Notes under the pieces: model-generated | Told to the model about the DNA's origin: nothing | Database searches by the model: none | What the model saw: the letters and a program-made list of their open reading frames with translations, nothing else | Position numbers and translations under genes: made by a program | From: a virus | Taxonomy: Duplodnaviria > Heunggongvirae > Uroviricota > Caudoviricetes | Virus record (IMG/VR): IMGVR_UViG_2698536369_000025 | Length of the DNA stretch: 14,679 bases | Direction: 5' to 3' (one strand) | Shown here: positions 1 through 14,679 of the stretch, piece by piece | How the letters are laid out: each line of letters opens with the position of its first letter | Position numbering within the stretch: the stretch's first letter is position 1

Positions 1-1254
1 ATGCTGGAACAAATGGGCATTGCCGCGAAGCAAGCCTCGTATAAATTAGCGCAACTCTCCAGCCGCGAAAAAAATCGCGTGCTGGAAAAAATCGCCGATG
101 AACTGGAAGCACAAAGCGAAATCATCCTCAACGCTAACGCCCAGGATGTTGCTGACGCGCGAGCCAATGGCCTTAGCGAAGCGATGCTTGACCGTCTGGC
201 ACTGACGCCCGCACGGCTGAAAGGCATTGCCGACGATGTACGTCAGGTGTGCAACCTCGCCGATCCGGTGGGGCAGGTAATCGATGGCGGCATACTGGAC
301 AGCGGCCTGCGTCTTGAGCGTCGTCGCGTACCGCTGGGGGTTATTGGCGTGATTTATGAAGCGCGCCCGAACGTGACGGTTGATGTCGCTTCGCTGTGCC
401 TGAAAACCGGTAACGCGGTGATCCTGCGCGGCGGCAAAGAAACCTGTCGCACTAACGCGGCAACGGTGGCGGTGATTCAGGACGCCCTGAAATCCTGTGG
501 CTTACCGGCGGGTGCCGTGCAGGCAATTGATAATCCTGACCGTGCGCTGGTCAGTGAAATGCTGCGTATGGATAAATACATCGACATGCTGATCCCGCGC
601 GGCGGGGCTGGTTTGCATAAACTGTGCCGCGAACAGTCGACGATCCCGGTGATCACAGGTGGTATAGGCGTATGCCATATTTACGTTGATGAAAGTGCAG
701 AGATCGCTGAAGCATTAAAAGTGATCGTCAACGCGAAAACTCAGCGTCCGAGCACATGTAATACGGTAGAAACGTTGCTGGTGAATAAAAACATCGCCGA
801 TAGCTTCCTGCCCGCATTAAGCAAACAAATGGCGGAAAGCGGCGTGACATTACACGCAGATGCAGCTGCGCTGACACAGTTGCAGGCAGGCCCCGCGAAG
901 GTGGTGGCTGTTAAAGCGGAAGAGTATGACGATGAGTTTCTGTCATTAGATTTGAACGTCAAAATCGTCAGCGATCTTGACGATGCCATCGCCCATATTC
1001 GTGAACACGGCACACAACACTCCGATGCGATCCTGACCCGCGATATGCGCAACGCCCAGCGTTTTGTTAACGAAGTGGATTCGTCCGCTGTTTACGTTAA
1101 CGCCTCTACGCGTTTTACCGACGGCGGTCAGTTTGGACTGGGTGCGGAAGTGGCGGTAAGCACACAAAAACTCCACGCGCGTGGCCCAATGGGGCTGGAA
1201 GCACTGACCACTTACAAGTGGATCGGCATTGGTGATTACACCATTCGTGCGTAA
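1..1254 (+). CDS. proA: gamma-glutamyl phosphate reductase (glutamate-5-semialdehyde dehydrogenase), full length 417 aa
   Basis: ATG at 1, TAA at 1252-1254. The 417-aa translation is recognisable along its whole length as enterobacterial ProA (recalled, not searched). GC-rich core-like composition and followed by tRNA-Thr as in the E. coli proA-thrW arrangement. Confidence 0.95.
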
Positions 1255-1368
1255 ATAAAACCGGGTGATGCAAAAGTAGCCATTTGATTCACAAGGCCAT
1301 TGACGCATCGCCCGGTTAGTTTTAACCTTGTCCACCGTGATTCACGTTCGTGAACATGTCCTTTCAGG

Positions 1369-1444
1369 GCCGATATAGCTCAGTTGGTAGAGCAGCGCAT
1401 TCGTAATGCGAAGGTCGTAGGTTCGACTCCTATTATCGGCACCA
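1369..1444 (+). tRNA. thrW: tRNA-Thr, anticodon CGU, 76 nt including CCA
   Basis: GCCGATATAGCTCAGTTGGTAGAGCAGCGCATTCGTAATGCGAAGGTCGTAGGTTCGACTCCTATTATCGGCACCA. Acceptor stem GCCGATA/TATCGGC, D-loop AGTTGGTAGAGC, T-arm GGTTCGACTCC, 7-nt anticodon loop TTCGTAA giving anticodon CGT, encoded 3' CCA. thrW is a known integration site for P4-type integrases (established knowledge). Confidence 0.93.
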
Positions 1445-1524
1445 TTCTAACGTCTCGCCAAGTCTACTCAAGTATTTAAAAACCTCTTATAATCCGCATG
1501 TTAGCGCCCCTTTTAGTCTTTTGA

Positions 1525-1610
1525 CGTCTACTTAAGTACCCCAAAATCTACAGTCAATTGGGGGTACTTTTGGGGGTATTTGCTGTTCGGTTTAGTGGAG
1601 GTACCCCCAA
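1525..1610. promoter_or_regulatory. Repeat cluster between thrW and int: GTACCCC(C)AA in both orientations plus a direct repeat GTCTACT(C/T)AAGTA; putative integrase binding sites and/or int promoter-operator
   Basis: GTACCCCAAAA 1536-1546, TTGGGGGTAC 1558-1567 (inverted), GGGGGTA 1572-1578, GTACCCCCAA 1601-1610 abutting the int start. GTCTACTCAAGTA near 1461 and GTCTACTTAAGTA near 1525. Function is inferred from position only. Confidence 0.4.
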
Positions 1611-2825
1611 GTGAAACTCAATGCCCGTCAAATAGACACTGCCAAGCCAAAAGAGAAGGCTTACAAGCTGGCTGATGGTGGTGGTCTGTATCTCTTGGTA
1701 AAACCTAGTGGAGGAAAATATTGGCGCTTCAAGTATCGTGTAGCTGGTAAAGAGAAGCTGTTAGCACTAGGTGTGTATCCTGAAGTTACCTTGGCTGATG
1801 CTCGTGCAAAACGTGAAGAAGCTAAAAGGGGTATCGCTGGGGGTATCGATCCGATGGAAGCGAAACGAGAGGAAAAGATTGCCCGGGAAACGCAGTTAAA
1901 CAACACCTTCAAAGATATTGCCCTTGAGTGGCACAGCAGCAAATTAAAAAAATGGTCTGCTGGTTATGCTTCAGACATCCTCGAAGCCTTCAACAAAGAT
2001 GTGTTCCCTTACATTGGCAAAAAACCAATCGCCGAAATCAAACCACTTGAACTGCTGAATGTGCTGCGGCGCATCGAGGGGCGCGGTGCTACCGAAAAAG
2101 CCAAAAAAGTGAGGCAGCGATGTGGGGAAGTTTTCCGCTATGCAATTGTCACTGGACGTGCTGAGTATAACCCTGCACCGGATCTCACCAGCGCGATGCA
2201 AGGACATGAATCTAATCATTATCCTTTCCTCACAGCCAAAGAATTACCTGATTTTTTCAAGGCATTGTCCAGTTACTCAGGAAGTGCATTGGTTGTTATG
2301 GCGGCTCGTTTACTGATTATCACCGGTTTGCGGACTGGCGAACTGCGCGGTGCATTATGGGATGAAATCGATCTCAACAAGGCTATCTGGGAGATACCTG
2401 CTTCACGGATGAAAATGCGTCGCCCTCATGTAGTGCCTTTGTCTGAGCAGGCTCTTTCGCTTATTGGGCAGATTAAAGAACTAACTGGCAATTATCCGCT
2501 TATGTTTCCCGGCCGTAATGATCCAAGGAAAACAATGAGCGAGGCTAGCATAAACCAAGTATTTAAACGCATCGGCTATAACGGAAAGGTTACTGGTCAT
2601 GGCTTCCGGCACACTATGAGCACCATTTTGCATGAGCAGGGCTATAACACCGCGTGGATAGAGACACAGCTTGCGCACGTCGATAAAAACTCAATTCGTG
2701 GCACATACAACCATGCGCAATATCTGGATGGGCGGCGGGAAATGCTTCAGTGGTACGCTGATTATATGGATTCGCTCGAGCATGGCGGAAATGTGGTGCA
2801 TGGTGAGTTCGGAAAATGCGGGTGA
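1611..2825 (+). CDS. int: Site-specific tyrosine integrase, P4-like family (404 aa)
   Basis: GTG start 1611 preceded by GGAGG 1598-1602. N-terminus AKPKEKAYKLADGGGLYLLVKPSGGKYWRFKYRVAGKEKLLALGVYPEV is the typical P4-integrase N-terminal domain. C-terminal catalytic region carries R (TGLRTGELR), HGFRHT and terminal Y (RGTYNHAQY). Sits directly beside a tRNA gene. Confidence 0.93.
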   Translation: MKLNARQIDTAKPKEKAYKLADGGGLYLLVKPSGGKYWRFKYRVAGKEKLLALGVYPEVTLADARAKREEAKRGIAGGIDPMEAKREEKIARETQLNNTFKDIALEWHSSKLKKWSAGYASDILEAFNKDVFPYIGKKPIAEIKPLELLNVLRRIEGRGATEKAKKVRQRCGEVFRYAIVTGRAEYNPAPDLTSAMQGHESNHYPFLTAKELPDFFKALSSYSGSALVVMAARLLIITGLRTGELRGALWDEIDLNKAIWEIPASRMKMRRPHVVPLSEQALSLIGQIKELTGNYPLMFPGRNDPRKTMSEASINQVFKRIGYNGKVTGHGFRHTMSTILHEQGYNTAWIETQLAHVDKNSIRGTYNHAQYLDGRREMLQWYADYMDSLEHGGNVVHGEFGKCG

Positions 2826-2947
2826 CTGGTTGAGTATACAGTAGTAGACTTTGAGCGACGAAAGAAAAGGCTGTGTCTAGGGTCGCTCCCGAAAATCCGT
2901 ACACCTCGACGGACTGGTACAGCCACTACAGTAGAGGACGCTGAGGT

Positions 2948-3751
2948 GTGCGTATGATTGATATTCATGCCGAATTAAACGAATACAAAAAAGATTTTAT
3001 TTCTTTACGTGAATTTCTTGAGGTCGTGCTTAAGGTCGCTGGTGATGATTATGATGTTTCAGATGTCATAACTTGGATACTCAGGAGAATAAGCGGAGAA
3101 CATATCCGCCTGTACACAGTAAATGAATTTAAGCTGTTGGAATCTTTTTGTAACCCGTATCGGGATGAATTTGATAATGATGTTCTTTATAGAAATCTGA
3201 ATGCGGTTCGGAAACGTGGTTGTTTACCTGGTGAGAGGGATGAAAATGGTTTTCTGGTGTCCGGTTATTGGGAAGATCCCGAATTTGAGAACATTGGATT
3301 TATAAGGGGTGAAATTTTCGCAATTTTTCCCGATGTCCTTGACGCGTTAACGAAGCTGGAAGGCGCTAACTCTTCTGAAAATGACGAGGCACAAGGACGC
3401 GATATTGAAAAGAAAGAGTTGCGTACAGAGGATGATTTATTATCCCAAATCGCAATGCTGGAAAAAGAAAACGCAGAGTTAAGGGCAAGGATAGAGCAGT
3501 TAGAGCAAGAGCGCCCGATACACTTATATAAATACTGGGATAAAGACCCATTAGCTAAGGCTATTGAGATTAGAAACAGAGAGTGGGCCAATTACGATCC
3601 AGAAAATGATTTTGCCACCAGGGGAAATCAAGAAGCGATAACCAGGGAGCTTAAGCAGTGGGGGGCAAGTAATGCACTTGCAACGCTCATAGAGAGGACT
3701 GCCTGCCCTATTAACCGAGACAACAGCCAAAAGAACGCAAAGCCGGATTAA
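2948..3751 (+). CDS. Hypothetical protein, about 265 aa, acidic with a central coiled-coil (LLSQIAMLEKENAELRARIEQLEQER); no recognised domain
   Basis: ORF 2948..3751; the more likely start is ATG 2954, with GAGG 2943-2946 seven nt upstream. Lower GC than flanks (24/60 G+C counted over 3001-3060). Followed by a palindrome plus T-run. Function unknown. Confidence 0.7.
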   Translation: MRMIDIHAELNEYKKDFISLREFLEVVLKVAGDDYDVSDVITWILRRISGEHIRLYTVNEFKLLESFCNPYRDEFDNDVLYRNLNAVRKRGCLPGERDENGFLVSGYWEDPEFENIGFIRGEIFAIFPDVLDALTKLEGANSSENDEAQGRDIEKKELRTEDDLLSQIAMLEKENAELRARIEQLEQERPIHLYKYWDKDPLAKAIEIRNREWANYDPENDFATRGNQEAITRELKQWGASNALATLIERTACPINRDNSQKNAKPD

Positions 3752-3764
3752 CGCACCATACCGC

Positions 3765-3912
3765 ATACCCTGAGGGTGATTTACTGTTACCCTGAGGGTA
3801 TTTTTTTATCTTCCCCGTCAATTTTACCATCACCCTTAGGGTAGATTTCCTCCCGATTACCATCACCCTTAGGGTAGATTTCCTTCCGGTAACCATTAGG
3901 CCTGAGGGTATG
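3765..3912. repeat. Array of near-palindromic ACCCT-N-AGGGT boxes (5 copies) including a roughly 32-bp tandem duplication; first pair plus T7 run may act as terminator of the upstream gene, the rest as operator sites upstream of alpA
   Basis: ACCCTGAGGGT at 3767-3777 and 3789-3799 (followed by T-run 3802-3808); ACCCTTAGGGT at 3832-3842 and 3864-3874 inside the tandem repeat TTACCATCACCCTTAGGGTAGATTTCCT (about 3825-3855 and 3857-3887); half-site CCTGAGGGTA 3901-3910. Confidence 0.6.
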
Positions 3913-3978
3913 AAAATATTCGTTATTTCTGTGCCATGATTACCTCGTCAAATTGAGTAGACGTTATGAGGTAAATAT

Positions 3979-4176
3979 ATGTCAAATACGCTTATTCGTT
4001 TAACAGAAGTTCAGCGTAGAACTGGATATAGCAAGGCATGGATTTATCGCCTTATGGGGCAAGGTAAATTTCCTGCATCAGTTAAAATTGGCTCGCGAGC
4101 TATTGCTTTCGTTGAGAGTGAAATTGACGAGTGGATTAATCAGCGTATTGCGGAATCACGCGGAACAGCTACCTGA
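3979..4176 (+). CDS. alpA: AlpA-family (prophage CP4-57-type) helix-turn-helix transcriptional regulator / excisionase-like protein, 65 aa
   Basis: ATG 3979 with GAGG 3968-3971. Translation MSNTLIRLTEVQRRTGYSKAWIYRLMGQGKFPASVKIGSRAIAFVESEIDEWI is the canonical AlpA pattern (RL.EV...TG.S....Y.....G.FP..VK.G.R...W...E...W). Typical partner of P4-type integrases. Confidence 0.85.
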   Translation: MSNTLIRLTEVQRRTGYSKAWIYRLMGQGKFPASVKIGSRAIAFVESEIDEWINQRIAESRGTAT

Positions 4177-4253
4177 TTAAATGGCTACGGGGCTATTGCC
4201 CCCAGCTATCCACCAGCAAATAAAAGTAACTTAATTCGATAGCAGGAGTTTTT

Positions 4254-5054
4254 ATGAAATTTCCAAAAACGCCCGTACAGGGGCGGGGCTTCGTTCGGCC
4301 TGAAAACCAGAATCTGCAAAATTTCGGCGAAATTATCCCGATTATTTCCGGCGTTATTGGCGGGAGTGAAACCACTATTGTTAGCGCCAGAGCGTTACAT
4401 AAGGCGTTAGGTGTAGGGCGCGTTTTCCGTTCGTGGATCAAGGGGCGCATTGAAGAATACGGGTTCACGGAAGGCGTGGATTATGAGGTTGTTGAATATT
4501 TGAGCCGACCCGATCCGGTGAGCGCAAAATCTCGCCAGCAAACCGCTCTTGAGTACATCATCACAGTGAACATGGCGAAAGAACTGGCGATGGTCGAACG
4601 TACCGAACAGGGCCGCGCCGTTCGCCAGTACTTTATCAAATGCGAGGAGGAGCTACACAAGGTTGCGCCTGTTCGTTCCGCAGCGTTACGCCGGGAACTG
4701 AAAGCCCGTATCACCGTTGCCAGCTACTTTAAGCCGATGTGTGCCGCGCTGGAGGCGTACCGGGCTGAACTGGGTAAAAACACGTTCCAGCACCACTACA
4801 CCACGGAAGCCAATATGCTGGCGCGTATCGTGCTGGGTGGCATGACTGCAAAACAGTGGGCGCAGGCGAACGGCATCACAGGCGAACCACGCGACCACAT
4901 GAGCACGTTGCAGCTTGAGCACCTTTCTTACCTTGAGCAGAGCAATATCACGCTGATTGAGTTAGGCCAGGACTACCACCAGCGGAAAGCTGAATTAATT
5001 CGCCTTTCGCAGCGTTGGTTAGCCCGTCGCATGGAGGAAAACAGCCATGTGTAA
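4254..5054 (+). CDS. Phage antirepressor-like regulatory protein (AntA/Bro-N-like N-terminal domain), 266 aa
   Basis: ATG 4254 with AGGAG 4244-4248; TAA 5052-5054. N-terminal segment TIVSARALHKALGVGRVFRSWIKGRIEEYGFTEGVDYEVV resembles the AntA/Bro-N antirepressor fold (recalled pattern, not searched). Assignment to the antirepressor family is moderate; the CDS call is stronger. Confidence 0.7.
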   Translation: MKFPKTPVQGRGFVRPENQNLQNFGEIIPIISGVIGGSETTIVSARALHKALGVGRVFRSWIKGRIEEYGFTEGVDYEVVEYLSRPDPVSAKSRQQTALEYIITVNMAKELAMVERTEQGRAVRQYFIKCEEELHKVAPVRSAALRRELKARITVASYFKPMCAALEAYRAELGKNTFQHHYTTEANMLARIVLGGMTAKQWAQANGITGEPRDHMSTLQLEHLSYLEQSNITLIELGQDYHQRKAELIRLSQRWLARRMEENSHV

Positions 5055-5324
5055 CGCTCTGACCGTTACAAAAAGAGAAAGCGCCCCGTTGCCGGAGCGC
5101 CTTTGTGAACGAATAGCCTACTGCGCCATATTGCTTACTGTCTACGAGGCAGATTATAGCGTTGTGGTCGCACAGAGTGAAGGCGCTGATCACCGTTACT
5201 ACAGCACGCCAGAAATGCAGAATATTTTGCTGCAAAATGTCGTTGGTCACGCTGTCCGGAAAGCAAAAAATTTTGCTGGTGGCGCGACTGATGCGATTTT
5301 TTCTGGTCGCCCGGTGCTGATCAA

Positions 5325-5627
5325 CTACTCCTGTTCTTTGGCCTTGCGGCGCTGGAGTTCTTCACGCGCGACGGTGACGAGTTGCCCGATCTCCTCGGCA
5401 GCTTTGACACCGATTTTTTCCACCTGCGCCAGTGCATCGAGCGAAGAAACCAGGGGATTTTCTCCTCTTCCTTCTGCCTGGCGGCGAGCGATCTCACCGC
5501 ACATGGCGGTTACTATGAATCCGGCGTTGCTTTCGCCGTCCAGTTTTACGGATTCCATGCCCTCCATAACATCGTGGGGAACCCTGATCGTTGTCATTTG
5601 CGATTTTGCATTTTTGTATACAGACAT
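5325..5627 (-). CDS. Small putative DNA-binding protein (ribbon-helix-helix-like N-terminus TTIRVPHDVMEGM), 100 aa, convergent with the upstream gene and divergent from the small-ORF operon
   Basis: Minus-strand ATG at 5627-5625, stop (CTA on plus) at 5325-5327; GGTGA-like SD upstream on the minus strand. Sits next to an operator-like repeat array. It fully overlaps a longer plus-strand ORF (5047..6201) judged spurious in this part. Confidence 0.6.
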   Translation of the reverse strand: MSVYKNAKSQMTTIRVPHDVMEGMESVKLDGESNAGFIVTAMCGEIARRQAEGRGENPLVSSLDALAQVEKIGVKAAEEIGQLVTVAREELQRRKAKEQE

Positions 5628-5835
5628 AGTTAATCACCAATTTGTTATGTGTATATCACTATACACAAAAGTGAGATATAAAAACACTTGCAATGTATAT
5701 CACCACAATATAATGTGTATCTCACATGGAGGTCGCTATGTATCTCACAATGAGCGATTCATAAAAACGACGAAACCCGGCAGTGCGCGAACACTAACCG
5801 GGCTTCTAACCAAACCGTTAAATGAGGTAACGATT
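5628..5835. promoter_or_regulatory. Divergent promoter/operator region with five copies of TGTAT(A/C)TCAC in both orientations, including a perfect 8-4-8 palindrome
   Basis: Palindrome TGTGTATA-tcac-TATACACA 5648-5667; GTGAGATATA 5671-5680 (inverted copy); TGTATATCAC 5694-5703; TGTATCTCAC 5717-5726 and 5739-5748. Lies between the minus-strand RHH-like gene and the plus-strand operon start at 5836. Confidence 0.55.
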
Positions 5836-6201
5836 ATGGCTGGAACACAGCATACCCAAACTCACCCTAAATTTATATACACCTTCCTGGCGGTGCACCG
5901 TGATTGCATGGCTGACGGTAAAAACACTGTACACGTAGCCGCTGATACGCTGGTGGATGCCTGCAAGATGCTCAATGATATGGGCTATATCTCGGCAACA
6001 TGGAAAGGGCGCGAAGAAAACACGCTGTTTATTCAGAAATGCGAAAACAATTTTATATGGCGTTTTATCGCCCTGAGCACAGCACAACCGCGTGTAATTC
6101 ACATCGAGGCCACCAGCGAACAGGAAGCACGCCAGCAATCTCCTGATGGCTGCGTGATGGTATTCGCTGCCCGCATTCGCCAGGAGGTGGAACATGTGTA
6201 A
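5836..6201 (+). CDS. Hypothetical protein, 121 aa, first gene of a coupled small-ORF operon
   Basis: ATG 5836 with GAGG 5824-5827 eight nt upstream; TAA 6199-6201. Same frame as the long ORF 5047..6201, but only this part has an RBS and does not overlap the minus-strand gene. Confidence 0.7.
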   Translation: MAGTQHTQTHPKFIYTFLAVHRDCMADGKNTVHVAADTLVDACKMLNDMGYISATWKGREENTLFIQKCENNFIWRFIALSTAQPRVIHIEATSEQEARQQSPDGCVMVFAARIRQEVEHV

Positions 6202-6418
6202 TGCAACATGGCCTGATGCAGCGGTAGACGCTATCAAAACGCTGATGGATTCACTTGTTGAGATTTCTGCTATCGCTGGTGTGGCGCATAAACACGCAGC
6301 CAGAGAATCAGAATGCATCTCCCATTATTTAGCATTTGTGCAGCTAAAAGCCGATCAGGCACTGGATAAGGCCGGAAAAATTATCATGGCTGATGTGCAG
6401 GAGGTGCACCATGCATAA
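6194..6418 (+). CDS. Hypothetical small protein, 74 aa
   Basis: ATG 6194 overlaps the stop of the previous gene; AGGAGGTGG 6182-6190 upstream. Translational coupling pattern. Confidence 0.6.
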   Translation: MCNATWPDAAVDAIKTLMDSLVEISAIAGVAHKHAARESECISHYLAFVQLKADQALDKAGKIIMADVQEVHHA

Positions 6419-6776
6419 CCTGTCAATTTCTGACCTTAACAGCATTCAGTTTGACGAGAAATTTACCGGGCAGTTGCTGGTCAATGTGGAGAACGGGCGC
6501 ATAGTGCGTAATTACCACCTGCCGGATGGTGCAATTGCCGGAAGCGTTGAAGCATTGCTGGAACTGGCGGAACGTGCGCGACTGATTAAGCCGTCAACGA
6601 GCCATCACGATGATGATCTGCATTTTACCGGGCGTATGGTGAGTCACTACGAAAACGGCGTTGAAGTATCCCGCGAACGGCTGCGTGATGATTGCTGTTT
6701 CGGCACACTGCCGGAATTTATCGAGTTGCTGAACAGTTGCGGTTATCAGGTCATTCAGGGGGGTAAACATGCGTGA
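6411..6776 (+). CDS. Hypothetical protein, 121 aa
   Basis: ATG 6411 with AGGAGG 6399-6404 six nt upstream; overlaps the previous stop (6416-6418). The six-frame ORF begins at 6393 but lacks an RBS there. Confidence 0.65.
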   Translation: MHNLSISDLNSIQFDEKFTGQLLVNVENGRIVRNYHLPDGAIAGSVEALLELAERARLIKPSTSHHDDDLHFTGRMVSHYENGVEVSRERLRDDCCFGTLPEFIELLNSCGYQVIQGGKHA

Positions 6777-7002
6777 TGATCGTTTTAATTCCCTGAAACG
6801 GGAATTTGATGGCGCACCGGAAGATGCAGCGGGCGCATTGTTGAGCGTTGCTGACATGATGAAAGCTGCATATTTTCTTATCAATACCAGTGGCTACAAG
6901 TCAGAGGGTGAAATGATTCTTAGTATTGCGTCGGACTATGCGGAATATGTGGCAGAGACGCGTTACAGAAGAAAATTCACGGAGGATGTAAGCCATGCAT
7001 AA
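6769..7002 (+). CDS. Hypothetical small protein, 77 aa
   Basis: ATG 6769 overlapping the previous stop (TGA 6774-6776); G-rich SD 6758-6763. Confidence 0.6.
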   Translation: MRDDRFNSLKREFDGAPEDAAGALLSVADMMKAAYFLINTSGYKSEGEMILSIASDYAEYVAETRYRRKFTEDVSHA

Positions 7003-7195
7003 TCATGAAGCGCATGTACCCGTAGTGCTTAATGTGCCAGATGATTTCACCGGACGCGTACTGGTTTACCTGGATAAAGGGAAAGTGAAATCACAATGCC
7101 GACTGAAAAGTAATGAGATTGTTGGTTCTCCTGAATTTTTTTCTGAACTTTGTATTCGTGCGGAAATAAAACCGGAACTGCTGACAGGAAAATAA
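6995..7195 (+). CDS. Hypothetical small protein, 66 aa
   Basis: ATG 6995 with GGAGGA 6981-6986 eight nt upstream; overlaps the previous stop (7000-7002). Confidence 0.55.
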   Translation: MHNHEAHVPVVLNVPDDFTGRVLVYLDKGKVKSQCRLKSNEIVGSPEFFSELCIRAEIKPELLTGK

Positions 7196-7199
7196 AACC

Positions 7200-7514
7200 A
7201 TGAAAAAGAAAAATTCTGGCTTTACTGCCAGCGGCCTCTCTCGGCCTGAAATCCGCCCCGGCGATATTTTCCGGGATAAATACGGCAGCACGATAACGGT
7301 AAAAACCGTCGATGATTTTCGCGTGACCTATATCCGCGAAGGTTATACGCATCCCTGCGTGTCGTCACATATGCGCTTTGAAAGGGAATTCATCCTGGTA
7401 AGTAAAGCGCCACTAGCAGAATTAAGCGACATCGACAAAATCATGAGCGTCACGGGCGCGGAACGCATCAGGACAGTACGTGAAATTATTCGTGAGCGGG
7501 GAGGTAAGAAGTGA
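7200..7514 (+). CDS. Hypothetical protein, 104 aa
   Basis: ATG 7200 four nt after the previous stop; its stop TGA 7512-7514 overlaps the GTG start of the replication gene. Confidence 0.6.
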   Translation: MKKKNSGFTASGLSRPEIRPGDIFRDKYGSTITVKTVDDFRVTYIREGYTHPCVSSHMRFEREFILVSKAPLAELSDIDKIMSVTGAERIRTVREIIRERGGKK

Positions 7515-9643
7515 AAAACGCACCGAATTTAAAATATCAGCCGAAGGATAAATTCACCGAGGTAATCATTTTTGCCGGGACGGATGCTTACGCCCATGCT
7601 CAACACTGGATTGAAAGCGAAGGACGAAAACACGGCGATAACGTGCCACCTGTTTATCTGGGGCCAAAGCAACTGGCAGACCTGGCGAATATCCGCATTA
7701 TTGACGCGAAACGCCGCTTTGCACGTGTCTATCTCGCGGGGGAGATAGAACCAATCCAGATCAATGCTATCGCTGAAAAGCTGGCGCTGGCTGGCGTACA
7801 GGAGGCGAAATTATACAAAGGTATCACCGACCGGGAGCCGGAGAACTGGCACGACTACCTGCAACGGATCCGCGAACAGGCCGAACGCGGGGAAACCATG
7901 ACGGAGGAAGTCAGGAGAGTGGGGGGATTGCCCGGAAGAACAGATCCCATGAAACCGCATATCACCGAAAAAGATGGTGCGCTCTGGTATGTCGAGCCAA
8001 TACCCAATACCAGAGCAGAGGAGCTGAATCATAAGGAAACCTGGTTGAGTGACAGGATGCGCACAGCGGGTATTGGTAATGACGGTCGGGAAGCGTATCT
8101 GATAATTGAAATGATCCCGGAAGGAACACAGAAAATTATTTACGAAGCGATGCCGCGCAATGAAATCGGTATGCCAGCAGGATGGGCGAGGTTACGTGGA
8201 CGGGGTGTTGCAATCACCACCAGCGCCCATTTACTGAATAAACTGGCGGAATACCTGCAACGTCAGGGAGATCGTACTGTGTGGGAGGTCACATCAACAG
8301 CCGGATGGCATTGTGGAGCCTATGTTATGCCAGATGGTGAGGTGATTGGTGTACCGGATCGTCCAGTGGCATTCTGTGGCGGATCTGCAGCCATCAAAGG
8401 CTATATCGTCAGGGGGACGGTACAGGAATGGAGGAATAATGTCGCCTCCCTGATGAGAGGTAATCACTCAATGATGCTTGGGGTACTGGTCGGACTGGCA
8501 GCACCCCTTAATTCTCTTGTGGGCGGAAGTTGTTTTGGTATCCACCTTTTCGCGCAGTCGTCAGCAGGGAAAACCACGACGGTGGAAGCTGCCACCAGTC
8601 TTTATGGCGATCCTGAAATGCTCAAACTTTCGTGGGATGCCACCCGGCACGGACTGACGGTGGAAGCTGCCGCACGTAATGATGGCTTTATCCCCATTGA
8701 TGAAATTGGTCAGGGAGGAAGGATTAATGACATCGCGCAATCCGCCTACAGCCTGTTTAACGGTGTGGGGAGAATTCAGGGACGAAAAGATGGCGGCAAT
8801 CGTGCAGTAATGCGCTGGAAAATAGCGGCACTAAGCACAGGGGAAGAAGATTTTGAGACCTTCCTGTTAAAAGGGGGGATCACCCCAAAAGCCGGGCAAC
8901 TGGTGCGGCTGCTAAGCGTTCCCTTTACCGATACAACGGTTTTTAACGGGTATGACGATGGTGATCAACATGCCAGAGCAATAAAGCGACTTTCATCAAA
9001 TTATTGTGGAGCTGCGGGGCGTGAGTGGGTGCGCTGGTTATCCGCTCATAAGGAACTGGCTATTAACACCACTTCCGATAAAGAAAATACCTGGCTGGGA
9101 AATCTGCCTGAAAATGCATCGTCACAGGTCAGACGTGTGGCTTCACGCTTTGCCATGCTGGATGCGGCCGGAGAACTTGCCACCGCAATTACTGGCTGGA
9201 CAGCCGAAGAATGCCGGGCAGCAACACAACGGGCTTTTGATGACTGGTTACAGGATTTCGGGCTGGAAAACCGGGAAAAATACCAGGTCATCAGCCGCGC
9301 CCGTGATTTTATTCAGCGCCATGCCCTGAGCCGTTTTCAGCCTTATACCTACGGGAAAAGCAATGGAAATATGGATAACCACTATGCATCCCGTATAAAC
9401 AACCTTGCAGGGTATCTTGTCAGTGGTAAGCGTGAGGATGGAAAACCCGAATATCACATTATCCCGTCAGTGTTTGATGGCGAAATTTTATGCGGCATAT
9501 CCAGGAACTTTGGGTGTCAGGCGCTGGAGGAAGCCGGAATGCTGGTTTGTGCAGAACCCGGTCGCTGGACATCGAAAACGGTGAAGATTAACGGAACACA
9601 GCAGCGATTTATCGTGCTGATTGACCAGGCTGAAGACGAATAA
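7511..9643 (+). CDS. Putative replication initiation protein of the element: P-loop NTPase, primase/helicase-like (DUF927-type), 710 aa
   Basis: GTG 7511 with GGGGAGG 7494-7500. Walker A HLFAQSSAGKTT and Walker B-like GFIPIDEIGQ in the central region; conserved TAGWH motif; comparable in size and position to P4 alpha-type proteins. An iteron array lies immediately downstream. Family assignment is from recalled motifs. Confidence 0.8.
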   Translation: MKNAPNLKYQPKDKFTEVIIFAGTDAYAHAQHWIESEGRKHGDNVPPVYLGPKQLADLANIRIIDAKRRFARVYLAGEIEPIQINAIAEKLALAGVQEAKLYKGITDREPENWHDYLQRIREQAERGETMTEEVRRVGGLPGRTDPMKPHITEKDGALWYVEPIPNTRAEELNHKETWLSDRMRTAGIGNDGREAYLIIEMIPEGTQKIIYEAMPRNEIGMPAGWARLRGRGVAITTSAHLLNKLAEYLQRQGDRTVWEVTSTAGWHCGAYVMPDGEVIGVPDRPVAFCGGSAAIKGYIVRGTVQEWRNNVASLMRGNHSMMLGVLVGLAAPLNSLVGGSCFGIHLFAQSSAGKTTTVEAATSLYGDPEMLKLSWDATRHGLTVEAAARNDGFIPIDEIGQGGRINDIAQSAYSLFNGVGRIQGRKDGGNRAVMRWKIAALSTGEEDFETFLLKGGITPKAGQLVRLLSVPFTDTTVFNGYDDGDQHARAIKRLSSNYCGAAGREWVRWLSAHKELAINTTSDKENTWLGNLPENASSQVRRVASRFAMLDAAGELATAITGWTAEECRAATQRAFDDWLQDFGLENREKYQVISRARDFIQRHALSRFQPYTYGKSNGNMDNHYASRINNLAGYLVSGKREDGKPEYHIIPSVFDGEILCGISRNFGCQALEEAGMLVCAEPGRWTSKTVKINGTQQRFIVLIDQAEDE

Positions 9644-9674
9644 AACCGCCTACGCTCGCAGAGGGTCAAAAATC

Positions 9675-9949
9675 GCGGGATATGCGGGATATCGGGATAT
9701 GAAAAATATATTATATAGATATCAATTACTTATGTGTCGTTATCGTATCCCGCCATATCCCGCCGTATCCCGGTATTTTGGTTTACGAATGGTTTAAAAA
9801 CAAACGAAATCACTGTATCCCGGAACGTATCCCGCAATATGTTATTGATGCATAAGCAAAAAAAAACTTACCGGGATATGGCGGGATACGAAAAATCGCA
9901 TAACATAATGAAAAATAAGTTGTTTTTTGTTTGTATCCCGATATCCCGG
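9675..9949. repeat. Iteron array / putative origin of replication: about 12 copies of CGGGATA(T/C) in direct and inverted orientation flanking an AT-rich stretch
   Basis: GCGGGATAT at 9675-9683 and 9684-9692, CGGGATAT 9693-9700; AT-rich 9701-9744; inverted copies GTATCCCGCC 9745-9754, ATATCCCGCC 9755-9764, GTATCCCGG 9765-9773, 9815-9823, GTATCCCGC 9827-9835; CCGGGATAT 9871-9879, GGCGGGATA 9880-9888; GTATCCCG 9933-9940, ATATCCCGG 9941-9949. Confidence 0.6.
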
Positions 9950-10103
9950 TAAAAAATGGTTTTTTACGCCTTATAGAGTACAGAAAAGTGATTGCTCAAA
10001 TTTTGTATTACAGGTGGCTACCGTCAGCCATCCGACCTGGAAAAGGCATAAAAGCAGATATGTCATTTTGACAATCAGACTGTTTTGATGATTACACGCC
10101 GAT

Positions 10104-10661
10104 ATGACGGCAACAATGATGGGGAAGAGCATGCCAAAGCTGACCATTAACAGAAAGCCAAAAGGCATTTACGGCACGCCGCAGAAAACGACGCAGGCGG
10201 CACAGGAGCAGGATAAAACCACATCGGCACATAAAGTGATGCCCGGTAACCAGAAAGCGCAGCAGAAGCCCACAGGGGCGACACCGTGGCGGCATATGAC
10301 CAAACGGCAGCGCAAAAACCGCAGGCGCGTTAACCGCCTCACTGAGTTGTGGCCTGAATTATTCAGCCGGGAAGCACCGAAGCCGCTTAAGGTGGGGATA
10401 TTCGACGACCTGATGCAGGATCTCGCCGTCAGGGGGCTGGCATTCGGGCCAGGGGCATTACGTGCGACGCTGGCATCTTATGCGCAGTGTCCGCGCTATT
10501 ACCGCGCCTTAATGGCTGGTGGGGTACGCTACGACCTGAAAGGCCAGCCGTGCGGCGAGGTGACACCACAGGAACAACAGGACGCAGAAACGCGGCTGGT
10601 GGCGCTGAATGAGAAGCGCAAACGTCAGCGCCGGGCAGCAAAGGAGAAAACAGGTGCATGA
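10104..10661 (+). CDS. ProQ/FinO-family RNA-binding protein (185 aa as drawn; true start may be an internal ATG near 10131)
   Basis: Segment PLKVGIFDDLMQDL...LRATLASYAQCPRYYRALMAGGVRYDLKGQPCGEV parallels the ProQ N-terminal FinO-like domain (PLKIGIF.DL......LR.AL..Y......Y.......R.DL.G.PCGE); basic N- and C-terminal tails. Confidence 0.8.
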   Translation: MTATMMGKSMPKLTINRKPKGIYGTPQKTTQAAQEQDKTTSAHKVMPGNQKAQQKPTGATPWRHMTKRQRKNRRRVNRLTELWPELFSREAPKPLKVGIFDDLMQDLAVRGLAFGPGALRATLASYAQCPRYYRALMAGGVRYDLKGQPCGEVTPQEQQDAETRLVALNEKRKRQRRAAKEKTGA

Positions 10662-10945
10662 TTCACGACAGCAAAGCGGAAGCACTGGAAGCGCGTGGTC
10701 TGTACCGGAGAGCGGCGGAACGGTGGGCTGAGGTCATTATGCTGGCGAACGGTGACAAGGCACGGGAACAGGCGGCAAAGCGCCGTGCGGAATGTATCCG
10801 CAAGGCAGCACGCCCACCAGCAAAGCAGGATAATTTCGGGGAGATGCGCGAAACCATCAGCCGGGCACATGCCGGAATGGGATTACATCAGCCCAATGGT
10901 AAGGCATTCAGGAAATATCCTGGATCGAAAAATTGCAGTCAGTGA
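10658..10945 (+). CDS. PerC-family transcriptional regulator-like protein, 95 aa
   Basis: ATG 10658 overlaps the stop of the previous gene (ATGA). N-terminal AEALEARGLYRRAAERWAEVIM matches the PerC/Pch motif (LE.KGLWRRAA..W..VM), recalled from memory. Confidence 0.65.
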   Translation: MIHDSKAEALEARGLYRRAAERWAEVIMLANGDKAREQAAKRRAECIRKAARPPAKQDNFGEMRETISRAHAGMGLHQPNGKAFRKYPGSKNCSQ

Positions 10946-11055
10946 CGGAGGCCGGGATTTTTCCCGGCCTTATTGCATTTCATTAATTGCAATATTTATT
11001 GCTATCATTTCATTTTGTGCAATTGTTGTGGTTGTTATTATTCGGGAGAAAAATC

Positions 11056-11223
11056 ATGAAAGGTCACGGAGTAAAGCCAGTTTTACTTTCCCGGAGGCAG
11101 ATTGAAGCCCTGCAACGTATCCAGGACGAAGAGCGTCAGAAATCTGTGCTTGGTGTGGCGCCGTCGATTCATGTTATTGCCCGGCAACTGATGGATAAGG
11201 CACTTAAAGAGGTGAGACTGTGA
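11056..11223 (+). CDS. Hypothetical small protein, 55 aa (MKGHGVKPVLLSRRQIEALQRIQDEE...)
   Basis: ATG 11056 with GGGAG 11044-11048; stop overlaps the next start. The longer six-frame ORF from 10987 has a hydrophobic, RBS-less leader, so the shorter form is preferred. Confidence 0.55.
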   Translation: MKGHGVKPVLLSRRQIEALQRIQDEERQKSVLGVAPSIHVIARQLMDKALKEVRL

Positions 11224-11492
11224 AATTAAATATCAGAGTGGATAAACGCCAGCTATGGCAGAAAAAAGAGAACAGCGAGGCATTCAGGGCGTTGCTGGTG
11301 GAAAATCTTCAGCACCGGTTCAGTGGAGAGTTGCCTGATGCGCTGGGGAAGAAACTGGAATCTCTGACAGTGGAAATTGGCGATTATGGTTTTGTTGATG
11401 TTGAAAGCACGACAGCCAACACAGAAATCGTAAAACAGGTCGTCAACGATGTAATGAAAACCACGCTTAGTCAGCCATCCTGGCGTAACTGA
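11220..11492 (+). CDS. Hypothetical protein, 90 aa
   Basis: GTG 11220 overlapping the previous stop (GTGA); followed by a GC-rich hairpin at 11499-11519. Confidence 0.55.
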   Translation: MKLNIRVDKRQLWQKKENSEAFRALLVENLQHRFSGELPDALGKKLESLTVEIGDYGFVDVESTTANTEIVKQVVNDVMKTTLSQPSWRN

Positions 11493-11498
11493 ATCAAC

Positions 11499-11520
11499 AA
11501 GGGGCAGTTATTGCCCCTTT
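11499..11520 (+). terminator. Putative intrinsic terminator hairpin
   Basis: AAGGGGCA (11499-11506), loop GTTAT, TGCCCCTT (11512-11519), then T. The U-tract is short, so efficiency is uncertain. Confidence 0.4.
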
Positions 11521-11590
11521 CCTCCATATCCACAACGCATTCCTTTTCCGCATGAAATTATTTTTATCGTATATGCATGAGGTGAGCCAC

Positions 11591-12118
11591 ATGTTGATGA
11601 GTAAAGCTGAATACGCCAAACACAAAGGCGTAAGCCGCCAGACAGTTTACGACTGGATCGAGAAAGGCGAAGTGGTTATGTCCGGTAAAAAAATCGATGT
11701 GGAAGCGACAGAGCAGCGGAACAGCCCACCAGCACAGGGAAAAGACGCAGTTTCTGAAATGTGGCCAGAAAGAACGCTGGAAATGACGTGGGGCGAGTTC
11801 TGGAAAGCAGTTAAGGCCAGAGACGGTAAAATCCCTGCACCAGTAACGGACGATGACATACGGCAGCGTGTGCTGAATGCAGCCGGGGAATTAGGCTGGG
11901 AAGTGCAATTTCTTGATGGTGGTGCTATCTGCCTTGAGGATTGCGACGGGCAGCATTACTTTGAACAATACAATTTGCGGGGTAATGCCTGGCTGGCAAT
12001 TCGTATGTTGCGTTGTGAACTATGCTATGTTGCCAGCGATTGTCCCGATGAACAGGACACATGGAGTGAGGCAGGACTAAACGCCCTGGCTGAATGGGAA
12101 AAATCAGGCCATCAATGA
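11591..12118 (+). CDS. Putative HTH DNA-binding protein with Cys-rich C-terminal region, about 175 aa
   Basis: Preferred start ATG 11591 with GAGGTGAG 11579-11586 (the six-frame ORF starts at 11552 without an RBS). N-terminus SKAEYAKHKGVSRQTVYDWIEKGEV is a helix-turn-helix of the excisionase/MerR-like type. C-terminus has CLEDCDGQH...CELCYVASDC. TGA 12116-12118. Confidence 0.7.
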   Translation: MLMSKAEYAKHKGVSRQTVYDWIEKGEVVMSGKKIDVEATEQRNSPPAQGKDAVSEMWPERTLEMTWGEFWKAVKARDGKIPAPVTDDDIRQRVLNAAGELGWEVQFLDGGAICLEDCDGQHYFEQYNLRGNAWLAIRMLRCELCYVASDCPDEQDTWSEAGLNALAEWEKSGHQ

Positions 12119-12122
12119 CCTC

Positions 12123-12326
12123 AAAAAGTGTCAAGTTGAGCAGCTTTCCAGGTTGACACTTTACACTCTGAACGCGAAAAAGTGTCAACCTCGCTGTAAA
12201 CCCCGTCGTTACTGGCTTTGCGCCAGATTTACCACGTCAAAAAACCGAAAAATCGCGAAAAGTGTCAAGTTGCCATGCTTAGAAATGCTAAGGTTTGATA
12301 AGGTTTTTCGCGAAAAAGTGTCAACC
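12123..12326. repeat. Array of five AAAGTGTCAA boxes (two flavours: ...TGTCAAGTTG and ...TGTCAACC), one inverted; putative operator/iteron sites
   Basis: AAAAAGTGTCAAGTTG 12123-12138; inverted GGTTGACACTTT 12151-12162; GCGAAAAAGTGTCAACC 12174-12190; CGCGAAAAGTGTCAAGTTG 12254-12272; CGCGAAAAAGTGTCAACC 12309-12326. Lies between the HTH gene and a small ORF, upstream of the AT-rich cargo. Confidence 0.6.
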
Positions 12327-12356
12327 AGCCCCCTAAGATTTCCTAAGGTGTAAACC

Positions 12357-12536
12357 ATGACCATCACCGAAGCCGATATGCTGGAGATGATCCGCAGCAT
12401 TGCCGAAATCAAACAATCAGCAAGCAAAATTAACAGGTGTTCAGCGCCTGTTTCCGTTGTGCTGCAACAGGAACGCCACCAGCAGGATGATGTGAGGCCG
12501 TATCAGTGGAAGAAACTGGACAGGCTGCGACGGTGA
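12357..12536 (+). CDS. Hypothetical small protein, 59 aa (MTITEADMLEMIRSIAEIKQSASKINR...); below the size cutoff of the supplied ORF track
   Basis: ATG 12357 with AAGGTG six nt upstream; TGA 12534-12536; host-like GC; last gene before the compositional drop. Confidence 0.45.
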   Translation: MTITEADMLEMIRSIAEIKQSASKINRCSAPVSVVLQQERHQQDDVRPYQWKKLDRLRR

Positions 12537-12929
12537 GCGGAGCGTTACGGTAAGCCAACAGCCAAGCCAAACATTAAGTCTACAGGTAAGGTTGTTTTTT
12601 TGCAGGTGGCATTAATTTGTATGTTGGTTTGAGGAGCATTTTTACTGAGACTGTCTGTTCTGGTTAGTTTTTTCGTATGATATACACCTCATCAAAATTG
12701 TCCGACAGTGTGGAGCGGCGTGGCGGGGAGAGTATTGTGTGCTAGAGATTATAGTTACACTTTAATCTACGACACGATCGTAATTTTTCACTCTTCTTTT
12801 CAGATAAGCTACTACTGAGTTCACAAAAATAACATTATTTTATATCCATGCGTTATCTTTATCTGATATTAATGTGCTGTTCGGTCTTTTTTTGACTGCA
12901 AACGGCATGAATCATATTAAGGAAACCAA

Positions 12930-13091
12930 GTGAAAATATCTTTTTTTGGCGTAAATAACTTTAGGACAATATCAGGTGGCATTGGTAATAATAGAATAAT
13001 ATTTAAAGATACCAATACGCTTTTCATTTACGGGGCAAATAATGCTGGAAAATCAACTTATTTAAAAGCATATATGTTTTTTTTACAGTAA
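12930..13091 (+). CDS. N-terminal fragment (53 codons) of an OLD-family ABC-type ATPase carrying the Walker A motif; out of frame with the downstream part because of a T8 run
   Basis: GTG 12930 with AAGGAAA 12919-12925. Translation VKISFFGVNNFRTISGGIGNNRIIFKDTNTLFIYGANNAGKSTYLKAYMFFLQ* has the same opening architecture as P2 Old/GajA-type ATPases (as recalled). TAA 13089-13091 follows the T8 run 13077-13084. Confidence 0.6.
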   Translation: MKISFFGVNNFRTISGGIGNNRIIFKDTNTLFIYGANNAGKSTYLKAYMFFLQ

Positions 13092-13173
13092 TGAAAAACC
13101 TATCATTGATGATTTCTTTAAACGAGACGACAATAATTCTATTGAGTTCGAATTAGAAGTTCAACTTGATGAC

Positions 13174-14679
13174 TTGGATAAAGAAAGAATAGAAGCCAAA
13201 GCACCGAAGCAAAAGGAAAGTTATAAGAAGTATTTAAATAATGATTTTATTAGAATTAAGAAAGTATGGAGTAAAAATGGAACAAGAATAGAGGATAAAA
13301 ATTATACTTATGATTATAGTAAAGGAGATAGCGGCGAGTATGATGAAGTTGGATATGCAACAATTGGTTTGCATCAGGTCTTCCAATCTTGTTTGCCAAA
13401 ACCTGTATTTATAAAGGCTATGCCAACAGAGGAAGAAGCTAAGAAGATTCTTAATGAAATCCTAAAGATGATGGCTGAAAATACACTTAAAACATCTGAT
13501 CTTGATGAATTAAAAGCAGCTCAGAATAAAATAAAAGAATTACAAGACAAAATGTATGATCCAGAATTAATTGAAACCTATCAGAATTCAGTTAACGGAT
13601 ACTTTAACAAGATATTCGGTGATACTGCTATATGCTTCAAAGATCAAAAAGATAGGGTTGTTTGGACGGAGAATAAGCTTGGCAGAGATTTTGAAATTGA
13701 GTTTATGAAAAAAAATAGCCAAGGGGAGTTTGATGGCAATATCCCTTCAAGTTATAGCAGTGTAGGTCATGGAACTATTAGGACTGCAATATTTACATTA
13801 TTATTGATGAGAGATGTAGCAGAGCGTTTTGAAAGAAGGCTTGGACGTAAAGATTACATGGTTCTGTTTGAGGAGCCTGAGCTATTTCTCTATCCTAGAA
13901 TGGTGAAGGAACTTCGTGAATTGATTTATCAGGTGAGCACTGAAGACCTTCCATATCAAGTACTTTGTGCCTCACATTCATCTTCCATGATAGATCTTTC
14001 AAAGCCTAAATCTTCGATAATACGATTAGTTAATAATTCTACTGGAACTAAATCATATCAAATTAATGATCAATTTTTGAAGGATGCAAAAGGCATTGCT
14101 ACAAATGCTGAACTTAAACAAGAAATGTATGAAGTTTTGAGGTTCAACCCTTATATTTGTGAATCATTCTACGCTGATGAGGTACTTCTGATTGAGGGGC
14201 CAACAGAAGAAATAATATGTAGAGCTTTTTTACAAGAAACCCCATCAGATAAATCTATATTCGTATTGAACTGTGGTACGGTTAATAACATTCCTTTTTA
14301 TCAAAAAATCTTCTCAAGGTTTAATATAAAATATCATGTGATCTGTGATACAGATAAAGCAGAAATAGTTACCGTAGATCAATCTGGCAATGCAGATTTT
14401 GATTCTGGAATACAGAAAACAATTTCAGAACAGTATAGGAATGATTGTACTGCAATGAATGGTAATATAGGACTACTTCGAACTCATAACATTACATTTG
14501 AACCTGCTCATCAAGATGTTAGTATTCCTGACTTTTTGAGATTTGTTGATTGCGGTGATAGAAGCAAACCATTTAATGCAAACTTGTACTGGAAGGATAT
14601 TTTAAGGCCAAATATATCACATCAAGATATAAATAAAGTGCCTATAATTAAGTATTTGAATGAAATAATAGCACATTAA
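13174..14679 (+). CDS. OLD-family (overcoming lysogenisation defect) ATPase-Toprim nuclease-like protein, C-terminal about 500 aa; candidate anti-phage defence gene; frameshifted relative to its N-terminal Walker A fragment
   Basis: Open frame runs back to 13066 without a stop; the track start at 13174 is TTG. Motifs: GHGTIRTA (Q-loop/signature-like), VLFEEPELFLYP (Walker B), CASHSS (H-loop), then Toprim-like LLIEGPTEE and a DTD acidic motif (VICDTDK). AT-rich (15/60 and 21/60 G+C in two counted 60-nt samples, against 32/60 in the replication gene). TAA is the last codon of the window. Confidence 0.8.
   Translation: MDKERIEAKAPKQKESYKKYLNNDFIRIKKVWSKNGTRIEDKNYTYDYSKGDSGEYDEVGYATIGLHQVFQSCLPKPVFIKAMPTEEEAKKILNEILKMMAENTLKTSDLDELKAAQNKIKELQDKMYDPELIETYQNSVNGYFNKIFGDTAICFKDQKDRVVWTENKLGRDFEIEFMKKNSQGEFDGNIPSSYSSVGHGTIRTAIFTLLLMRDVAERFERRLGRKDYMVLFEEPELFLYPRMVKELRELIYQVSTEDLPYQVLCASHSSSMIDLSKPKSSIIRLVNNSTGTKSYQINDQFLKDAKGIATNAELKQEMYEVLRFNPYICESFYADEVLLIEGPTEEIICRAFLQETPSDKSIFVLNCGTVNNIPFYQKIFSRFNIKYHVICDTDKAEIVTVDQSGNADFDSGIQKTISEQYRNDCTAMNGNIGLLRTHNITFEPAHQDVSIPDFLRFVDCGDRSKPFNANLYWKDILRPNISHQDINKVPIIKYLNEIIAH

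Follow-up and report, generated by a model that had tools for sequence, protein, structure and literature searches.

What kind of mobile element occupies thrW in this stretch of DNA (14,679 nucleotides, hereafter the window), and how could it travel between hosts? The first-pass annotation had described a satellite/P4-like element with its own replication module and regulatory cargo. Based on the gene content, gene order and comparisons with complete genomes and IMG/VR relatives presented here, we put at about 0.8 the probability that a ~14-kb PICI of the enterobacterial AlpA type is inserted in the 3′ end of thrW, only its last ~760 bp falling outside the window. The thrW island is a member of an already known class, the PICI-type satellites; the new details are two variable slots, the HTH175 gene with its AAAGTGTCAA array, and a P2/186/P4 cos homologue. 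Judged from its sequence, this predicted P2/P4-type cos homologue adjoins a swappable anti-phage gene slot.

Gene content and class

Every feature listed at first pass was recovered at or near the place it had been given (Table 1). After proA and thrW come int, an orphan gene, alpA, the AntA gene, a small-ORF operon, the Rep gene, iterons, the ProQ/FinO-like and PerC-like genes and the OLD gene; Pfam and PHROG matches and the iteron counts confirm the int/alpA/pri-rep satellite backbone, together with a Rep gene and an iteron origin belonging to the element itself. Pfam and PHROG scans of the main ORFs revealed no phage structural or lysis genes and, together with tblastn using P4 proteins, no sid, psu, delta or capsid genes in the window, in agreement with the first reading. 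The hallmarks of PICIs (Fillol-Salom 2018) are found here, namely an integrase with att repeats, alpA 3′ of int, and Pri-Rep followed by a two-set iteron origin; of the direct repeats, attL lies in the window, while attR comes from relatives alone, which match the right part at 99% identity. The predicted length of 14.0 kb falls within the PICI size criterion of ~10-15 kb, and the 46 IMG/VR contigs bearing HTH175 are mostly 12-17 kb long.

Table 1. Features of the thrW island, with positions in the window.
Feature	Position	Strand	Evidence or remark
thrW, tRNA-Thr(CGU)	1369-1444	+	ARAGORN; Rfam tRNA 71.8 bits; attL in 3′ end
attL core TCCTATTATC	1428-1446	+	inside repeat TCCTATTATCG(G)CACCATT; one copy in window
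Predicted arm-type integrase-binding repeats TTGGGGGTA, n=4	1537-1610		1537(-), 1558(+), 1570(+), 1602(-)
Tyrosine integrase, P4 type	1611-2825	+	Pfam Arm-DNA-bind_3, Phage_int_M, Phage_integrase
int-alpA RNA motif	2870-2937	+	Rfam RF02996, 45.5 bits vs gathering score 35.8
Slot 1, 265-aa orphan protein with coiled coil	2954-3751	+	
AlpA-family regulator (predicted role)	3979-4176	+	Pfam 2.4e-19
AntA/AntB-family antirepressor-like protein	4254-5054	+	Pfam 2.4e-23; PHROG anti-repressor 2e-41
YlcI/YnfO-family 100-aa protein	5325-5627	-	phrog_6522 1.1e-58; RefSeq name in relatives
Coupled operon: Icd-like (5836-6201), orf74, orf121, orf77, orf66, DUF4222 (7200-7514)	5836-7514	+	PHROG matches
Pri-Rep, 710-aa DUF927 protein	7511-9643	+	Pfam 1.1e-40; PHROG 'DNA primase' 1.9e-85
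Iteron origin, 12 CGGGATA units	9676-9948	.	opposed sets around AT-rich stretches
ProQ/FinO-like gene	10131-10661	+	Pfam 9e-24, reading frame 10104-10661
PerC-like gene	10658-10945	+	Pfam 2.8e-32
Terminator-like hairpin after PerC-like gene	10948-10971		hairpin scan
HTH175, 175 aa	11591-12118	+	TerS/Xis/Rpp-type winged HTH N-terminal domain; alpha/beta C-terminal domain
AAAGTGTCAA exact repeats, n=5	12125-12324	.	four direct, one inverted
orf59, conserved small ORF	12357-12536	+	present in 91/5,426 complete genomes
P2/186/P4 cos homologue	12681-12760	+	cohesive-end equivalent GGCGTGGCGGGGAGAGTAT at 12717-12735
Slot 2, class-1 OLD (P2 Old-like) ATPase-TOPRIM nuclease gene	12930-14679	+	Pfam; PADLOC Old

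Integration site and mobility

Integration into thrW and the lack of a right boundary, both proposed at first pass, are borne out: the TCCTATTATC core lies in the 3′ end of thrW with no second copy anywhere in the window, and it recurs as attR in thrW relatives (L001 27347, L002 28899, L007 13841). Near-identical relatives place attR 763 bp beyond the window end, which gives an element of ~14.0 kb and replaces the earlier open-ended estimate of more than 13.2 kb, rightly based on a right end outside the window. A tandem pair of the TTGGGGGTA 9-mer stands 71-83 bp ahead of attR in every thrW relative. The comparison with empty sites that had been proposed is also positive, the proA-thrW-yagP′ site being unoccupied in 948 of 5,426 complete E. 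coli genomes. Invariant content at this site, with neither att repeats nor empty alleles, had been named as the outcome contrary to the satellite reading; instead, content varies, the repeats occur in relatives and empty sites exist. The backbone also occurs elsewhere: a tRNA-Gly site bears it with 99.8% identity across 8.3 kb but a different integrase, and a third chromosomal site, beside yicC, has it with yet another integrase. Such modules, 99-100% identical at different sites and in unrelated strains, indicate recent movement. CP4-6 in K-12 also occupies thrW, and in EC11 the island is preceded by a partial thrW copy, with a prophage between this copy and thrW itself; such apparent use of thrW by other elements may be at odds with the original PICI criterion of a prophage-free att site.

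Int, AlpA and the AntA protein have counterparts in EcCIMP1, a helper-dependent PICI of E. coli MP1 whose excision and transfer depend on its P22-like helper Kapi1, on int and on alpA (Pick, Stadel & Raivio, ISME J 2025, PMC11773190). The integrase is 96.5% identical to that of EcCIMP1 and 43% to that of P4, AlpA is 81% identical to the product of the alpA gene needed for excision and transfer in EcCIMP1, and the AntA protein shares 59% identity with its counterpart there. The RF02996 motif is present in L004 and L011 as well.

Replication module

The YlcI/YnfO-family gene, divergent from the replication operon and 58% identical to its homologue in the PICI EcCICFT073, probably encodes a small repressor. 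Within the small-ORF operon, starts and stops overlap by 8 and 4 nt, and the Icd-like, orf77 and DUF4222 proteins are respectively 74%, 56% and 54% identical to those of EcCICFT073. Pri-Rep is 42% identical to the EcCIMP1 TOPRIM-DUF927 protein over 613 aa. Downstream of it, the 12 copies of CGGGATA, in both orientations, are clustered far beyond chance (1.4 expected across the whole window), and the origins described for Gram-negative PICIs likewise have an AT-rich region between two opposed sets of iterons (PMC6092414). The CGGGATA iterons travel with this Rep, as in L004 (100% identical), whereas EC11, with a different primase, has GTAGACAGTT iterons instead; the iterons are thus swapped together with Rep.

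Variable slots and conserved regulators

Gene content differs between strains at two places, one separating int from alpA (slot 1) and the other at the 3′ end (slot 2). The slot 1 orphan has no family match in Pfam, PHROG or PADLOC. In relatives, slot 2 holds DUF4747, SieB, Abi_2, GmrSD_N with HEPN, or DUF3800 genes, and an integrase-gene remnant lies between this cargo and attR. The slots would carry genes of benefit to the host, represented here by the orphan and by a gene for an abortive-infection nuclease of the Old type, disrupted in this strain. The first-pass annotation had counted ProQ/FinO-like and PerC-like regulators as distal cargo; they are present, but the pair is kept in all relatives and belongs to the conserved backbone (PerC is 46% identical to that of EcCIMP1 and 52% to that of EcCICFT073). 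What varies as cargo is the slot 1 orphan and the slot 2 OLD nuclease gene, to the exclusion of ProQ and PerC.

The AT-rich nuclease gene noted earlier does exist, with G+C down to 0.30-0.38 across 12.5-14.5 kb, but its start had to be corrected to a GTG at 12930, which brings in the Walker A motif, and the gene is split by a single surplus T, since a T8 run (13077-13084) replaces the T7 of EC11. Pfam places OLD-TOPRIM and AAA_15 at 13174-14679, and the stop codon coincides with the window end. The ATPase and TOPRIM domains of class-1 OLD are thus both present, in a gene interrupted by a +1 frameshift rather than in one intact ORF; the ORF is uninterrupted in EC11 and L007, and the PADLOC Old model matches the window protein at 1e-50 and the intact EC11 protein at 2e-62. 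P2 Old (old-tin locus, class-1) has the same two domains and is likewise a single-gene system adjoining cos, Old being the best PADLOC model for the island gene. The latter differs in its opposite orientation to cos, its AT-richness and its frameshift.

The HTH175 region and the cos homologue

HTH175 and the AAAGTGTCAA array, which together with orf59 form a conserved module, stand at the position of rpp-cos in EcCICFT073. The C-terminal alpha/beta domain of HTH175 has no convincing counterpart among solved structures. Beyond the HTH175 gene, the 9-nt core AAGTGTCAA recurs four to six times, both in 42 of the 46 IMG/VR relatives and in L001, L002, L004 and L007-L009. The ends of orf59 resemble the small ORF 3′ of cos in EcCICFT073. 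Next comes the cos homologue (E = 3.7e-8 against a profile built from 96 P2/P4 cos regions), whose cohesive-end equivalent is identical at 17 of 19 positions to that of phage 186, at 15 of 19 to those of P2 and P4, and at 18 of 19 to the one in 17 P2-like contigs; it is at least one base off every P2-like cos found. It occurs in five diverged versions, is lacking in many relatives and is missing in the complete relatives at the other two chromosomal sites. Neither a lambda-type cosN, nor the module in which an Rpp protein (139-154 aa, wHTH and helical dimerisation domain) lies beside one, nor any capsid-size gene was found in the island; the packaging mode of a characterised PICI can therefore not be transferred to it.

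This patchy distribution of cos, the frameshifted OLD gene and the integrase-gene remnant in relatives could also be expected of an immobile, decayed relic at thrW, whose cos homologue would be debris left when it once recombined with a P4-like satellite. We consider such a relic unlikely, since all backbone ORFs are intact and match full-length homologues, near-identical modules at different sites and in unrelated strains point to recent movement, relatives keep intact arm sites and att repeats, and empty thrW sites are common.

Relationship to known satellites

A PICI-type satellite also agrees best with the comparison to characterised elements. EcCIMP1 uses the same tRNA-Thr between proA and yagU and the same published core TCCTATTATC (PMC11773190), and shares AntA, DUF4222, Icd-like, DUF927-type Rep and PerC genes with the island, although DUF4222 and Icd-like are placed differently. 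It differs by its 20-kb size, its P22-like ejection-protein genes, a second alpA and a P4-type C4/isrK RNA pair, and it lacks HTH175, the AAAGTGTCAA array, orf59, the P2-type cos and the CGGGATA iterons, all five of which the island has. The EcCICFT073 and O-island 51 PICIs (Fillol-Salom et al. 2018, 2019; PMC6092414, PMC6739421) resemble the island in having a divergent YlcI/YnfO-family gene followed by Icd-like, small-ORF, DUF4222 and Pri-Rep genes, iterons and PerC, and in a 3′ end that combines a wHTH gene with a cis site and a small ORF. However, RppA of EcCICFT073 (144 aa) has a helical C-terminal dimerisation domain and is accompanied by a lambda-type cosN, whereas the C-terminal domain of the island wHTH protein is an unrelated alpha/beta fold, five repeats follow its gene, the cos homologue is P2-type, and the Rep body and iterons differ.

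The FinO/ProQ family is best known from conjugative plasmids. Its presence here, together with the island's own replicon and defence cargo slots, might suggest a non-satellite mobilisable or defence island that replicates after excision and moves by conjugation or generalised transduction, without specific helper packaging. This seems improbable, as neither a relaxase nor any oriT-like function appears among the annotated ORFs, the island has a TerS-type HTH gene as well as a cos homologue, and synteny and homology tie the island to two PICIs of demonstrated phage-mediated transfer.

P4 shares with the island, besides the integrase type, a Vis/AlpA homologue (37%), arm repeats on either side of the att core in a similar layout (P4 attP has three from int to the core, another within int and a tandem pair opposite), and a P2-type cos just 5′ of a variable defence slot, the psu-cos-gop locus (Rousset 2022, according to the summary in PMC13586616); the two differ in the side of int on which attP lies relative to the cargo, and the island is without alpha, epsilon, sid, delta, psu and the CI/C4 RNA. 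A true P4-family satellite, exploiting P2-like helpers via Sid, Psu and Delta functions, is thus very improbable despite the Int and Vis resemblance, the arm repeats flanking the core and a cos oriented towards its cargo as in P4 cos-gop: tblastn with all 13 P4 proteins matched nothing in the window for alpha, epsilon, sid, delta, psu or the cI region, Rfam found no C4/CI RNA there (E up to 0.1) while detecting it in P4, the P4-like contig L045 and EcCIMP1, and the backbone genes match EcCICFT073 and EcCIMP1. Of the seven core genes that define the P4 family, Int and AlpA are present, but the other five (Psu, Delta, Sid, Ash/epsilon and Alpha) have no Pfam or PHROG match either, which contradicts membership. 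The earlier label "P4-like" does not hold for gene content, which is that of a PICI with only Int and Vis/AlpA matching P4, but it remains apt for the P2/P4-type cos homologue beside the 3′ slot.

Proposed life cycle

By analogy with EcCIMP1 and EcCICFT073, a helper phage would switch on alpA, and AlpA would in turn activate the island genes; Int would then excise the PICI at TCCTATTATC, Rep would fire the origin, and the resulting concatemer would be taken into helper capsids before re-integration in the thrW of a new host. Packaging is the weakest link of this cycle. The cis packaging site may be the P2-type cos or the AAAGTGTCAA array, to which HTH175 would bind, or the two may act jointly. 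With genomes of 33.6 kb for P2 and 30.6 kb for 186, one head of P2/186 size would hold two copies of the island (~28 kb).

An integrated element with a PICI backbone

The best-supported explanation (probability about 0.8) is that the element at thrW belongs among ordinary PICIs of the EcCIMP1/EcCICFT073 kind and is probably functional. From thrW to the final base the sequence forms a single co-oriented block with a G+C content unlike that of proA, and each gene named in the first-pass annotation was borne out by Pfam. Overlaps of 8 or 4 nt between the small ORFs are consistent with translational coupling. The observation made in that annotation is confirmed and its interpretation is supported, with the class changed from P4-like to PICI.

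Features of the thrW element and the adjoining chromosome
Feature	Coordinates	Basis or remark
proA	1-1254	window begins at its ATG
thrW, tRNA-Thr(CGU)	1369-1444	
TTGGGGGTA repeats, four copies	1537-1610	between attL and int
Tyrosine integrase, Arm-DNA-bind_3 + Phage_int_M	1611-2825	Pfam
int-alpA RNA motif	2870-2937 (+)	Rfam RF02996
265-aa orphan gene	2954-3751	int-alpA intergenic
AlpA	3979-4176	Pfam
AntA/AntB protein	4254-5054	Pfam
Divergent control region	5628-5835	YlcI/YnfO-family gene / Icd-like gene
Small ORFs	5836-7514	
DUF4222	7200-7514	Pfam
DUF927 protein (Rep), 710 aa	7511-9643	Pfam; PHROGs, DNA primase, 1.9e-85
CGGGATA iterons	9676-9948	
ProQ/FinO protein	10131-10661	Pfam
PerC protein	10658-10945	Pfam
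HTH175, 175 aa	11591-12118	
AAAGTGTCAA repeats, five copies	12125-12324	exact, in 200 bp
P2-type cos homologue, GGCGTGGCGGGGAGAGTAT	12717-12735	
OLD-type ATPase-TOPRIM nuclease	ends 14679	Pfam

What stood of the P4-like assignment is the P4-type Int and Vis/AlpA: when all P4 proteins were compared with the window by tblastn, only these two matched (43% and 37%, respectively), whereas alpha, epsilon, sid, delta and psu were all missing, which upholds the reported lack of sid, psu and delta. The C4/CI RNA that Rfam recognises in P4, a P4-like contig and EcCIMP1 was not detected in the window. By membership, therefore, the element is not a P4-like satellite. Judged from sequence, the element has the backbone of Gram-negative PICIs. 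One of these, EcCIMP1, was published in 2025; it is located in tRNA-Thr between proA and yagU, and its excision and transduction need the helper Kapi1, int and alpA (PMC11773190). It shares with the window the same tRNA-Thr and the same att core, and the two are 96.5% identical in Int, 81% in AlpA, 59% in AntA, 42% in Rep and 46% in PerC. Similarity to EcCICFT073, the model lambda/phi80-dependent PICI, extends over the Icd-like protein (74%), the YlcI/YnfO-family protein (58%), orf77 (56%), DUF4222 (54%), the Rep N-terminal domain (44%) and PerC (52%). Excision, replication and regulation would follow from this homology; no characterised PICI accounts for packaging.

Integration sites and ends

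The window contains a single att core TCCTATTATC, within the 3' end of thrW. Coverage of the window stays at or below 80% in every complete RefSeq E. coli genome. The closest relatives at thrW are EC11 and GCA_027979285.1, the latter being 99.35% identical to window 3958-14679. Both carry TCCTATTATCGCACCATT 763 bp past the nuclease gene, followed by a yagP' fragment and then by paoD, so that the window element is predicted to measure ~14.0 kb from core to core. In addition to the TTGGGGGTA repeats next to attL, every thrW relative has a tandem pair of this 9-mer 71-83 bp ahead of attR. Arm sites are arranged similarly in the annotated attP of P4, where three repeats separate int from the core, another is found within int, and a tandem pair is located on the opposite side.

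A synthetic join of proA-thrW with the DNA beyond attR was used as the query for an empty site, and an uninterrupted match was obtained in 948 of the 5,426 complete E. coli genomes. ECamp52 carries a backbone 99.8% identical over 8.3 kb (100% in the Rep-ori module) at a tRNA-Gly site, together with another integrase, and in further genomes the backbone adjoins yicC. According to the first-pass annotation, the same gene content everywhere, with neither att repeat nor empty site, would have refuted the reading as an integrated satellite; the att repeats in relatives, the empty sites and the backbone at other sites give a clearly different picture. The element adds a well-delimited PICI sub-family with at least three integration sites. 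Four of the comparison sequences (L004, which is the ECamp52 copy, L006, L010 and L011) combine the backbone with other integrases at the tRNA-Gly site beside actS and at the yicC site. EC11 (L001 1-12030) has a partial copy of thrW ahead of the island, separated from thrW itself by a prophage that includes tail and baseplate genes, and thrW appears to host tandem elements in this genome.

Replication origin

The iteron origin proposed earlier is real: CGGGATA occurs 12 times within 273 bp, with opposed sets surrounding AT-rich stretches, compared with 1.4 occurrences expected in the whole window. Two iteron sets flanking an AT-rich region after pri-rep are the origin layout of Gram-negative PICIs of the EcCICFT073 type, which the window matches (PMC6092414). 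The iterons vary together with the body of Rep, ECamp52 sharing both Rep and the CGGGATA array with the window and EC11 having a different primase with GTAGACAGTT repeats. The first ~130 codons of Rep (window 7499-7894; L001 18224-18619) are 95% identical to the EC11 primase, whereas the rest of the protein and the iterons differ; this suggests that the N-terminal domain is swappable and does not set origin specificity.

The HTH175 module

In the window, HTH175, a repeat array and orf59 take the place of the rppA gene, lambda-type cosN and small ORF found in the EcCICFT073 3' module. HTH175 combines a winged HTH N-terminal domain of the TerS/Xis/Rpp type with an alpha/beta C-terminal domain. 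Four to six copies of the repeat core AAGTGTCAA are located 3' of its gene in 42 of 46 IMG/VR relatives, and we infer that HTH175 binds the AAAGTGTCAA array, for which it may serve in packaging specificity, interference or regulation. Both ends of orf59 resemble the small ORF of EcCICFT073, and the orf59 module is present in 91 of the 5,426 complete E. coli genomes. No match to the 3' module came up in a BLAST search of 50,697 phage records. HTH175 is not Rpp, with no sequence match in the PDB, BLASTP coverage of the HTH only and an unrelated C-terminal fold; a mimic of the P2 TerS gpM is likewise ruled out (hhalign probability 0.1%). A homologue 36% identical to HTH175 lies at the far end (13726-14238) of L045, a canonical P4-like satellite contig in which int, psu, delta, sid and alpha are all present.

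Two variable cargo slots

PICIs are high-frequency carriers of virulence regulators and anti-phage genes among enterobacteria. Comparison of ten relatives revealed two sites of changing gene content with flanks 90-99% identical. Slot 1, between the int-alpA RNA motif and alpA, holds the 265-aa orphan in the window and a protein kinase or unrelated ORFs of 215, 237 or 260 aa in other relatives. The orphan has no match in Pfam, PHROGs or PADLOC and only 31 homologue clusters, all enterobacterial, and its AlphaFold2 model (pLDDT 74) has no meaningful structural neighbour. Slot 2 extends from about 12,600-12,680 to the last ~500 bp before attR. It is occupied by the OLD nuclease gene in the window, EC11, GCA_027979285.1 and one further relative (L008), and elsewhere by DUF4747 with a partner, SieB, Abi_2 with a 532-aa protein, GmrSD_N with HEPN, or DUF3800 with a partner. 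The best PADLOC model for the OLD protein is 'Old' (2e-62 with the EC11 version, which is intact). The window copy has a GTG start at 12930 and a Walker A motif, but one extra T in a T8 run at 13077-13084 (T7 in EC11 and GCA_027979285.1) shifts the frame and cuts off the first 53 codons, reflecting either a pseudogene or a homopolymer sequencing error. Both slots are clearly bounded and could be mined for new defence genes, the orphan being one candidate. Between the cargo slot and attR of GCA_027979285.1 lies a remnant of a tyrosine-integrase gene (L007 13278-13457 (-), residues ~274-333, E = 4e-12), which maps by homology about 200-380 bp past the window end.

A P2-type cos homologue and its possible role in packaging

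A search for a lambda-type cosN (GGGCGGCGACCT, up to three mismatches) gave chance-level matches only, and none is present in the window. Of the 19 nt of GGCGTGGCGGGGAGAGTAT, 17 agree with the phage 186 cohesive end and 15 with those of P2 and P4 (ends taken from GenBank records; 0.01 chance matches expected), and its flanks also align. This homology is too short for BLAST; it was spotted by eye and then checked with pattern and profile searches. An exact scan of IMG/VR with GGCRTGGYGGGGAGAGYAT retrieved 118 contigs, comprising 17 P2-like ones, in which the motif adjoins the portal gene, about 89 P4-like ones and four or five of the window's family; the phage/P4 version GGCGTGGCGGGGAGAGCAT, in the P2-like and P4-like contigs, is one base off the window sequence (18/19 identical). 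When 96 P2/P4 cos regions, none from the window's family, were combined into a profile, it matched window 12681-12760 (E = 3.7e-8) as well as two relatives (L009 and L002), and found no match in EcCIMP1, EcCICFT073 or the relatives at the other two integration sites. Among 46 IMG/VR contigs carrying the HTH175 gene, 14 have a cos-type site, always on the same strand and 564-1,854 nt downstream of that gene, in five sequence versions. The homologue is directly upstream of slot 2, in the orientation of P4 psu-cos-gop; given also the integrase remnant before attR in relatives, the right end copies the P4 order cos-cargo-int. P2 and P4 keep a defence hotspot beside cos (PMC13586616), and the same paper reported no close homologues of their defence genes in PICIs.

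It is possible, though at somewhat worse than even odds, that the cos homologue is functional and makes P2-like phages the helpers. Alternatively, it may be debris of recombination with a P4-like hotspot, a reading favoured by the fact that it diverges from every phage cos seen and is missing from complete relatives elsewhere; in favour of function are its constant position and strand and the several versions in which it has been kept. If it is functional, the sub-family would tentatively represent a hybrid not yet described, in which a PICI backbone has the P4 solution for spread, with a P2/186-type cos upstream of a defence slot. The helpers of such a hybrid would be P2-like (Peduoviridae) phages rather than lambdoid or P22-like ones, and HTH175 with the AAAGTGTCAA array would constitute a new packaging-specificity or helper-interference factor, analogous but not homologous to Rpp. 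Since Sid, Psu and Delta are lacking, a full-size P2 head would take two copies of the island to fill; at about 28 kb, these would fit a P2/186-size head (genomes of 33.6 and 30.6 kb). The cos region and the integrase remnant flanking the cargo would provide homology for defence-gene exchange with P4-like hotspots. Two unrelated satellite lineages, P4 and PICI, would then be served by P2-like phages, and such shared helpers would alter models of helper range and defence-gene flow.

Control regions and RNA motifs

The divergent control region contains TGTATATCAC-type repeats. A symR-like RNA at 5769-5841 (-) scored 35.7 bits in Rfam, far under the gathering score of 61, and was set aside as probably due to chance. 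RgdR identity was considered for the YlcI/YnfO-family protein, in whose sequence an RGD motif at residues 20-22 is absent. In EcCIMP1 (L003 26600-26827), C4 antisense and isrK-like RNAs occur together, as they do in P4 (L137 8420-8692), and a corresponding hit lies in the satellite contig L045 (7180-7420); neither RNA is found in the window or in its closest relatives, and regulation of the replication operon thus differs among PICIs sharing an att site. We know of no established function for the int-alpA RNA motif (45.5 bits against a gathering score of 35.8), which directly follows the stop codon of int and borders slot 1 on its left. The same motif is also present at 6514-6582 in the ECamp52 copy (L004) and at 1316-1383 in L011.

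What the first reader, a model, noticed from the sequence alone, without database searches (positions are those of the whole stretch)
2948..3751. Lower-GC orphan gene wedged between integrase and alpA: unexplained cargo
The roughly 265-aa product has no motif I can place. It has an N-terminal globular part, a strongly acidic linker and a leucine-rich coiled-coil (EKENAELRARIEQLEQER). It is AT-richer than its neighbours (about 40% G+C in a counted 60-nt sample) and ends in a palindrome plus T-run, so it looks like an independently acquired single-gene module. The int-proximal slot in such islands often holds accessory genes, so a single-gene abortive-infection or anti-defence function is a hypothesis only.
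Basis: inference. Interest (0 to 1): 0.55.

Follow-up and report, generated by a model that had tools for sequence, protein, structure and literature searches.

The report
Candidate regulator gene beside satellite alpA
The "orphan" gene is not random cargo: it belongs to an uncharacterised, domain-shuffling protein family that always sits just upstream of alpA, the master activator of phage-satellite islands, next to its own array of repeated palindromic DNA sites, so it is probably the switch protein that controls when the satellite wakes up.

Summary
The ORF is real: ATG at 2954, 265 aa, in an E. coli thrW satellite island. It matches nothing in Pfam, NCBIfam, PHROGs, PADLOC or the PDB. It is not an orphan, though, because about 122 clusters at 50% identity exist.

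The protein has four parts:
- a hypervariable winged-helix-like N-domain;
- a disordered acidic linker;
- a leucine-zipper helix;
- a conserved 70-aa four-helix C-domain with no fold match.

In 51 of 56 distinct loci, from Enterobacterales, Pasteurellaceae and Orbaceae, an alpA-like gene follows within 450 nt. The spacer between them holds 133 AC[CT][CA]TNA[GT][GA]GT palindromes, about 800 times the density in the rest of the loci. Their spacing falls on multiples of about 11 bp. Half-site sequence tracks a C-domain motif (TRGNQ with ACCCT).

A near-isogenic E. coli island has Int 403/404 and AlpA 63/65 identical. It has swapped exactly gene plus spacer for a remote homologue with different repeats.

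The Rfam int-alpA RNA motif is the gene's 5' leader. Palindromes 1 and 2 also form its terminator.

Best reading: a dimeric DNA-binding regulator of the alpA promoter with a swappable sensor domain. Nothing supports a defence role. All function is inferred.

The parts
2870..2937 (+). Rfam RF02996 'int-alpA RNA' motif. Here it is the 5' leader of gene X, and its 3' consensus AgGG runs into X's ribosome-binding region.
   Evidence: It scores 45.5 bits against a gathering score of 35.8. The same motif ends 12-21 nt before the start codon of X or X'' genes (or, in L015, of an IS-truncated X-like N-terminal ORF) in L002, L004, L012, L015, L016, L018, L022, L032 and L034; it also precedes X in L011, L013 and L023, and lies further upstream in L020. 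It is absent from X' cassettes and from the X-less island EcCIMP1.
2874..3957 (.). The exchangeable cassette: most of the leader, gene X and the repeat-bearing control region, ending 21 nt before the alpA ATG.
   Evidence: blastn of the window against L009 gives 98.2% identity over 1-2873 and 98.3% over 3958-7894, with no similarity between. Int is 403/404 identical and AlpA 63/65 identical.
2954..3751 (+). Gene X coding sequence, 265 aa plus stop. The ATG at 2954 is preferred over the GTG at 2948.
   Evidence: It is 100% identical in E. coli F9792 and other strains, and present in 148 of 5,426 complete E. coli genomes, always on the chromosome.
2954..3373 (+). N-domain, residues 1-140. It is hypervariable, has winged-helix-like topology, and is the proposed input or sensor module.
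3374..3427 (+). Acidic, disordered linker, residues 141-158.
   Evidence: pLDDT is below 50 over 141-158.
3428..3511 (+). Leucine-zipper-like helix, residues 159-186. It is the proposed dimerisation element.
   Evidence: A single long helix spans 159-186. L169, L176 and L183 lie seven residues apart and are invariant or nearly so. Only sub-threshold hits to bZIP_2, DivIC and Max were found.
3512..3721 (+). Conserved C-domain, residues 187-256: four helices ending in the invariant motif IE.VACPI.R. It is the proposed DNA-recognition module.
3765..3808 (+). Intrinsic terminator of X: palindromes 1 and 2 pair as a 15-bp stem, followed by T7.
   Evidence: The fold is -23.9 kcal/mol with z = -5.6. 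The terminator-like scan also flags it, as does inverted repeat I3.
3767..3777 (.). Palindrome 1, ACCCTGAGGGT.
3789..3799 (.). Palindrome 2, ACCCTGAGGGT.
3832..3842 (.). Palindrome 3, ACCCTTAGGGT, inside the first 33-nt direct repeat (3824-3856).
3865..3875 (.). Palindrome 4, ACCCTTAGGGT, inside the second 33-nt direct repeat (3857-3889).
3899..3909 (.). Promoter-proximal degenerate site, GGCCTGAGGGT (9 of 11). The half-site CTGAGGGTATGA is conserved across genera.
3932..3940 (+). Candidate extended -10 box, TGcCATGAT, for an alpA promoter. This is an inference.
   Evidence: A TGn-hexamer box lies 46-47 nt upstream of the alpA ATG in 29 of 41 distinct upstream regions. Caveat: the consensus sigma-70 scan found no promoter anywhere in 2700-4300.
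3979..4176 (+). alpA, the satellite's master activator and the presumed target of the regulation.
   Evidence: Pfam Phage_AlpA, E = 2.4e-19. Its role in Gram-negative satellite islands comes from PMC6092414 and PMC11773190.

Best explanation
Gene X encodes a sequence-specific DNA-binding regulator of the satellite's master activator gene, alpA.

**Proposed mechanism**
1. The leucine-zipper helix (residues 159-186) dimerises the protein.
2. That places two copies of the conserved four-helix C-domain (187-256) on the two half-sites of each TACCCTNAGGGTA palindrome.
3. Four or five palindromes lie on one face of the DNA between the end of X and the alpA promoter, so bound dimers can cooperate. 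The promoter-proximal site would lie at about -43 from the inferred start site.
4. The hypervariable N-domain, which is exchanged by recombination, is the input module. It most plausibly recognises a helper-phage protein, so that each allele couples alpA expression to a particular helper.

I favour repression that a helper relieves, by analogy with Stl of staphylococcal islands. An activator role fits the geometry equally well.

**What is shown**
- the domain architecture;
- the near-invariant position upstream of alpA;
- the enrichment, phasing and covariation of the sites;
- the exchange of gene plus sites as a unit.

**What is inferred**
- that X binds DNA;
- the sign of regulation;
- what the N-domain senses.
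For: **Position**
- 51 of 56 distinct loci have an alpA-like gene within 450 nt downstream, and 42 of 56 have an integrase upstream.
- Two sister families sit in the same place: X'' (same N-domain, different C-domain) and X' (remote C-domain homologue; hhalign probability 77%, E = 2e-5).

**Sites**
- 133 AC[CT][CA]TNA[GT][GA]GT sites lie in 14,560 nt of X-alpA spacers. Only 6 lie in the other 554,954 nt of the same loci.
- Centre-to-centre spacings cluster at 22-23, 31-34, 41-44, 54-55 and 65 nt. These are multiples of about 11, so the sites share one helical face.

**Reverse look-up**
- Only 48 stretches in the 2.9-million-contig IMG/VR collection carry a pair of such palindromes. 32 of them encode the X C-domain within 700 nt upstream. 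Three more are the same spacer cut at a locus end.

**Covariation**
- TRGNQ-type C-domains go with ACCCT half-sites (184 of 192).
- IPTQ, K/RPTQ and APKA types go with ACTAT, ACCAT or mixed half-sites (only 34 of 74 are ACCCT).
- Fisher p = 3e-19, not corrected for phylogeny.

**Not Int or AlpA sites**
- In L009, Int (403/404) and AlpA (63/65) are unchanged, while X and all the palindromes are replaced together by X' and different repeats.

**Other cassettes**
- Other cassettes carry their own repeats: AGGTGCCCACC four times in Pseudomonas, CACCCATCC/GGATGGGTG in L038, and ACCTACCAAT as an inverted repeat after X''.

**Modularity**
- N-domain identity ranges over 13-77% while C-domain identity stays at 46-96%.
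- The two domains assort independently.

**Literature**
- Whether Gram-negative satellite islands have a global repressor is described as unclear.
- How a helper switches on alpA is described as unknown (PMC6092414).
Against: - **No direct evidence of DNA binding.** The C-domain has no fold or sequence relative among known DNA-binding domains. Its net charge is zero (pI 6.8) and the whole protein is acidic (pI 4.7).
- **Palindromes 1 and 2 are explained at least partly by the terminator**.
- **X is optional.** EcCIMP1, a functional island at the same thrW site that its helper induces through alpA, has no X gene. X therefore cannot be the universal switch of these islands.
- **Gene and sites could travel together for another reason.** A helper-encoded or host factor might bind the sites.
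- **No consensus promoter was found in the spacer**.
- **The covariation statistic is not phylogeny-corrected.**
Confidence: 0.55

Rival explanations
1. X does not bind DNA. It is a protein-binding adaptor or interference factor. Its variable N-domain grips a helper-phage protein, and its conserved C-domain grips a conserved island or host partner such as RNA polymerase, AlpA or Int. The palindromes are terminator and promoter elements read by some other factor, from the helper or the host, and travel with the gene only because they are adjacent.
For: - The protein is acidic, with a neutral C-domain.
- No DNA-binding fold was detected.
- Palindromes 1 and 2 form a good terminator.
- A variable N-domain with a constant C-domain is also the pattern expected of an adaptor.
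- Helpers are known to activate the alpA promoter in islands that lack X.
Against: - Sites 3-5 are not part of any terminator.
- Helical phasing in multiples of about 11 bp across 56 spacers points to a DNA-level array.
- Half-site sequence tracks a motif inside the C-domain.
- Each sister cassette brings different repeats while Int and AlpA stay the same.
- The reverse look-up from the DNA motif recovers X in 35 of 48 cases.
Confidence: 0.2
2. X is a single-gene accessory function, either abortive infection or another anti-phage defence, or an anti-defence protein, carried as cargo in the int-proximal slot.
For: - The gene has lower G+C than int and is exchangeable.
- A fast-evolving N-domain is typical of arms-race proteins.
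- Satellites do carry defence cargo, as the OLD nuclease in this island shows.
Against: - PADLOC gave no hit.
- The gene is never found away from alpA, whereas defence cargo moves between contexts.
- Where extra genes lie after int, the related X' gene keeps its place next to alpA.
- It is embedded between a conserved leader RNA and a conserved site array.
- No homologue exists in 50,697 phage genomes.
Confidence: 0.07
3. The palindrome array is a replication-origin or partition (centromere-like) iteron set. X is its initiator or centromere-binding protein, serving a plasmid-like state of the excised island.
For: - The repeats are phased at 22, 33 and 44 bp and include two 33-nt direct repeats.
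- The N-domain is weakly winged-helix-like, as in Rep initiators.
Against: - The island has its own DUF927 primase-helicase. In these islands the origin lies downstream of the primase gene (PMC10111431).
- No ParA/ParM-type partner was seen in the island: the Pfam scan of the ten largest ORFs and the RefSeq annotation of the F9792 copy show none.
- The array always abuts the alpA start.
Confidence: 0.05
4. X is a recombination accessory, either an architectural protein or a directionality factor, that helps Int and AlpA in excision or integration.
For: - It sits in the zone that PMC10111431 calls the integration zone, between int and the Xis-like alpA.
Against: - The sites lie about 2.3-2.5 kb from the attachment site at the tRNA-Thr gene (1369-1444), far outside normal arm regions.
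- An island with the identical Int and AlpA uses a different cassette with different repeats.
- Functional islands excise without X.
Confidence: 0.05

Closest known systems
Stl / Rpr master repressors of staphylococcal and other Gram-positive phage-inducible chromosomal islands
   Same: Both are satellite-encoded and lie next to int. Both are highly diverse between islands. Both are proposed to hold the island's activation genes under control until a specific helper protein is sensed. Their modular evolution fits helper specificity.
   Different: There is no sequence or fold relationship and no recognisable Cro/C1-type helix-turn-helix. X is co-directional with int and alpA rather than divergent from the regulated operon. 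Its sites lie downstream of the gene. Repression and helper sensing are untested here.
Lambdoid immunity regions (repressor plus operators, exchanged as 'imm' cassettes)
   Same: A regulator gene and its cognate repeated operator sites are swapped as one block between otherwise near-identical elements. The sites are phased, which suggests cooperative binding.
   Different: The protein family, the site sequence and the gene order all differ. The target is a single downstream activator gene rather than divergent lytic promoters.
AlpA / Vis (Xis-like MerR-type regulators of satellites, Pfam PF05930)
   Same: It belongs to the same regulatory zone. The alpA promoter is autoregulated and helper-inducible (PMC6092414, PMC11773190), so X would act on the same promoter.
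   Different: X is not a member of this family, since it has no PF05930 or HTH_17 hit. The palindromes change while AlpA stays 63/65 identical, so they are not AlpA's specific sites.
Rfam RF02996 'int-alpA RNA' motif (from my recollection of Weinberg et al. 2017; not re-read here)
   Same: The element at 2870-2937 is a bona fide member at 45.5 bits.
   Different: Rfam types it as a gene or sRNA lying between int and alpA. In most of the loci examined here it directly precedes the start codon of X-type genes (in L015 an IS-truncated one) and is missing where X is missing. A cis-acting 5' leader is therefore the better description.
[quoted passage not shown]
   Same: These are satellite-encoded, domain-shuffling DNA-interacting regulators found in a dynamic zone near alpA (PMC10111431).
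   Different: X has no Bro-N, AntA or KilA domain. The AntA-type gene of this island is the next gene after alpA (4254-5054).

Membership tests
Stl/Rpr-type satellite master repressor | Encoded beside int and transcribed divergently from the regulated xis-rep operon, with operators in the divergent intergenic region | tested here: not met
   int, X and alpA all lie on the + strand, and the repeats lie downstream of X and upstream of alpA.
Stl/Rpr-type satellite master repressor | Recognisable helix-turn-helix DNA-binding domain | tested here: not met
Stl/Rpr-type satellite master repressor | Represses the island's activation genes, with repression lifted by binding a specific helper-phage protein | not testable with these tools
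   There are only indirect hints: a hypervariable, recombining N-domain and operator-like arrays at the alpA promoter.
Sequence-specific dimeric DNA-binding regulator (generic) | Cognate palindromic sites, repeated, phased and enriched next to the gene | tested here: met
   133 sites in the spacers against 6 elsewhere. Spacings are multiples of about 11 bp. 35 of 48 motif pairs in IMG/VR are linked to X.
Sequence-specific dimeric DNA-binding regulator (generic) | Site sequence covaries with protein sequence, independently of neighbouring proteins | tested here: met
   TRGNQ goes with ACCCT, and the other motif classes go with ACTAT, ACCAT or mixed half-sites (not phylogeny-corrected). The cassette swap leaves Int and AlpA unchanged.
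Sequence-specific dimeric DNA-binding regulator (generic) | Demonstrated or fold-inferred DNA binding | tested here: inconclusive
   The C-domain has no fold match. Its charge is neutral. The X' homologue has a basic C-terminal tail.
Known anti-phage defence systems (PADLOC-DB 2.0) | Match to a model of a known or candidate defence protein | tested here: not met
   X matched 0 families. The OLD-type gene at 13174 onwards matched Old at E = 1e-50.
Winged-helix fold (N-domain) | a1-b1-a2-a3-b2-b3 topology with a significant structural match to winged-helix domains | tested here: inconclusive
bZIP / leucine-zipper proteins | Pfam bZIP at or above the gathering score, with a basic region N-terminal to the zipper | tested here: not met
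   bZIP_2 scores 18.6 bits, below the 22.3 cut-off. The segment before the zipper is acidic, not basic. Only the heptad leucines fit.
Rfam RF02996 int-alpA RNA (the 5' element) | Covariance-model score at or above the gathering threshold | tested here: met
   45.5 bits against 35.8, over the full-length model 1-71.
Gram-negative phage-inducible chromosomal island / P4-like satellite (the host element) | tRNA-adjacent tyrosine integrase, alpA and a primase-helicase, mostly unidirectional, with no phage tail or lysis genes | tested here: met
   tRNA-Thr at 1369-1444, int, AlpA (E = 2e-19), AntA, an Icd-like gene, a DUF927 primase and ProQ/FinO, all on the + strand. Mobilisation by a helper was not tested.
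Intrinsic terminator (3' end of X) | A stable G+C-rich hairpin immediately followed by a U-run | tested here: met
   -23.9 kcal/mol with z = -5.6, followed by U7.

The most novel reading that the evidence does not exclude
X, together with its sister families X' and X'', is the missing helper-sensing master regulator of a large subset of Gram-negative phage satellites. It would use a previously undescribed four-helix DNA-binding fold joined to a zipper, holding the alpA promoter through a phased operator array. Its freely exchangeable N-terminal sensor domain would decide which helper phage can wake the island. The Rfam 'int-alpA' RNA would be its leader and would control how much regulator is made.
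Probability: 0.3. Interest if true: 0.78.

Novelty: new variant of a known kind. Interest (0 to 1): 0.62.

Why it matters
[quoted passage not shown] How a helper phage switches on alpA is also described as unknown (PMC6092414).

This work gives a concrete candidate protein, its candidate operator sequence, and natural cassette swaps that act as ready-made controls. That makes the question directly testable.

If the model holds, three things follow:
- It would explain helper specificity in a large group of islands in Enterobacterales, Pasteurellaceae and Orbaceae.
- It would add a new DNA-binding domain family.
- It would re-assign a curated Rfam motif from free-standing sRNA to 5' leader.

It would also be practically useful for engineering satellite-based delivery vehicles whose induction can be re-targeted.

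If the model fails, the result still removes this gene from lists of defence candidates.

Tried and rejected
**Searches that gave no name or no match**
- Family libraries (Pfam, NCBIfam, PHROGs, PADLOC) gave no name for X. Pfam also gave none for 20 relatives with other domain combinations or for X'.
- PDB searches by sequence and by profile returned only coiled-coil noise such as Max and GCN4. A C-domain-only profile reached E = 0.07 at best.
- tblastn against 50,697 phage genomes gave no match.

**Ideas tested and dropped**
- EcCIMP1_002, the gene that PMC11773190 places between int and alpA of a characterised thrW island, might have been X. It is not. That 427-nt gap holds only tiny ORFs, no RF02996 motif and no palindromes.
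- The palindromes might have been Int or AlpA sites. The isogenic cassette swap rules this out.
- The palindromes might have been only a terminator. That holds for sites 1 and 2 in this allele. It does not hold for sites 3-5, nor for loci where the first two sites lie 31-54 nt apart.
- The array might have been a replication or partition iteron set or recombination arm sites. I judged both unlikely; the reasons are under the rival explanations.

**Null result that limits the model**
- The consensus sigma-70 scan of 2700-4300 found no promoter. The promoter I propose rests only on a conserved TGn-hexamer box.
Full report
**Setting**

The window is Escherichia coli DNA. It runs from proA (1-1254) through tRNA-Thr(CGT) (1369-1444, the thrW site) into an island, and every gene listed below lies on the + strand:
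- a tyrosine integrase (1611-2825);
- the gene in question (2954-3751, called X here);
- alpA (3979-4176);
- an AntA-type gene (4254-5054);
- an Icd-like gene;
- a DUF927 primase-helicase (7511-9643);
- ProQ/FinO (10104-10661);
- a TerS-like helix-turn-helix gene;
- a low-G+C OLD-family nuclease at the far end.

This is the layout of a Gram-negative phage-inducible chromosomal island, or P4-like satellite. The same gene is 99% or more identical in 141 complete E. coli genomes, is present in 148 of 5,426, is always chromosomal, and is annotated "hypothetical protein".

**The observation**

The ORF is real. The ATG at 2954 has a GAGG 7 nt upstream, matches the MIDI/MLDI start of all homologues, and matches the RefSeq annotation, so it is the likely start and the product is 265 aa. 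None of Pfam, NCBIfam, PHROGs, PADLOC or the PDB sequence search names the protein.

- a folded N-domain at residues 1-140;
- a disordered linker at 141-158;
- a long helix at 159-186.

G+C is 41.5% for X, against 47.7% for int and 53.7% for antA. The spacer (42.7%) and alpA (42.9%) are no richer.

The palindrome plus T-run is real. Two palindromes pair into a -23.9 kcal/mol hairpin followed by U7.

- a conserved C-terminal domain at residues 187-256;
- the fact that the palindrome ACCCTNAGGGT occurs four times exactly, plus once at 9 of 11 bases, in the 227 nt before alpA. The window-wide expectation is 0.15, and 0 of 200 shuffles reached four.

**A modular family, not an orphan**

A word-indexed search found 43 relatives, almost all enterobacterial. 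An exhaustive profile search of 1.84 billion representatives found 122 clusters.

The alignment shows a sharp contrast between the two ends. The C-terminal 70 residues are conserved, with invariant D198, R207, W211, I246, E247, C251, P252, I253 and R255. The N-terminal 140 residues are not. Identity to the window protein is 13-77% in the N-domain and 46-96% in the C-domain, and the two assort independently.

The C-domain is found behind at least five unrelated N-termini. The N-domain is also found in front of a different C-terminal domain, in proteins I call X''.

In E. coli locus L002, only window 2975-3523 is replaced relative to the window. That is a swap of the N-domain and the linker-zipper segment only.

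With an 82-sequence alignment, the C-domain folds confidently into four helices (pLDDT 91, pTM 0.77). It has no convincing structural or profile relative:
- BFVD gave E of 1.3 or worse;
- the PDB profile search gave E of 0.07 or worse.

**Position**

I collected loci from NCBI, Logan, ENA, GTDB genomes and IMG/VR. This gave 56 distinct X-downstream regions from Enterobacteriaceae, Erwiniaceae, Morganellaceae, Pasteurellaceae, Orbaceae and metagenomes.
- In 51 of them an alpA-like gene starts within 450 nt on the same strand. Spacers are mostly 158-227 nt.
- In 42 of them a related integrase lies upstream.

X'' proteins occupy the same int-X''-alpA slot.

A second family, X', also sits directly before alpA or a small gene in alpA's position in E. 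coli, a Salmonella-like contig, a Dickeya-like contig and Pseudomonas. It has 62 homologues, all hypothetical. Its C-terminus is a remote homologue of the X C-domain (hhalign probability 77%, E = 2e-5) and ends in a basic tail. In L036, two extra genes lie between int and X', so X' keeps its place beside alpA rather than beside int.

X is not universal. EcCIMP1 is an experimentally mobilised thrW island whose helper induces its alpA promoter. It has only a 427-nt gap there, with no X, no leader motif and no palindromes (PMC11773190).

**The site array**

I searched the 56 distinct spacers with the pattern AC[CT][CA]TNA[GT][GA]GT.
- It occurs 133 times in 14,560 nt of spacer.
- It occurs 6 times in the other 554,954 nt of the same loci, which is roughly an 800-fold enrichment.
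- Distances between neighbouring site centres fall at 22-23, 31-34, 41-44, 54-55 and 65 nt. These are multiples of about 11, so the sites share one face of the helix.

That pattern is typical of cooperative protein binding and is not expected of RNA hairpins.

The reverse test also holds. Only 48 stretches in the 2.9-million-contig IMG/VR collection contain two such palindromes 9-35 nt apart.
- 32 of them encode the X C-domain within 700 nt upstream.
- Three more are the same spacer truncated by the locus edge.

**Whose sites are they?**

Three lines of evidence point to the X C-domain.

1. E. coli EC23-1020 (L009) carries the same thrW island.
   - It is 98.2% identical to the window over 1-2873 and 98.3% identical over 3958-7894.
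   - Int is 403/404 identical and AlpA is 63/65 identical.
   - Window 2874-3957 is replaced by X' plus a spacer that lacks these palindromes and has its own repeats.
   - The palindromes therefore do not belong to Int or AlpA. They belong to the cassette.
2. Very different N-domains keep the same palindromes as long as the C-domain type is the same (window, L002, L004, L011-L014).
3. The half-site follows a short motif at the start of the third C-domain helix.
   - TRGNQ-type proteins have 184 of 192 half-sites as ACCCT.
   - IPTQ, K/RPTQ and APKA types have ACTAT, ACCAT or mixtures; only 34 of 74 are ACCCT.
   - Fisher p = 3e-19. This is not corrected for shared ancestry, so it is suggestive only.

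Losing an arginine when GGG/CCC becomes ATA/TAT is what a base-reading residue would do. That last point is my inference.

Sister cassettes bring their own repeats:
- AGGTGCCCACC four times in Pseudomonas;
- CACCCATCC/GGATGGGTG in L038;
- ACCTACCAAT as an inverted repeat after X''.

**Flanking elements**

Rfam RF02996, the "int-alpA RNA", matches window 2870-2937 at 45.5 bits against a gathering score of 35.8.
- In nine loci it ends 12-21 nt before the start codon of an X or X'' gene, or, in L015, of an IS-truncated X-like N-terminal ORF, whatever the N- or C-domain type.
- It also precedes X in L011, L013, L020 and L023. In L020 it lies further upstream.
- It is absent from X' cassettes and from EcCIMP1.

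It is therefore better described as the 5' leader of X than as a free-standing sRNA.

On the 3' side, palindromes 1 and 2 double as X's terminator in this allele. alpA must then have its own promoter within about 3809-3978.
- A TGn-hexamer box (window 3932-3940, TGcCATGAT) sits 46-47 nt before the alpA ATG in 29 of 41 distinct upstream regions.
- If it is an extended -10, the degenerate proximal site centres near -43 and the others near -77, -110, -153 and -175.
- This is inference. The consensus promoter scan found nothing in 2700-4300.

**Interpretation**

The best-supported reading is that X is a dimeric, sequence-specific regulator of the alpA promoter.
- The zipper dimerises the protein.
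- Each C-domain reads one half-site.
- The N-domain is an exchangeable input domain.

The architecture, position, site statistics and cassette behaviour are shown. DNA binding, the sign of regulation and the ligand are inferred.

I favour a helper-relieved repressor, by analogy with Stl. The published view is that a global repressor in Gram-negative islands is "unclear" and the helper's inducing signal unknown (PMC6092414). I found no later paper in the held library that fills this gap.

Several points count against the reading:
- the acidic protein (pI 4.7);
- the uncharged C-domain;
- the absence of any known DNA-binding fold;
- the optional nature of X;
- the possibility that a helper or host factor reads the sites.

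A defence or anti-defence role has no support.
- PADLOC gave no hit.
- The gene is never found away from alpA.
- No homologue turned up in 50,697 phage records.

The island's recognisable defence cargo is the OLD-family nuclease in the 33% G+C right end (PADLOC Old, E = 1e-50).

**Verdict**

This is a real feature and is not ordinary cargo. It is an uncharacterised protein family with a strong, multi-clade genomic signature of being the cis-linked regulator of the satellite master activator.
- Novelty: new variant of a known kind. It resembles a satellite or phage regulator with operators, but with an unrelated fold and architecture.
- Confidence in DNA-binding regulation of alpA: 0.55.
- Confidence in the full helper-sensing repressor model: about 0.3.
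- Interest: 0.62.

Noticed in passing
window 2870-2937 (+); also L002 7917-7984, L004 7919-7986, L032 1574-1641, L034 1661-1721, L022 5201-5266: The Rfam 'int-alpA RNA' (RF02996), typed there as an sRNA gene, ends 12-21 nt before the start codon of X-type genes in most loci examined. It is missing where X is missing or is replaced by X'. It looks like a cis-acting 5' leader. Its consensus has a U-run after the outer stem, so it could be an attenuator after int.
   Followed up: partly
window 3942-3948 and 3964-3971 (alpA 5' UTR): A conserved inverted repeat, CTCGTAA...TTACGAGG, has a 3' arm that contains alpA's Shine-Dalgarno sequence. The window copy, CCTCGT...ATGAGG, keeps the pairing through a G-U change. 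This suggests translational control of alpA by a hairpin that sequesters the ribosome-binding site. I saw it in most enterobacterial loci listed.
   Followed up: no
window 12600-14679 (ORF from 13174, running off the end): A very low-G+C block (29-39% in 300-nt windows, 32.8% overall) encodes an OLD-family ATPase plus TOPRIM nuclease (PADLOC Old, E = 1e-50; Pfam OLD-like_TOPRIM and AAA_15). This is the island's recognisable anti-phage cargo, at the end opposite to int.
   Followed up: partly
window 5047-6201: The 384-aa ORF is probably over-called. Only its last 50 or so residues match the Icd-like cell-division inhibitor (NF033153, E = 4.5e-22). In a related copy, RefSeq annotates several small genes there, including a YlcI/YnfO gene on the minus strand.
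   Followed up: no
L011 9038-9223, L012 8897-9124, L020 8815-8902, L032 3443-3643, L036 5313-5517, L022, L023: Many related islands carry P4-type immunity RNAs (Rfam C4, isrK, c4-a1b1) shortly after alpA, which ties this island group to P4-like regulation. The window itself has no such hit at gathering score.
   Followed up: no
L010 (E. coli 52F4) 3189-4577: A 99%-identical X gene with its palindromes sits in an island at a tRNA-Gly site beside actS. There the region from alpA to the replication gene is deleted, so the spacer abuts a truncated RepA-family helicase gene. The same X cassette thus occurs behind integrases at different attachment sites.
   Followed up: partly
L012 5920-6855; also L011 and L013: In Raoultella, Kluyvera and Pantoea, X appears as a 152-153-aa C-terminal ORF. 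In Raoultella (L012) an upstream 149-aa ORF carries the N-terminal part. This is either a recurrent frameshift or a genuine two-gene version.
   Followed up: no
L015 4137-5394 (Xenorhabdus ehlersii): An IS630-like transposase has inserted into a first X-like gene directly after the int-alpA RNA motif. A second, intact X gene follows before alpA.
   Followed up: no
L150 3494-8049 (IMG/VR contig of 127 kb): Three separate pairs of ACCCTNAGGGT palindromes occur in an unrelated large viral contig with no X gene nearby. They may be that phage's own regulatory or terminator repeat, or a possible target. I did not examine it.
   Followed up: no
window 10104-12118: A ProQ/FinO-domain protein (E = 9e-24) is followed by a region annotated as PerC-family in related copies, and then by a 188-aa helix-turn-helix protein with a weak small-terminase PHROG hit (phrog_57, E = 3.7e-8). 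This last gene is a candidate packaging-redirection gene.
   Followed up: no

Follow-up and report, generated by a model that had tools for sequence, protein, structure and literature searches.

A ribbon-helix-helix gene and five facing repeat sites as the probable on/off switch of an Escherichia coli PICI

In the phage-inducible chromosomal island (PICI) of E. coli described here, a phage satellite, a small gene for a ribbon-helix-helix (RHH) protein of the YlcI/YnfO family and the five repeat sites that it faces most likely form the on/off switch that keeps the island silent. The RHH protein probably binds these sites and represses PR, the predicted promoter of the operon that runs from an Icd-like gene to the island primase. 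An initial annotation of the same DNA had proposed a repressor/operator pair for the replication operon, and comparison with related islands supports this: the repeat word tracks the class of the RHH protein, and the sites lie at PR. From this pairing we infer the role of immunity switch that the annotation had also suggested. In addition, a layer of control that it did not include is predicted, in the form of an antisense RNA that covers the point where the operon's first gene begins.

The window, the whole stretch of 14,679 nucleotides that was analysed, opens within proA and contains thrW (tRNA-Thr, 1369-1441), which holds the att core TCCTATTATC. The integrase gene (1611-2825) lies beside this tRNA att site and is followed by an int-alpA RNA motif (2870-2937), by alpA on the same strand (3979-4176), and by a gene for an AntA-type protein (4254-5054). 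Past the RHH gene and the divergent region, the putatively controlled plus-strand operon (5836..9643) begins with the Icd-like gene (5836-6201; NF033153 match, annotated as a cell-division inhibitor) and continues through four small ORFs and a DUF4222 gene (7200-7514) to a DUF927 primase/helicase gene (7511-9643). Successive starts and stops overlap or are at most 4 nt apart, and the divergent operon that had been read as starting at 5836 does indeed begin with a gene there and extend as an overlapping chain of ORFs to 9643. ProQ/FinO and PerC genes come after this operon. Directly after the primase gene, an AT-rich stretch (9670-9950) carries more than 10 copies of CGGGATAT in both orientations; on sequence grounds it is a PICI-type replication origin, whose iteron word is unrelated to the repeats of the promoter region.

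This arrangement of an integrase beside a tRNA att site, alpA after int on the same strand, a replication operon with an iteron origin, and no lysis or tail genes is that of a PICI. Because its gene set and insertion site (thrW beside proA, core TCCTATTATC) match those of EcCIMP1, the window is, by sequence, an EcCIMP1-like Gram-negative PICI at thrW. In EcCIMP1, the insertion lies between proA and the island, the same site as in the window, and phage Kapi1 induces and packages that PICI, for which alpA is needed (PMC11773190). Induction and packaging by helper phage have been established experimentally for the EcCIMP1 and EcCICFT073 copies (PMC11773190, PMC6092414). A search for the right-hand att site within the window found none; the right end of the island lies outside it. 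The 1.1-kb stretch around the RHH gene and repeats is matched in 1169 of the 5426 complete E. coli genomes.

The RHH gene occupies 5325..5627 on the minus strand and encodes a protein of 100 aa (MSVYKNAKSQMTTIRVPHD...), with a Shine-Dalgarno sequence, GGTGA (5634..5638, minus strand), 6 nt before the ATG at 5627. Its product has 233 homologues across Enterobacterales (Escherichia, Yersinia, Citrobacter, Enterobacter, Klebsiella, Serratia, Erwinia, Edwardsiella, Xenorhabdus, and Photorhabdus), aligned over its full length, and pairwise dN/dS values of 0.03-0.19 in the minus-strand frame indicate purifying selection. The minus-strand 100-aa ORF singled out in the initial annotation is, on this comparative evidence, a real, conserved gene. 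Residues N6, S9, and Q10 near the N-terminus are conserved among the homologues, which favours the upstream (long) start; the internal ATG at M11 was rejected as the true start, since residues 1-10 are conserved and a Shine-Dalgarno sequence is present at the upstream ATG only. A 384-aa ORF on the plus strand (5047-6201), antisense to the RHH gene that it traverses, was dismissed as a chance open frame, given the selection on the minus-strand frame and its absence from the RefSeq annotation.

Residues 8-49 of the protein match the 42-residue N-terminal model of YlcI/YnfO, NCBIfam NF041551, with 69.2 bits against a cut-off of 30, and the RefSeq annotation of an identical locus is also YlcI/YnfO. 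Structure prediction places an RHH domain of about 45 residues (beta-alpha-alpha, an N-terminal strand and two helices) at residues ~8-52, so that the N-terminus, called RHH-like from its sequence, does model as an RHH domain over its first ~50 residues. Residues 58-99 are predicted to form a single long C-terminal helix (pLDDT 76-91, monomer prediction). A weak helix-hairpin-helix-like match to Hef was also seen (E 0.013). Pfam returned no family at E<=0.01 and only DUF7423 at E 0.038. Some homologue names in UniRef read 'Arc-like' or 'CopG family', and hhalign against Arc and Mnt sequences gave non-significant probabilities of 6% and 0.4%, respectively. At 50% identity, a set of 1.84 billion proteins yields 70 representatives of the family, which is thus small; about 15 of these have two domains, and the remainder are RHH-only proteins of ~60 aa. 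A tblastn search of the protein against 50,697 phage records found no match, and hence no link to YlcI/YnfO genes of helper phages.

The 208-bp divergent region contains four exact plus-strand copies of the word TGTATMTCAC and one inverted copy with one mismatch. O1 (TGTATATCAC, 5650..5659, plus strand) overlaps the predicted start region of a leftward promoter, PL. O2 (TATATCTCAC, 5671..5680, minus strand), the inverted copy, lies in the PL spacer and upstream of the PR -35 box, while O3 (TGTATATCAC, 5694..5703, plus strand) lies within the PR spacer and adjoins that box. O4 (TGTATCTCAC, 5716..5725, plus strand) shares the last base of the -10 box and spans the predicted transcription start, and O5 (TGTATCTCAC, 5739..5748, plus strand) is in the leader at about +16 to +25, in the loop of a small hairpin (5732-5757). 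The site centres are 21-23 bp apart, about two helical turns, and position 12677 has the sole further near-match in the 14.7 kb. A span of 100 bp holds all five sites, compared with a maximum of 3 in all resamples (1000 first-order Markov resamples of the whole window and 20000 of the intergenic region with its own composition). The pattern was selected after the data had been seen; this is no longer a worry, because the same architecture recurs independently in relatives. Thus, the five TGTAT(A/C)TCAC sites first counted here are all present and exceed chance, with the correction that only four are exact and direct. The 'perfect palindrome' reported among them needs more revision. Inverted arms do exist at 5648-5667, but they are interrupted (TGTGTATA-TCAC-TATACACA), and the right arm, TATACAC, belongs to a class-independent conserved element, TATACACAAAA. 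This arm is probably the PL -10 box read on the other strand rather than a copy of the repeat.

The PR -35 box is TTGCAA (5688..5693, plus strand), at a position where TTGACx is found in every class of relatives described below, and the -10 box is TAATGT (5711..5716, plus strand), with the 17-nt spacer at which TAAnnT is conserved across the classes. TATAAT (5709-5714, plus strand), with a 15-nt spacer, is an alternative -10. The predicted PL -10 box, TATAGT (5658..5663, minus strand), lies inside TATACACAAAA and is conserved on that strand as TATAnT or TAnnnT in all classes; no good -35 was found for PL. A consensus promoter scan of 5200-6000 returned no promoter, and the promoter hexamers of the window are weak; consequently, the promoter calls are based on cross-class conservation. 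The intergenic region (5628-5835) contains no LexA box, and its reading as a LexA/SOS operator was rejected on that account.

The comparison set consists of about 100 related loci from genomes and IMG/VR, all of which share the order int, alpA, variable genes, RHH gene, ~200-bp gap, small ORFs, DUF4222, and primase. In some of the loci, capsid genes follow, which marks these as capsid-forming PICIs. At least 8 classes of RHH protein can be distinguished, which differ mainly in the N-terminal arm and strand, at residues 11 and 13. Each class has its own word, present in 4-5 copies at the same positions around a conserved promoter, TTGACx-17-TAAnnT: two copies upstream of -35, one abutting -35 in the spacer, one at the -10/start, and often one in the leader. 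With classes designated by residues 11/13, the window belongs to M/T, whose word is TGTAT[AC]TC. The word is TGTGTTTC in class L/T (E. coli, Serratia, Xenorhabdus, Photorhabdus), TGTAAG[AC]C in S/T (E. coli, Klebsiella, Enterobacter), TGTGATTC in Q/S, TGGTATTC in Q/N, GGTGTGT/GGTGTAT in M/N, GTGTGTAT in the class with L or V and N, and GTGGGCCACAC in A/K, the class of EcCICFT073. In the QLTTVRVP class, E. coli members have a fifth, inverted copy of their own word near the O5 position; the Xenorhabdus/Photorhabdus and Serratia members are without it.

The two variable residues fall where an RHH protein would be expected to read DNA. In the register of the non-significant Arc alignment, M11, T13, and R15 lie on Q9, N11, and R13, the base-contacting residues of Arc. 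Positions 11 and 13 vary by class, and R15 (the equivalent of Arc R13) is invariant across the homologues. M11, T13, and R15 are the predicted base-reading residues of the strand.

A point against reading this pairing as a sign of repression is that no more than ~20 bp separates the operators from the N-terminal codons, and linkage could account for part of their joint inheritance. As far as the sequences go, linkage alone does not explain the co-variation of word and RHH class, because 4-5 dispersed copies shift together, the protein changes at residues predicted to read DNA, and the boundaries of exchange hug the unit. Such boundaries are seen between the window and relative L040, which are ~96% identical (mismatches counted in the alignment) over 5327-5587 and 5764-5812 and diverged over 5588-5763, that is, over exactly codons 1-13 plus the operators. 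Relatives L076 and L012 display the same mosaic pattern, L012 at a coarser scale.

The same comparison bears on which other island protein might use the repeats. AlpA is required for the induction of EcCICFT073 and EcCIMP1 and activates island genes (PMC6092414, PMC11773190), and with alpA at 3979-4176 of the window, the repeats could be AlpA binding sites to which the RHH protein is unrelated. This is very unlikely, given that two repeat words are found beside one and the same AlpA sequence (20 loci), that a second AlpA is combined with three RHH classes and the window's class with three AlpA types, and that L012 and L013 have identical repeats and different alpA regions. With no co-variation between AlpA and the word, AlpA was rejected as the repeat binder. 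The Icd-like or first-ORF protein (a 'transcriptional repressor' in PHROGs) was likewise set aside, since its ORF types A, B, and C are shuffled among the classes. It is still harder to credit that the repeats are origin iterons for the island primase/initiator, a reading to which we assign a very slight probability. The ~22-bp spacing is as regular as that of plasmid iterons and the array is upstream of replication genes; however, the typical PICI origin, with its CGGGATAT word, is at 9670-9950 instead, the repeat word does not go with the type of primase (DUF927, D5_N, and AAA_25 are mixed within classes), and the sites coincide with promoter elements.

The conserved positions of the sites also argue about the direction of control. 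O1 and O2 lie upstream of -35, where activators bind, which would fit an RHH protein that activates PR from the repeats or serves there as an architectural factor. In every class, however, there is a site in the spacer right after -35, where O3 lies, and another over the transcription start, the place of O4; proteins at such positions normally occlude RNA polymerase. Moreover, a quiescent integrated island requires that its replication operon be off. Activation or an architectural role is therefore improbable, and repression of PR by the RHH protein is the reading that we prefer.

EcCICFT073 (strain CFT073) has the same module, with a 59-aa YlcI/YnfO protein, a ~200-bp gap, and an Icd-like gene, and the module is also found in EcCIMP1-like islands and capsid-forming PICIs. 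In the EcCICFT073 protein, the RHH head is joined directly to an RRKAKEQE tail and the C-terminal helix is absent, which implies that the helix is not essential for the protein's role there. The EcCICFT073 gap contains GTGGGCCACACC twice, 23 bp apart, around the -10 box.

These features help to weigh the view that the RHH protein is mainly an antitoxin in the style of a type II TA system, whose C-terminal helix neutralises the Icd-like protein or a 57-aa protein and whose DNA binding is autoregulatory only. The closest structural matches of the predicted protein are RHH antitoxins, the gene that heads the facing operon carries the annotation of a cell-division inhibitor, and 55 of 99 related loci have a conserved 57-aa basic ORF after the RHH gene on the same strand. 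The window, though, has no homologue of that ORF; no ORF of >=50 aa lies between the RHH stop at 5325 and an intrinsic terminator at 5078-5103 on the minus strand, where the RHH transcript probably ends, and the adjacent co-transcribed toxin gene of a type II TA system is thus missing. The Icd-like gene points away from the RHH gene and is not co-transcribed with it. In addition, 4-5 operators that reach across PR exceed the needs of autoregulation, and EcCICFT073 keeps its operators though its protein is without the C-terminal helix. A mainly antitoxin role is, in our estimate, unlikely. The antitoxin and repressor roles are compatible with each other.

Downstream of the repeats, the minus strand is predicted to encode a SymR-like cis-antisense RNA of ~77 nt (5765..5841, running from about 5841 to 5765). 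The Shine-Dalgarno sequence and ATG of the Icd-like gene fall within the stretch taken up by its 5' hairpin (5808-5841), and a second hairpin (5772-5806), followed by a U-run, would be the intrinsic terminator of the RNA; the predicted -10 box, TATGCT (5849..5854, minus strand), lies inside the Icd-like ORF. In a permissive scan, Rfam RF01809 (SymR) matched 5769-5841 of the minus strand with 35.7 bits (E 2.7e-5), below the gathering score of 61, as did relative L003 with 38.7 bits. By the curated score, then, the RNA falls outside the SymR family, and what it targets is not SymE. Two hairpins form in the predicted fold of the 82-nt minus-strand segment 5843-5762 (-33.9 kcal/mol, z -5.7), and all 35 sequence variants that were folded give the same pair; only on the minus strand does UUUCGUCGUUUUUAU come after the 3' hairpin. 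Across 27 distinct sequences, the helix shows compensatory changes (e.g. AU/CG/GU at one pair and CG/GC/UG/AU at another). Canonical pairing in the helix is 98.6% for the minus strand versus 84.2% for the plus strand, an excess due to 50 G-U pairs, which would be A-C mismatches on the other strand. Together, these features make it very probable that the minus strand encodes a cis-antisense RNA spanning the start codon and ribosome site of the Icd-like gene, and we infer that it is expressed.

The resemblance to SymE/SymR (PMC1891008; RF01809) extends to the layout, in that each RNA starts a few nt inside the target ORF, spans its start codon and Shine-Dalgarno sequence, and consists of two hairpins with a terminator. 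The alignment of the window with K-12 symR reveals the shared sequences CAGyCATAA, TTGTGrTTAG, and GTGTTsGCGCAC (in RNA, CAGyCAUAA, UUGUGrUUAG, and GUGUUsGCGCAC), and the -10-to-start spacing is the same, TATGCT+7+A in the window and TAGAAT+7+A in K-12 symR, with the symR -10 (TAGAAT) taken from PMC1891008. The differences are the score of 35.7 bits against a threshold of 61, an Icd-like target in place of SymE (AbrB-fold), and the lack of a LexA box. C4 and isrK RNAs had no match at the gathering threshold, nor at E<=10 in 5560-5900, and a C4 or isrK immunity RNA, as in P1, P4, and some PICIs, was rejected for want of a matching RNA.

In the mechanism that we propose, the 100-aa protein would be a two-domain RHH repressor, whose dimers insert a paired strand (residues 11-16) into the major groove of sites of ~10-11 bp and are probably joined by the C-terminal helix. 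Spaced by about two helical turns, the five sites would all face the same side of the DNA. The PR -10 box is flanked by O3 and O4, and O5 is just downstream, so occupancy of these sites should exclude RNA polymerase and turn the replication operon off. O1 and O2 lie over PL, and the RHH protein should therefore limit its own synthesis; the gene is presumably autoregulated. In the integrated state, RHH dimers, possibly bridged by the helix, would sit on O1-O5, with PR shut and PL limited, and a constitutive SymR-like antisense RNA would block leaky translation of the Icd-like first gene. As to induction, our best guess is that transcription from the alpA promoter, once induced by the helper, reads through the convergent RHH gene. 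Transcription of alpA and the AntA-type gene would meet no obvious plus-strand terminator before the RHH gene and the operon, since the terminator at 5078-5103 acts on the minus strand only, having no T-run on the plus strand. This route is preferred because AlpA acts as an antiterminator in Pseudomonas (PMC9998450). In EcCICFT073, expression of alpA alone triggers excision and replication (PMC6092414), which suggests that there the RHH protein is not an absolute block or is bypassed.

By analogy, this mechanism would be an ordinary one, an RHH repressor with divergent promoters as at P22 Mnt/immI; it is the assignment that is new for these islands, the prototype EcCICFT073 included. The immI region of P22 has the RHH repressors Mnt and Arc, the divergent promoters Pant and Pmnt, and the sar antisense RNA. 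As there, the window has a small RHH repressor candidate with a C-terminal segment that may serve for oligomerisation, divergent from the operon that it would control, operators that overlap back-to-back promoters, and a short predicted antisense RNA over the ribosome site of the downstream gene. In contrast to P22, one operator is replaced by five sites spaced at 22 bp, and the genes that would be under control are Icd-like and replication genes of a satellite rather than the antirepressor of a phage; nor is the RHH protein significantly similar in sequence to either Mnt or Arc. P1 immI (C4 RNA-icd-ant) and P4 rely on RNA immunity, in which processing of the sense transcript yields the C4 and CI RNAs, whose targets are sites close by. 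There, too, the early operon of a phage or satellite opens with an Icd-type gene and is controlled at the RNA level, but the RNA of the window is predicted to be a true cis-antisense transcript, combined with a candidate protein repressor, and has no C4/isrK match. P1 C4 and P4 CI RNA immunity are discussed in PMC10111431.

In Gram-positive SaPIs/PICIs, the master repressor Stl (Rpr) operates a divergent stl-str switch (PMC6092414). The RHH gene has the same island position, between the integrase side and the replication operon, is likewise divergent, and would likewise hold the island silent. Stl, however, is a helix-turn-helix protein of unrelated sequence that is lifted by the binding of a helper-phage protein, whereas the protein here has an RHH fold and AlpA is the known positive factor.

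YlcI/YnfO has been listed as a 'prophage-associated protein', without a stated function (PMC13612085), and the other later PICI papers that we examined do not mention the RHH gene. Searches of the literature on YlcI/YnfO and on PICIs with ribbon-helix-helix found no functional study. The candidate repressor would fill a stated gap, as none has been identified yet for Gram-negative PICIs and their control has been explained by AlpA only.

A wider proposal can be offered, which we regard as possible and put forward tentatively. The YlcI/YnfO RHH protein may be the missing master repressor of enterobacterial PICIs and cf-PICIs, with at least 8 immunity types that do not cross-react, induction by AlpA read-through or by mixed dimers, and a SymR-like RNA that forms a type I-like module related by descent to symER. 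If so, the head and operators would be an exchangeable cassette of ~175 bp, and several islands could coexist in one cell. AlpA-driven read-through would silence the repressor at the same time as it bypasses PR; another possibility is that mixed dimers form between the repressor and the short YlcI/YnfO paralogues encoded by lambdoid helper phages. With the SymR-like RNA opposite it, the Icd-like gene would amount to a type I toxin-like module, and K-12 symER and satellite leaders would be related by descent through this RNA.

Gram-negative PICIs disseminate genes for virulence and defence, and work is under way to engineer them as delivery vehicles. For these islands, the RHH/operator module is a concrete, testable candidate for what maintains the silent state, and the predicted antisense RNA would be a second checkpoint to overcome at induction. 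Strand residues 11 and 13, set against the operator word, would amount to a specificity code that can be read from sequence, and the classes may represent a natural set of orthogonal repressor/operator pairs.

Opposite the start of the Icd-like gene, the first gene of the operon read from the predicted rightward promoter PR, lies a predicted SymR-like cis-antisense RNA (5765-5841, minus strand), which covers the ribosome site and ATG of that gene; its predicted promoter -10 element is at 5849-5854 (-). The conserved fold of the RNA consists of two hairpins, with covariation present in the terminator helix, and the G-U asymmetry of this helix points to the minus strand as the likely source of the transcript. 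Its Rfam score is under threshold. The motifs that it shares with K-12 symR, the antisense RNA of the SymE/SymR module, suggest that the two leaders are of common descent.

At its 5' end, the PR transcript has a small hairpin (GTCGCT...AGCGAT, 5732-5757), the loop of which holds O5, one of the five predicted operator sites. Most other classes, each an RHH type with its own repeated operator word, have a hairpin of other sequence at the equivalent place in the PR leader, for example CCTTGAGTATTCAAGG. The PR-leader hairpin may serve as an mRNA stabiliser or as an addition to the protein site. Elsewhere in the window, the operator word has a single near-match, TGTATATCAT at 12677-12686 (-), which differs from it at one position and stands alone; chance would yield about one match of this kind.

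An open frame of 384 codons (5047-6201, plus strand) is in frame with the Icd-like gene and spans the intergenic region and, in antisense, the entire RHH gene. This frame is absent from the RefSeq annotation and was judged to be a chance open frame rather than a real gene.

Residues 58-99 of the RHH protein (DNA 5328-5456), segment SLDALAQVEKIGVKAAEEI, are similar to a helix-hairpin-helix motif; in profile comparison they match Hef weakly (E 0.013), and I72-G73 hardly varies. In contrast to this reading of the sequence, the AlphaFold model shows residues 58-99 as a single straight helix. A 59-aa version of the protein is encoded by EcCICFT073 (L103 9474-9653), the prototype Gram-negative PICI, in strain CFT073. 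Residues ~51-92 seem to have been lost from this version by an internal deletion, which joins the RHH head to the RRKAKEQE tail. The operator word of that island, GTGGGCCACACC, is its own and is present in two copies.

In 55 of 99 related loci, a conserved, very basic ORF of 57 aa (MTDKELTKTLSPARKRRRRK...) follows the RHH gene on its 3' side and on the same strand, as at 3773-3943 of the related island locus L012 and at 9243-9416 of L103. It has no family match in Pfam or NCBIfam, and window 5104-5324 does not contain it. Its product may be a toxin, a co-repressor or a protein of another kind.

On the integrase side, the gap that separates the integrase gene from the following ORF contains an int-alpA RNA motif (Rfam RF02996; 2870-2937, plus strand; 45.5 bits, over threshold). 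Related locus L008 also has the motif, at 34.8 bits, slightly under the threshold of 35.8. The 267-aa ORF at 2948-3751 (+) has no Pfam or NCBIfam match over threshold; RefSeq gives it the name "protein kinase" at a locus that is nearly identical.

The right part of the window (12560-14679) is low in G+C. It contains a P-loop-like ORF that is broken (GANNAGKST at ~13030), and a second, long ORF continues past the window end; no right att site lies inside the window. This region is probably island cargo. Directly 3' of the primase gene, CGGGATAT iterons are densely arrayed in both orientations around AT-rich stretches (9670-9950), and this region is the probable replication origin of the island.

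Follow-up and report, generated by a model that had tools for sequence, protein, structure and literature searches.

The closest described counterparts of the locus studied here are the replication origins of phage satellites. In SaPIs, six to twelve short iterons are located directly 3′ of rep, in opposite orientations and flanking an AT-rich region, and the SaPI Rep protein binds these iterons via its C-terminal winged helix, melts the AT-rich centre without ATP, and loads itself onto the DNA (PMC9371898). The same origin layout has been reported for the PICIs of E. coli (Fillol-Salom 2018, PMC6092414), where a pri-rep-ori fragment of EcCICFT073 conferred plasmid maintenance only when rep and ori were both intact (PMC6092414). 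The elements EcCICFT073, EcCIRM13514, and EcCI042 were taken by their coordinates in Table S1 of that study (PMC6092414), and their iterons were derived from those sequences; the comparison with published PICI alleles therefore refers to CFT073, RM13514, and 042, three of the four published Pri-Rep alleles (the fourth being ED1a).

The window, that is, the whole stretch of 14,679 nucleotides analysed here, represents a phage satellite of the PICI type that has inserted at tRNA-Thr in E. coli. It starts with a proA-like gene and tRNA-Thr(CGU), followed by genes encoding a P4-type tyrosine integrase, AlpA, an AntA-family protein, and an Icd-like protein, small ORFs, and genes for a DUF4222 protein and a 710-aa DUF927 protein (Rep). 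The repeat array comes next, and then the genes for ProQ/FinO, PerC, a 188-aa HTH protein, and finally an OLD-family nuclease that is cut off at the window end. The identified island genes are all on the plus strand. This agrees with the definition of a PICI as host element (int, alpA, and pri-rep, transcription in one direction, no phage lysis or tail genes, and a specific att site), with int next to tRNA-Thr and with AlpA, Rep, ProQ, and PerC present, and RefSeq genomes are annotated with the same core. No homologues of psu, sid, or delta were detected among the window proteins scanned, and no duplicate of the tRNA-Thr 3′ end occurs inside the window, the right end of the island lying beyond it. 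The rep-ori stretch is present in 26 of 5,426 complete E. coli genomes, among them 55989 and strains of the O104:H4 outbreak, and none of the RefSeq genomes with the repeat region has an annotation for it. Strain ECamp52 bears an island core with 98.8% identity and a rep-ori with 100% identity at a tRNA-Gly gene, together with a different integrase, which shares 73% identity with that of the window where the two align. Only relatives of rep-ori at 60–80%, and no close copy, were present in the phage and plasmid collections. On the grounds of homology, position, and co-variation, we consider it very probable that the region 9658–9978 is the vegetative replication origin of this satellite. The features of the island and of the proposed origin are compiled in Table 1.

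Table 1. Coordinates of the island genes, the repeat array, and associated sequence elements in the window.
Feature	Position	Strand	Description
int	1611–2825	+	P4-type integrase; adjoins tRNA-Thr
alpA	3979–4176	+	Island gene (AlpA)
rep	7511–9643	+	Predicted 710-aa initiator-helicase (DUF927; SaPI Rep/Cch type); Pfam DUF927 E = 1e-40
Rep C-terminal predicted DNA-binding domain (aa 609–703)	9335–9619	+	Candidate iteron reader
Leader GCAGAGGGTCAAAAA	9658–9672	+	Ends in an A-tract just 5′ of the first iteron
Module A left arm	9676–9700 (starts 9676/9685/9693)	+	Three CGGGATAT iterons; 9- and 8-bp spacing
Module A spacer	9700–9745		46 bp; 78% A+T; probable DNA-unwinding element
Putative IHF site TATCAATTACTTA (WATCARNNNNTTR)	9720–9732	+	Exact consensus match, inside module A spacer
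Module A right arm	9745–9772 (9746/9756/9766)	-	Three CGGGATAY iterons; 10-bp spacing
Central iteron pair between modules	9815–9834 (9816/9828)	-	12-bp spacing
Module B inner arm	9872–9889 (9872/9882)	+	Two CGGGATAY iterons; 10-bp spacing
Module B spacer	9889–9933		45 bp; 76% A+T
Inverted IHF-like motif TTTCATTATGTTA	9901–9913	-	In module B spacer
Module B outer arm	9933–9948 (9934/9942)	-	Two CGGGATAY iterons; 8-bp spacing
Element TTTTACGCCTTATAGAG	9962–9978	+	About 15–30 nt past the last iteron; conserved in E. coli, Serratia, Salmonella

The array starts 33 nt past the stop codon (9641–9643) of the 7511–9643 gene, in agreement with the first-pass annotation, which had placed it immediately downstream of the replication gene. 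Between 9676 and 9948, 12 exact copies of CGGGATA were identified, while about 0.03 would be expected by chance in 273 bp; the window as a whole contains 16 copies against 1.41 expected, a number reached in none of 200 dinucleotide-preserving shuffles. The next base is C or T in all 12 copies of the array, which makes the consensus CGGGATA(T/C) given at first reading exact. No copies of CGGGATAY with one mismatch were found inside the array; beyond it, the window holds four isolated CGGGATA 7-mers, only one of which (6666–6673) is a perfect CGGGATAY. About twelve repeats in three clusters had been described initially, and both the number and the alternating orientation were reproduced, but the copies form five blocks (three forward, three reverse, two reverse, two forward, and two reverse) rather than three. 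The first of the two AT-rich segments named there was correct and corresponds to the module A spacer, whereas the second, at 9840–9930, consists of two stretches split by the iterons at 9872–9889. The relevant part of 9840–9930 is the 45-bp spacer between the last two blocks.

Regarding the internal organization of the array, the inner arm of module B inversely repeats the right arm of module A (repeat I2, 9740–9762 and 9872–9894, 96% complementary), and a further inverted repeat, I9, connects 9868–9879 with 9941–9952 (100% complementary). Iterons are spaced at 8–9 bp in the outer arms and at 10 bp in the inner arms. Taken together with the motifs in the spacers described below, the arm spacing and the inverted repeats make the proposed origin a two-module pseudo-palindrome that has two additional central iterons. 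On its rep-proximal side, the leader GCAGAGGGTCAAAAA is nearly invariant in E. coli, Serratia, and Salmonella, with one variable position ahead of the A-tract, and an A5–7 tract occupies the equivalent place in those Xenorhabdus loci that were inspected and in locus L002. On the opposite side, a TTATATAG-like element was found in Xenorhabdus at the same place as TTTTACGCCTTATAGAG, and it is absent from two loci that carry module A only; TTTTACGCCTTATAGAG may belong to the origin, or it may serve the downstream operon as a promoter element of a non-canonical kind.

The gene preceding the array encodes a protein in which an N-terminal alpha/beta module (aa 1–127) is followed by a disordered linker, a beta-rich collar, an AAA+ ATPase, a helical domain, and a C-terminal winged-helix-like domain. 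When compared to protein sequences in the PDB with phmmer, Rep matched SaPIbov1 Rep (8tch, E = 7e-7) and the SCCmec helicase Cch (5dgk, E = 1e-6). An AlphaFold2 model built from 45 homologues (mean pLDDT 81) gave the same two proteins in Foldseek, with E = 2e-21 for Cch (5dgk) and E = 9e-20 for SaPIbov1 Rep (8tch) over approximately 580–600 aligned columns, while MCM and other AAA+ helicases ranked far lower; the sequence identity to SaPI Rep is only about 14–17%. The model and the sequence matches thus identify Rep as a predicted initiator-helicase of the SaPI Rep/Cch type. At its C terminus (aa 652–703), the model has two helices followed by a beta-hairpin, arranged as in a winged helix. No match to TIGR01613, the NCBIfam model of the P4 alpha family, was obtained for the window Rep, whereas the CFT073 Rep allele scores above the curated cut-off of this model and the RM13514 allele just below it. 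Pfam found no primase domain in the window Rep. Relatives of about 920 aa, present in Xenorhabdus, Klebsiella, Proteus, and others, carry an N-terminal Zn-ribbon and Toprim primase domain, and in the window protein this part is replaced by the 127-aa alpha/beta module, which was modelled confidently (pLDDT 85) and showed no significant fold match in the PDB (best E = 0.07).

A search of other genomes for the same repeat beside homologous initiators, as proposed at first reading, was positive. The GGGATA core was located directly 3′ of Rep homologues (61–99% identity) with the same layout in 31 of 31 loci, which belong to seven genera (Escherichia, Salmonella, Serratia, Klebsiella, Xenorhabdus, Leclercia, and Buttiauxella), and Rep is the sole window protein common to all of them. 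The first spacer measures 46–47 bp in 26 of the 29 GGGATA-type loci measured, as it does in L002. In E. coli relatives with about 90% identity, the iterons are kept and the substitutions fall in the spacers; one of these relatives, strain ZF8-1, has a 20-bp insertion that amounts to exactly two extra 10-bp iteron units in the right arm of module A. Salmonella and Serratia, with Reps 76–81% identical to that of the window, possess CGGGATA iterons whose five blocks follow one another as in the window. When E. coli, Serratia, and Salmonella are taken together, no variation is seen in 73 of 84 iteron columns, compared to 61 of 202 other columns (Fisher p = 2e-19), and the iterons are under purifying selection.

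In more distant genera, represented by 23 loci of Xenorhabdus, Leclercia, and Buttiauxella (Rep 62–70% identical) and by a Klebsiella aerogenes element, the core takes the form YGGGATAA, with the same block order directly after rep and a first spacer of 46–47 bp in nearly all cases. Nearly all Xenorhabdus loci bear a single iteron where the window has the central pair. Leclercia and Buttiauxella carry module A only, composed of three forward iterons, the spacer (47 bp in Buttiauxella and 64 bp in Leclercia by exact-core count), and three reverse iterons, followed by ssb, which makes module A the minimal conserved unit. The genes found 3′ of the array differ among the iteron-bearing loci and include ssb, hypothetical, or capsid genes. 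The Klebsiella aerogenes element is a circle of 10.5 kb that contains int, alpA, the same Rep type, and the same iteron layout, with no other replication gene annotated, which is consistent with an autonomous replicon.

Another line of evidence concerns the variation of the iterons together with the Rep allele. E. coli strain 4 encodes a Rep 73% identical to that of the window, and GGCGGATA iterons replace CGGGATA at nearly the same coordinates. Counted from the stop codon, the strain 4 iterons are situated at offsets 33, 42, 50 / 103, 123 / 188 / 232, 242 / 294, 302, and those of the window at 33, 42, 50 / 103, 113, 123 / 173, 185 / 229, 239 / 291, 299; the strain 4 region 3′ of rep could not be aligned to that of the window by BLAST. 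Other DUF927 Rep alleles are accompanied by TGGGACAAG, GCGGGTTA, or TGAACCAAC iterons, so that five DUF927 Rep alleles come with five distinct iterons. A natural cassette exchange is seen in the island of E. coli FDAARGOS_1058, which is 93–98% identical to the window on both flanks, including AntA, the first 128 codons of rep, ProQ, PerC, and the 188-aa gene, while the segment 7895–10114, comprising the Rep body and the array, is exchanged for a P4-alpha-like Rep with GGTAGACA iterons. It follows that the array moves together with the Rep body, not with a downstream regulator; this exchange does not separate Rep from AlpA as the binder, since AlpA also differs in FDAARGOS_1058. These pairings suggest that each Rep allele goes with an iteron sequence of its own. 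Within the 150 C-terminal residues, only six positions that are conserved in at least 93% of the 31 GGGATA-type Reps differ in the GGCGGATA-type Rep, which represents one alternative lineage (A626G, E673K, E682G, R685N, S688T, and T696M). Five of the six are located at aa 673–696, in the predicted C-terminal helix and wing, and can be regarded as candidate specificity residues on the basis of the model and of this single alternative lineage.

The spacers of the two modules share further properties. The least stable 30-mers of the entire 14.7-kb window start at 9696–9705, in the module A spacer (99.99th percentile of instability), and the module B spacer reaches the 98.9th percentile. By consensus match, 9720–9732 is a putative IHF site. 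The IHF consensus occurs at a fixed position (spacer nt 21–22) in 30 of 33 loci, including the GGCGGATA locus and Xenorhabdus, while only 1.6% of shuffled spacers contain a match; across loci the four N positions vary and the consensus positions are kept. In module B, most related loci keep the motif TTTCAWNNNGTTA (window 9901–9913) with its distance from the outer arm unchanged; relative to the 8-bp-spaced arm, its distance is equivalent to that of the IHF site in module A. The IHF consensus is also present in the origins of RM13514 and FDAARGOS_1058, whereas none was found in the origins of CFT073, 042, or the other DUF927 alleles, and our search yielded no literature linking IHF to PICI origins. 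The origin contains no GATC and no DnaA box, its sole DnaA-box-like site being one with a mismatch in an A/T run.

The first-pass annotation had proposed a probable origin bound by the initiator encoded upstream, and the comparative evidence, namely the type of Rep, its presence with the iterons in 31 of 31 loci, the purifying selection, and the co-variation, argues for this proposal. After induction, the island Rep would act as a self-loading hexameric AAA+ helicase that recognises CGGGATAY via its C-terminal winged-helix-like domain and assembles on the two iteron arms that converge on the module A spacer. Host IHF bound at its putative site could bend the spacer and join the two arms, the spacer would melt in the region of 9700–9720, and Rep would load onto the single-stranded DNA as the replicative helicase. 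Module B (the inverted copy, 9872–9948) and the two central iterons may serve as an auxiliary loading or control site. We see some possibility, although a doubtful one, that this Rep lineage has an origin design undescribed for satellites, in which a two-module pseudo-palindrome, obligatory IHF bending in helicase self-loading, and module B as a crr-like enhancer or as a switch between replication and transcription would be combined with an exchangeable cassette of helicase, C-terminal domain, and origin on a constant 127-aa N-terminal adaptor replacing the primase domain. The module plan in that design consists of an 8-bp-spaced arm, about 20 bp of A/T, the IHF or IHF-like site, about 13 bp, and a 10-bp-spaced arm.

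An unlikely reading, but one with some observations on its side, is that the array, or at least module B (9815–9948) with the TATAGAG element, is an operator/promoter through which Rep or another island regulator controls the proQ-perC operon. The array fills the only sizeable intergenic gap ahead of the downstream genes, and module B and the TATA-like element 15–30 nt downstream of it are conserved together and are both missing from the two module-A-only loci. However, the consensus scan of 9400–10300 revealed no sigma-70-like promoter, the downstream genes vary among the loci that keep the iterons, as mentioned above, and module A shows the full published origin layout as well as the least stable DNA of the window. 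The genes for ProQ, PerC, and the 188-aa HTH protein are 93–96% nucleotide-identical in the island with wholly different iterons, and because they are unchanged where the iterons are swapped, their products are not the iteron binders. Since module B lies beside the conserved TATA-like element, and since the loci of Leclercia and Buttiauxella lack this module, it is perhaps regulatory and not part of the origin, and a regulatory or dual role may apply to this module.

We judge it highly improbable that the array is a packaging site similar to cosB or pac, with inverted repeats on both sides of an IHF site as the binding sites for a small-terminase-like protein, as in the R3-I1-R2 arrangement of lambda cosB. 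An IHF consensus does lie between inverted repeats, and the 188-aa HTH protein of the island gave a weak small-terminase PHROG match (E = 4e-8); yet this protein occurs in only 1 of the 31 iteron-bearing loci (within the flanks examined) as opposed to 31 of 31 for Rep, and its gene stays 93% nucleotide-identical where the repeats are swapped with the Rep body. The spacer as the least stable DNA of the window, and the homologous position in EcCICFT073, which has been shown to be an origin (PMC6092414), also speak against packaging. It is hardly credible that the array has no present function and that its short repeats either came together by chance or have decayed, as in what is left of an inactive island: the 7-mer is short and four isolated copies occur elsewhere in the window, but the shuffled sequences never reach the observed count, the iterons are nearly invariant over three genera while the spacers diverge, the layout is conserved in seven genera, and rep is intact and conserved. 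Other candidates were tried and rejected. Rfam at permissive thresholds gave only sub-threshold plant miRNA/sRNA noise, leaving no RNA element. The ORFs 9621–9797 and 9734–9952 are annotated in no RefSeq record, and the 20-bp insertion of ZF8-1 breaks both frames. Integrase arm sites are contradicted by ECamp52, in which an identical rep-ori accompanies a different integrase and att site, a partition site by the lack of ParA or ParB genes among the proteins scanned, and a DnaA-dependent origin by the lack of DnaA boxes and GATC.

Marking the array as a satellite origin closes an annotation gap in RefSeq genomes, including 55989 and O104:H4. The origin layout itself is already known from satellites, and no earlier report was found for the CGGGATAY repeat sequence, neither CGGGATA nor TATCCCG appearing as such an iteron in the literature searched. 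Strain 4 and the window could also represent a natural specificity experiment, in which Reps with 73% identity appear to read CGGGATA and GCGGATA, respectively, on otherwise superimposable origins, with six candidate residues; origin recognition by self-loading helicases of the SaPI/Cch type would thereby be open to mutagenesis. The conserved putative IHF site suggests that satellite replication in enterobacteria may need a host factor, for which no report was found. The general picture of PICI replication is unchanged, and the points of modest interest are the CG/GC specificity switch, the putative IHF site together with the two-module pseudo-palindrome, and the cassette of Rep body and origin behind a constant N-terminal module.

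When considering more distant replicons, P4 is a satellite with one multifunctional initiator-helicase whose C-terminal domain reads iterons in two separate cis clusters, ori and crr, located kilobases apart. The window Rep resembles P4 alpha as the single initiator-helicase of a satellite replicon with a C-terminal iteron reader, the latter predicted from the model; in contrast, the two modules of the window are about 100 bp apart directly after rep. The likeness to P4 ori/crr drawn in the first-pass annotation is thus useful as an analogy, but Rep gave no alpha family match and no copy of the P4 type I iteron TGTTCACC occurs in the window; as the window Rep is not alpha-like, the region is not a P4 ori/crr. 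In the plasmid origins of pSC101, R6K gamma, P1, and RK2, initiator-bound iterons are situated beside an AT-rich unwinding element, and several plasmid origins also contain an IHF site. Their iterons are direct repeats of 17–22 bp on one side of the unwinding element, DnaA boxes are present, and Rep is a small winged-helix dimer that recruits host DnaB. In the window, by contrast, the iterons are 7–8 bp long and arranged in inverted blocks, DnaA boxes and GATC are lacking, and the initiator itself is the predicted helicase.

The likeness to satellite pri-rep origins noted at first reading is upheld by the layout of the published PICI and SaPI origins (PMC6092414, PMC9371898). The E. coli PICIs CFT073, RM13514, and 042 share with the window the order int, alpA, icd-like, DUF4222, rep, ori, (ssb), proQ, and perC, an origin directly 3′ of rep, and alternating iteron blocks around an AT-rich spacer of about 45–50 bp, and parts of the window island are 93–98% nucleotide-identical to an island of the CFT073 iteron type. 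They differ in the iteron, which is CGGGATAY in the window, GGTAGAYA in CFT073, GGTGAACA in RM13514, and AAGTGAG in 042, and in Rep, which is DUF927/Cch-like in the window, at or near TIGR01613 in CFT073 and RM13514, and RepA-like in 042. Additionally, the window island has a P4-type integrase and lies at a tRNA gene, while the published PICIs occupy non-tRNA sites, and the positionally conserved IHF consensus of the window lineage has no counterpart in CFT073 and 042.

Compared to the SaPI Rep-ori systems (SaPIbov1, SaPI1, and SaPI5; PDB 8TCH and 7OLA; PMC9371898), the window shows the same predicted initiator fold, including the C-terminal DNA-binding region, an AT-rich centre with at least two opposed iterons per side, an iteron number within the range of six to twelve, and a probable allele-specific specificity. 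The SaPIs belong to Gram-positive hosts, their iterons are 5–6 nt long as opposed to 7–8 nt in the window, and their primase is a separate or fused recognisable domain where the window Rep has its 127-aa N-terminal module; unlike the SaPIs, the window origin possesses a second, inverted module and an IHF consensus. The array thus shows all the computable features of a PICI/SaPI-type origin and lacks the defining ones of P4 ori/crr and of the oriV of iteron plasmids.

The iteron array, read as the replication origin of this tRNA-Thr island, differed between relatives in copy number and spacing. In E. coli ZF8-1, a 20-bp insertion in the right arm of module A, the two converging iteron arms around an AT-rich spacer, corresponded to exactly two extra 10-bp iteron units (L003:3141-3160), which indicates that iteron copy number is naturally variable; the second iteron of this strain also carried a C-to-T change. 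The interval from module A to the central iteron was longer in Xenorhabdus khoisanae, where it had received a microsatellite insertion, (CGTAA)n with approximately 10 units (L006:4790-4850), that left the modules undisturbed. The conserved element downstream of the array was common to E. coli, Serratia, and Salmonella, with TTATATAG as its Xenorhabdus counterpart, and loci devoid of module B, the second, inverted module, were also devoid of this element. The element does not constitute a canonical sigma-70 promoter. Regarding the iteron motif elsewhere, the four isolated CGGGATA copies slightly exceeded the count that chance would give for the entire window (approximately 1.4); one was situated inside the DUF4222 gene, approximately 240 nt upstream of rep, and another was close to the rep 3′ end.

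Features of the window outside the iteron array
Feature	Window position	Description
Conserved element TTTTACGCCTTATAGAG	9962-9978	15-30 nt past the last iteron
Isolated CGGGATA copies (4)	4334-4340, 6666-6673, 7272-7278, 9460-9466	Outside the array
Rep N-terminal module	7511-7894	Rep aa 1-128
267-aa ORF	2948-3751	Between int and alpA
OLD-family nuclease ORF	13174-14679	AAA_15/AAA_21 ATPase and OLD-like TOPRIM; continues beyond the window end

The N-terminal module of Rep, the DUF927 initiator-helicase, shared approximately 95% nucleotide identity over its 128 codons with islands bearing an otherwise unrelated, P4-alpha-like Rep, and the recombination breakpoint was positioned in a disordered linker (aa 128-143). 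In Rep relatives of approximately 920 aa, a Zn-ribbon/Toprim primase domain is found where this module lies. It was modelled confidently (pLDDT 85), and comparison of the model with the PDB returned no significant match. The module may act as a constant adaptor or as an unrecognised primase.

When compared to E. coli ECamp52 (L001), the island core was 98.8% identical over window positions 4021-12608, and the ECamp52 island was sited at a tRNA-Gly gene and had a different integrase, 73% identical over the aligned part. The comparison, made against window positions 1611-4020, shows that the integration module has been exchanged. The counterpart of the 267-aa ORF, for which no match was obtained in Pfam or PHROG, is annotated in ECamp52 as "protein kinase" by RefSeq. 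The OLD-family nuclease was probably carried by the island as cargo for anti-phage defence; at the corresponding region, ECamp52 carries a sieB-like superinfection-exclusion gene instead.

K. aerogenes pYD-K10_2 (10.5 kb) and K. pneumoniae unnamed2 (16 kb), whose database entries describe small non-mobilizable plasmids, are circular phage satellites that had presumably excised and were replicating when they were sequenced. Both bear int, alpA, and a DUF927 Rep; one of them carries a capsid-protease fusion and the other a full capsid/portal/terminase set.

Finally, the published origin of EcCIRM13514, the PICI of E. coli RM13514 (L032:8055-8545), contains the iterons GGTGAACA/TGTTCACC, and an IHF consensus is also present in its first spacer. 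This sequence is the iteron designated type I in satellite phage P4, and its presence fits the P4-alpha-like Rep encoded by EcCIRM13514.

Follow-up and report, generated by a model that had tools for sequence, protein, structure and literature searches.

The locus considered here raises the question of what a cluster of short repeats does next to the defence gene of a phage satellite, i.e., whether it switches that gene or marks the island for packaging. The window, meaning the whole 14,679-nt stretch of DNA that was analysed, is a PICI-like phage satellite. A P4-type integrase is encoded across att, and the island has Icd-like and AlpA-like genes. The origin of the island was located at 9660-9955, directly 3′ of a DUF927 primase/helicase gene; there, over 14 copies of the iteron GTATCCCG surround AT-rich spacers.

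The repeats lie between the gene of a 175-aa protein, referred to as HTH175 (11591..12118, plus strand), and a small ORF (12357..12536, plus strand). Both flanking genes named in the initial annotation are real and conserved, and the AT-rich nuclease gene placed further downstream was recovered as well, as an Old-type nuclease gene that begins at 12930, past a drop in GC content from ~47% to ~30% near 12600. The small ORF encodes 59 aa with the basic C-terminus YQWKKLDRLRR; its two PHROG matches, phrog_7271 and phrog_1561, are families without an assigned function. In EcCICFT073, cos2 is followed by a homologous ORF (BLASTP E 5e-5 versus L020 3374-3655), which shares the C-terminal motif.

Architecture of the box array

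A search of the 14.7-kb window for AAAGTGTCAA revealed exactly five exact copies, all of them at 12125-12324, compared with 0.036 exact copies expected per window from base composition. The Poisson probability of at least five such boxes in 204 bp is ~3e-19, and a sixth copy was absent from the window even when one mismatch was permitted. The five boxes reported initially are thus real, with copies 1 and 2 forming an inverted pair and copies 3, 4 and 5 all being on the plus strand, as had been described.

Box 1 (12125-12134; extended, 12124..12138; plus strand) starts 6 nt past the HTH175 stop codon and box 4 (12259-12268; extended, 12258..12272; plus strand) opens the right-hand direct cluster, both having the sequence AAAAGTGTCAAGTTG. 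Box 2 (12153-12162; extended, 12150..12162) is on the minus strand, where it reads AAAGTGTCAACCT, and forms a perfect 13-nt inverted repeat, AGGTTGACACTTT/AAAGTGTCAACCT, with box 3 (12179-12188; extended, 12173..12192; plus strand). The extended context that had been attributed to two copies was traced to box 3 and box 5 (12315-12324; extended, 12309..12328; plus strand), as evident from the 18-nt CGCGAAAAAGTGTCAACC being identical at 12173-12190 and 12309-12326. The boxes had further been said to come in two alternating flavours. Two flavours do exist, defined by GTTG after boxes 1 and 4 and by CC after boxes 2, 3 and 5, whereas a strict alternation does not, the order being G, C, C, G, C.

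The description as a five-box array was correct for the boxes but incomplete, since a central core and TAAG-N6-TAAGG motifs are also present. The core (approximately 12201-12236; ...CCCCGTCGTTACTGGCTTTGCGCCAGATTTACCACG) is located between the left and the right box cluster and is conserved. Its ACTGG(N)TTT part is retained in the arrays of E. coli, Klebsiella/Raoultella-type, Pantoea, Erwinia and Serratia islands, and in E. coli genomes the core was found inside these islands only, barring a chance 20-mer in napF. One TAAG-N6-TAAGG motif follows box 4 (12278..12303, plus strand; CTTAGAAATGCTAAGG TTTGATAAGG) and is retained in the Raoultella island L007 and the Pantoea island L012. The second follows box 5 (12333..12348, plus strand; CTAAGATTTCCTAAGG), and its 3′ TAAGGTG is at the same time the ribosome-binding site of the small ORF. 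A box and a TAAG..TAAGG element together make up a repeat unit of ~55 bp; because one such unit is missing from the window, it has five boxes compared with six in most relatives. In many relatives, homology to the window stops just past box 5.

The start-to-start spacing of boxes 1 and 2 in close relatives was determined to be 27, 35 or 43 nt, corresponding to steps of 8 bp, and a rigid palindromic operator would not readily tolerate such shifts. The GC content of the array is ~45-46%, and an AT-rich unwinding region is absent. Among the matches listed for the box sequence in full-text literature, every paper was unrelated.

HTH175 and its co-inheritance with the boxes

HTH175, whose AlphaFold model has a pLDDT of 87.5, is composed of an N-terminal winged HTH of the terminase-small-subunit (TerS; Nu1-like) type (residues 1-43), a disordered linker (residues 45-57) and a predicted C-terminal alpha/beta domain. 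Its best PHROG was phrog_57, 'terminase small subunit', matching residues 10-55 at 3.7e-8. Comparison with the TerS of Citrobacter phage phiNP showed 17/38 identical residues (45%, wing included), with a pairwise E of 1e-8 and an hhalign probability of 96.6%. Where an INPHARED match spanned 90% or more of the 42-aa domain, it was invariably annotated as TerS, namely, that of Serratia phage BZS1 (1e-4), phiNP (3e-4), Turba or Haddon.

The likeness of HTH175 to TerS, to a protein of a sister PICI lineage described below and to RppA is limited to the 43-residue HTH, the rest of TerS being absent from HTH175. For the C-terminal domain, sequence and fold comparisons gave no match to Rpp or to a TerS, and a search for other folds was negative as well. 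A Pfam family was assigned to none of the 114 homologs found, and HTH175 contains no helicase or initiator domain. The Cys-rich C-terminus pointed out in the initial annotation could not be upheld as a motif; a zinc/Cys motif was ruled out, the cysteines varying among homologs. Identity of HTH175 with RgdR was likewise ruled out, RgdR being the 99-aa protein c1493.

An HTH175 homolog with three to seven adjoining boxes was found at ~50 loci in at least eight enterobacterial genera, with loci in E. coli, E. ruysiae, Klebsiella/Raoultella, Serratia, Pantoea, Rouxiella, Buttiauxella and Erwinia. Outside the array, the box is almost missing from the 12-kb loci. Essentially no variation was seen across loci in the recognition helix (GVSRQTVYDW) or in the box core, and for this reason no information was gained from the covariation of helix and box variants. 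Islands L004 and L005 have the same recognition helix and few canonical boxes, and L014 carries three tandem HTH175 paralogs and no box. Given that gene and boxes co-travel and that helix and box core hardly vary, the earlier prediction that the adjacent HTH protein binds the boxes is well supported by comparative sequence evidence, and binding by HTH175 is probably multi-site and cooperative.

The proposal that the array controls the distal cargo gained no support from the same comparison. Island L019 is free of cargo and has kept a six-box array. In L013 and L008/L072, cargo is inserted between the HTH gene and the boxes, in L008 on the opposite strand, and the identity of the cargo differs between islands. 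A consensus scan of 12120-12350 predicted no sigma-70 promoter, the scan being crude and liable to miss weak or activator-dependent promoters. Control of the cargo is therefore unsupported, because the array persists without cargo, because the position and strand of the cargo vary, because this crude scan predicts no sigma-70 promoter in the array, and because the DNA-binding domain is of the TerS type and the box is a cosB element in the sister lineage.

In E. coli, the islands are present in 170 of 5426 complete genomes (~3%) at four or more integration sites. This implies ongoing mobility and, hence, a packaging signal.

Candidate packaging sites in the islands and in related elements

A scan for a lambda/BZS1-type cosQ-cosN (GGGTCCTTYCC...cosN signature) recovered all positive controls and revealed none in the window or in any HTH175-type locus. 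By inspection, the 12-mers at the cosN-expected distance from each box displayed no cosN or cosQ features. In the absence of a lambda-like cosN from HTH175 islands, the fixed R3-to-cosN spacing on which lambda-like terminases depend cannot apply, and the boxes of the window, unlike those of a lambda-like cosB, are unplaced relative to any such site. The central core as a cosN shared with phage was rejected, its weak BLAST matches never being in a packaging context; these matches lie in the early regions of Erwinia/Pantoea Y2-like Chaseviridae, at the starts of Pectobacterium phages, in Pseudomonas phage Dobby and in IMG/VR contig L160. The search for a phage that has the boxes or the central core in common with the islands was negative, and a scan of IMG/VR with a degenerate core pattern lacked the specificity to be informative.

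A diverged P2/186/P4-type cos was identified at 12689..12747 (plus strand) by alignment with the real termini of 186, P2 and P4. Its 19-mer GGCGTGGCGGGGAGAGTAT (12717-12735) agrees with the cohesive end of phage 186 in 17/19 positions, both flanks are recognisably similar, and the similarity to the P2-family cos-left reaches back to about 12597. By ungapped count, 42/51 positions match the consensus, compared with a background of 33 or less. A P2/186-type cos is present in many HTH175 islands and absent from many siblings; the complete islands L001, L002 and L019 have kept the array and contain a recognisable cos of neither type. In complete E. coli genomes, a cos-plus-Old cassette never turned up elsewhere without the array. 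The cos is 370 bp downstream of the boxes in the window, 3.3 kb from them in L013, and upstream and inverted in L082, and this non-fixed distance and orientation is a caveat for a packaging role of the array.

P4 uses a P2-type cos and is not known to employ a satellite specificity factor with it; this cos is followed by a cargo hotspot and then by int. The window resembles P4 in that a P2-type cos is followed by defence cargo, namely, a P2 Old-type nuclease, with the P4-type integrase across att, and differs from it in having a DUF927-type primase with a PICI-style iteron ori, as well as a cos that is diverged and missing from many sibling islands. Members of the sid, delta and psu families were not detected in the main ORFs of the window, which were those scanned with Pfam, PHROGs and NCBIfam, nor in the annotations of EC11 and L001.

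The pac sites of P1 and SPP1 consist of repeat clusters flanking a central cleavage region. The array shares with them the succession of left repeats, conserved core and right repeats within ~200 bp; it differs in that neither cleavage in the core nor a TerL partner is in evidence.

RppA/B/C and the cosB of EcCICFT073-type E. coli PICIs served as reference for a satellite system of packaging specificity (Fillol-Salom 2019, PMC6739421; Murialdo & Feiss 2022, PMC9026076), in which Rpp acts by heterodimerising through its TerS-like domain (PMC6739421). Both HTH175 and Rpp are encoded by satellites, measure 144-175 aa, begin with a TerS-like winged HTH and adjoin a non-coding recognition region unlike that of the helper. 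They occupy the same slot of the PICI backbone, after PerC and before the homologous small ORF and attR, the order being PerC ... cos1-rppA-cos2-small ORF-attR in EcCICFT073 and PerC ... HTH175-array-homologous small ORF in the window. Directly after rppA, the 'cosB' of EcCICFT073 cos2 contains a 10-bp element three times, twice in direct and once in inverted orientation. Lambda-type cos/rpp and HTH175/boxes were mutually exclusive in the loci examined and look like alternatives in one slot, since none of the ~50 HTH175 loci carries the former.

The two systems differ in several respects. Beyond the HTH (9/25 identities, E 1e-3), no homology between Rpp and HTH175 was detectable, and RppC has a helical dimerisation region, whereas the C-terminal domain of HTH175 is predicted to be alpha/beta. 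A lambda-type cosQ/cosN adjoins the PICI cosB, but not the boxes of HTH175 islands. A single R3-like element has been proposed for Rpp, compared with five to six copies of the 10-bp box over 200 bp, and the HTH175 array is downstream of its gene.

The same box was found in a sister lineage of eight PICI loci (L026, L049, L054, L057, L074, L078, L081 and L086), here termed L049-type, which are IMG/VR contigs, some of them helper-embedded as in PMC10111431. In these loci, the box comes after a cosQ-cosN that phages phiNP/BZS1 have in identical form, the cosL of BZS1 being annotated in GenBank at nt 1-12 (GCATTGCGCGCC). Counted from the cohesive end, the box begins at bp 48-57 and is succeeded by more clusters at bp ~137-230 and then by a gene whose product shares the DNA-binding domain of HTH175. 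R3 of lambda-like phages and PICIs is at bp 48-65 (PMC9026076); judged by sequence position, the box of the L049-type lineage sits at the cosB R3 position. In phiNP/BZS1 themselves, this position is taken by GGTAACA repeats, and the cosB R elements of these phages resemble the boxes in being short repeats in both orientations, tens of bp apart. The L049-type PICIs and the window have in common an identical box sequence, the same DNA-binding domain (hhalign probability 96-97%), a PICI-like backbone (DUF927 or D5-type primase) and cargo with an OLD-family nuclease. They differ in that the boxes of the L049-type are located between cosN and the gene start, and in that the C-terminal domains of the L049-type proteins are unrelated to that of HTH175.

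Possible roles of the array in packaging, transcription and other processes

Because the DNA-reading head of HTH175 is of the phage packaging kind, it is more likely that the boxes mark the island for packaging than that they switch the defence gene. The array may be the terminase-style recognition array of an Rpp-like packaging module, our best reading, which we put at somewhat below even chances. In such a module, several HTH175 winged HTHs would bind the five to six boxes, laid out as a left inverted cluster, the core and a right direct cluster, resulting in a large nucleoprotein complex like that of TerS on cosB or pac. In this satellite lineage, the module would correspond to the Rpp-plus-cosB packaging specificity of EcCICFT073-type PICIs; it would tag island DNA for the packaging machinery of the helper phage, rather than act on the cargo, and may simultaneously interfere with the helper. 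Candidates for cleavage are the nearby diverged P2-type cos, the central core or imprecise headful-type cutting. Box binding by HTH175, a packaging role of the resulting complex and its link to a terminase are inferred; as a caveat, Xis, BldC, MerR and Cox-type regulators have this HTH fold as well. That HTH175 and the AAAGTGTCAA array constitute an undescribed family of satellite packaging specificity, with a TerS-derived head, a new C-terminal fold and no lambda-type cosN, is a more tentative suggestion. Such a module might act at a distance to promote the use of a diverged P2-type cos, or serve as a pac-like headful site; taken with the L049-type proteins, it would mean that a single HTH-box pair has passed between satellites relying on the packaging systems of different helpers.

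The main rival is a modified form of the idea in the initial annotation, according to which HTH175, bound cooperatively to the boxes, would control transcription of the right end, i.e., of the small ORF and, by read-through past cos, of the cargo. This could proceed via a weak non-consensus promoter inside the array or via a block to elongation from the HTH175 gene itself, and we regard it as somewhat less probable than the packaging reading. HTH175 gene and sites adjoin and are co-inherited, and the window, L001, L002 and EC11 have HTH175, array, small ORF and cargo in one orientation; this is set against the islands in which the array is kept without cargo or the cargo is upstream or on the other strand. 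A terminator is absent between the HTH175 gene and the small ORF, and the last box is 33 bp ahead of the start codon of the latter. Every box contains a perfect TTGACA hexamer, but the scan and inspection revealed no usable -10 partner for these hexamers and no sigma-70-like promoter was predicted. The boxes are spaced 27-127 bp apart, with variation in 8-bp steps and duplicated 55-bp units, a layout unlike that of promoter-proximal operators. Fold matches of the N-terminus also comprise the repeat-array-binding Xis, BldC and MerR-type proteins, weaker PHROGs matches are to Cox-like and MerR-like regulators, and some database records label the homologs 'repressor' or 'MerR family regulator'; similarity over the full length of HTH plus wing is, however, to TerS and not to regulators, and the box of the sister lineage is positioned by cosN and not by a promoter.

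An unlikely alternative to the packaging mark is that HTH175 mimics the TerS head and mainly serves, like Rpp, to poison the terminases of competing or helper phages with a Nu1-like TerS, with the array storing, titrating or autoregulating HTH175 and having no role in island packaging. The homology of the HTH175 domain to phage TerS, the precedent of heterodimerisation in Rpp (PMC6739421) and the vicinity of the module to a defence hotspot are consistent with this, and the islands own a separate P2-type cos that could package alone. A pure protein-protein inhibitor, however, needs neither an invariant recognition helix nor a perfectly conserved multi-box array; furthermore, HTH175 was not recognised by PADLOC models, and no target phage was identified.

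Replication iterons, forming a second origin or a cis region comparable to the second cis replication region (crr) that P4 has far from its ori, are very improbable. In the unrelated AT-rich viral contigs L032 and L046, the box does flank an AT-rich stretch that immediately follows a DUF3987 primase/helicase-type gene, and the product of this gene has a similar HTH at its C-terminus. In the window, the obvious ori is elsewhere, 2.5 kb from the array and with a different iteron sequence, the array is not AT-rich, and HTH175 lacks an initiator or helicase domain. Arm-type integrase sites or excisionase sites of attR, to which the excisionase-like fold matches of the HTH and the location of the array toward the right end of the island could point, are least probable of all, given that the distance from the array to the island end is 0.6 kb in L019 and more than 2.5 kb, with cargo in between, in the window, L002 and EC11, that separate arm-type-like repeats adjoin attR in L019 and CFT073, and that AlpA and an int-alpA RNA are located at the int end.

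Phage satellites spread defence and virulence genes, and the choice of DNA at packaging decides which helpers they can use. For Gram-negative PICIs, the one such mechanism found in the literature consulted is Rpp with a lambda-like terminase. Even if the array proves regulatory, the result corrects the assumption that repeats beside a defence hotspot control the defence gene. The 10-bp recognition element and the 43-residue reading head could be re-used in engineered transducing particles. If the packaging reading is true, the logic of packaging specificity would extend to a widespread island family of Enterobacterales without a lambda-type cos, with the sister lineage carrying it to phiNP/BZS1-type helpers.

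The box array and its island

A scan of the window revealed exactly five copies of the 10-bp box AAAGTGTCAA, at 12125 (+), 12153 (−), 12179 (+), 12259 (+) and 12315 (+); no sixth copy was found there, even at one mismatch. Base composition predicts 0.036 exact copies for the entire window, and the Poisson probability of at least five boxes in 204 bp is about 3e-19. The boxes are real, and the initial annotation of their arrangement was borne out. Comparison of the copies showed boxes 1 and 2 to be inverted, and boxes 3–5 are direct, all three being on the plus strand. Two copies have an 18-nt extended context in common (CGCGAAAAAGTGTCAACC), and the two flavours are reflected by a 3' GTTG in boxes 1 and 4 and a 3' CC in boxes 2, 3 and 5.

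Between the left cluster (boxes 1–3) and the right cluster lies a conserved core containing CGTTACTGGCTTTGCGCCAGATTTACC (about 12201–12236). In the right cluster, a TAAG-N6-TAAGG motif comes after every box, and the final motif doubles as the ribosome-binding site of the small ORF (12357–12536). Six boxes are present in most relatives, the window being short of one 55-bp unit. Among related loci, this unit (box plus TAAG..TAAGG) occurs in two or three copies in the right cluster (L001, L003, L019), and the gap between boxes 1 and 2 holds one to three copies of the 8-bp unit gcttgcca (L037, L051). Homology between islands often stops exactly past the last box or a few nucleotides before the ATG of the small ORF; these breaks near the array end suggest that cargo is exchanged at a recombination hotspot.

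The window represents a PICI-type phage satellite in its integrated state. A tRNA-Thr (CGT) gene at 1369–1444, just left of the P4-type integrase gene (1611–2825), probably marks the attL side, and an int-alpA RNA motif (2870–2937; Rfam, 45.5 bits) directly follows the integrase gene. Genes for an AlpA-like HTH protein, AntA and an Icd-like protein come next, before the DUF927 primase/helicase gene (7511–9643), directly 3' of which lies a PICI-type origin (9660–9955), where more than 14 GTATCCCG(C/G) iterons of either orientation surround AT-rich spacers. The origin is separated by ProQ/FinO, PerC and two small genes from the gene for the 175-aa protein HTH175 (11591–12118), after which come the box array, the small ORF and, from about 12600, AT-rich cargo. 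The cargo is a P2 Old-type nuclease (12930–13091 and 13174–14679; PADLOC Old, 1e-50) with a broken frame: the Walker A part (Old profile 2–47) is in a separate 53-aa ORF at 12930–13091, and the remainder (from profile position 76) begins at 13174 in a different frame. The gene is intact in strain EC11 (580 aa).

Of 5426 complete E. coli genomes, 170 contain related islands; these occupy several integration sites, and their post-array cargo is SieB, an AAA+DUF4435 pair, Old or nothing. Between int and the alpA-like gene, a 267-aa ORF (2948–3751) had no match in Pfam, NCBIfam or PADLOC. In island L001 the slot is taken by a 'protein kinase', and in L002 by another hypothetical protein; because of these differences, this interval may be a second variable hotspot.

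The DNA-binding domain of HTH175 and its pairing with the boxes

Residues 10–55 of HTH175 matched the terminase-small-subunit (TerS) family of PHROGs (3.7e-8), with excisionase, Cox and MerR matching more weakly. Using the 42-aa domain as query, all sequenced-phage matches covering at least 90% of it were annotated TerS (Serratia phage BZS1, Citrobacter phage phiNP, Pseudomonas phages Turba and Haddon), while repressors aligned to the helix part only. Alignment with phiNP TerS gave 17/38 identities, wing included (E 1e-8; hhalign probability 96.6%). In the AlphaFold model (pLDDT 87.5), a disordered linker connects a winged HTH to a compact alpha/beta domain; the HTH fold resembles Xis, BldC and MerR-type domains, and gpNu1 and RppC are of the same MerR-like structural class (PMC6739421). 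We conclude that the DNA-reading head of HTH175 is terminase-type. For its C-terminal domain, no informative match was obtained in PDB or BFVD. An assignment of HTH175 as a PICI packaging-redirection protein (Rpp) was rejected on sequence.

Relatives were collected by scanning a genome collection and by a pattern search of IMG/VR. At about 50 loci, an HTH175 homolog (50–99% identity) was followed by three to seven boxes, the first lying 10–25 bp past the homolog's stop codon in most cases; hosts include E. coli, E. ruysiae, Klebsiella/Raoultella-type bacteria, Serratia, Pantoea, Rouxiella, Buttiauxella and Erwinia. Outside the array, the box is nearly missing from the remainder of each locus. 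Residues 1–41 of HTH175 are almost invariant, even among homologs at 35% overall identity, and the box core AAGTGTCAA is invariant with drifting spacers; the Cys-rich C-terminus initially listed as a feature did not hold up, the cysteines not being conserved among homologs. Boxes and HTH175 form a lineage-wide partnership. Since HTH and box are too invariant for a covariation test, we infer that HTH175 binds the boxes, which we consider highly probable.

An exception to the pairing is a Lelliottia wanjuensis locus (L014), which has three tandem HTH175-like paralogs (about 2380, 4190 and 6000) with the same recognition helix and no AAAGTGTCAA box within its 12 kb. In two unrelated AT-rich viral contigs (L046, 1029–1255; L032, 11679–11905), the same box and AAAGTGTATAA-like variants flank a very AT-rich stretch directly 3' of a DUF3987 primase/helicase-type gene, whose product carries a similar HTH (VTRSTLYNW) at its C-terminus. 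This region looks like an origin, and the HTH–box pair therefore seems to be re-used for different jobs.

The Rpp/cos slot and cos sites of related satellites

The right end of EcCICFT073 reads PerC, capsid genes, cos1, rppA (144 aa), inverted cos2, small ORF and attR. Its small ORF is homologous to that of the window (BLASTP E 5e-5, N-terminal part), and both translations end in Y-x-WKK-x-x-RLRR. This homology places HTH175 in the rppA position and the box array in the cos2 position; the HTH175–array module thus occupies the Rpp/cos slot. In the 200 bp between rppA and cosN2 (L020, E. coli CFT073, 3095–3297), the 10-bp ATGTCCGGTT occurs three times, twice direct and once inverted, and these repeats may be R-type elements of cos2. 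No lambda-type cos was found in the HTH175 loci.

Eight IMG/VR loci (L026, L049, L054, L057, L074, L078, L081, L086) encode a 186–209-aa protein sharing only the TerS-type HTH with HTH175 (hhalign probability 96–97%). These sister loci are PICIs with DUF927 or D5-type primases, one with OLD-family cargo; some sit within prophage late genes, comparable to elements in PMC10111431. Their boxes lie upstream of the HTH-paralog gene, after a conserved element (e.g., L049, 9290–9570) that matches the phiNP region just upstream of terS. The element aligns with the lambda cosQ–cosN architecture. It also opens the linear record of phage BZS1, where nt 1–12 (GCATTGCGCGCC) are the left cohesive end according to GenBank.

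Counted from the cohesive end, GGTAACA repeats start at bp 48 in the phages; in the sister PICIs, TTGACACTTT or a TTTACAC variant occupies bp 48–57 and recurs at about 62–71, with further box clusters at about 137–230, before the start codon. The cosB element R3 is located at bp 50–65 in lambda, 48–60 in N15 and 48–65 in PICIs (Murialdo and Feiss, PMC9026076), in the order R3-I1-R2-R1 with R2 inverted (PMC9026076). Given the box at bp 48–57 of the BZS1-type cos, AAAGTGTCAA takes the place of the R elements of the helper at the decisive site in these satellites, on the principle that was demonstrated for Rpp with cos1 of EcCICFT073 (PMC6739421). The same head–box pair serves as a cosB element in related satellites. 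The sister lineage seems to carry a so far undescribed, Rpp-like system for helpers of the phiNP/BZS1 type; no prior description of boxes at the R3 position of BZS1-type cos was found in the searchable literature.

A scan for other cos types revealed GGCGTGGCGGGGAGAGTAT at 12717–12735, a 17/19 match to the phage 186 cohesive end, within a diverged P2/186/P4-type cos (12689–12747) between the small ORF and the cargo. Comparison with the real termini of 186, P2 and P4 showed that similarity covers both flanks and about 120 bp leftward, from about 12597, the window site being quite diverged from phage cos sites. In several further islands of E. coli and E. ruysiae, variants lie about 180 bp past the small ORF, and Serratia, Klebsiella-type and Pantoea loci have them at other positions; the variants score 36–46 of 51 consensus positions (background at most 33; positive control, a P2-like phage). 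The layout of small ORF, cos, cargo, att and int resembles the P4 map. Judged by cos, P2-like helpers probably serve at least some members of the island family; no P2-type cos was present in L001, L002 and L019, which are complete islands. The cos and Old cassette was present in one complete E. coli genome (EC11), whereas the array was present in all 170. The cos–box distance and orientation vary (370 bp in the window, 3.3 kb in L013, upstream and inverted in L082), so the boxes do not form a cosB at a set distance from the P2-type cos.

Cargo control and packaging as proposed array functions

The array had initially been proposed to control the distal cargo as a cooperative operator. L019 argues against this, as it has no cargo and ends about 400 bp past the small ORF, yet has six boxes; moreover, the HTH gene and the boxes are separated by a three-gene cargo in Serratia L013 and by a reverse-strand gene in L008 and L072. 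A consensus scan detected no promoter inside the array. The spacing of the 'inverted pair' of boxes 1 and 2 shifts in 8-bp steps via the gcttgcca repeat: measured from start to start, it is 27, 35 or 43 nt among close relatives and 20–47 nt in other genera. The right cluster expands and contracts in 55-bp units. Taken together, these findings disfavour a promoter-proximal cooperative operator for the defence gene, and the array–HTH175 module is independent of cargo. A role in small-ORF transcription is possible. The main rival to packaging, a transcriptional operator or roadblock acting on the right-end operon, is somewhat less probable than the packaging reading. An interference or decoy role has a low probability, and a role in replication or recombination is unlikely.

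Tentatively, the single most likely reading is that the boxes would serve an Rpp-analogous packaging module as its terminase-style recognition array. It is already known that satellite-encoded TerS-like HTH proteins read satellite-specific sites. Compared with known Rpp-type modules, HTH175 differs in protein architecture and is paired with a multi-box array, and its islands lack a lambda cos and often have a P2-type cos. The packaging reading would make the HTH175–array a new family of such modules.

Follow-up and report, generated by a model that had tools for sequence, protein, structure and literature searches.

Within a major family of anti-phage proteins, the OLD nucleases of Class 1 form the branch about which least is understood, and the members studied so far diverge. 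P2 Old (UniProt P13520), the archetypal Class 1 protein, amputates tRNA. It is triggered by the loss of RecBCD, cleaves the anticodon stem of tRNA-Thr(UGU) (PMC12445682) and kills recBC cells (PMC12445682, PMC7049728). The bacterial Class 1 OLD of Vibrio cholerae (Vc OLD) is a DNA nickase (PMC12392090). The Walker A lysine is needed in both P2 OLD and Vc OLD (PMC7049728, PMC12392090). YbjD needs neither that lysine nor its Toprim domain for its phenotype. The Class 1 structure is that of TsOLD from Thermus scotoductus (PDB 6P74), a protein with no known phage phenotype. Absence of the Toprim insert and of the helical C-terminal domain seen in Class 2 is a structural criterion for Class 1 (Schiltz 2020).

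The window analysed here is a stretch of 14,679 nucleotides (IMG/VR record IMGVR_UViG_2698536369_000025) with an OLD gene at its distal end. The gene is an ordinary member of the known OLD family and is split over two reading frames of the + strand. ORF1 (12930..13091) has a GTG start, 53 codons and a premature TAA. It encodes the beta strands of the N-terminus together with the P-loop of Walker A (GANNAGKST, with K41 at 13050-13052), and its start position is backed by an ATG at the equivalent site in a P4-like satellite (L002) and in Enterobacter kobei. The exact 53-aa product occurs on one contig only in the public collection. The +1 frame at 13085..14679 carries the remainder of the gene; its translation gives residues 52-582 of the repaired protein, which include the remaining ABC ATPase with an inserted helical or dimerisation region. 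Its TAA stop codon (14677-14679) forms the final bases of the window. When one T is deleted from a T8 run, a repaired protein of 582 aa is obtained. This protein is 100% identical to an intact E. coli database protein (P0001), which is present on at least 26 contigs. The OLD gene has a G+C content of 32.1% and a GC3 of 24%; G+C is 48.3% in the remainder of the island and 54.7% in proA. A conserved 5' leader of about 195 bp (12736..12929, + strand) precedes the gene and contains a Shine-Dalgarno sequence, AAGGA, at 12919-12923, 6 nt upstream of the start codon. The aligned block 12690-12945, which spans the leader, has a mean column identity of about 85% over four loci from PICI, P4-like and E. 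kobei contexts. The consensus promoter scan gave no confident sigma-70 site on the + strand. A promoter candidate picked by eye, TTGACT-17-TATTAA, was unconvincing and too near the start codon.

The repaired protein was matched by the Pfam models AAA_15 (2e-20), AAA_21 (1e-14) and OLD-like_TOPRIM (PF20469, 2.6e-14), the last at residues 413-475 and above the model cutoff. In PADLOC, the Old model was the best (6e-63, 211 bits) and the best GajA model reached 1.7e-19 (68 bits). The Toprim nuclease domain is located at 14167..14511 (+ strand, residues 413-527) on the basis of Pfam, the TsOLD alignment and invariance. In an alignment of 51 homologs with 57-95% identity, the following motifs are invariant: VLFEEPELFLYP of Walker B (E314/E315, 13870-13875), ASHSS of the H-loop (H349, 13975-13977), LLIEGPTEE (E422 at 14194-14196 and E426 at 14206-14208) and DTD (D473 at 14347-14349 and D475 at 14353-14355). 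E422, E426, D473 and D475 align with the metal ligands E377, D381, D431 and D433 of TsOLD, and the Walker B and H-loop residues align with its E276 and H310. T522 and E524 are probable metal-B ligands, as suggested by their invariance. Between two E. coli alleles of the gene, dN/dS is 0.053. TsOLD is also the sole sequence match in the PDB (3.5e-6, and 2.9e-8 with a family profile). The AF2 model of the repaired protein (pLDDT 80.8, pTM 0.81) contains two C-terminal helices (546-561 and 571-581) beyond the Toprim core. Foldseek with this model found GajA (4.6e-20), TsOLD (9e-19) and the retron-Eco8 OLD (2.7e-14). These three are about equally similar, and the OLD class could not be assigned by fold. 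As judged from sequence and model together, the protein belongs to the OLD family, with an N-terminal ABC ATPase (Walker A, Walker B and H-loop) and a C-terminal OLD-type Toprim domain.

The carrier of the gene is identified by its sequence features as an EcCIMP1-type PICI satellite at thrW of E. coli. The attL core (TCCTATTATCGGCACCA, 1428..1444, + strand) lies within the thrW 3' end. The attR (TCCTATTATCG-CACCA) was located by eye and with empty-site genomes. It is one G short of the attL sequence and stands 762 bp past the window end, which gives an attL-attR span of about 14 kb. An empty thrW site is found in strain WP8-S17-ESBL-05. The integrase gene (1611-2825) is beside thrW, and an int-alpA RNA motif was found at 2870-2937 by Rfam search. 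The other island genes include those for AntA, a DUF927 primase, ProQ/FinO and PerC. The island has an integrase at a specific att site, and it also has an alpA-type regulator region and a module for primase and replication. Its size falls within about 10-20 kb, and it has no structural or lysis genes. The att core TCCTATTATC was reported for the PICI EcCIMP1 (PMC11773190). The present island shares this core with EcCIMP1, as well as the tRNA-Thr insertion site, flanked by proA on one side and the pao/yagU region on the other, and the gene set of int, antirepressor, primase, PerC and int-alpA RNA motif. However, no OLD gene is reported in EcCIMP1. The last conserved backbone gene is at 12357..12536 (+ strand) and codes for 59 aa of unknown function. 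The backbone homology of related PICIs stops about 70-150 bp past this gene, where variable cargo starts. The cargo of sister PICIs at the equivalent slot is SieB, DUF4747, MTase+DUF262+HEPN or Abi_2+OLD. The distal end of the island is a variable hotspot with defence-type genes.

Much of the preliminary description agrees with these results. It had joined the two frames into one protein of about 582 aa with the ATPase-Toprim architecture of the OLD family, which is borne out by the Pfam and PADLOC matches and by the deletion of one T. The motifs that it quoted are present and invariant, the gene does end at the last base of the window, and the low-G+C cargo does occupy the far end of a satellite-like island inserted at thrW, in a hotspot that holds other cargo in related PICIs. 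On the other hand, its phrase "recently acquired" is only loosely true, because the gene family is widespread in Enterobacterales and dS between two E. coli alleles is 0.61. It had also noticed the two frames and spoken of a repaired gene, but had not drawn the probable non-function of this copy.

The origin of the cargo is indicated by the DNA that flanks it. A P2/P4-type cos-like core (GGCGTGGCGGGGAGAGTAT, 12717..12735, + strand) forms the left edge of a block shared with the P4-like satellite L002. The core is identical to P2 cosR (GGCGAGGCGGGGAAAGCAC) at 15 of 19 positions, and it differs by one base from the cos core of L002. The homology with L002 begins exactly at the cos-like core and ends 369 bp beyond the OLD stop codon. 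The cos region of L002 matches 75 P2-like phage records, and the cos-like core hints at a P2-like helper. The homologous block includes a P4-type integrase remnant with stop codons and frameshifts, downstream of the OLD gene (blastx 2e-22), and a P4-like satellite at ssrA encodes a 93% identical OLD protein in its psu-int hotspot. The cassette consists of the cos-like core, the leader, the OLD gene, the terminator-like hairpin and a defunct fragment of P4-type integrase. Its source was the psu-int hotspot of a P4-like satellite, from which it entered the cos-adjacent hotspot of the PICI. In the accessible part of the supplementary tables of a P4/P2 hotspot study (PMC9122126), an N-terminal peptide search did not find an OLD protein of this type.

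The DNA beyond the window end is seen in the source contig (L012), which is identical to the window at 9930-14679. In this contig and in seven related loci, what comes after the OLD stop codon is a hairpin, then a non-coding stretch containing the integrase remnant, and then attR and core genes; there is no ORF of note ahead of attR and the core genes. The hairpin begins 3 nt past the stop codon and has a folding energy of -27 kcal/mol (z -6.15). The consensus terminator scan did not call it; its fold is strong but its T-tail is weak, and it may act as a terminator. In eight contexts from four genera, the OLD gene has neither a helicase gene nor a reverse transcriptase or AriB-like gene beside it. 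In the P4-like satellite the gene stands alone between psu and int, and in E. kobei, Vibrio lentus and Leptospira it likewise has no partner. With Rfam, neither the gene nor the DNA after it matched an RNA family, and no retron ncRNA was found. Since no partner gene is present in any of these contexts, the OLD gene is Class 1 (single-gene) by the published definition, an assignment made by gene context and not by phylogeny. The preliminary description had taken the gene for the possible first member of a system continuing past the window, with the architecture of P2 Old, GajA or fused PARIS proteins, and had pointed downstream to attR and to a helicase or other partner. Of these, attR is present and the partner is not. 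A multi-gene OLD system (Gabija, PARIS, retron or AbiL) with its partner beyond the window would fit the secondary PADLOC matches of the ATPase region to GajA, AriA, AbiLi and ATPase-Toprim_I-B models, as well as the fold likeness to GajA and the Eco8 OLD, which equals that to TsOLD. However, this reading is already contradicted by the stop codon and hairpin, the DNA up to attR and the solitary copies elsewhere, and its probability is next to negligible. Gabija (Class 2) was rejected, as no GajB UvrD-like helicase occurs in any locus examined and the GajA models, at 68 bits or less, score far below Old. PARIS, including fused AriA/AriB, was rejected because PF14491 (DUF4435) gave no match at E<=1, the Toprim domain is that of PF20469 and the AriA models match the ATPase core only (4e-19). 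The retron-Eco8 effector (Class 3) was rejected with an NCBIfam score (NF038234) of 25 bits against a cutoff of 250 and no adjacent RT, msr/msd or retron RNA. A non-defence role for the single-gene protein is decidedly unlikely, though less so than a hidden partner. The protein might interfere with a satellite helper, process replication or packaging intermediates near cos, or have a housekeeping role in DNA repair or the cell cycle in the manner of the archaeal Cran1. The OLD gene does adjoin a cos-like site on two satellite families, and a role outside defence is reported for at least one ATPase of the OLD family (PMC12796447). Nevertheless, sister PICIs fill the same slot with unrelated defence-type cargo, which places the OLD gene outside the satellite core. 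In Vibrio the gene has no satellite around it, in Leptospira it belongs to a TIR/AbiTii/HepT-MNT defence island, and it is rare and patchy, being found in 2 of 5,426 complete E. coli genomes.

The frame break lies in a T8 homopolymer at 13077..13084 (+ strand), where intact alleles have T7, as seen in two intact E. coli homologs. In a comparison of 9,750 bp with L007, the nearest relative in the island comparison, the T tract is the sole gap. Insertion of a T after codon 51 severs the P-loop from the rest of the protein. Since the P-loop is cut off, the window copy is most likely a null allele, and a very recent one; it is probably without activity, provided that the extra T does not stem from a sequencing error. 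YbjD tolerates the loss of the Walker A lysine, and therefore the rule that a protein without a P-loop is dead is not universal. Programmed -1 frameshifting at U UUU UUU A was rejected because the downstream frame is +1. Another protein, P0081, was rejected as a second pseudogene, its five homopolymer deletions being typical of assembly error. Because only one contig has T8, the extra T could itself have entered the draft assembly GCA_001284545.1 as a miscalled homopolymer, in which case the gene would be intact in the organism and the strain would have a working OLD gene. This is possible, though clearly less probable than a true null allele. It agrees with the complete identity to P0001 apart from the extra T, with the 4 substitutions that separate the window from L007 in 9.75 kb, and with the example of assembly L025, where five artefact-like homopolymer deletions are found. 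However, the T8 contig is recorded for 2 samples, no second indel against L007 is found in 9.75 kb rich in homopolymers, so that the assembly is not generally error-prone, and genuine +1/-1 mutations in runs of 7-8 nt are common. It is very unlikely that the T7/T8 tract is a slippage switch, in which phase variation or partial rescue by transcriptional slippage would limit the cost of a toxic nuclease. The frame break does fall within a homopolymer, a metagenome scaffold carries a diverged allele that is also shifted, with T6 at the equivalent tract, and T7 is kept between alleles of 88% DNA identity. On the other side, the two shifted alleles, one of them on that 551-bp scaffold, compare with several hundred contigs with intact copies. 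T7 encodes the conserved F50-F51-Y52, which gives a coding reason for its conservation. The required frame change is +1, and the U UUU UUU pattern, as read from the sequence, supplies -1 only. Runs of 8 nt are also short for efficient slippage by RNA polymerase.

The reading we favour, with fair assurance, is that of a stand-alone Class 1 OLD nuclease carried as accessory cargo in a PICI hotspot, in a cassette derived from a P4-like satellite and with a window copy that is likely null. The intact 582-aa protein would most likely be a single-protein effector of abortive infection or anti-phage defence. We infer the anti-phage function and the ATP-gated cleavage by analogy with characterised OLDs. 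The ABC-type ATPase (K41, E314/E315 and H349) would bind and hydrolyse ATP, and this would license or position the enzyme. The two-metal Toprim site (E422, E426, D473, D475 and probably T522 and E524) would then cut nucleic acid upon infection. Its target may be phage DNA, nicked as by Vc OLD, or host tRNA, as with P2 OLD; the sequence is compatible with either. A bolder proposal, with a low probability, is that the clade reaching from E. coli to Vibrio and Leptospira is a mechanistically distinct single-protein immune sensor-effector. Compared with P2 OLD and Ts OLD, its members have less than 25% and about 15% identity, respectively. In that proposal, the C-terminal 100 or so residues, which are specific to the subfamily, would set a trigger and a target of its own, and T7 would be a recurrent on/off site by which autoimmunity is tempered. 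The cos sites common to PICI and P4-like satellites would be recombination anchors through which defence cargo passes between unrelated satellite families.

For the window itself the result is mostly clarifying: one known gene type, no hidden partner and a copy that is probably dead. The OLD clade to which it belongs is well conserved and uncharacterised, and it moves between two satellite families. Therefore, the intact allele is a reasonable candidate for characterisation, and the T8 copy is a natural null control.

By sequence, the closest characterised proteins are less than 25% identical, and Class 1 OLDs vary in trigger and target. P2 Old, too, is an ATPase-Toprim protein encoded by a single gene, and its length is almost equal (586 aa versus 582 aa here). 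It also lies in a cos-adjacent hotspot of a mobile element, PADLOC Old is the top profile for both proteins, and their Walker B, H-loop, E-G and DxD motifs align. In contrast, the identity is 24% and extends over 215 residues only. The Old profile gives 211 bits here versus 712 for P2 Old, and its match ends at residue 485 here. The last 100 or so residues are outside the match, and most of the distant relatives also fail to align there. The protein was accordingly not accepted as an orthologue of P2 Old. With TsOLD the identity is about 15-16%. The D-loop His283 of TsOLD corresponds to Tyr321 here, and the present protein exceeds TsOLD by 54 aa and has additional helices at its C-terminus (546-581 in the model). 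Vc OLD carries the Walker B aspartate D313 where E314 is invariant in the present subfamily, and therefore it is not close to the Vibrio members of this subfamily. By its description, however, Vc OLD is also a solitary OLD on a mobile defence element adjoining an integrase. Its abortive infection, which depends on Walker A/B and the Toprim DxD, would be the likeliest working model for the intact protein.

The OLD gene at 12930–14679 of the window (plus strand) was found by reading-frame analysis to be split over two frames. ORF1 (12930–13091, plus strand) starts with GTG, runs for 53 codons to a TAA stop and encodes the P-loop GANNAGKST. By translation, the +1 frame on the same strand extends without a stop from 13066 until it reaches the TAA at 14677–14679, the last bases of the window. 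The two frames meet in a run of eight T residues (T8, 13077–13084, plus strand), and deletion of one T yields a protein of 582 aa. This repaired protein is 100% identical to P0001, an intact E. coli protein listed in the database on at least 26 contigs. Seven T residues are present at this tract in the intact copies of two complete E. coli genomes, EC11 and 23AR0998, whose DNA identities to the window gene are 99.3% and 87.7%, respectively. The G+C content of the gene is 32.1% (GC3 24%) against 48.3% in the rest of the island. The frames, motifs and G+C were rechecked, and what the preliminary description had read from the sequence at 12930–14679 was right in every detail. A second T7 run (12941–12947) lies in codons 4–6 of the gene (S-F-F); it is unbroken here and is a potential slippage site.

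The family assignment was also correct. The Pfam matches of the protein are AAA_15 (2e-20), AAA_21 (1e-14) and OLD-like_TOPRIM PF20469 (2.6e-14, residues 413–475). The top PADLOC model by a wide margin was Old (6e-63, 211 bits), against 68 bits each for the best GajA model and the AriA model. With this Old model, P2 Old itself reaches 712 bits, and 230–259 bits were obtained for more distant relatives of the window protein. The NCBIfam retron-Eco8 effector model gave 25 bits, below its cutoff of 250. BLASTP identity to P2 Old is 24% across 215 residues. The sole solved structure reachable by sequence was 6P74, the Class 1 OLD of Thermus scotoductus (TsOLD), at 3.5e-6, or 2.9e-8 with a 51-sequence profile as query. 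An AlphaFold2 model built on an alignment of 51 homologs (pLDDT 80.8, pTM 0.81) was matched by Foldseek to GajA (4.6e-20), TsOLD (9e-19) and retron-Eco8 OLD (2.7e-14). The gene, already labelled generically in RefSeq as 'ATP-dependent nuclease', is a further member of the known OLD family, caught by the PADLOC Old model.

The catalytic residues of TsOLD have been demonstrated (PMC7049728). Their counterparts, K41, E314/E315, H349, E422, E426, D473 and D475, are invariant in 51 of 51 homologs. T522 and E524 are invariant in the same alignment as well and probably correspond to the second metal site. The dN/dS between the window and 23AR0998 alleles is 0.053 (dS 0.61); the gene, where intact, is under strong purifying selection. 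The C-terminal ~100 residues are kept only inside this subfamily, with full-length alignment in about six 50%-identity clusters, and are the obvious candidate for specificity.

The 53-aa product of ORF1 occurs in a single public contig, GCA_001284545.1 CYBM01000015.1, which is identical to window 9930–14679 and therefore gives the true downstream DNA. A hairpin begins 3 nt 3' of the OLD stop codon (folding, –27 kcal/mol, z –6.15). Next, on the minus strand, comes a decayed remnant of a P4-type integrase (+40 to +379 relative to the OLD stop; 4790–5130 of the source contig L012; blastx 2e-22), which covers the last ~115 codons and is interrupted by stop codons and frameshifts. The attR, TCCTATTATCG-CACCA, is the thrW 3' end minus one G and lies at +762 past the window end (L012 5513–5528). 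This imperfect repeat might lower excision. Beyond attR, the source contig holds ~85 bp of core sequence and then diverges, and related loci carry a LysR remnant and paoDCBA. The order in an empty-site genome is proA-thrW-LysR remnant-paoD, which confirms the island borders. No partner gene for OLD was found up to attR and the core sequence, so the suggestion that a system continues past the window did not hold. A partner is also absent elsewhere: a protein of 93% identity stands alone between psu and int of a P4-like satellite located at ssrA, and no partner lies at the loci of Enterobacter kobei (adjoining ssrA and P4 remnants), Vibrio lentus (solitary, with housekeeping genes on either side) and Leptospira (within a TIR/AbiTii/HepT-MNT island). 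Because no partner was found in these contexts, the gene is a solitary Class 1 OLD by the published gene-context rule (PMC10568477, PMC12392090). In some strains, a tandem second island follows attR at thrW, with an integrase arm fragment, MarR and a Vat autotransporter (L004 10512–11017; L023 11599–13580, both related islands). The same arrangement has been described beside EcCIMP1, a phage-inducible chromosomal island (PICI) (PMC11773190).

The island carries a tyrosine integrase adjoining thrW, an AntA antirepressor, a DUF927 primase, a ProQ/FinO protein and a PerC protein. The stretch separating the integrase from the next ORF holds an int-alpA RNA motif (RF02996; 2870–2937, plus strand; Rfam, 45.5 bits, above the gathering score), as is typical of PICIs and of elements of the P4 type. 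The insertion site and att core TCCTATTATC are shared with EcCIMP1, which has been mobilised experimentally (PMC11773190). Related PICIs were found in 322 of 5,426 complete E. coli genomes. Their backbone homology stops 70–150 bp past a conserved 59-aa gene (12357–12536), after which the cargo differs: SieB, a 662-aa protein annotated as RNA-binding, DUF4747 with a hypothetical protein, or a methyltransferase with DUF262 and a HEPN nuclease (L020–L023), and, in another variant, Abi_2 with this OLD. Because the backbone ends at one junction followed by varied cargo, the proposed defence hotspot on a satellite is supported. Several of the L020–L023 slot genes are uncharacterised candidate defence cargos. 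In some islands that are otherwise nearly identical, an inserted Abi_2 gene (PF07751) separates the 59-aa backbone gene from the cos-OLD cassette (L003 6602–7525; L004 6540–7526), placing two defence-type genes in tandem. The island centre is mosaic between strains. A 384-aa ORF there (5047–6201, plus strand) had no significant Pfam match; for the matching EC11 region, the annotation shows a truncated pseudogene and, on the opposite strand, a YlcI/YnfO gene.

The DNA common to the window and the P4-like satellite L002 extends from 12717 through the OLD gene to 369 bp past its stop, inside the integrase remnant. Its left edge is a P2/P4-type cos-like core, GGCGTGGCGGGGAGAGTAT (window 12717–12735; L002 14001–14019; L022 7754–7772), which precedes the OLD start codon by 195 bp and sits where PICI backbone and cargo meet. 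The core agrees with P2 cosR at 15 of 19 positions and is one base apart from the cos of L002, whose cos region has matches in 75 records of P2-like phages. A similar core sits at the same junction in two sister PICIs with other cargo and is absent from two others. This suggests a cos-adjacent hotspot resembling that of P4/P2, and the helper phage of this PICI is possibly P2-like. The P4-type integrase remnant downstream of the OLD gene points to an origin in a P4-like satellite; most simply, the cassette would have been transferred to the PICI from the psu-int hotspot of such a satellite, cos being the left anchor common to both.

In the window copy, the T8 insertion ends the protein after the P-loop helix. 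No convincing restart was read in the downstream frame, whose first start codon, TTG at 13174, is without a Shine-Dalgarno. The Walker A lysine is needed for the function of P2 OLD (PMC7049728) and Vibrio cholerae (Vc) OLD (PMC12392090); it is not required for that of YbjD. The window copy is probably inactive. Phase variation at the T tract is a possible but poorly supported explanation of this state. Since the gene has no further lesion, the T8 change is either very recent or an assembly error. On a metagenome scaffold (L024), a diverged allele (P0233; 87% aa identity) has T6 instead of T7 at the identical tract and a 74-aa product. A 417-aa 'truncated OLD' of the protein database, P0081 (L025, GCA_020556445.1), was considered as a real pseudogene and rejected; compared with the window, its copy lacks one base in each of five homopolymers and is most likely an artefact of long-read assembly.

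In the best-supported model, the intact OLD protein would be a two-metal Toprim nuclease gated by ATP that brings about abortive infection on its own. The characterised Class 1 OLDs differ in mode of action, and the sequence does not distinguish among these modes here. The Toprim domain of YbjD is dispensable. [quoted passage not shown]

What the first reader, a model, noticed from the sequence alone, without database searches (positions are those of the whole stretch)
13060..13100. One-base frameshift in a T8 homopolymer splits the OLD-like gene after the Walker A motif
Frame 0 from GTG 12930 reads ...GANNAGKSTYLKAYMFFLQ and stops at TAA 13089-13091. The frame that carries the rest of the protein is open from 13066 and reads FFYSNEKPIIDDFFKRDD... 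Both pass through TTTTTTTT at 13077-13084. With seven T the two join seamlessly (…KAYMFFYSNEKPII…). This is either a homopolymer sequencing/assembly error, a recent inactivating mutation of a costly defence gene, or a slipped-strand on/off switch. The last two are biologically interesting.
Basis: seen in the sequence. Interest (0 to 1): 0.6.

Follow-up and report, generated by a model that had tools for sequence, protein, structure and literature searches.

The report
Recent frameshift breaks OLD defence nuclease
One extra T in a run of seven has split an otherwise perfect copy of a phage-defence nuclease gene in one E. coli strain; this is an ordinary, very recent, strain-specific knock-out (possibly leaky), not an evolved on/off switch.

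Summary
Removing one T gives a 582-aa class 1 OLD-family ATPase-Toprim nuclease. That protein is identical to one found intact on many E. coli contigs, and the repaired gene is 0/1749 nt different from five independent intact copies.

The window comes from E. coli draft GCA_001284545.1. An independent Logan re-assembly of run ERR137786 also has T8, so the extra T is not an assembler artefact. All 22 other sources examined (55-100% protein identity, several genera and mobile elements) have exactly T7. T7 is simply TTT-TTT-TAy, which encodes a conserved Phe-Phe-Tyr motif in an AT-rich gene.

Homopolymer content matches a synonymous-shuffle expectation. No downstream start has a ribosome-binding site, and no recoding signal is present. 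Other broken alleles in public data are hit at other homopolymers (A8, A5, T5).

Verdict: this is a recent replication-slippage insertion that inactivates cargo of a thrW island. About 10% rescue by transcriptional slippage on T8 is plausible from published reporter data. A phase-variation switch is not supported. Low interest.

The parts
12930..14679 (+). Frameshifted class 1 OLD-family nuclease gene, a pseudogene in this strain. With one T removed it encodes 582 aa.
   Evidence: the repaired product is identical to P0001. Pfam AAA_15/AAA_21 plus OLD-like_TOPRIM; PADLOC Old 6.1e-63.
12919..12923 (+). Shine-Dalgarno-like AAGGA, 6 nt upstream of the GTG start at 12930.
   Evidence: The start position matches the ATG of the 23AR0998 orthologue.
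12930..13091 (+). The 53-aa N-terminal stub ORF (annotated in RefSeq as WP_261289681.1), ending at the premature TAA 13089-13091.
13032..13055 (+). Walker A / P-loop GANNAGKS (residues 35-42, Lys41), stranded on the stub.
   Evidence: Walker A lysine is needed for class 1 OLD function in P2 Old and Vc OLD (PMC10568477, PMC12392090).
13077..13084 (.). T8 homopolymer, the site of the +1 T insertion. It is T7 (TTT TTT TAy = Phe50-Phe51-Tyr52) in all 22 other sources.
13066..14679 (+). Downstream reading frame (+1) carrying the sequence from just after the tract (Tyr52) to residue 582. Gene callers annotate it from TTG 13174 as a 501-aa product (CTT98451.1 / WP_261289682.1).
13858..13881 (+). Walker B region MVLFEEPE (residues 310-317).
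   Evidence: It aligns with the TsOLD (6P74) motif vIiEEPEmyLhP.
14185..14211 (+). Toprim glutamate motif LLIEGPTEE (residues 419-427).
   Evidence: It aligns with LLvEG of TsOLD.
14341..14355 (+). Toprim DxD motif ICDTD (residues 471-475).
   Evidence: It aligns with vhDeD of TsOLD.
13708..13715 (.). A8 run, intact in this window. It is the site of A8-to-A7 frameshifts in other public alleles (P0152, P0133, P0124).
1369..1444 (+). tRNA-Thr(CGT), the thrW-type attachment site of the island that carries the OLD gene as its last cargo gene. The integrase is at 1611-2825.
   Evidence: The shared island backbone ends at about 12,325-12,680 in other E. coli.

Best explanation
The gene is a single-gene (class 1) OLD-family ATPase-Toprim nuclease. 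It is the last, variable cargo gene of an integrase-bearing, satellite-like island inserted at tRNA-Thr next to proA in E. coli. In the sequenced strain (GCA_001284545.1) replication slippage added one T to a T7 run. That run exists only because it spells a conserved Phe-Phe-Tyr motif with AT-rich codons.

The insertion shifts the frame after residue 51, so translation stops two codons later. The P-loop is left on a 53-aa stub. Walker B, the Toprim catalytic residues and the rest of the protein sit in a frame with no usable start. The defence gene is therefore off, or at most strongly down, in this strain.

The event is very recent, because nothing else in the gene or its upstream region has changed. 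Low-level full-length protein could still arise if RNA polymerase drops one U on the U8 run. That step is inferred from published E. coli reporter data and is not shown here.

Shown: the frameshift, its ancestral state, its uniqueness, its recency and the family assignment. Inferred: loss of function, replication slippage as the cause, and any leakiness.
For: 1. T8 against T7: 22 distinct sources have T7, and only the window's strain has T8.
2. Two independent assemblies of that strain agree on T8 and are 100% identical over 7,148 bp.
3. The contig shows no general homopolymer noise. Against its nearest relative L008 it has 1 gap plus 9 mismatches in 12,596 bp. The error-prone assembly L015 has 10 gaps in 5.3 kb.
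4. The repaired protein is identical to P0001. The intact 582-aa E. coli variants P0001-P0015 sit on about 257 contigs.
5. The repaired gene differs at 0/1749 nt from L005, L006, L008, L009 and L011, and the 393 nt upstream are identical to L006, L007, L008 and L012.
6. The stub is recorded on a single contig.
7. Family: PADLOC Old 6.1e-63; Pfam ATPase plus OLD-like_TOPRIM; TsOLD 6P74 is the only PDB hit.
8. No downstream start has a Shine-Dalgarno sequence. The first start is TTG at residue 82, after the P-loop.
9. The Walker A lysine is required in P2 Old and Vc OLD.
10. Indel rate rises exponentially with run length in E. coli (PMC8510543).
Against: - Raw reads were not inspected. A systematic read-level error, or a mutation that arose during laboratory culture of the isolate, cannot be excluded.
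- ERR137786 is assumed, not proven, to be the run behind the GenBank assembly. If so, the two assemblies are independent in software but not in data.
- Loss of function is inferred, not measured.
- Published reporter data give about 10% frame restoration by E. coli RNA polymerase on T8 (PMC6260861), so the allele may be hypomorphic rather than null.
Confidence: 0.78

Rival explanations
1. Sequencing artefact: the strain really has T7, and the extra T is a read-level homopolymer miscall or a change introduced during library preparation.
For: Homopolymer errors do exist for this very gene in public data. L015 (GCA_020556445.1) has T7-to-T6 at 12941 and T5-to-T4 at 14295, with 10 gaps in 5.3 kb. 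P0081, P0134 and P0135 on ~4.78 Mb contigs are reproduced by single-base indels in A5 and T5 runs. T8 is seen in only one strain.
Against: Two different assemblers give T8 with an unbroken contig through the tract. The source contig has only this one gap in 12.6 kb against its nearest relative, unlike error-prone assemblies. The run accession dates from the short-read era, when 8-nt homopolymer miscalls at consensus level were rare; this last point is from general knowledge and the platform was not verified.
Confidence: 0.12
2. Evolved slipped-strand contingency locus: the T tract is a phase-variation switch that toggles the costly nuclease on (T7) and off (T8 or T6) at high frequency.
For: - The tract lies early in the gene, just after the P-loop, so any length change is fully inactivating and reversible.
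- Homopolymer frameshifts recur in this gene. A8-to-A7 occurs on two allele backgrounds, P0133 (Ser28) and P0152 (Thr28).
- Reversible 7-nt homopolymer switches exist in other bacteria, for example M. tuberculosis glpK (listed).
Against: - The tract is T7 in 22 of 22 other sources down to 55% protein identity. It is dictated by a conserved FFY motif, and the less AT-rich Vibrio copies lose the run by using other codons or residues.
- The run count equals the synonymous-shuffle expectation, and T7 arises at this site in 53% of shuffles.
- The recurrent breaks are spread over five different runs and are not focused on this one.
- Seven or eight bases is short for a contingency tract in a mismatch-repair-proficient enterobacterium (general knowledge).
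- Both assemblies run unbroken through the tract. This hints that the reads hold no large T7/T8 mixture, but it is an inference.
Confidence: 0.04
3. Programmed recoding: the two-ORF layout is the intended gene structure, read through by +1 or -2 ribosomal frameshifting on U UUU UUA or by programmed transcriptional slippage.
For: UUU UUU UUA contains a U6A-type slippery heptamer. With U8, a -2 shift would land in the correct frame; U6A can support -2 shifts (PMC3458567, listed). E. coli RNA polymerase can delete a U on T8.
Against: No homologue has the two-ORF arrangement, and all are single 577-589-aa ORFs. There is no stimulatory structure downstream (MFE z = -0.16) and no Rfam hit at the site. 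A simple -1 shift enters the wrong frame. The arrangement is unique to one strain that is otherwise identical to intact alleles.
Confidence: 0.02
4. Split but functional: the 53-aa P-loop stub and a re-initiated C-terminal fragment work together, or the C-terminal fragment works alone.
For: RefSeq annotates both pieces as proteins (WP_261289681.1 and WP_261289682.1). For E. coli YbjD, a different lone OLD protein, the Toprim domain is reported as dispensable (abstract of PMC13261556), so not all domains are always needed.
Against: The first in-frame start is a TTG at residue 82 with no Shine-Dalgarno sequence. The first ATG is at residue 164 and its AAGG lies only 2 nt upstream. The fragment would lack Walker A, which is required in P2 Old and Vc OLD, and the same YbjD report says the ATPase domain is essential.
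Confidence: 0.03

Closest known systems
Class 1 OLD-family nucleases (P2 Old, UniProt P13520; Thermus scotoductus OLD, PDB 6P74; Vibrio cholerae Vc OLD)
   Same: [quoted passage not shown]
- Lone gene with no adjacent helicase or reverse transcriptase partner.
- Carried by mobile elements at defence hotspots, as old is in P2.
- Length of 582 aa, close to P2 Old.
   Different: - Only 23.7% identity to P2 Old over 34% of its length. The match to TsOLD is E = 3.5e-6 over the Walker B to Toprim part.
- This clade has not been tested experimentally.
- It is carried by a thrW satellite-like island and by P4-like satellites, not by P2.
- In this window the gene is broken.
Homopolymer frameshift pseudogenes partly rescued by transcriptional slippage (for example Citrobacter rodentium tssM, PMC4256274; mboIIM2 +T372 T8 mutant, PMC6260861; cases in Baranov et al. 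2005, PMC1088944)
   Same: A single-base indel in an A/T run disrupts the ORF close to a premature stop. The run length (T8, sense strand) and the direction needed (loss of one U) match the reporter in which E. coli RNA polymerase restored about 10% expression.
   Different: No expression data exist for this locus. The frameshift is not conserved in any relative, whereas retained slippage-dependent genes show a conserved frameshifted arrangement.
Simple-sequence contingency loci (phase-variable genes of Neisseria, Haemophilus and Campylobacter; M. tuberculosis glpK 7C tract)
   Same: A mononucleotide run near the 5' end of a gene whose product may be costly. A one-base length change gives reversible on/off states in principle.
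   Different: Tract length is invariant (T7) across 22 sources and is set by a conserved FFY motif. The gene shows no enrichment of runs, and the host has mismatch repair. This works like an ordinary mutation, not a tuned switch.
Gabija GajA (class 2 OLD)
   Same: Same two-domain architecture. Weaker PADLOC GajA hits, 1.7e-19 and below.
   Different: No GajB/UvrD-like helicase lies next to the gene in any of 12 loci. The Old model scores far better (211 against 68 bits).

Membership tests
OLD family nucleases (general) | [quoted passage not shown] | tested here: met
   Pfam AAA_15 2.1e-20 and AAA_21 1.3e-14. GANNAGKS at residues 35-42 and MVLFEEPE at 310-317. Walker B aligns with TsOLD.
OLD family nucleases (general) | C-terminal Toprim domain with a conserved acidic cluster (Glu and DxD) | tested here: met
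   Pfam OLD-like_TOPRIM 2.6e-14, residues 413-475. LLIEG and DTD align with TsOLD LLvEG and DeD.
Class 1 OLD | Lone gene: no UvrD/PcrA/Rep-like helicase immediately downstream (class 2) and no retron reverse transcriptase plus ncRNA partner (class 3). Definition from PMC10568477 and PMC7049728. | tested here: met
   Gene lists of L001-L012 show the downstream neighbours are LysR/pao genes, an integrase or small ORFs. In the source strain a UG5 reverse-transcriptase-nitrilase gene lies about 2 kb downstream on the opposite strand. It belongs to a 6.7 kb insert that intact-OLD relatives lack, so it is not a conserved partner.
Class 1 OLD | Best profile match to Old rather than to GajA, AriA or retron OLD models | tested here: met
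   PADLOC Old 211.5 bits against the best GajA at 68.1 and AriA at 67.8 bits.
Class 1 OLD | ATP-dependent nuclease activity and anti-phage protection | not testable with these tools
   This needs biochemistry and plaque assays. No characterised close homologue was found; P2 Old is 23.7% identical over 34% of the length.
Phase-variable contingency locus | Tract length polymorphic among close relatives or within populations | tested here: not met
   T7 in 22 of 22 other sources. T8 occurs only in one strain. Within-population heterogeneity could not be tested.
Phase-variable contingency locus | Repeat tract longer or more frequent than coding and composition require | tested here: not met
   Synonymous shuffle: 3 observed against 2.48 +/- 1.18 runs of 7 or more (P = 0.49). 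T7 arises at this site in 53% of shuffles, and it encodes a conserved FFY motif.
Programmed frameshift / recoding gene | Two-frame arrangement conserved in homologues | tested here: not met
   Full-length homologues are single ORFs of 577-589 aa.
Programmed frameshift / recoding gene | Stimulatory element (downstream structure or upstream SD-like sequence) at the shift site | tested here: not met
   Fold of 13086-13170 gives -11.4 kcal/mol, z = -0.16. No Rfam match at the site.

The most novel reading that the evidence does not exclude
The T8 allele may be a dimmed state of the nuclease rather than a dead gene. E. coli RNA polymerase would drop one U on the U8 run in a few percent of transcripts; a published reporter gives about 10% on T8. 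That would yield a low dose of full-length OLD, with lower self-toxicity and some retained defence. DNA-level T8-to-T7 slippage could restore full expression under phage pressure. Together with the recurrent A8-to-A7 alleles, homopolymers in AT-rich, horizontally acquired defence genes would then act as incidental, reversible dosage valves.
Probability: 0.12. Interest if true: 0.45.

Novelty: new member of a known kind. Interest (0 to 1): 0.15.

Why it matters
The finding matters little by itself. It is one more strain-specific homopolymer frameshift in an accessory gene, and RefSeq already annotates the two halves.

It is a clean example of how quickly mobile defence cargo is lost. The gene is otherwise base-perfect. 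In the same strain it sits next to a newly acquired block with a UG5 reverse-transcriptase-nitrilase gene and an AbiE pair, which fits the idea of rapid turnover at defence hotspots.

A practical point follows. Defence-system censuses that count domains would still score this strain as OLD-positive through the 501-aa fragment.

The intact 582-aa protein belongs to an uncharacterised class 1 OLD clade found in E. coli, Yersinia, Enterobacter, Klebsiella and other enterobacteria, with relatives at about 63-65% identity in Vibrio. It would be a reasonable candidate for functional testing, and the natural T8 allele could serve as a built-in negative control.

Tried and rejected
- **Other broken alleles:** The DNA of the A8-to-A7 alleles could therefore not be read. 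I reproduced their protein tails by simulating single-base indels instead.
- **Run-length mutation rates:** Lee et al. 2012 (PNAS) is not held. Only the qualitative statement from PMC8510543 is used.
- **Promoter and terminator scan of 12300-13300:** nothing above shuffle expectation, and no clear promoter for the gene on the + strand.
- **Rfam scan of 12400-13400:** only a sub-threshold C0299 hit at 12402-12475, well upstream of the gene and unrelated to the tract.
- **-1 ribosomal frameshift on U UUU UUA:** rejected because it enters frame 2, which stops after about 25 codons.
- **Close kinship to P2 Old:** rejected. The match is 23.7% identity over a third of the protein.
- **Platform of ERR137786:** not verified. 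No literature search for the accession was made.
- **Structure prediction:** not run, because it would not bear on the frameshift question.

Full report
**1.

Reading the window confirms each stated coordinate.
- Positions 13077-13084 are eight T.
- The frame that starts at GTG 12930 has an AAGGA six bases upstream. It encodes 53 residues, includes the P-loop GANNAGKS (13032-13055) and ends at TAA 13089-13091.
- The +1 frame opens at 13066 and runs to the TAA that forms the last three bases of the window (14679).
- Removing one T fuses the two frames into a 582-aa protein reading ...KAYMFFYSNEKPII...
- No ORF of 40 aa or more lies on the opposite strand over the tract.

**2. What the gene is**

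- The repaired protein matches Pfam AAA_15 and AAA_21 (ABC-type ATPase) and OLD-like_TOPRIM.
- Its best PADLOC model is Old (6.1e-63, 211 bits). GajA and AriA models score 68 bits or less.
- The only solved structure found by sequence is the class 1 OLD protein of Thermus scotoductus, 6P74. The alignment covers Walker B (MVLFEEPE), the Toprim glutamate (LLIEG) and the DxD motif (DTD).
- P2 Old is a distant relative, at 23.7% identity over 34% of the protein.
- None of the 12 loci with readable neighbours has a UvrD-like helicase or a retron next to the gene. By the published context-based definition (PMC10568477) this is a class 1, lone OLD gene.

**3. Where it sits**

- The window is E. coli chromosome. 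It runs from proA (1-1254) through tRNA-Thr(CGT) at 1369-1444 to an island with a tyrosine integrase, AntA, a DUF927 primase, ProQ/FinO and PerC.
- Many E. coli strains share this backbone up to about 12,325-12,680. The OLD gene lies beyond that point, has 32% GC against 49% for the rest of the window and is the last gene. It is therefore variable cargo.
- The same gene at 87.7% nucleotide identity occupies the psu-integrase interval of a P4-like satellite at ssrA in another E. coli strain. It also occurs on IMG/VR contigs. It is shuffled between mobile elements in the way known defence genes are.

**4. T7 is the ancestral, functional state and T8 is unique**

- The window is an exact piece of contig CYBM01000015.1 of E. 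coli draft assembly GCA_001284545.1.
- The 53-aa stub is recorded on that one contig only.
- The repaired protein is identical to P0001. Intact 582-aa E. coli variants (P0001-P0015) are recorded on about 257 contigs.
- I read the tract in 22 distinct other sources, and every one has exactly T7. They are:
  - eleven E. coli loci;
  - one further E. coli genome;
  - Phytobacter, Citrobacter youngae, an Enterobacter, an Oceanispirochaeta MAG and an Aliarcobacter MAG;
  - three viral-collection contigs;
  - two metagenome contigs.
- The run is TTT TTT TAy and encodes a conserved Phe-Phe-Tyr motif.
- The two Vibrio homologues (36-37% GC) read His-Phe-Tyr and Tyr-Phe-Tyr and have no run. A Nonlabens homologue has Tyr-Tyr-Ala there.

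**5. The tract is not special**

- Shuffling synonymous codons within the repaired gene gives 2.48 +/- 1.18 runs of 7 or more, against 3 observed (P = 0.49).
- The same shuffling recreates T7 at this site in 53% of trials. The gene uses TTT 26 times and TTC 10 times.
- The run is therefore a by-product of AT-rich coding of a conserved motif.

**6. Real change or artefact?**

- An independent Logan assembly of run ERR137786 (L014) carries the same 501-aa downstream ORF. It is 100% identical to the GenBank contig over 7,148 bp and has T8. This excludes an error specific to one assembler.
- The source contig differs from its nearest relative (L008) by nine substitutions and this single gap over 12,596 bp.
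- L015, a 4.78 Mb contig of GCA_020556445.1, shows 10 gaps in 5.3 kb. The three that fall inside the gene are all homopolymer deletions. That is what a noisy assembly looks like, and the window's source does not look like it.
- I could not see the reads, so a read-level or culture-level artefact keeps a modest probability (0.12).

**7. How recent**

- The repaired gene differs at 0 of 1749 positions from the intact gene in five loci (L005, L006, L008, L009, L011). These loci have different downstream flanks, and some have different island backbones.
- The 393 bases upstream are identical to four loci.
- Nothing else has decayed, so the insertion is the latest event at the locus.

**8. Consequence**

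- The P-loop lysine (K41) stays on the stub.
- The downstream frame has no start with a ribosome-binding site. The first is TTG at residue 82. The first ATG is at residue 164 and has AAGG only 2 nt upstream.
- The Walker A lysine is needed for P2 Old toxicity in recBC cells and for phage defence by Vc OLD (PMC10568477 and PMC12392090).
- Loss of function is therefore the expected outcome. This is an inference.

**9. Recoding options**

- A -1 ribosomal shift on U UUU UUA enters the wrong frame.
- A +1 or -2 shift would be productive. However, there is no downstream structure (z = -0.16), no Rfam element at the site and no conservation of the split layout.
- Unprogrammed transcriptional slippage is a realistic source of leak. 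In a gfp reporter that needs one nucleotide deleted, E. coli RNA polymerase restored about 10% of in-frame expression on T8, and the enzyme is biased toward poly(T) (PMC6260861).
- Whether that applies in this sequence context is untested.

**10. The switch hypothesis**

It fails the two tests I could run: tract-length polymorphism among relatives, and enrichment of repeats.

Other broken alleles in public data are all reproduced exactly by single-base indels, but at other runs:
- A8 to A7 at 13708 in P0152, P0133 and P0124, on two allele backgrounds;
- an A5 insertion near 13273 in P0135;
- an A5 deletion near 13646 in P0134;
- a T5 deletion near 14295 in P0081.

The last three sit on ~4.78 Mb contigs. 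The one whose DNA I could read (L015) carries many homopolymer gaps, so those three alleles are probably sequencing errors.

This pattern is generic homopolymer fragility, which rises exponentially with run length in E. coli (PMC8510543). It is not a dedicated tract.

**11. Verdict**

This is a real, ordinary, very recent, strain-specific frameshift that disables, or strongly dims, a class 1 OLD-family defence gene on a thrW island. It is a new example of a known kind of event in a known kind of gene. Interest is low. The only mildly novel reading left open is a leaky, reversible low-dose state produced by transcriptional and replicational slippage.

Noticed in passing
L003 12597-19304 (source contig, directly downstream of the window's end; outside the window): A block of about 6.7 kb is absent from the closest relatives L007 and L008. 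It carries a 1069-aa UG5-type reverse-transcriptase-nitrilase (DRT) gene (PADLOC E = 0), a Phage_ASH gene, a 156-aa ORF with no family match, and an AbiEi/AbiEii pair. The strain with the broken OLD gene has therefore gained other defence cargo right beside it.
   Followed up: partly
window 13708-13715 (A8 run): This run is intact here. Public proteins P0152, P0133 and P0124 are exactly what deletion of one A from it produces (a 277-aa product ending ...EFMKKIAKGSLMAISLQVIAV). They occur on two allele backgrounds (Thr28 and Ser28) and come from Logan, ENA and NCBI sources. This suggests recurrent independent hits. Their DNA could not be fetched.
   Followed up: partly
L015 (GCA_020556445.1, 4.78 Mb contig), gene region: This assembly has 10 single-base gaps in 5.3 kb relative to the window's source, including T7-to-T6 at window 12941 and T5-to-T4 at 14295. 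That is the likely signature of long-read homopolymer error. It explains the database fragments P0081, P0134 and P0135, which all start at Met49.
   Followed up: yes
L002 15218-16966 (E. coli 23AR0998): An orthologue of the OLD gene (87.7% nucleotide identity, T7, ATG start) lies between the psu/delta genes and the integrase of a P4-like satellite inserted at ssrA. The same cargo gene therefore occupies the defence hotspots of two unrelated mobile element types.
   Followed up: partly
window 12930-14679 compared with 1-12700: The OLD gene has 32% GC against 49% for the rest of the window, consistent with foreign origin. Homologues from Vibrio, spirochaete, Aliarcobacter and Nonlabens genomes are also 27-37% GC.
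   Followed up: partly
window 12402-12475 (+): A weak match to the Rfam sRNA family C0299 (21.7 bits against a gathering score of 40; E = 0.18). It is probably chance.
   Followed up: no
window 5047-6201 (+): A 384-aa ORF appears in the mechanical ORF list. The source contig's gene calls do not include it; they place a 100-aa minus-strand gene and a 121-aa plus-strand gene in that region. Only a sub-threshold Pfam hit was found (DUF5845). The coding status is unclear.
   Followed up: no
H33/H34, Rhizobium phages RHph_Y3_56_1 and RHph_Y3_1, 6756-8100: The OLD-like region of these phages matched in two pieces and is annotated as two separate features ('putative ATP-dependent endonuclease protein' and 'TOPRIM domain-containing protein'). 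This may be another split OLD gene or a true two-gene layout.
   Followed up: no
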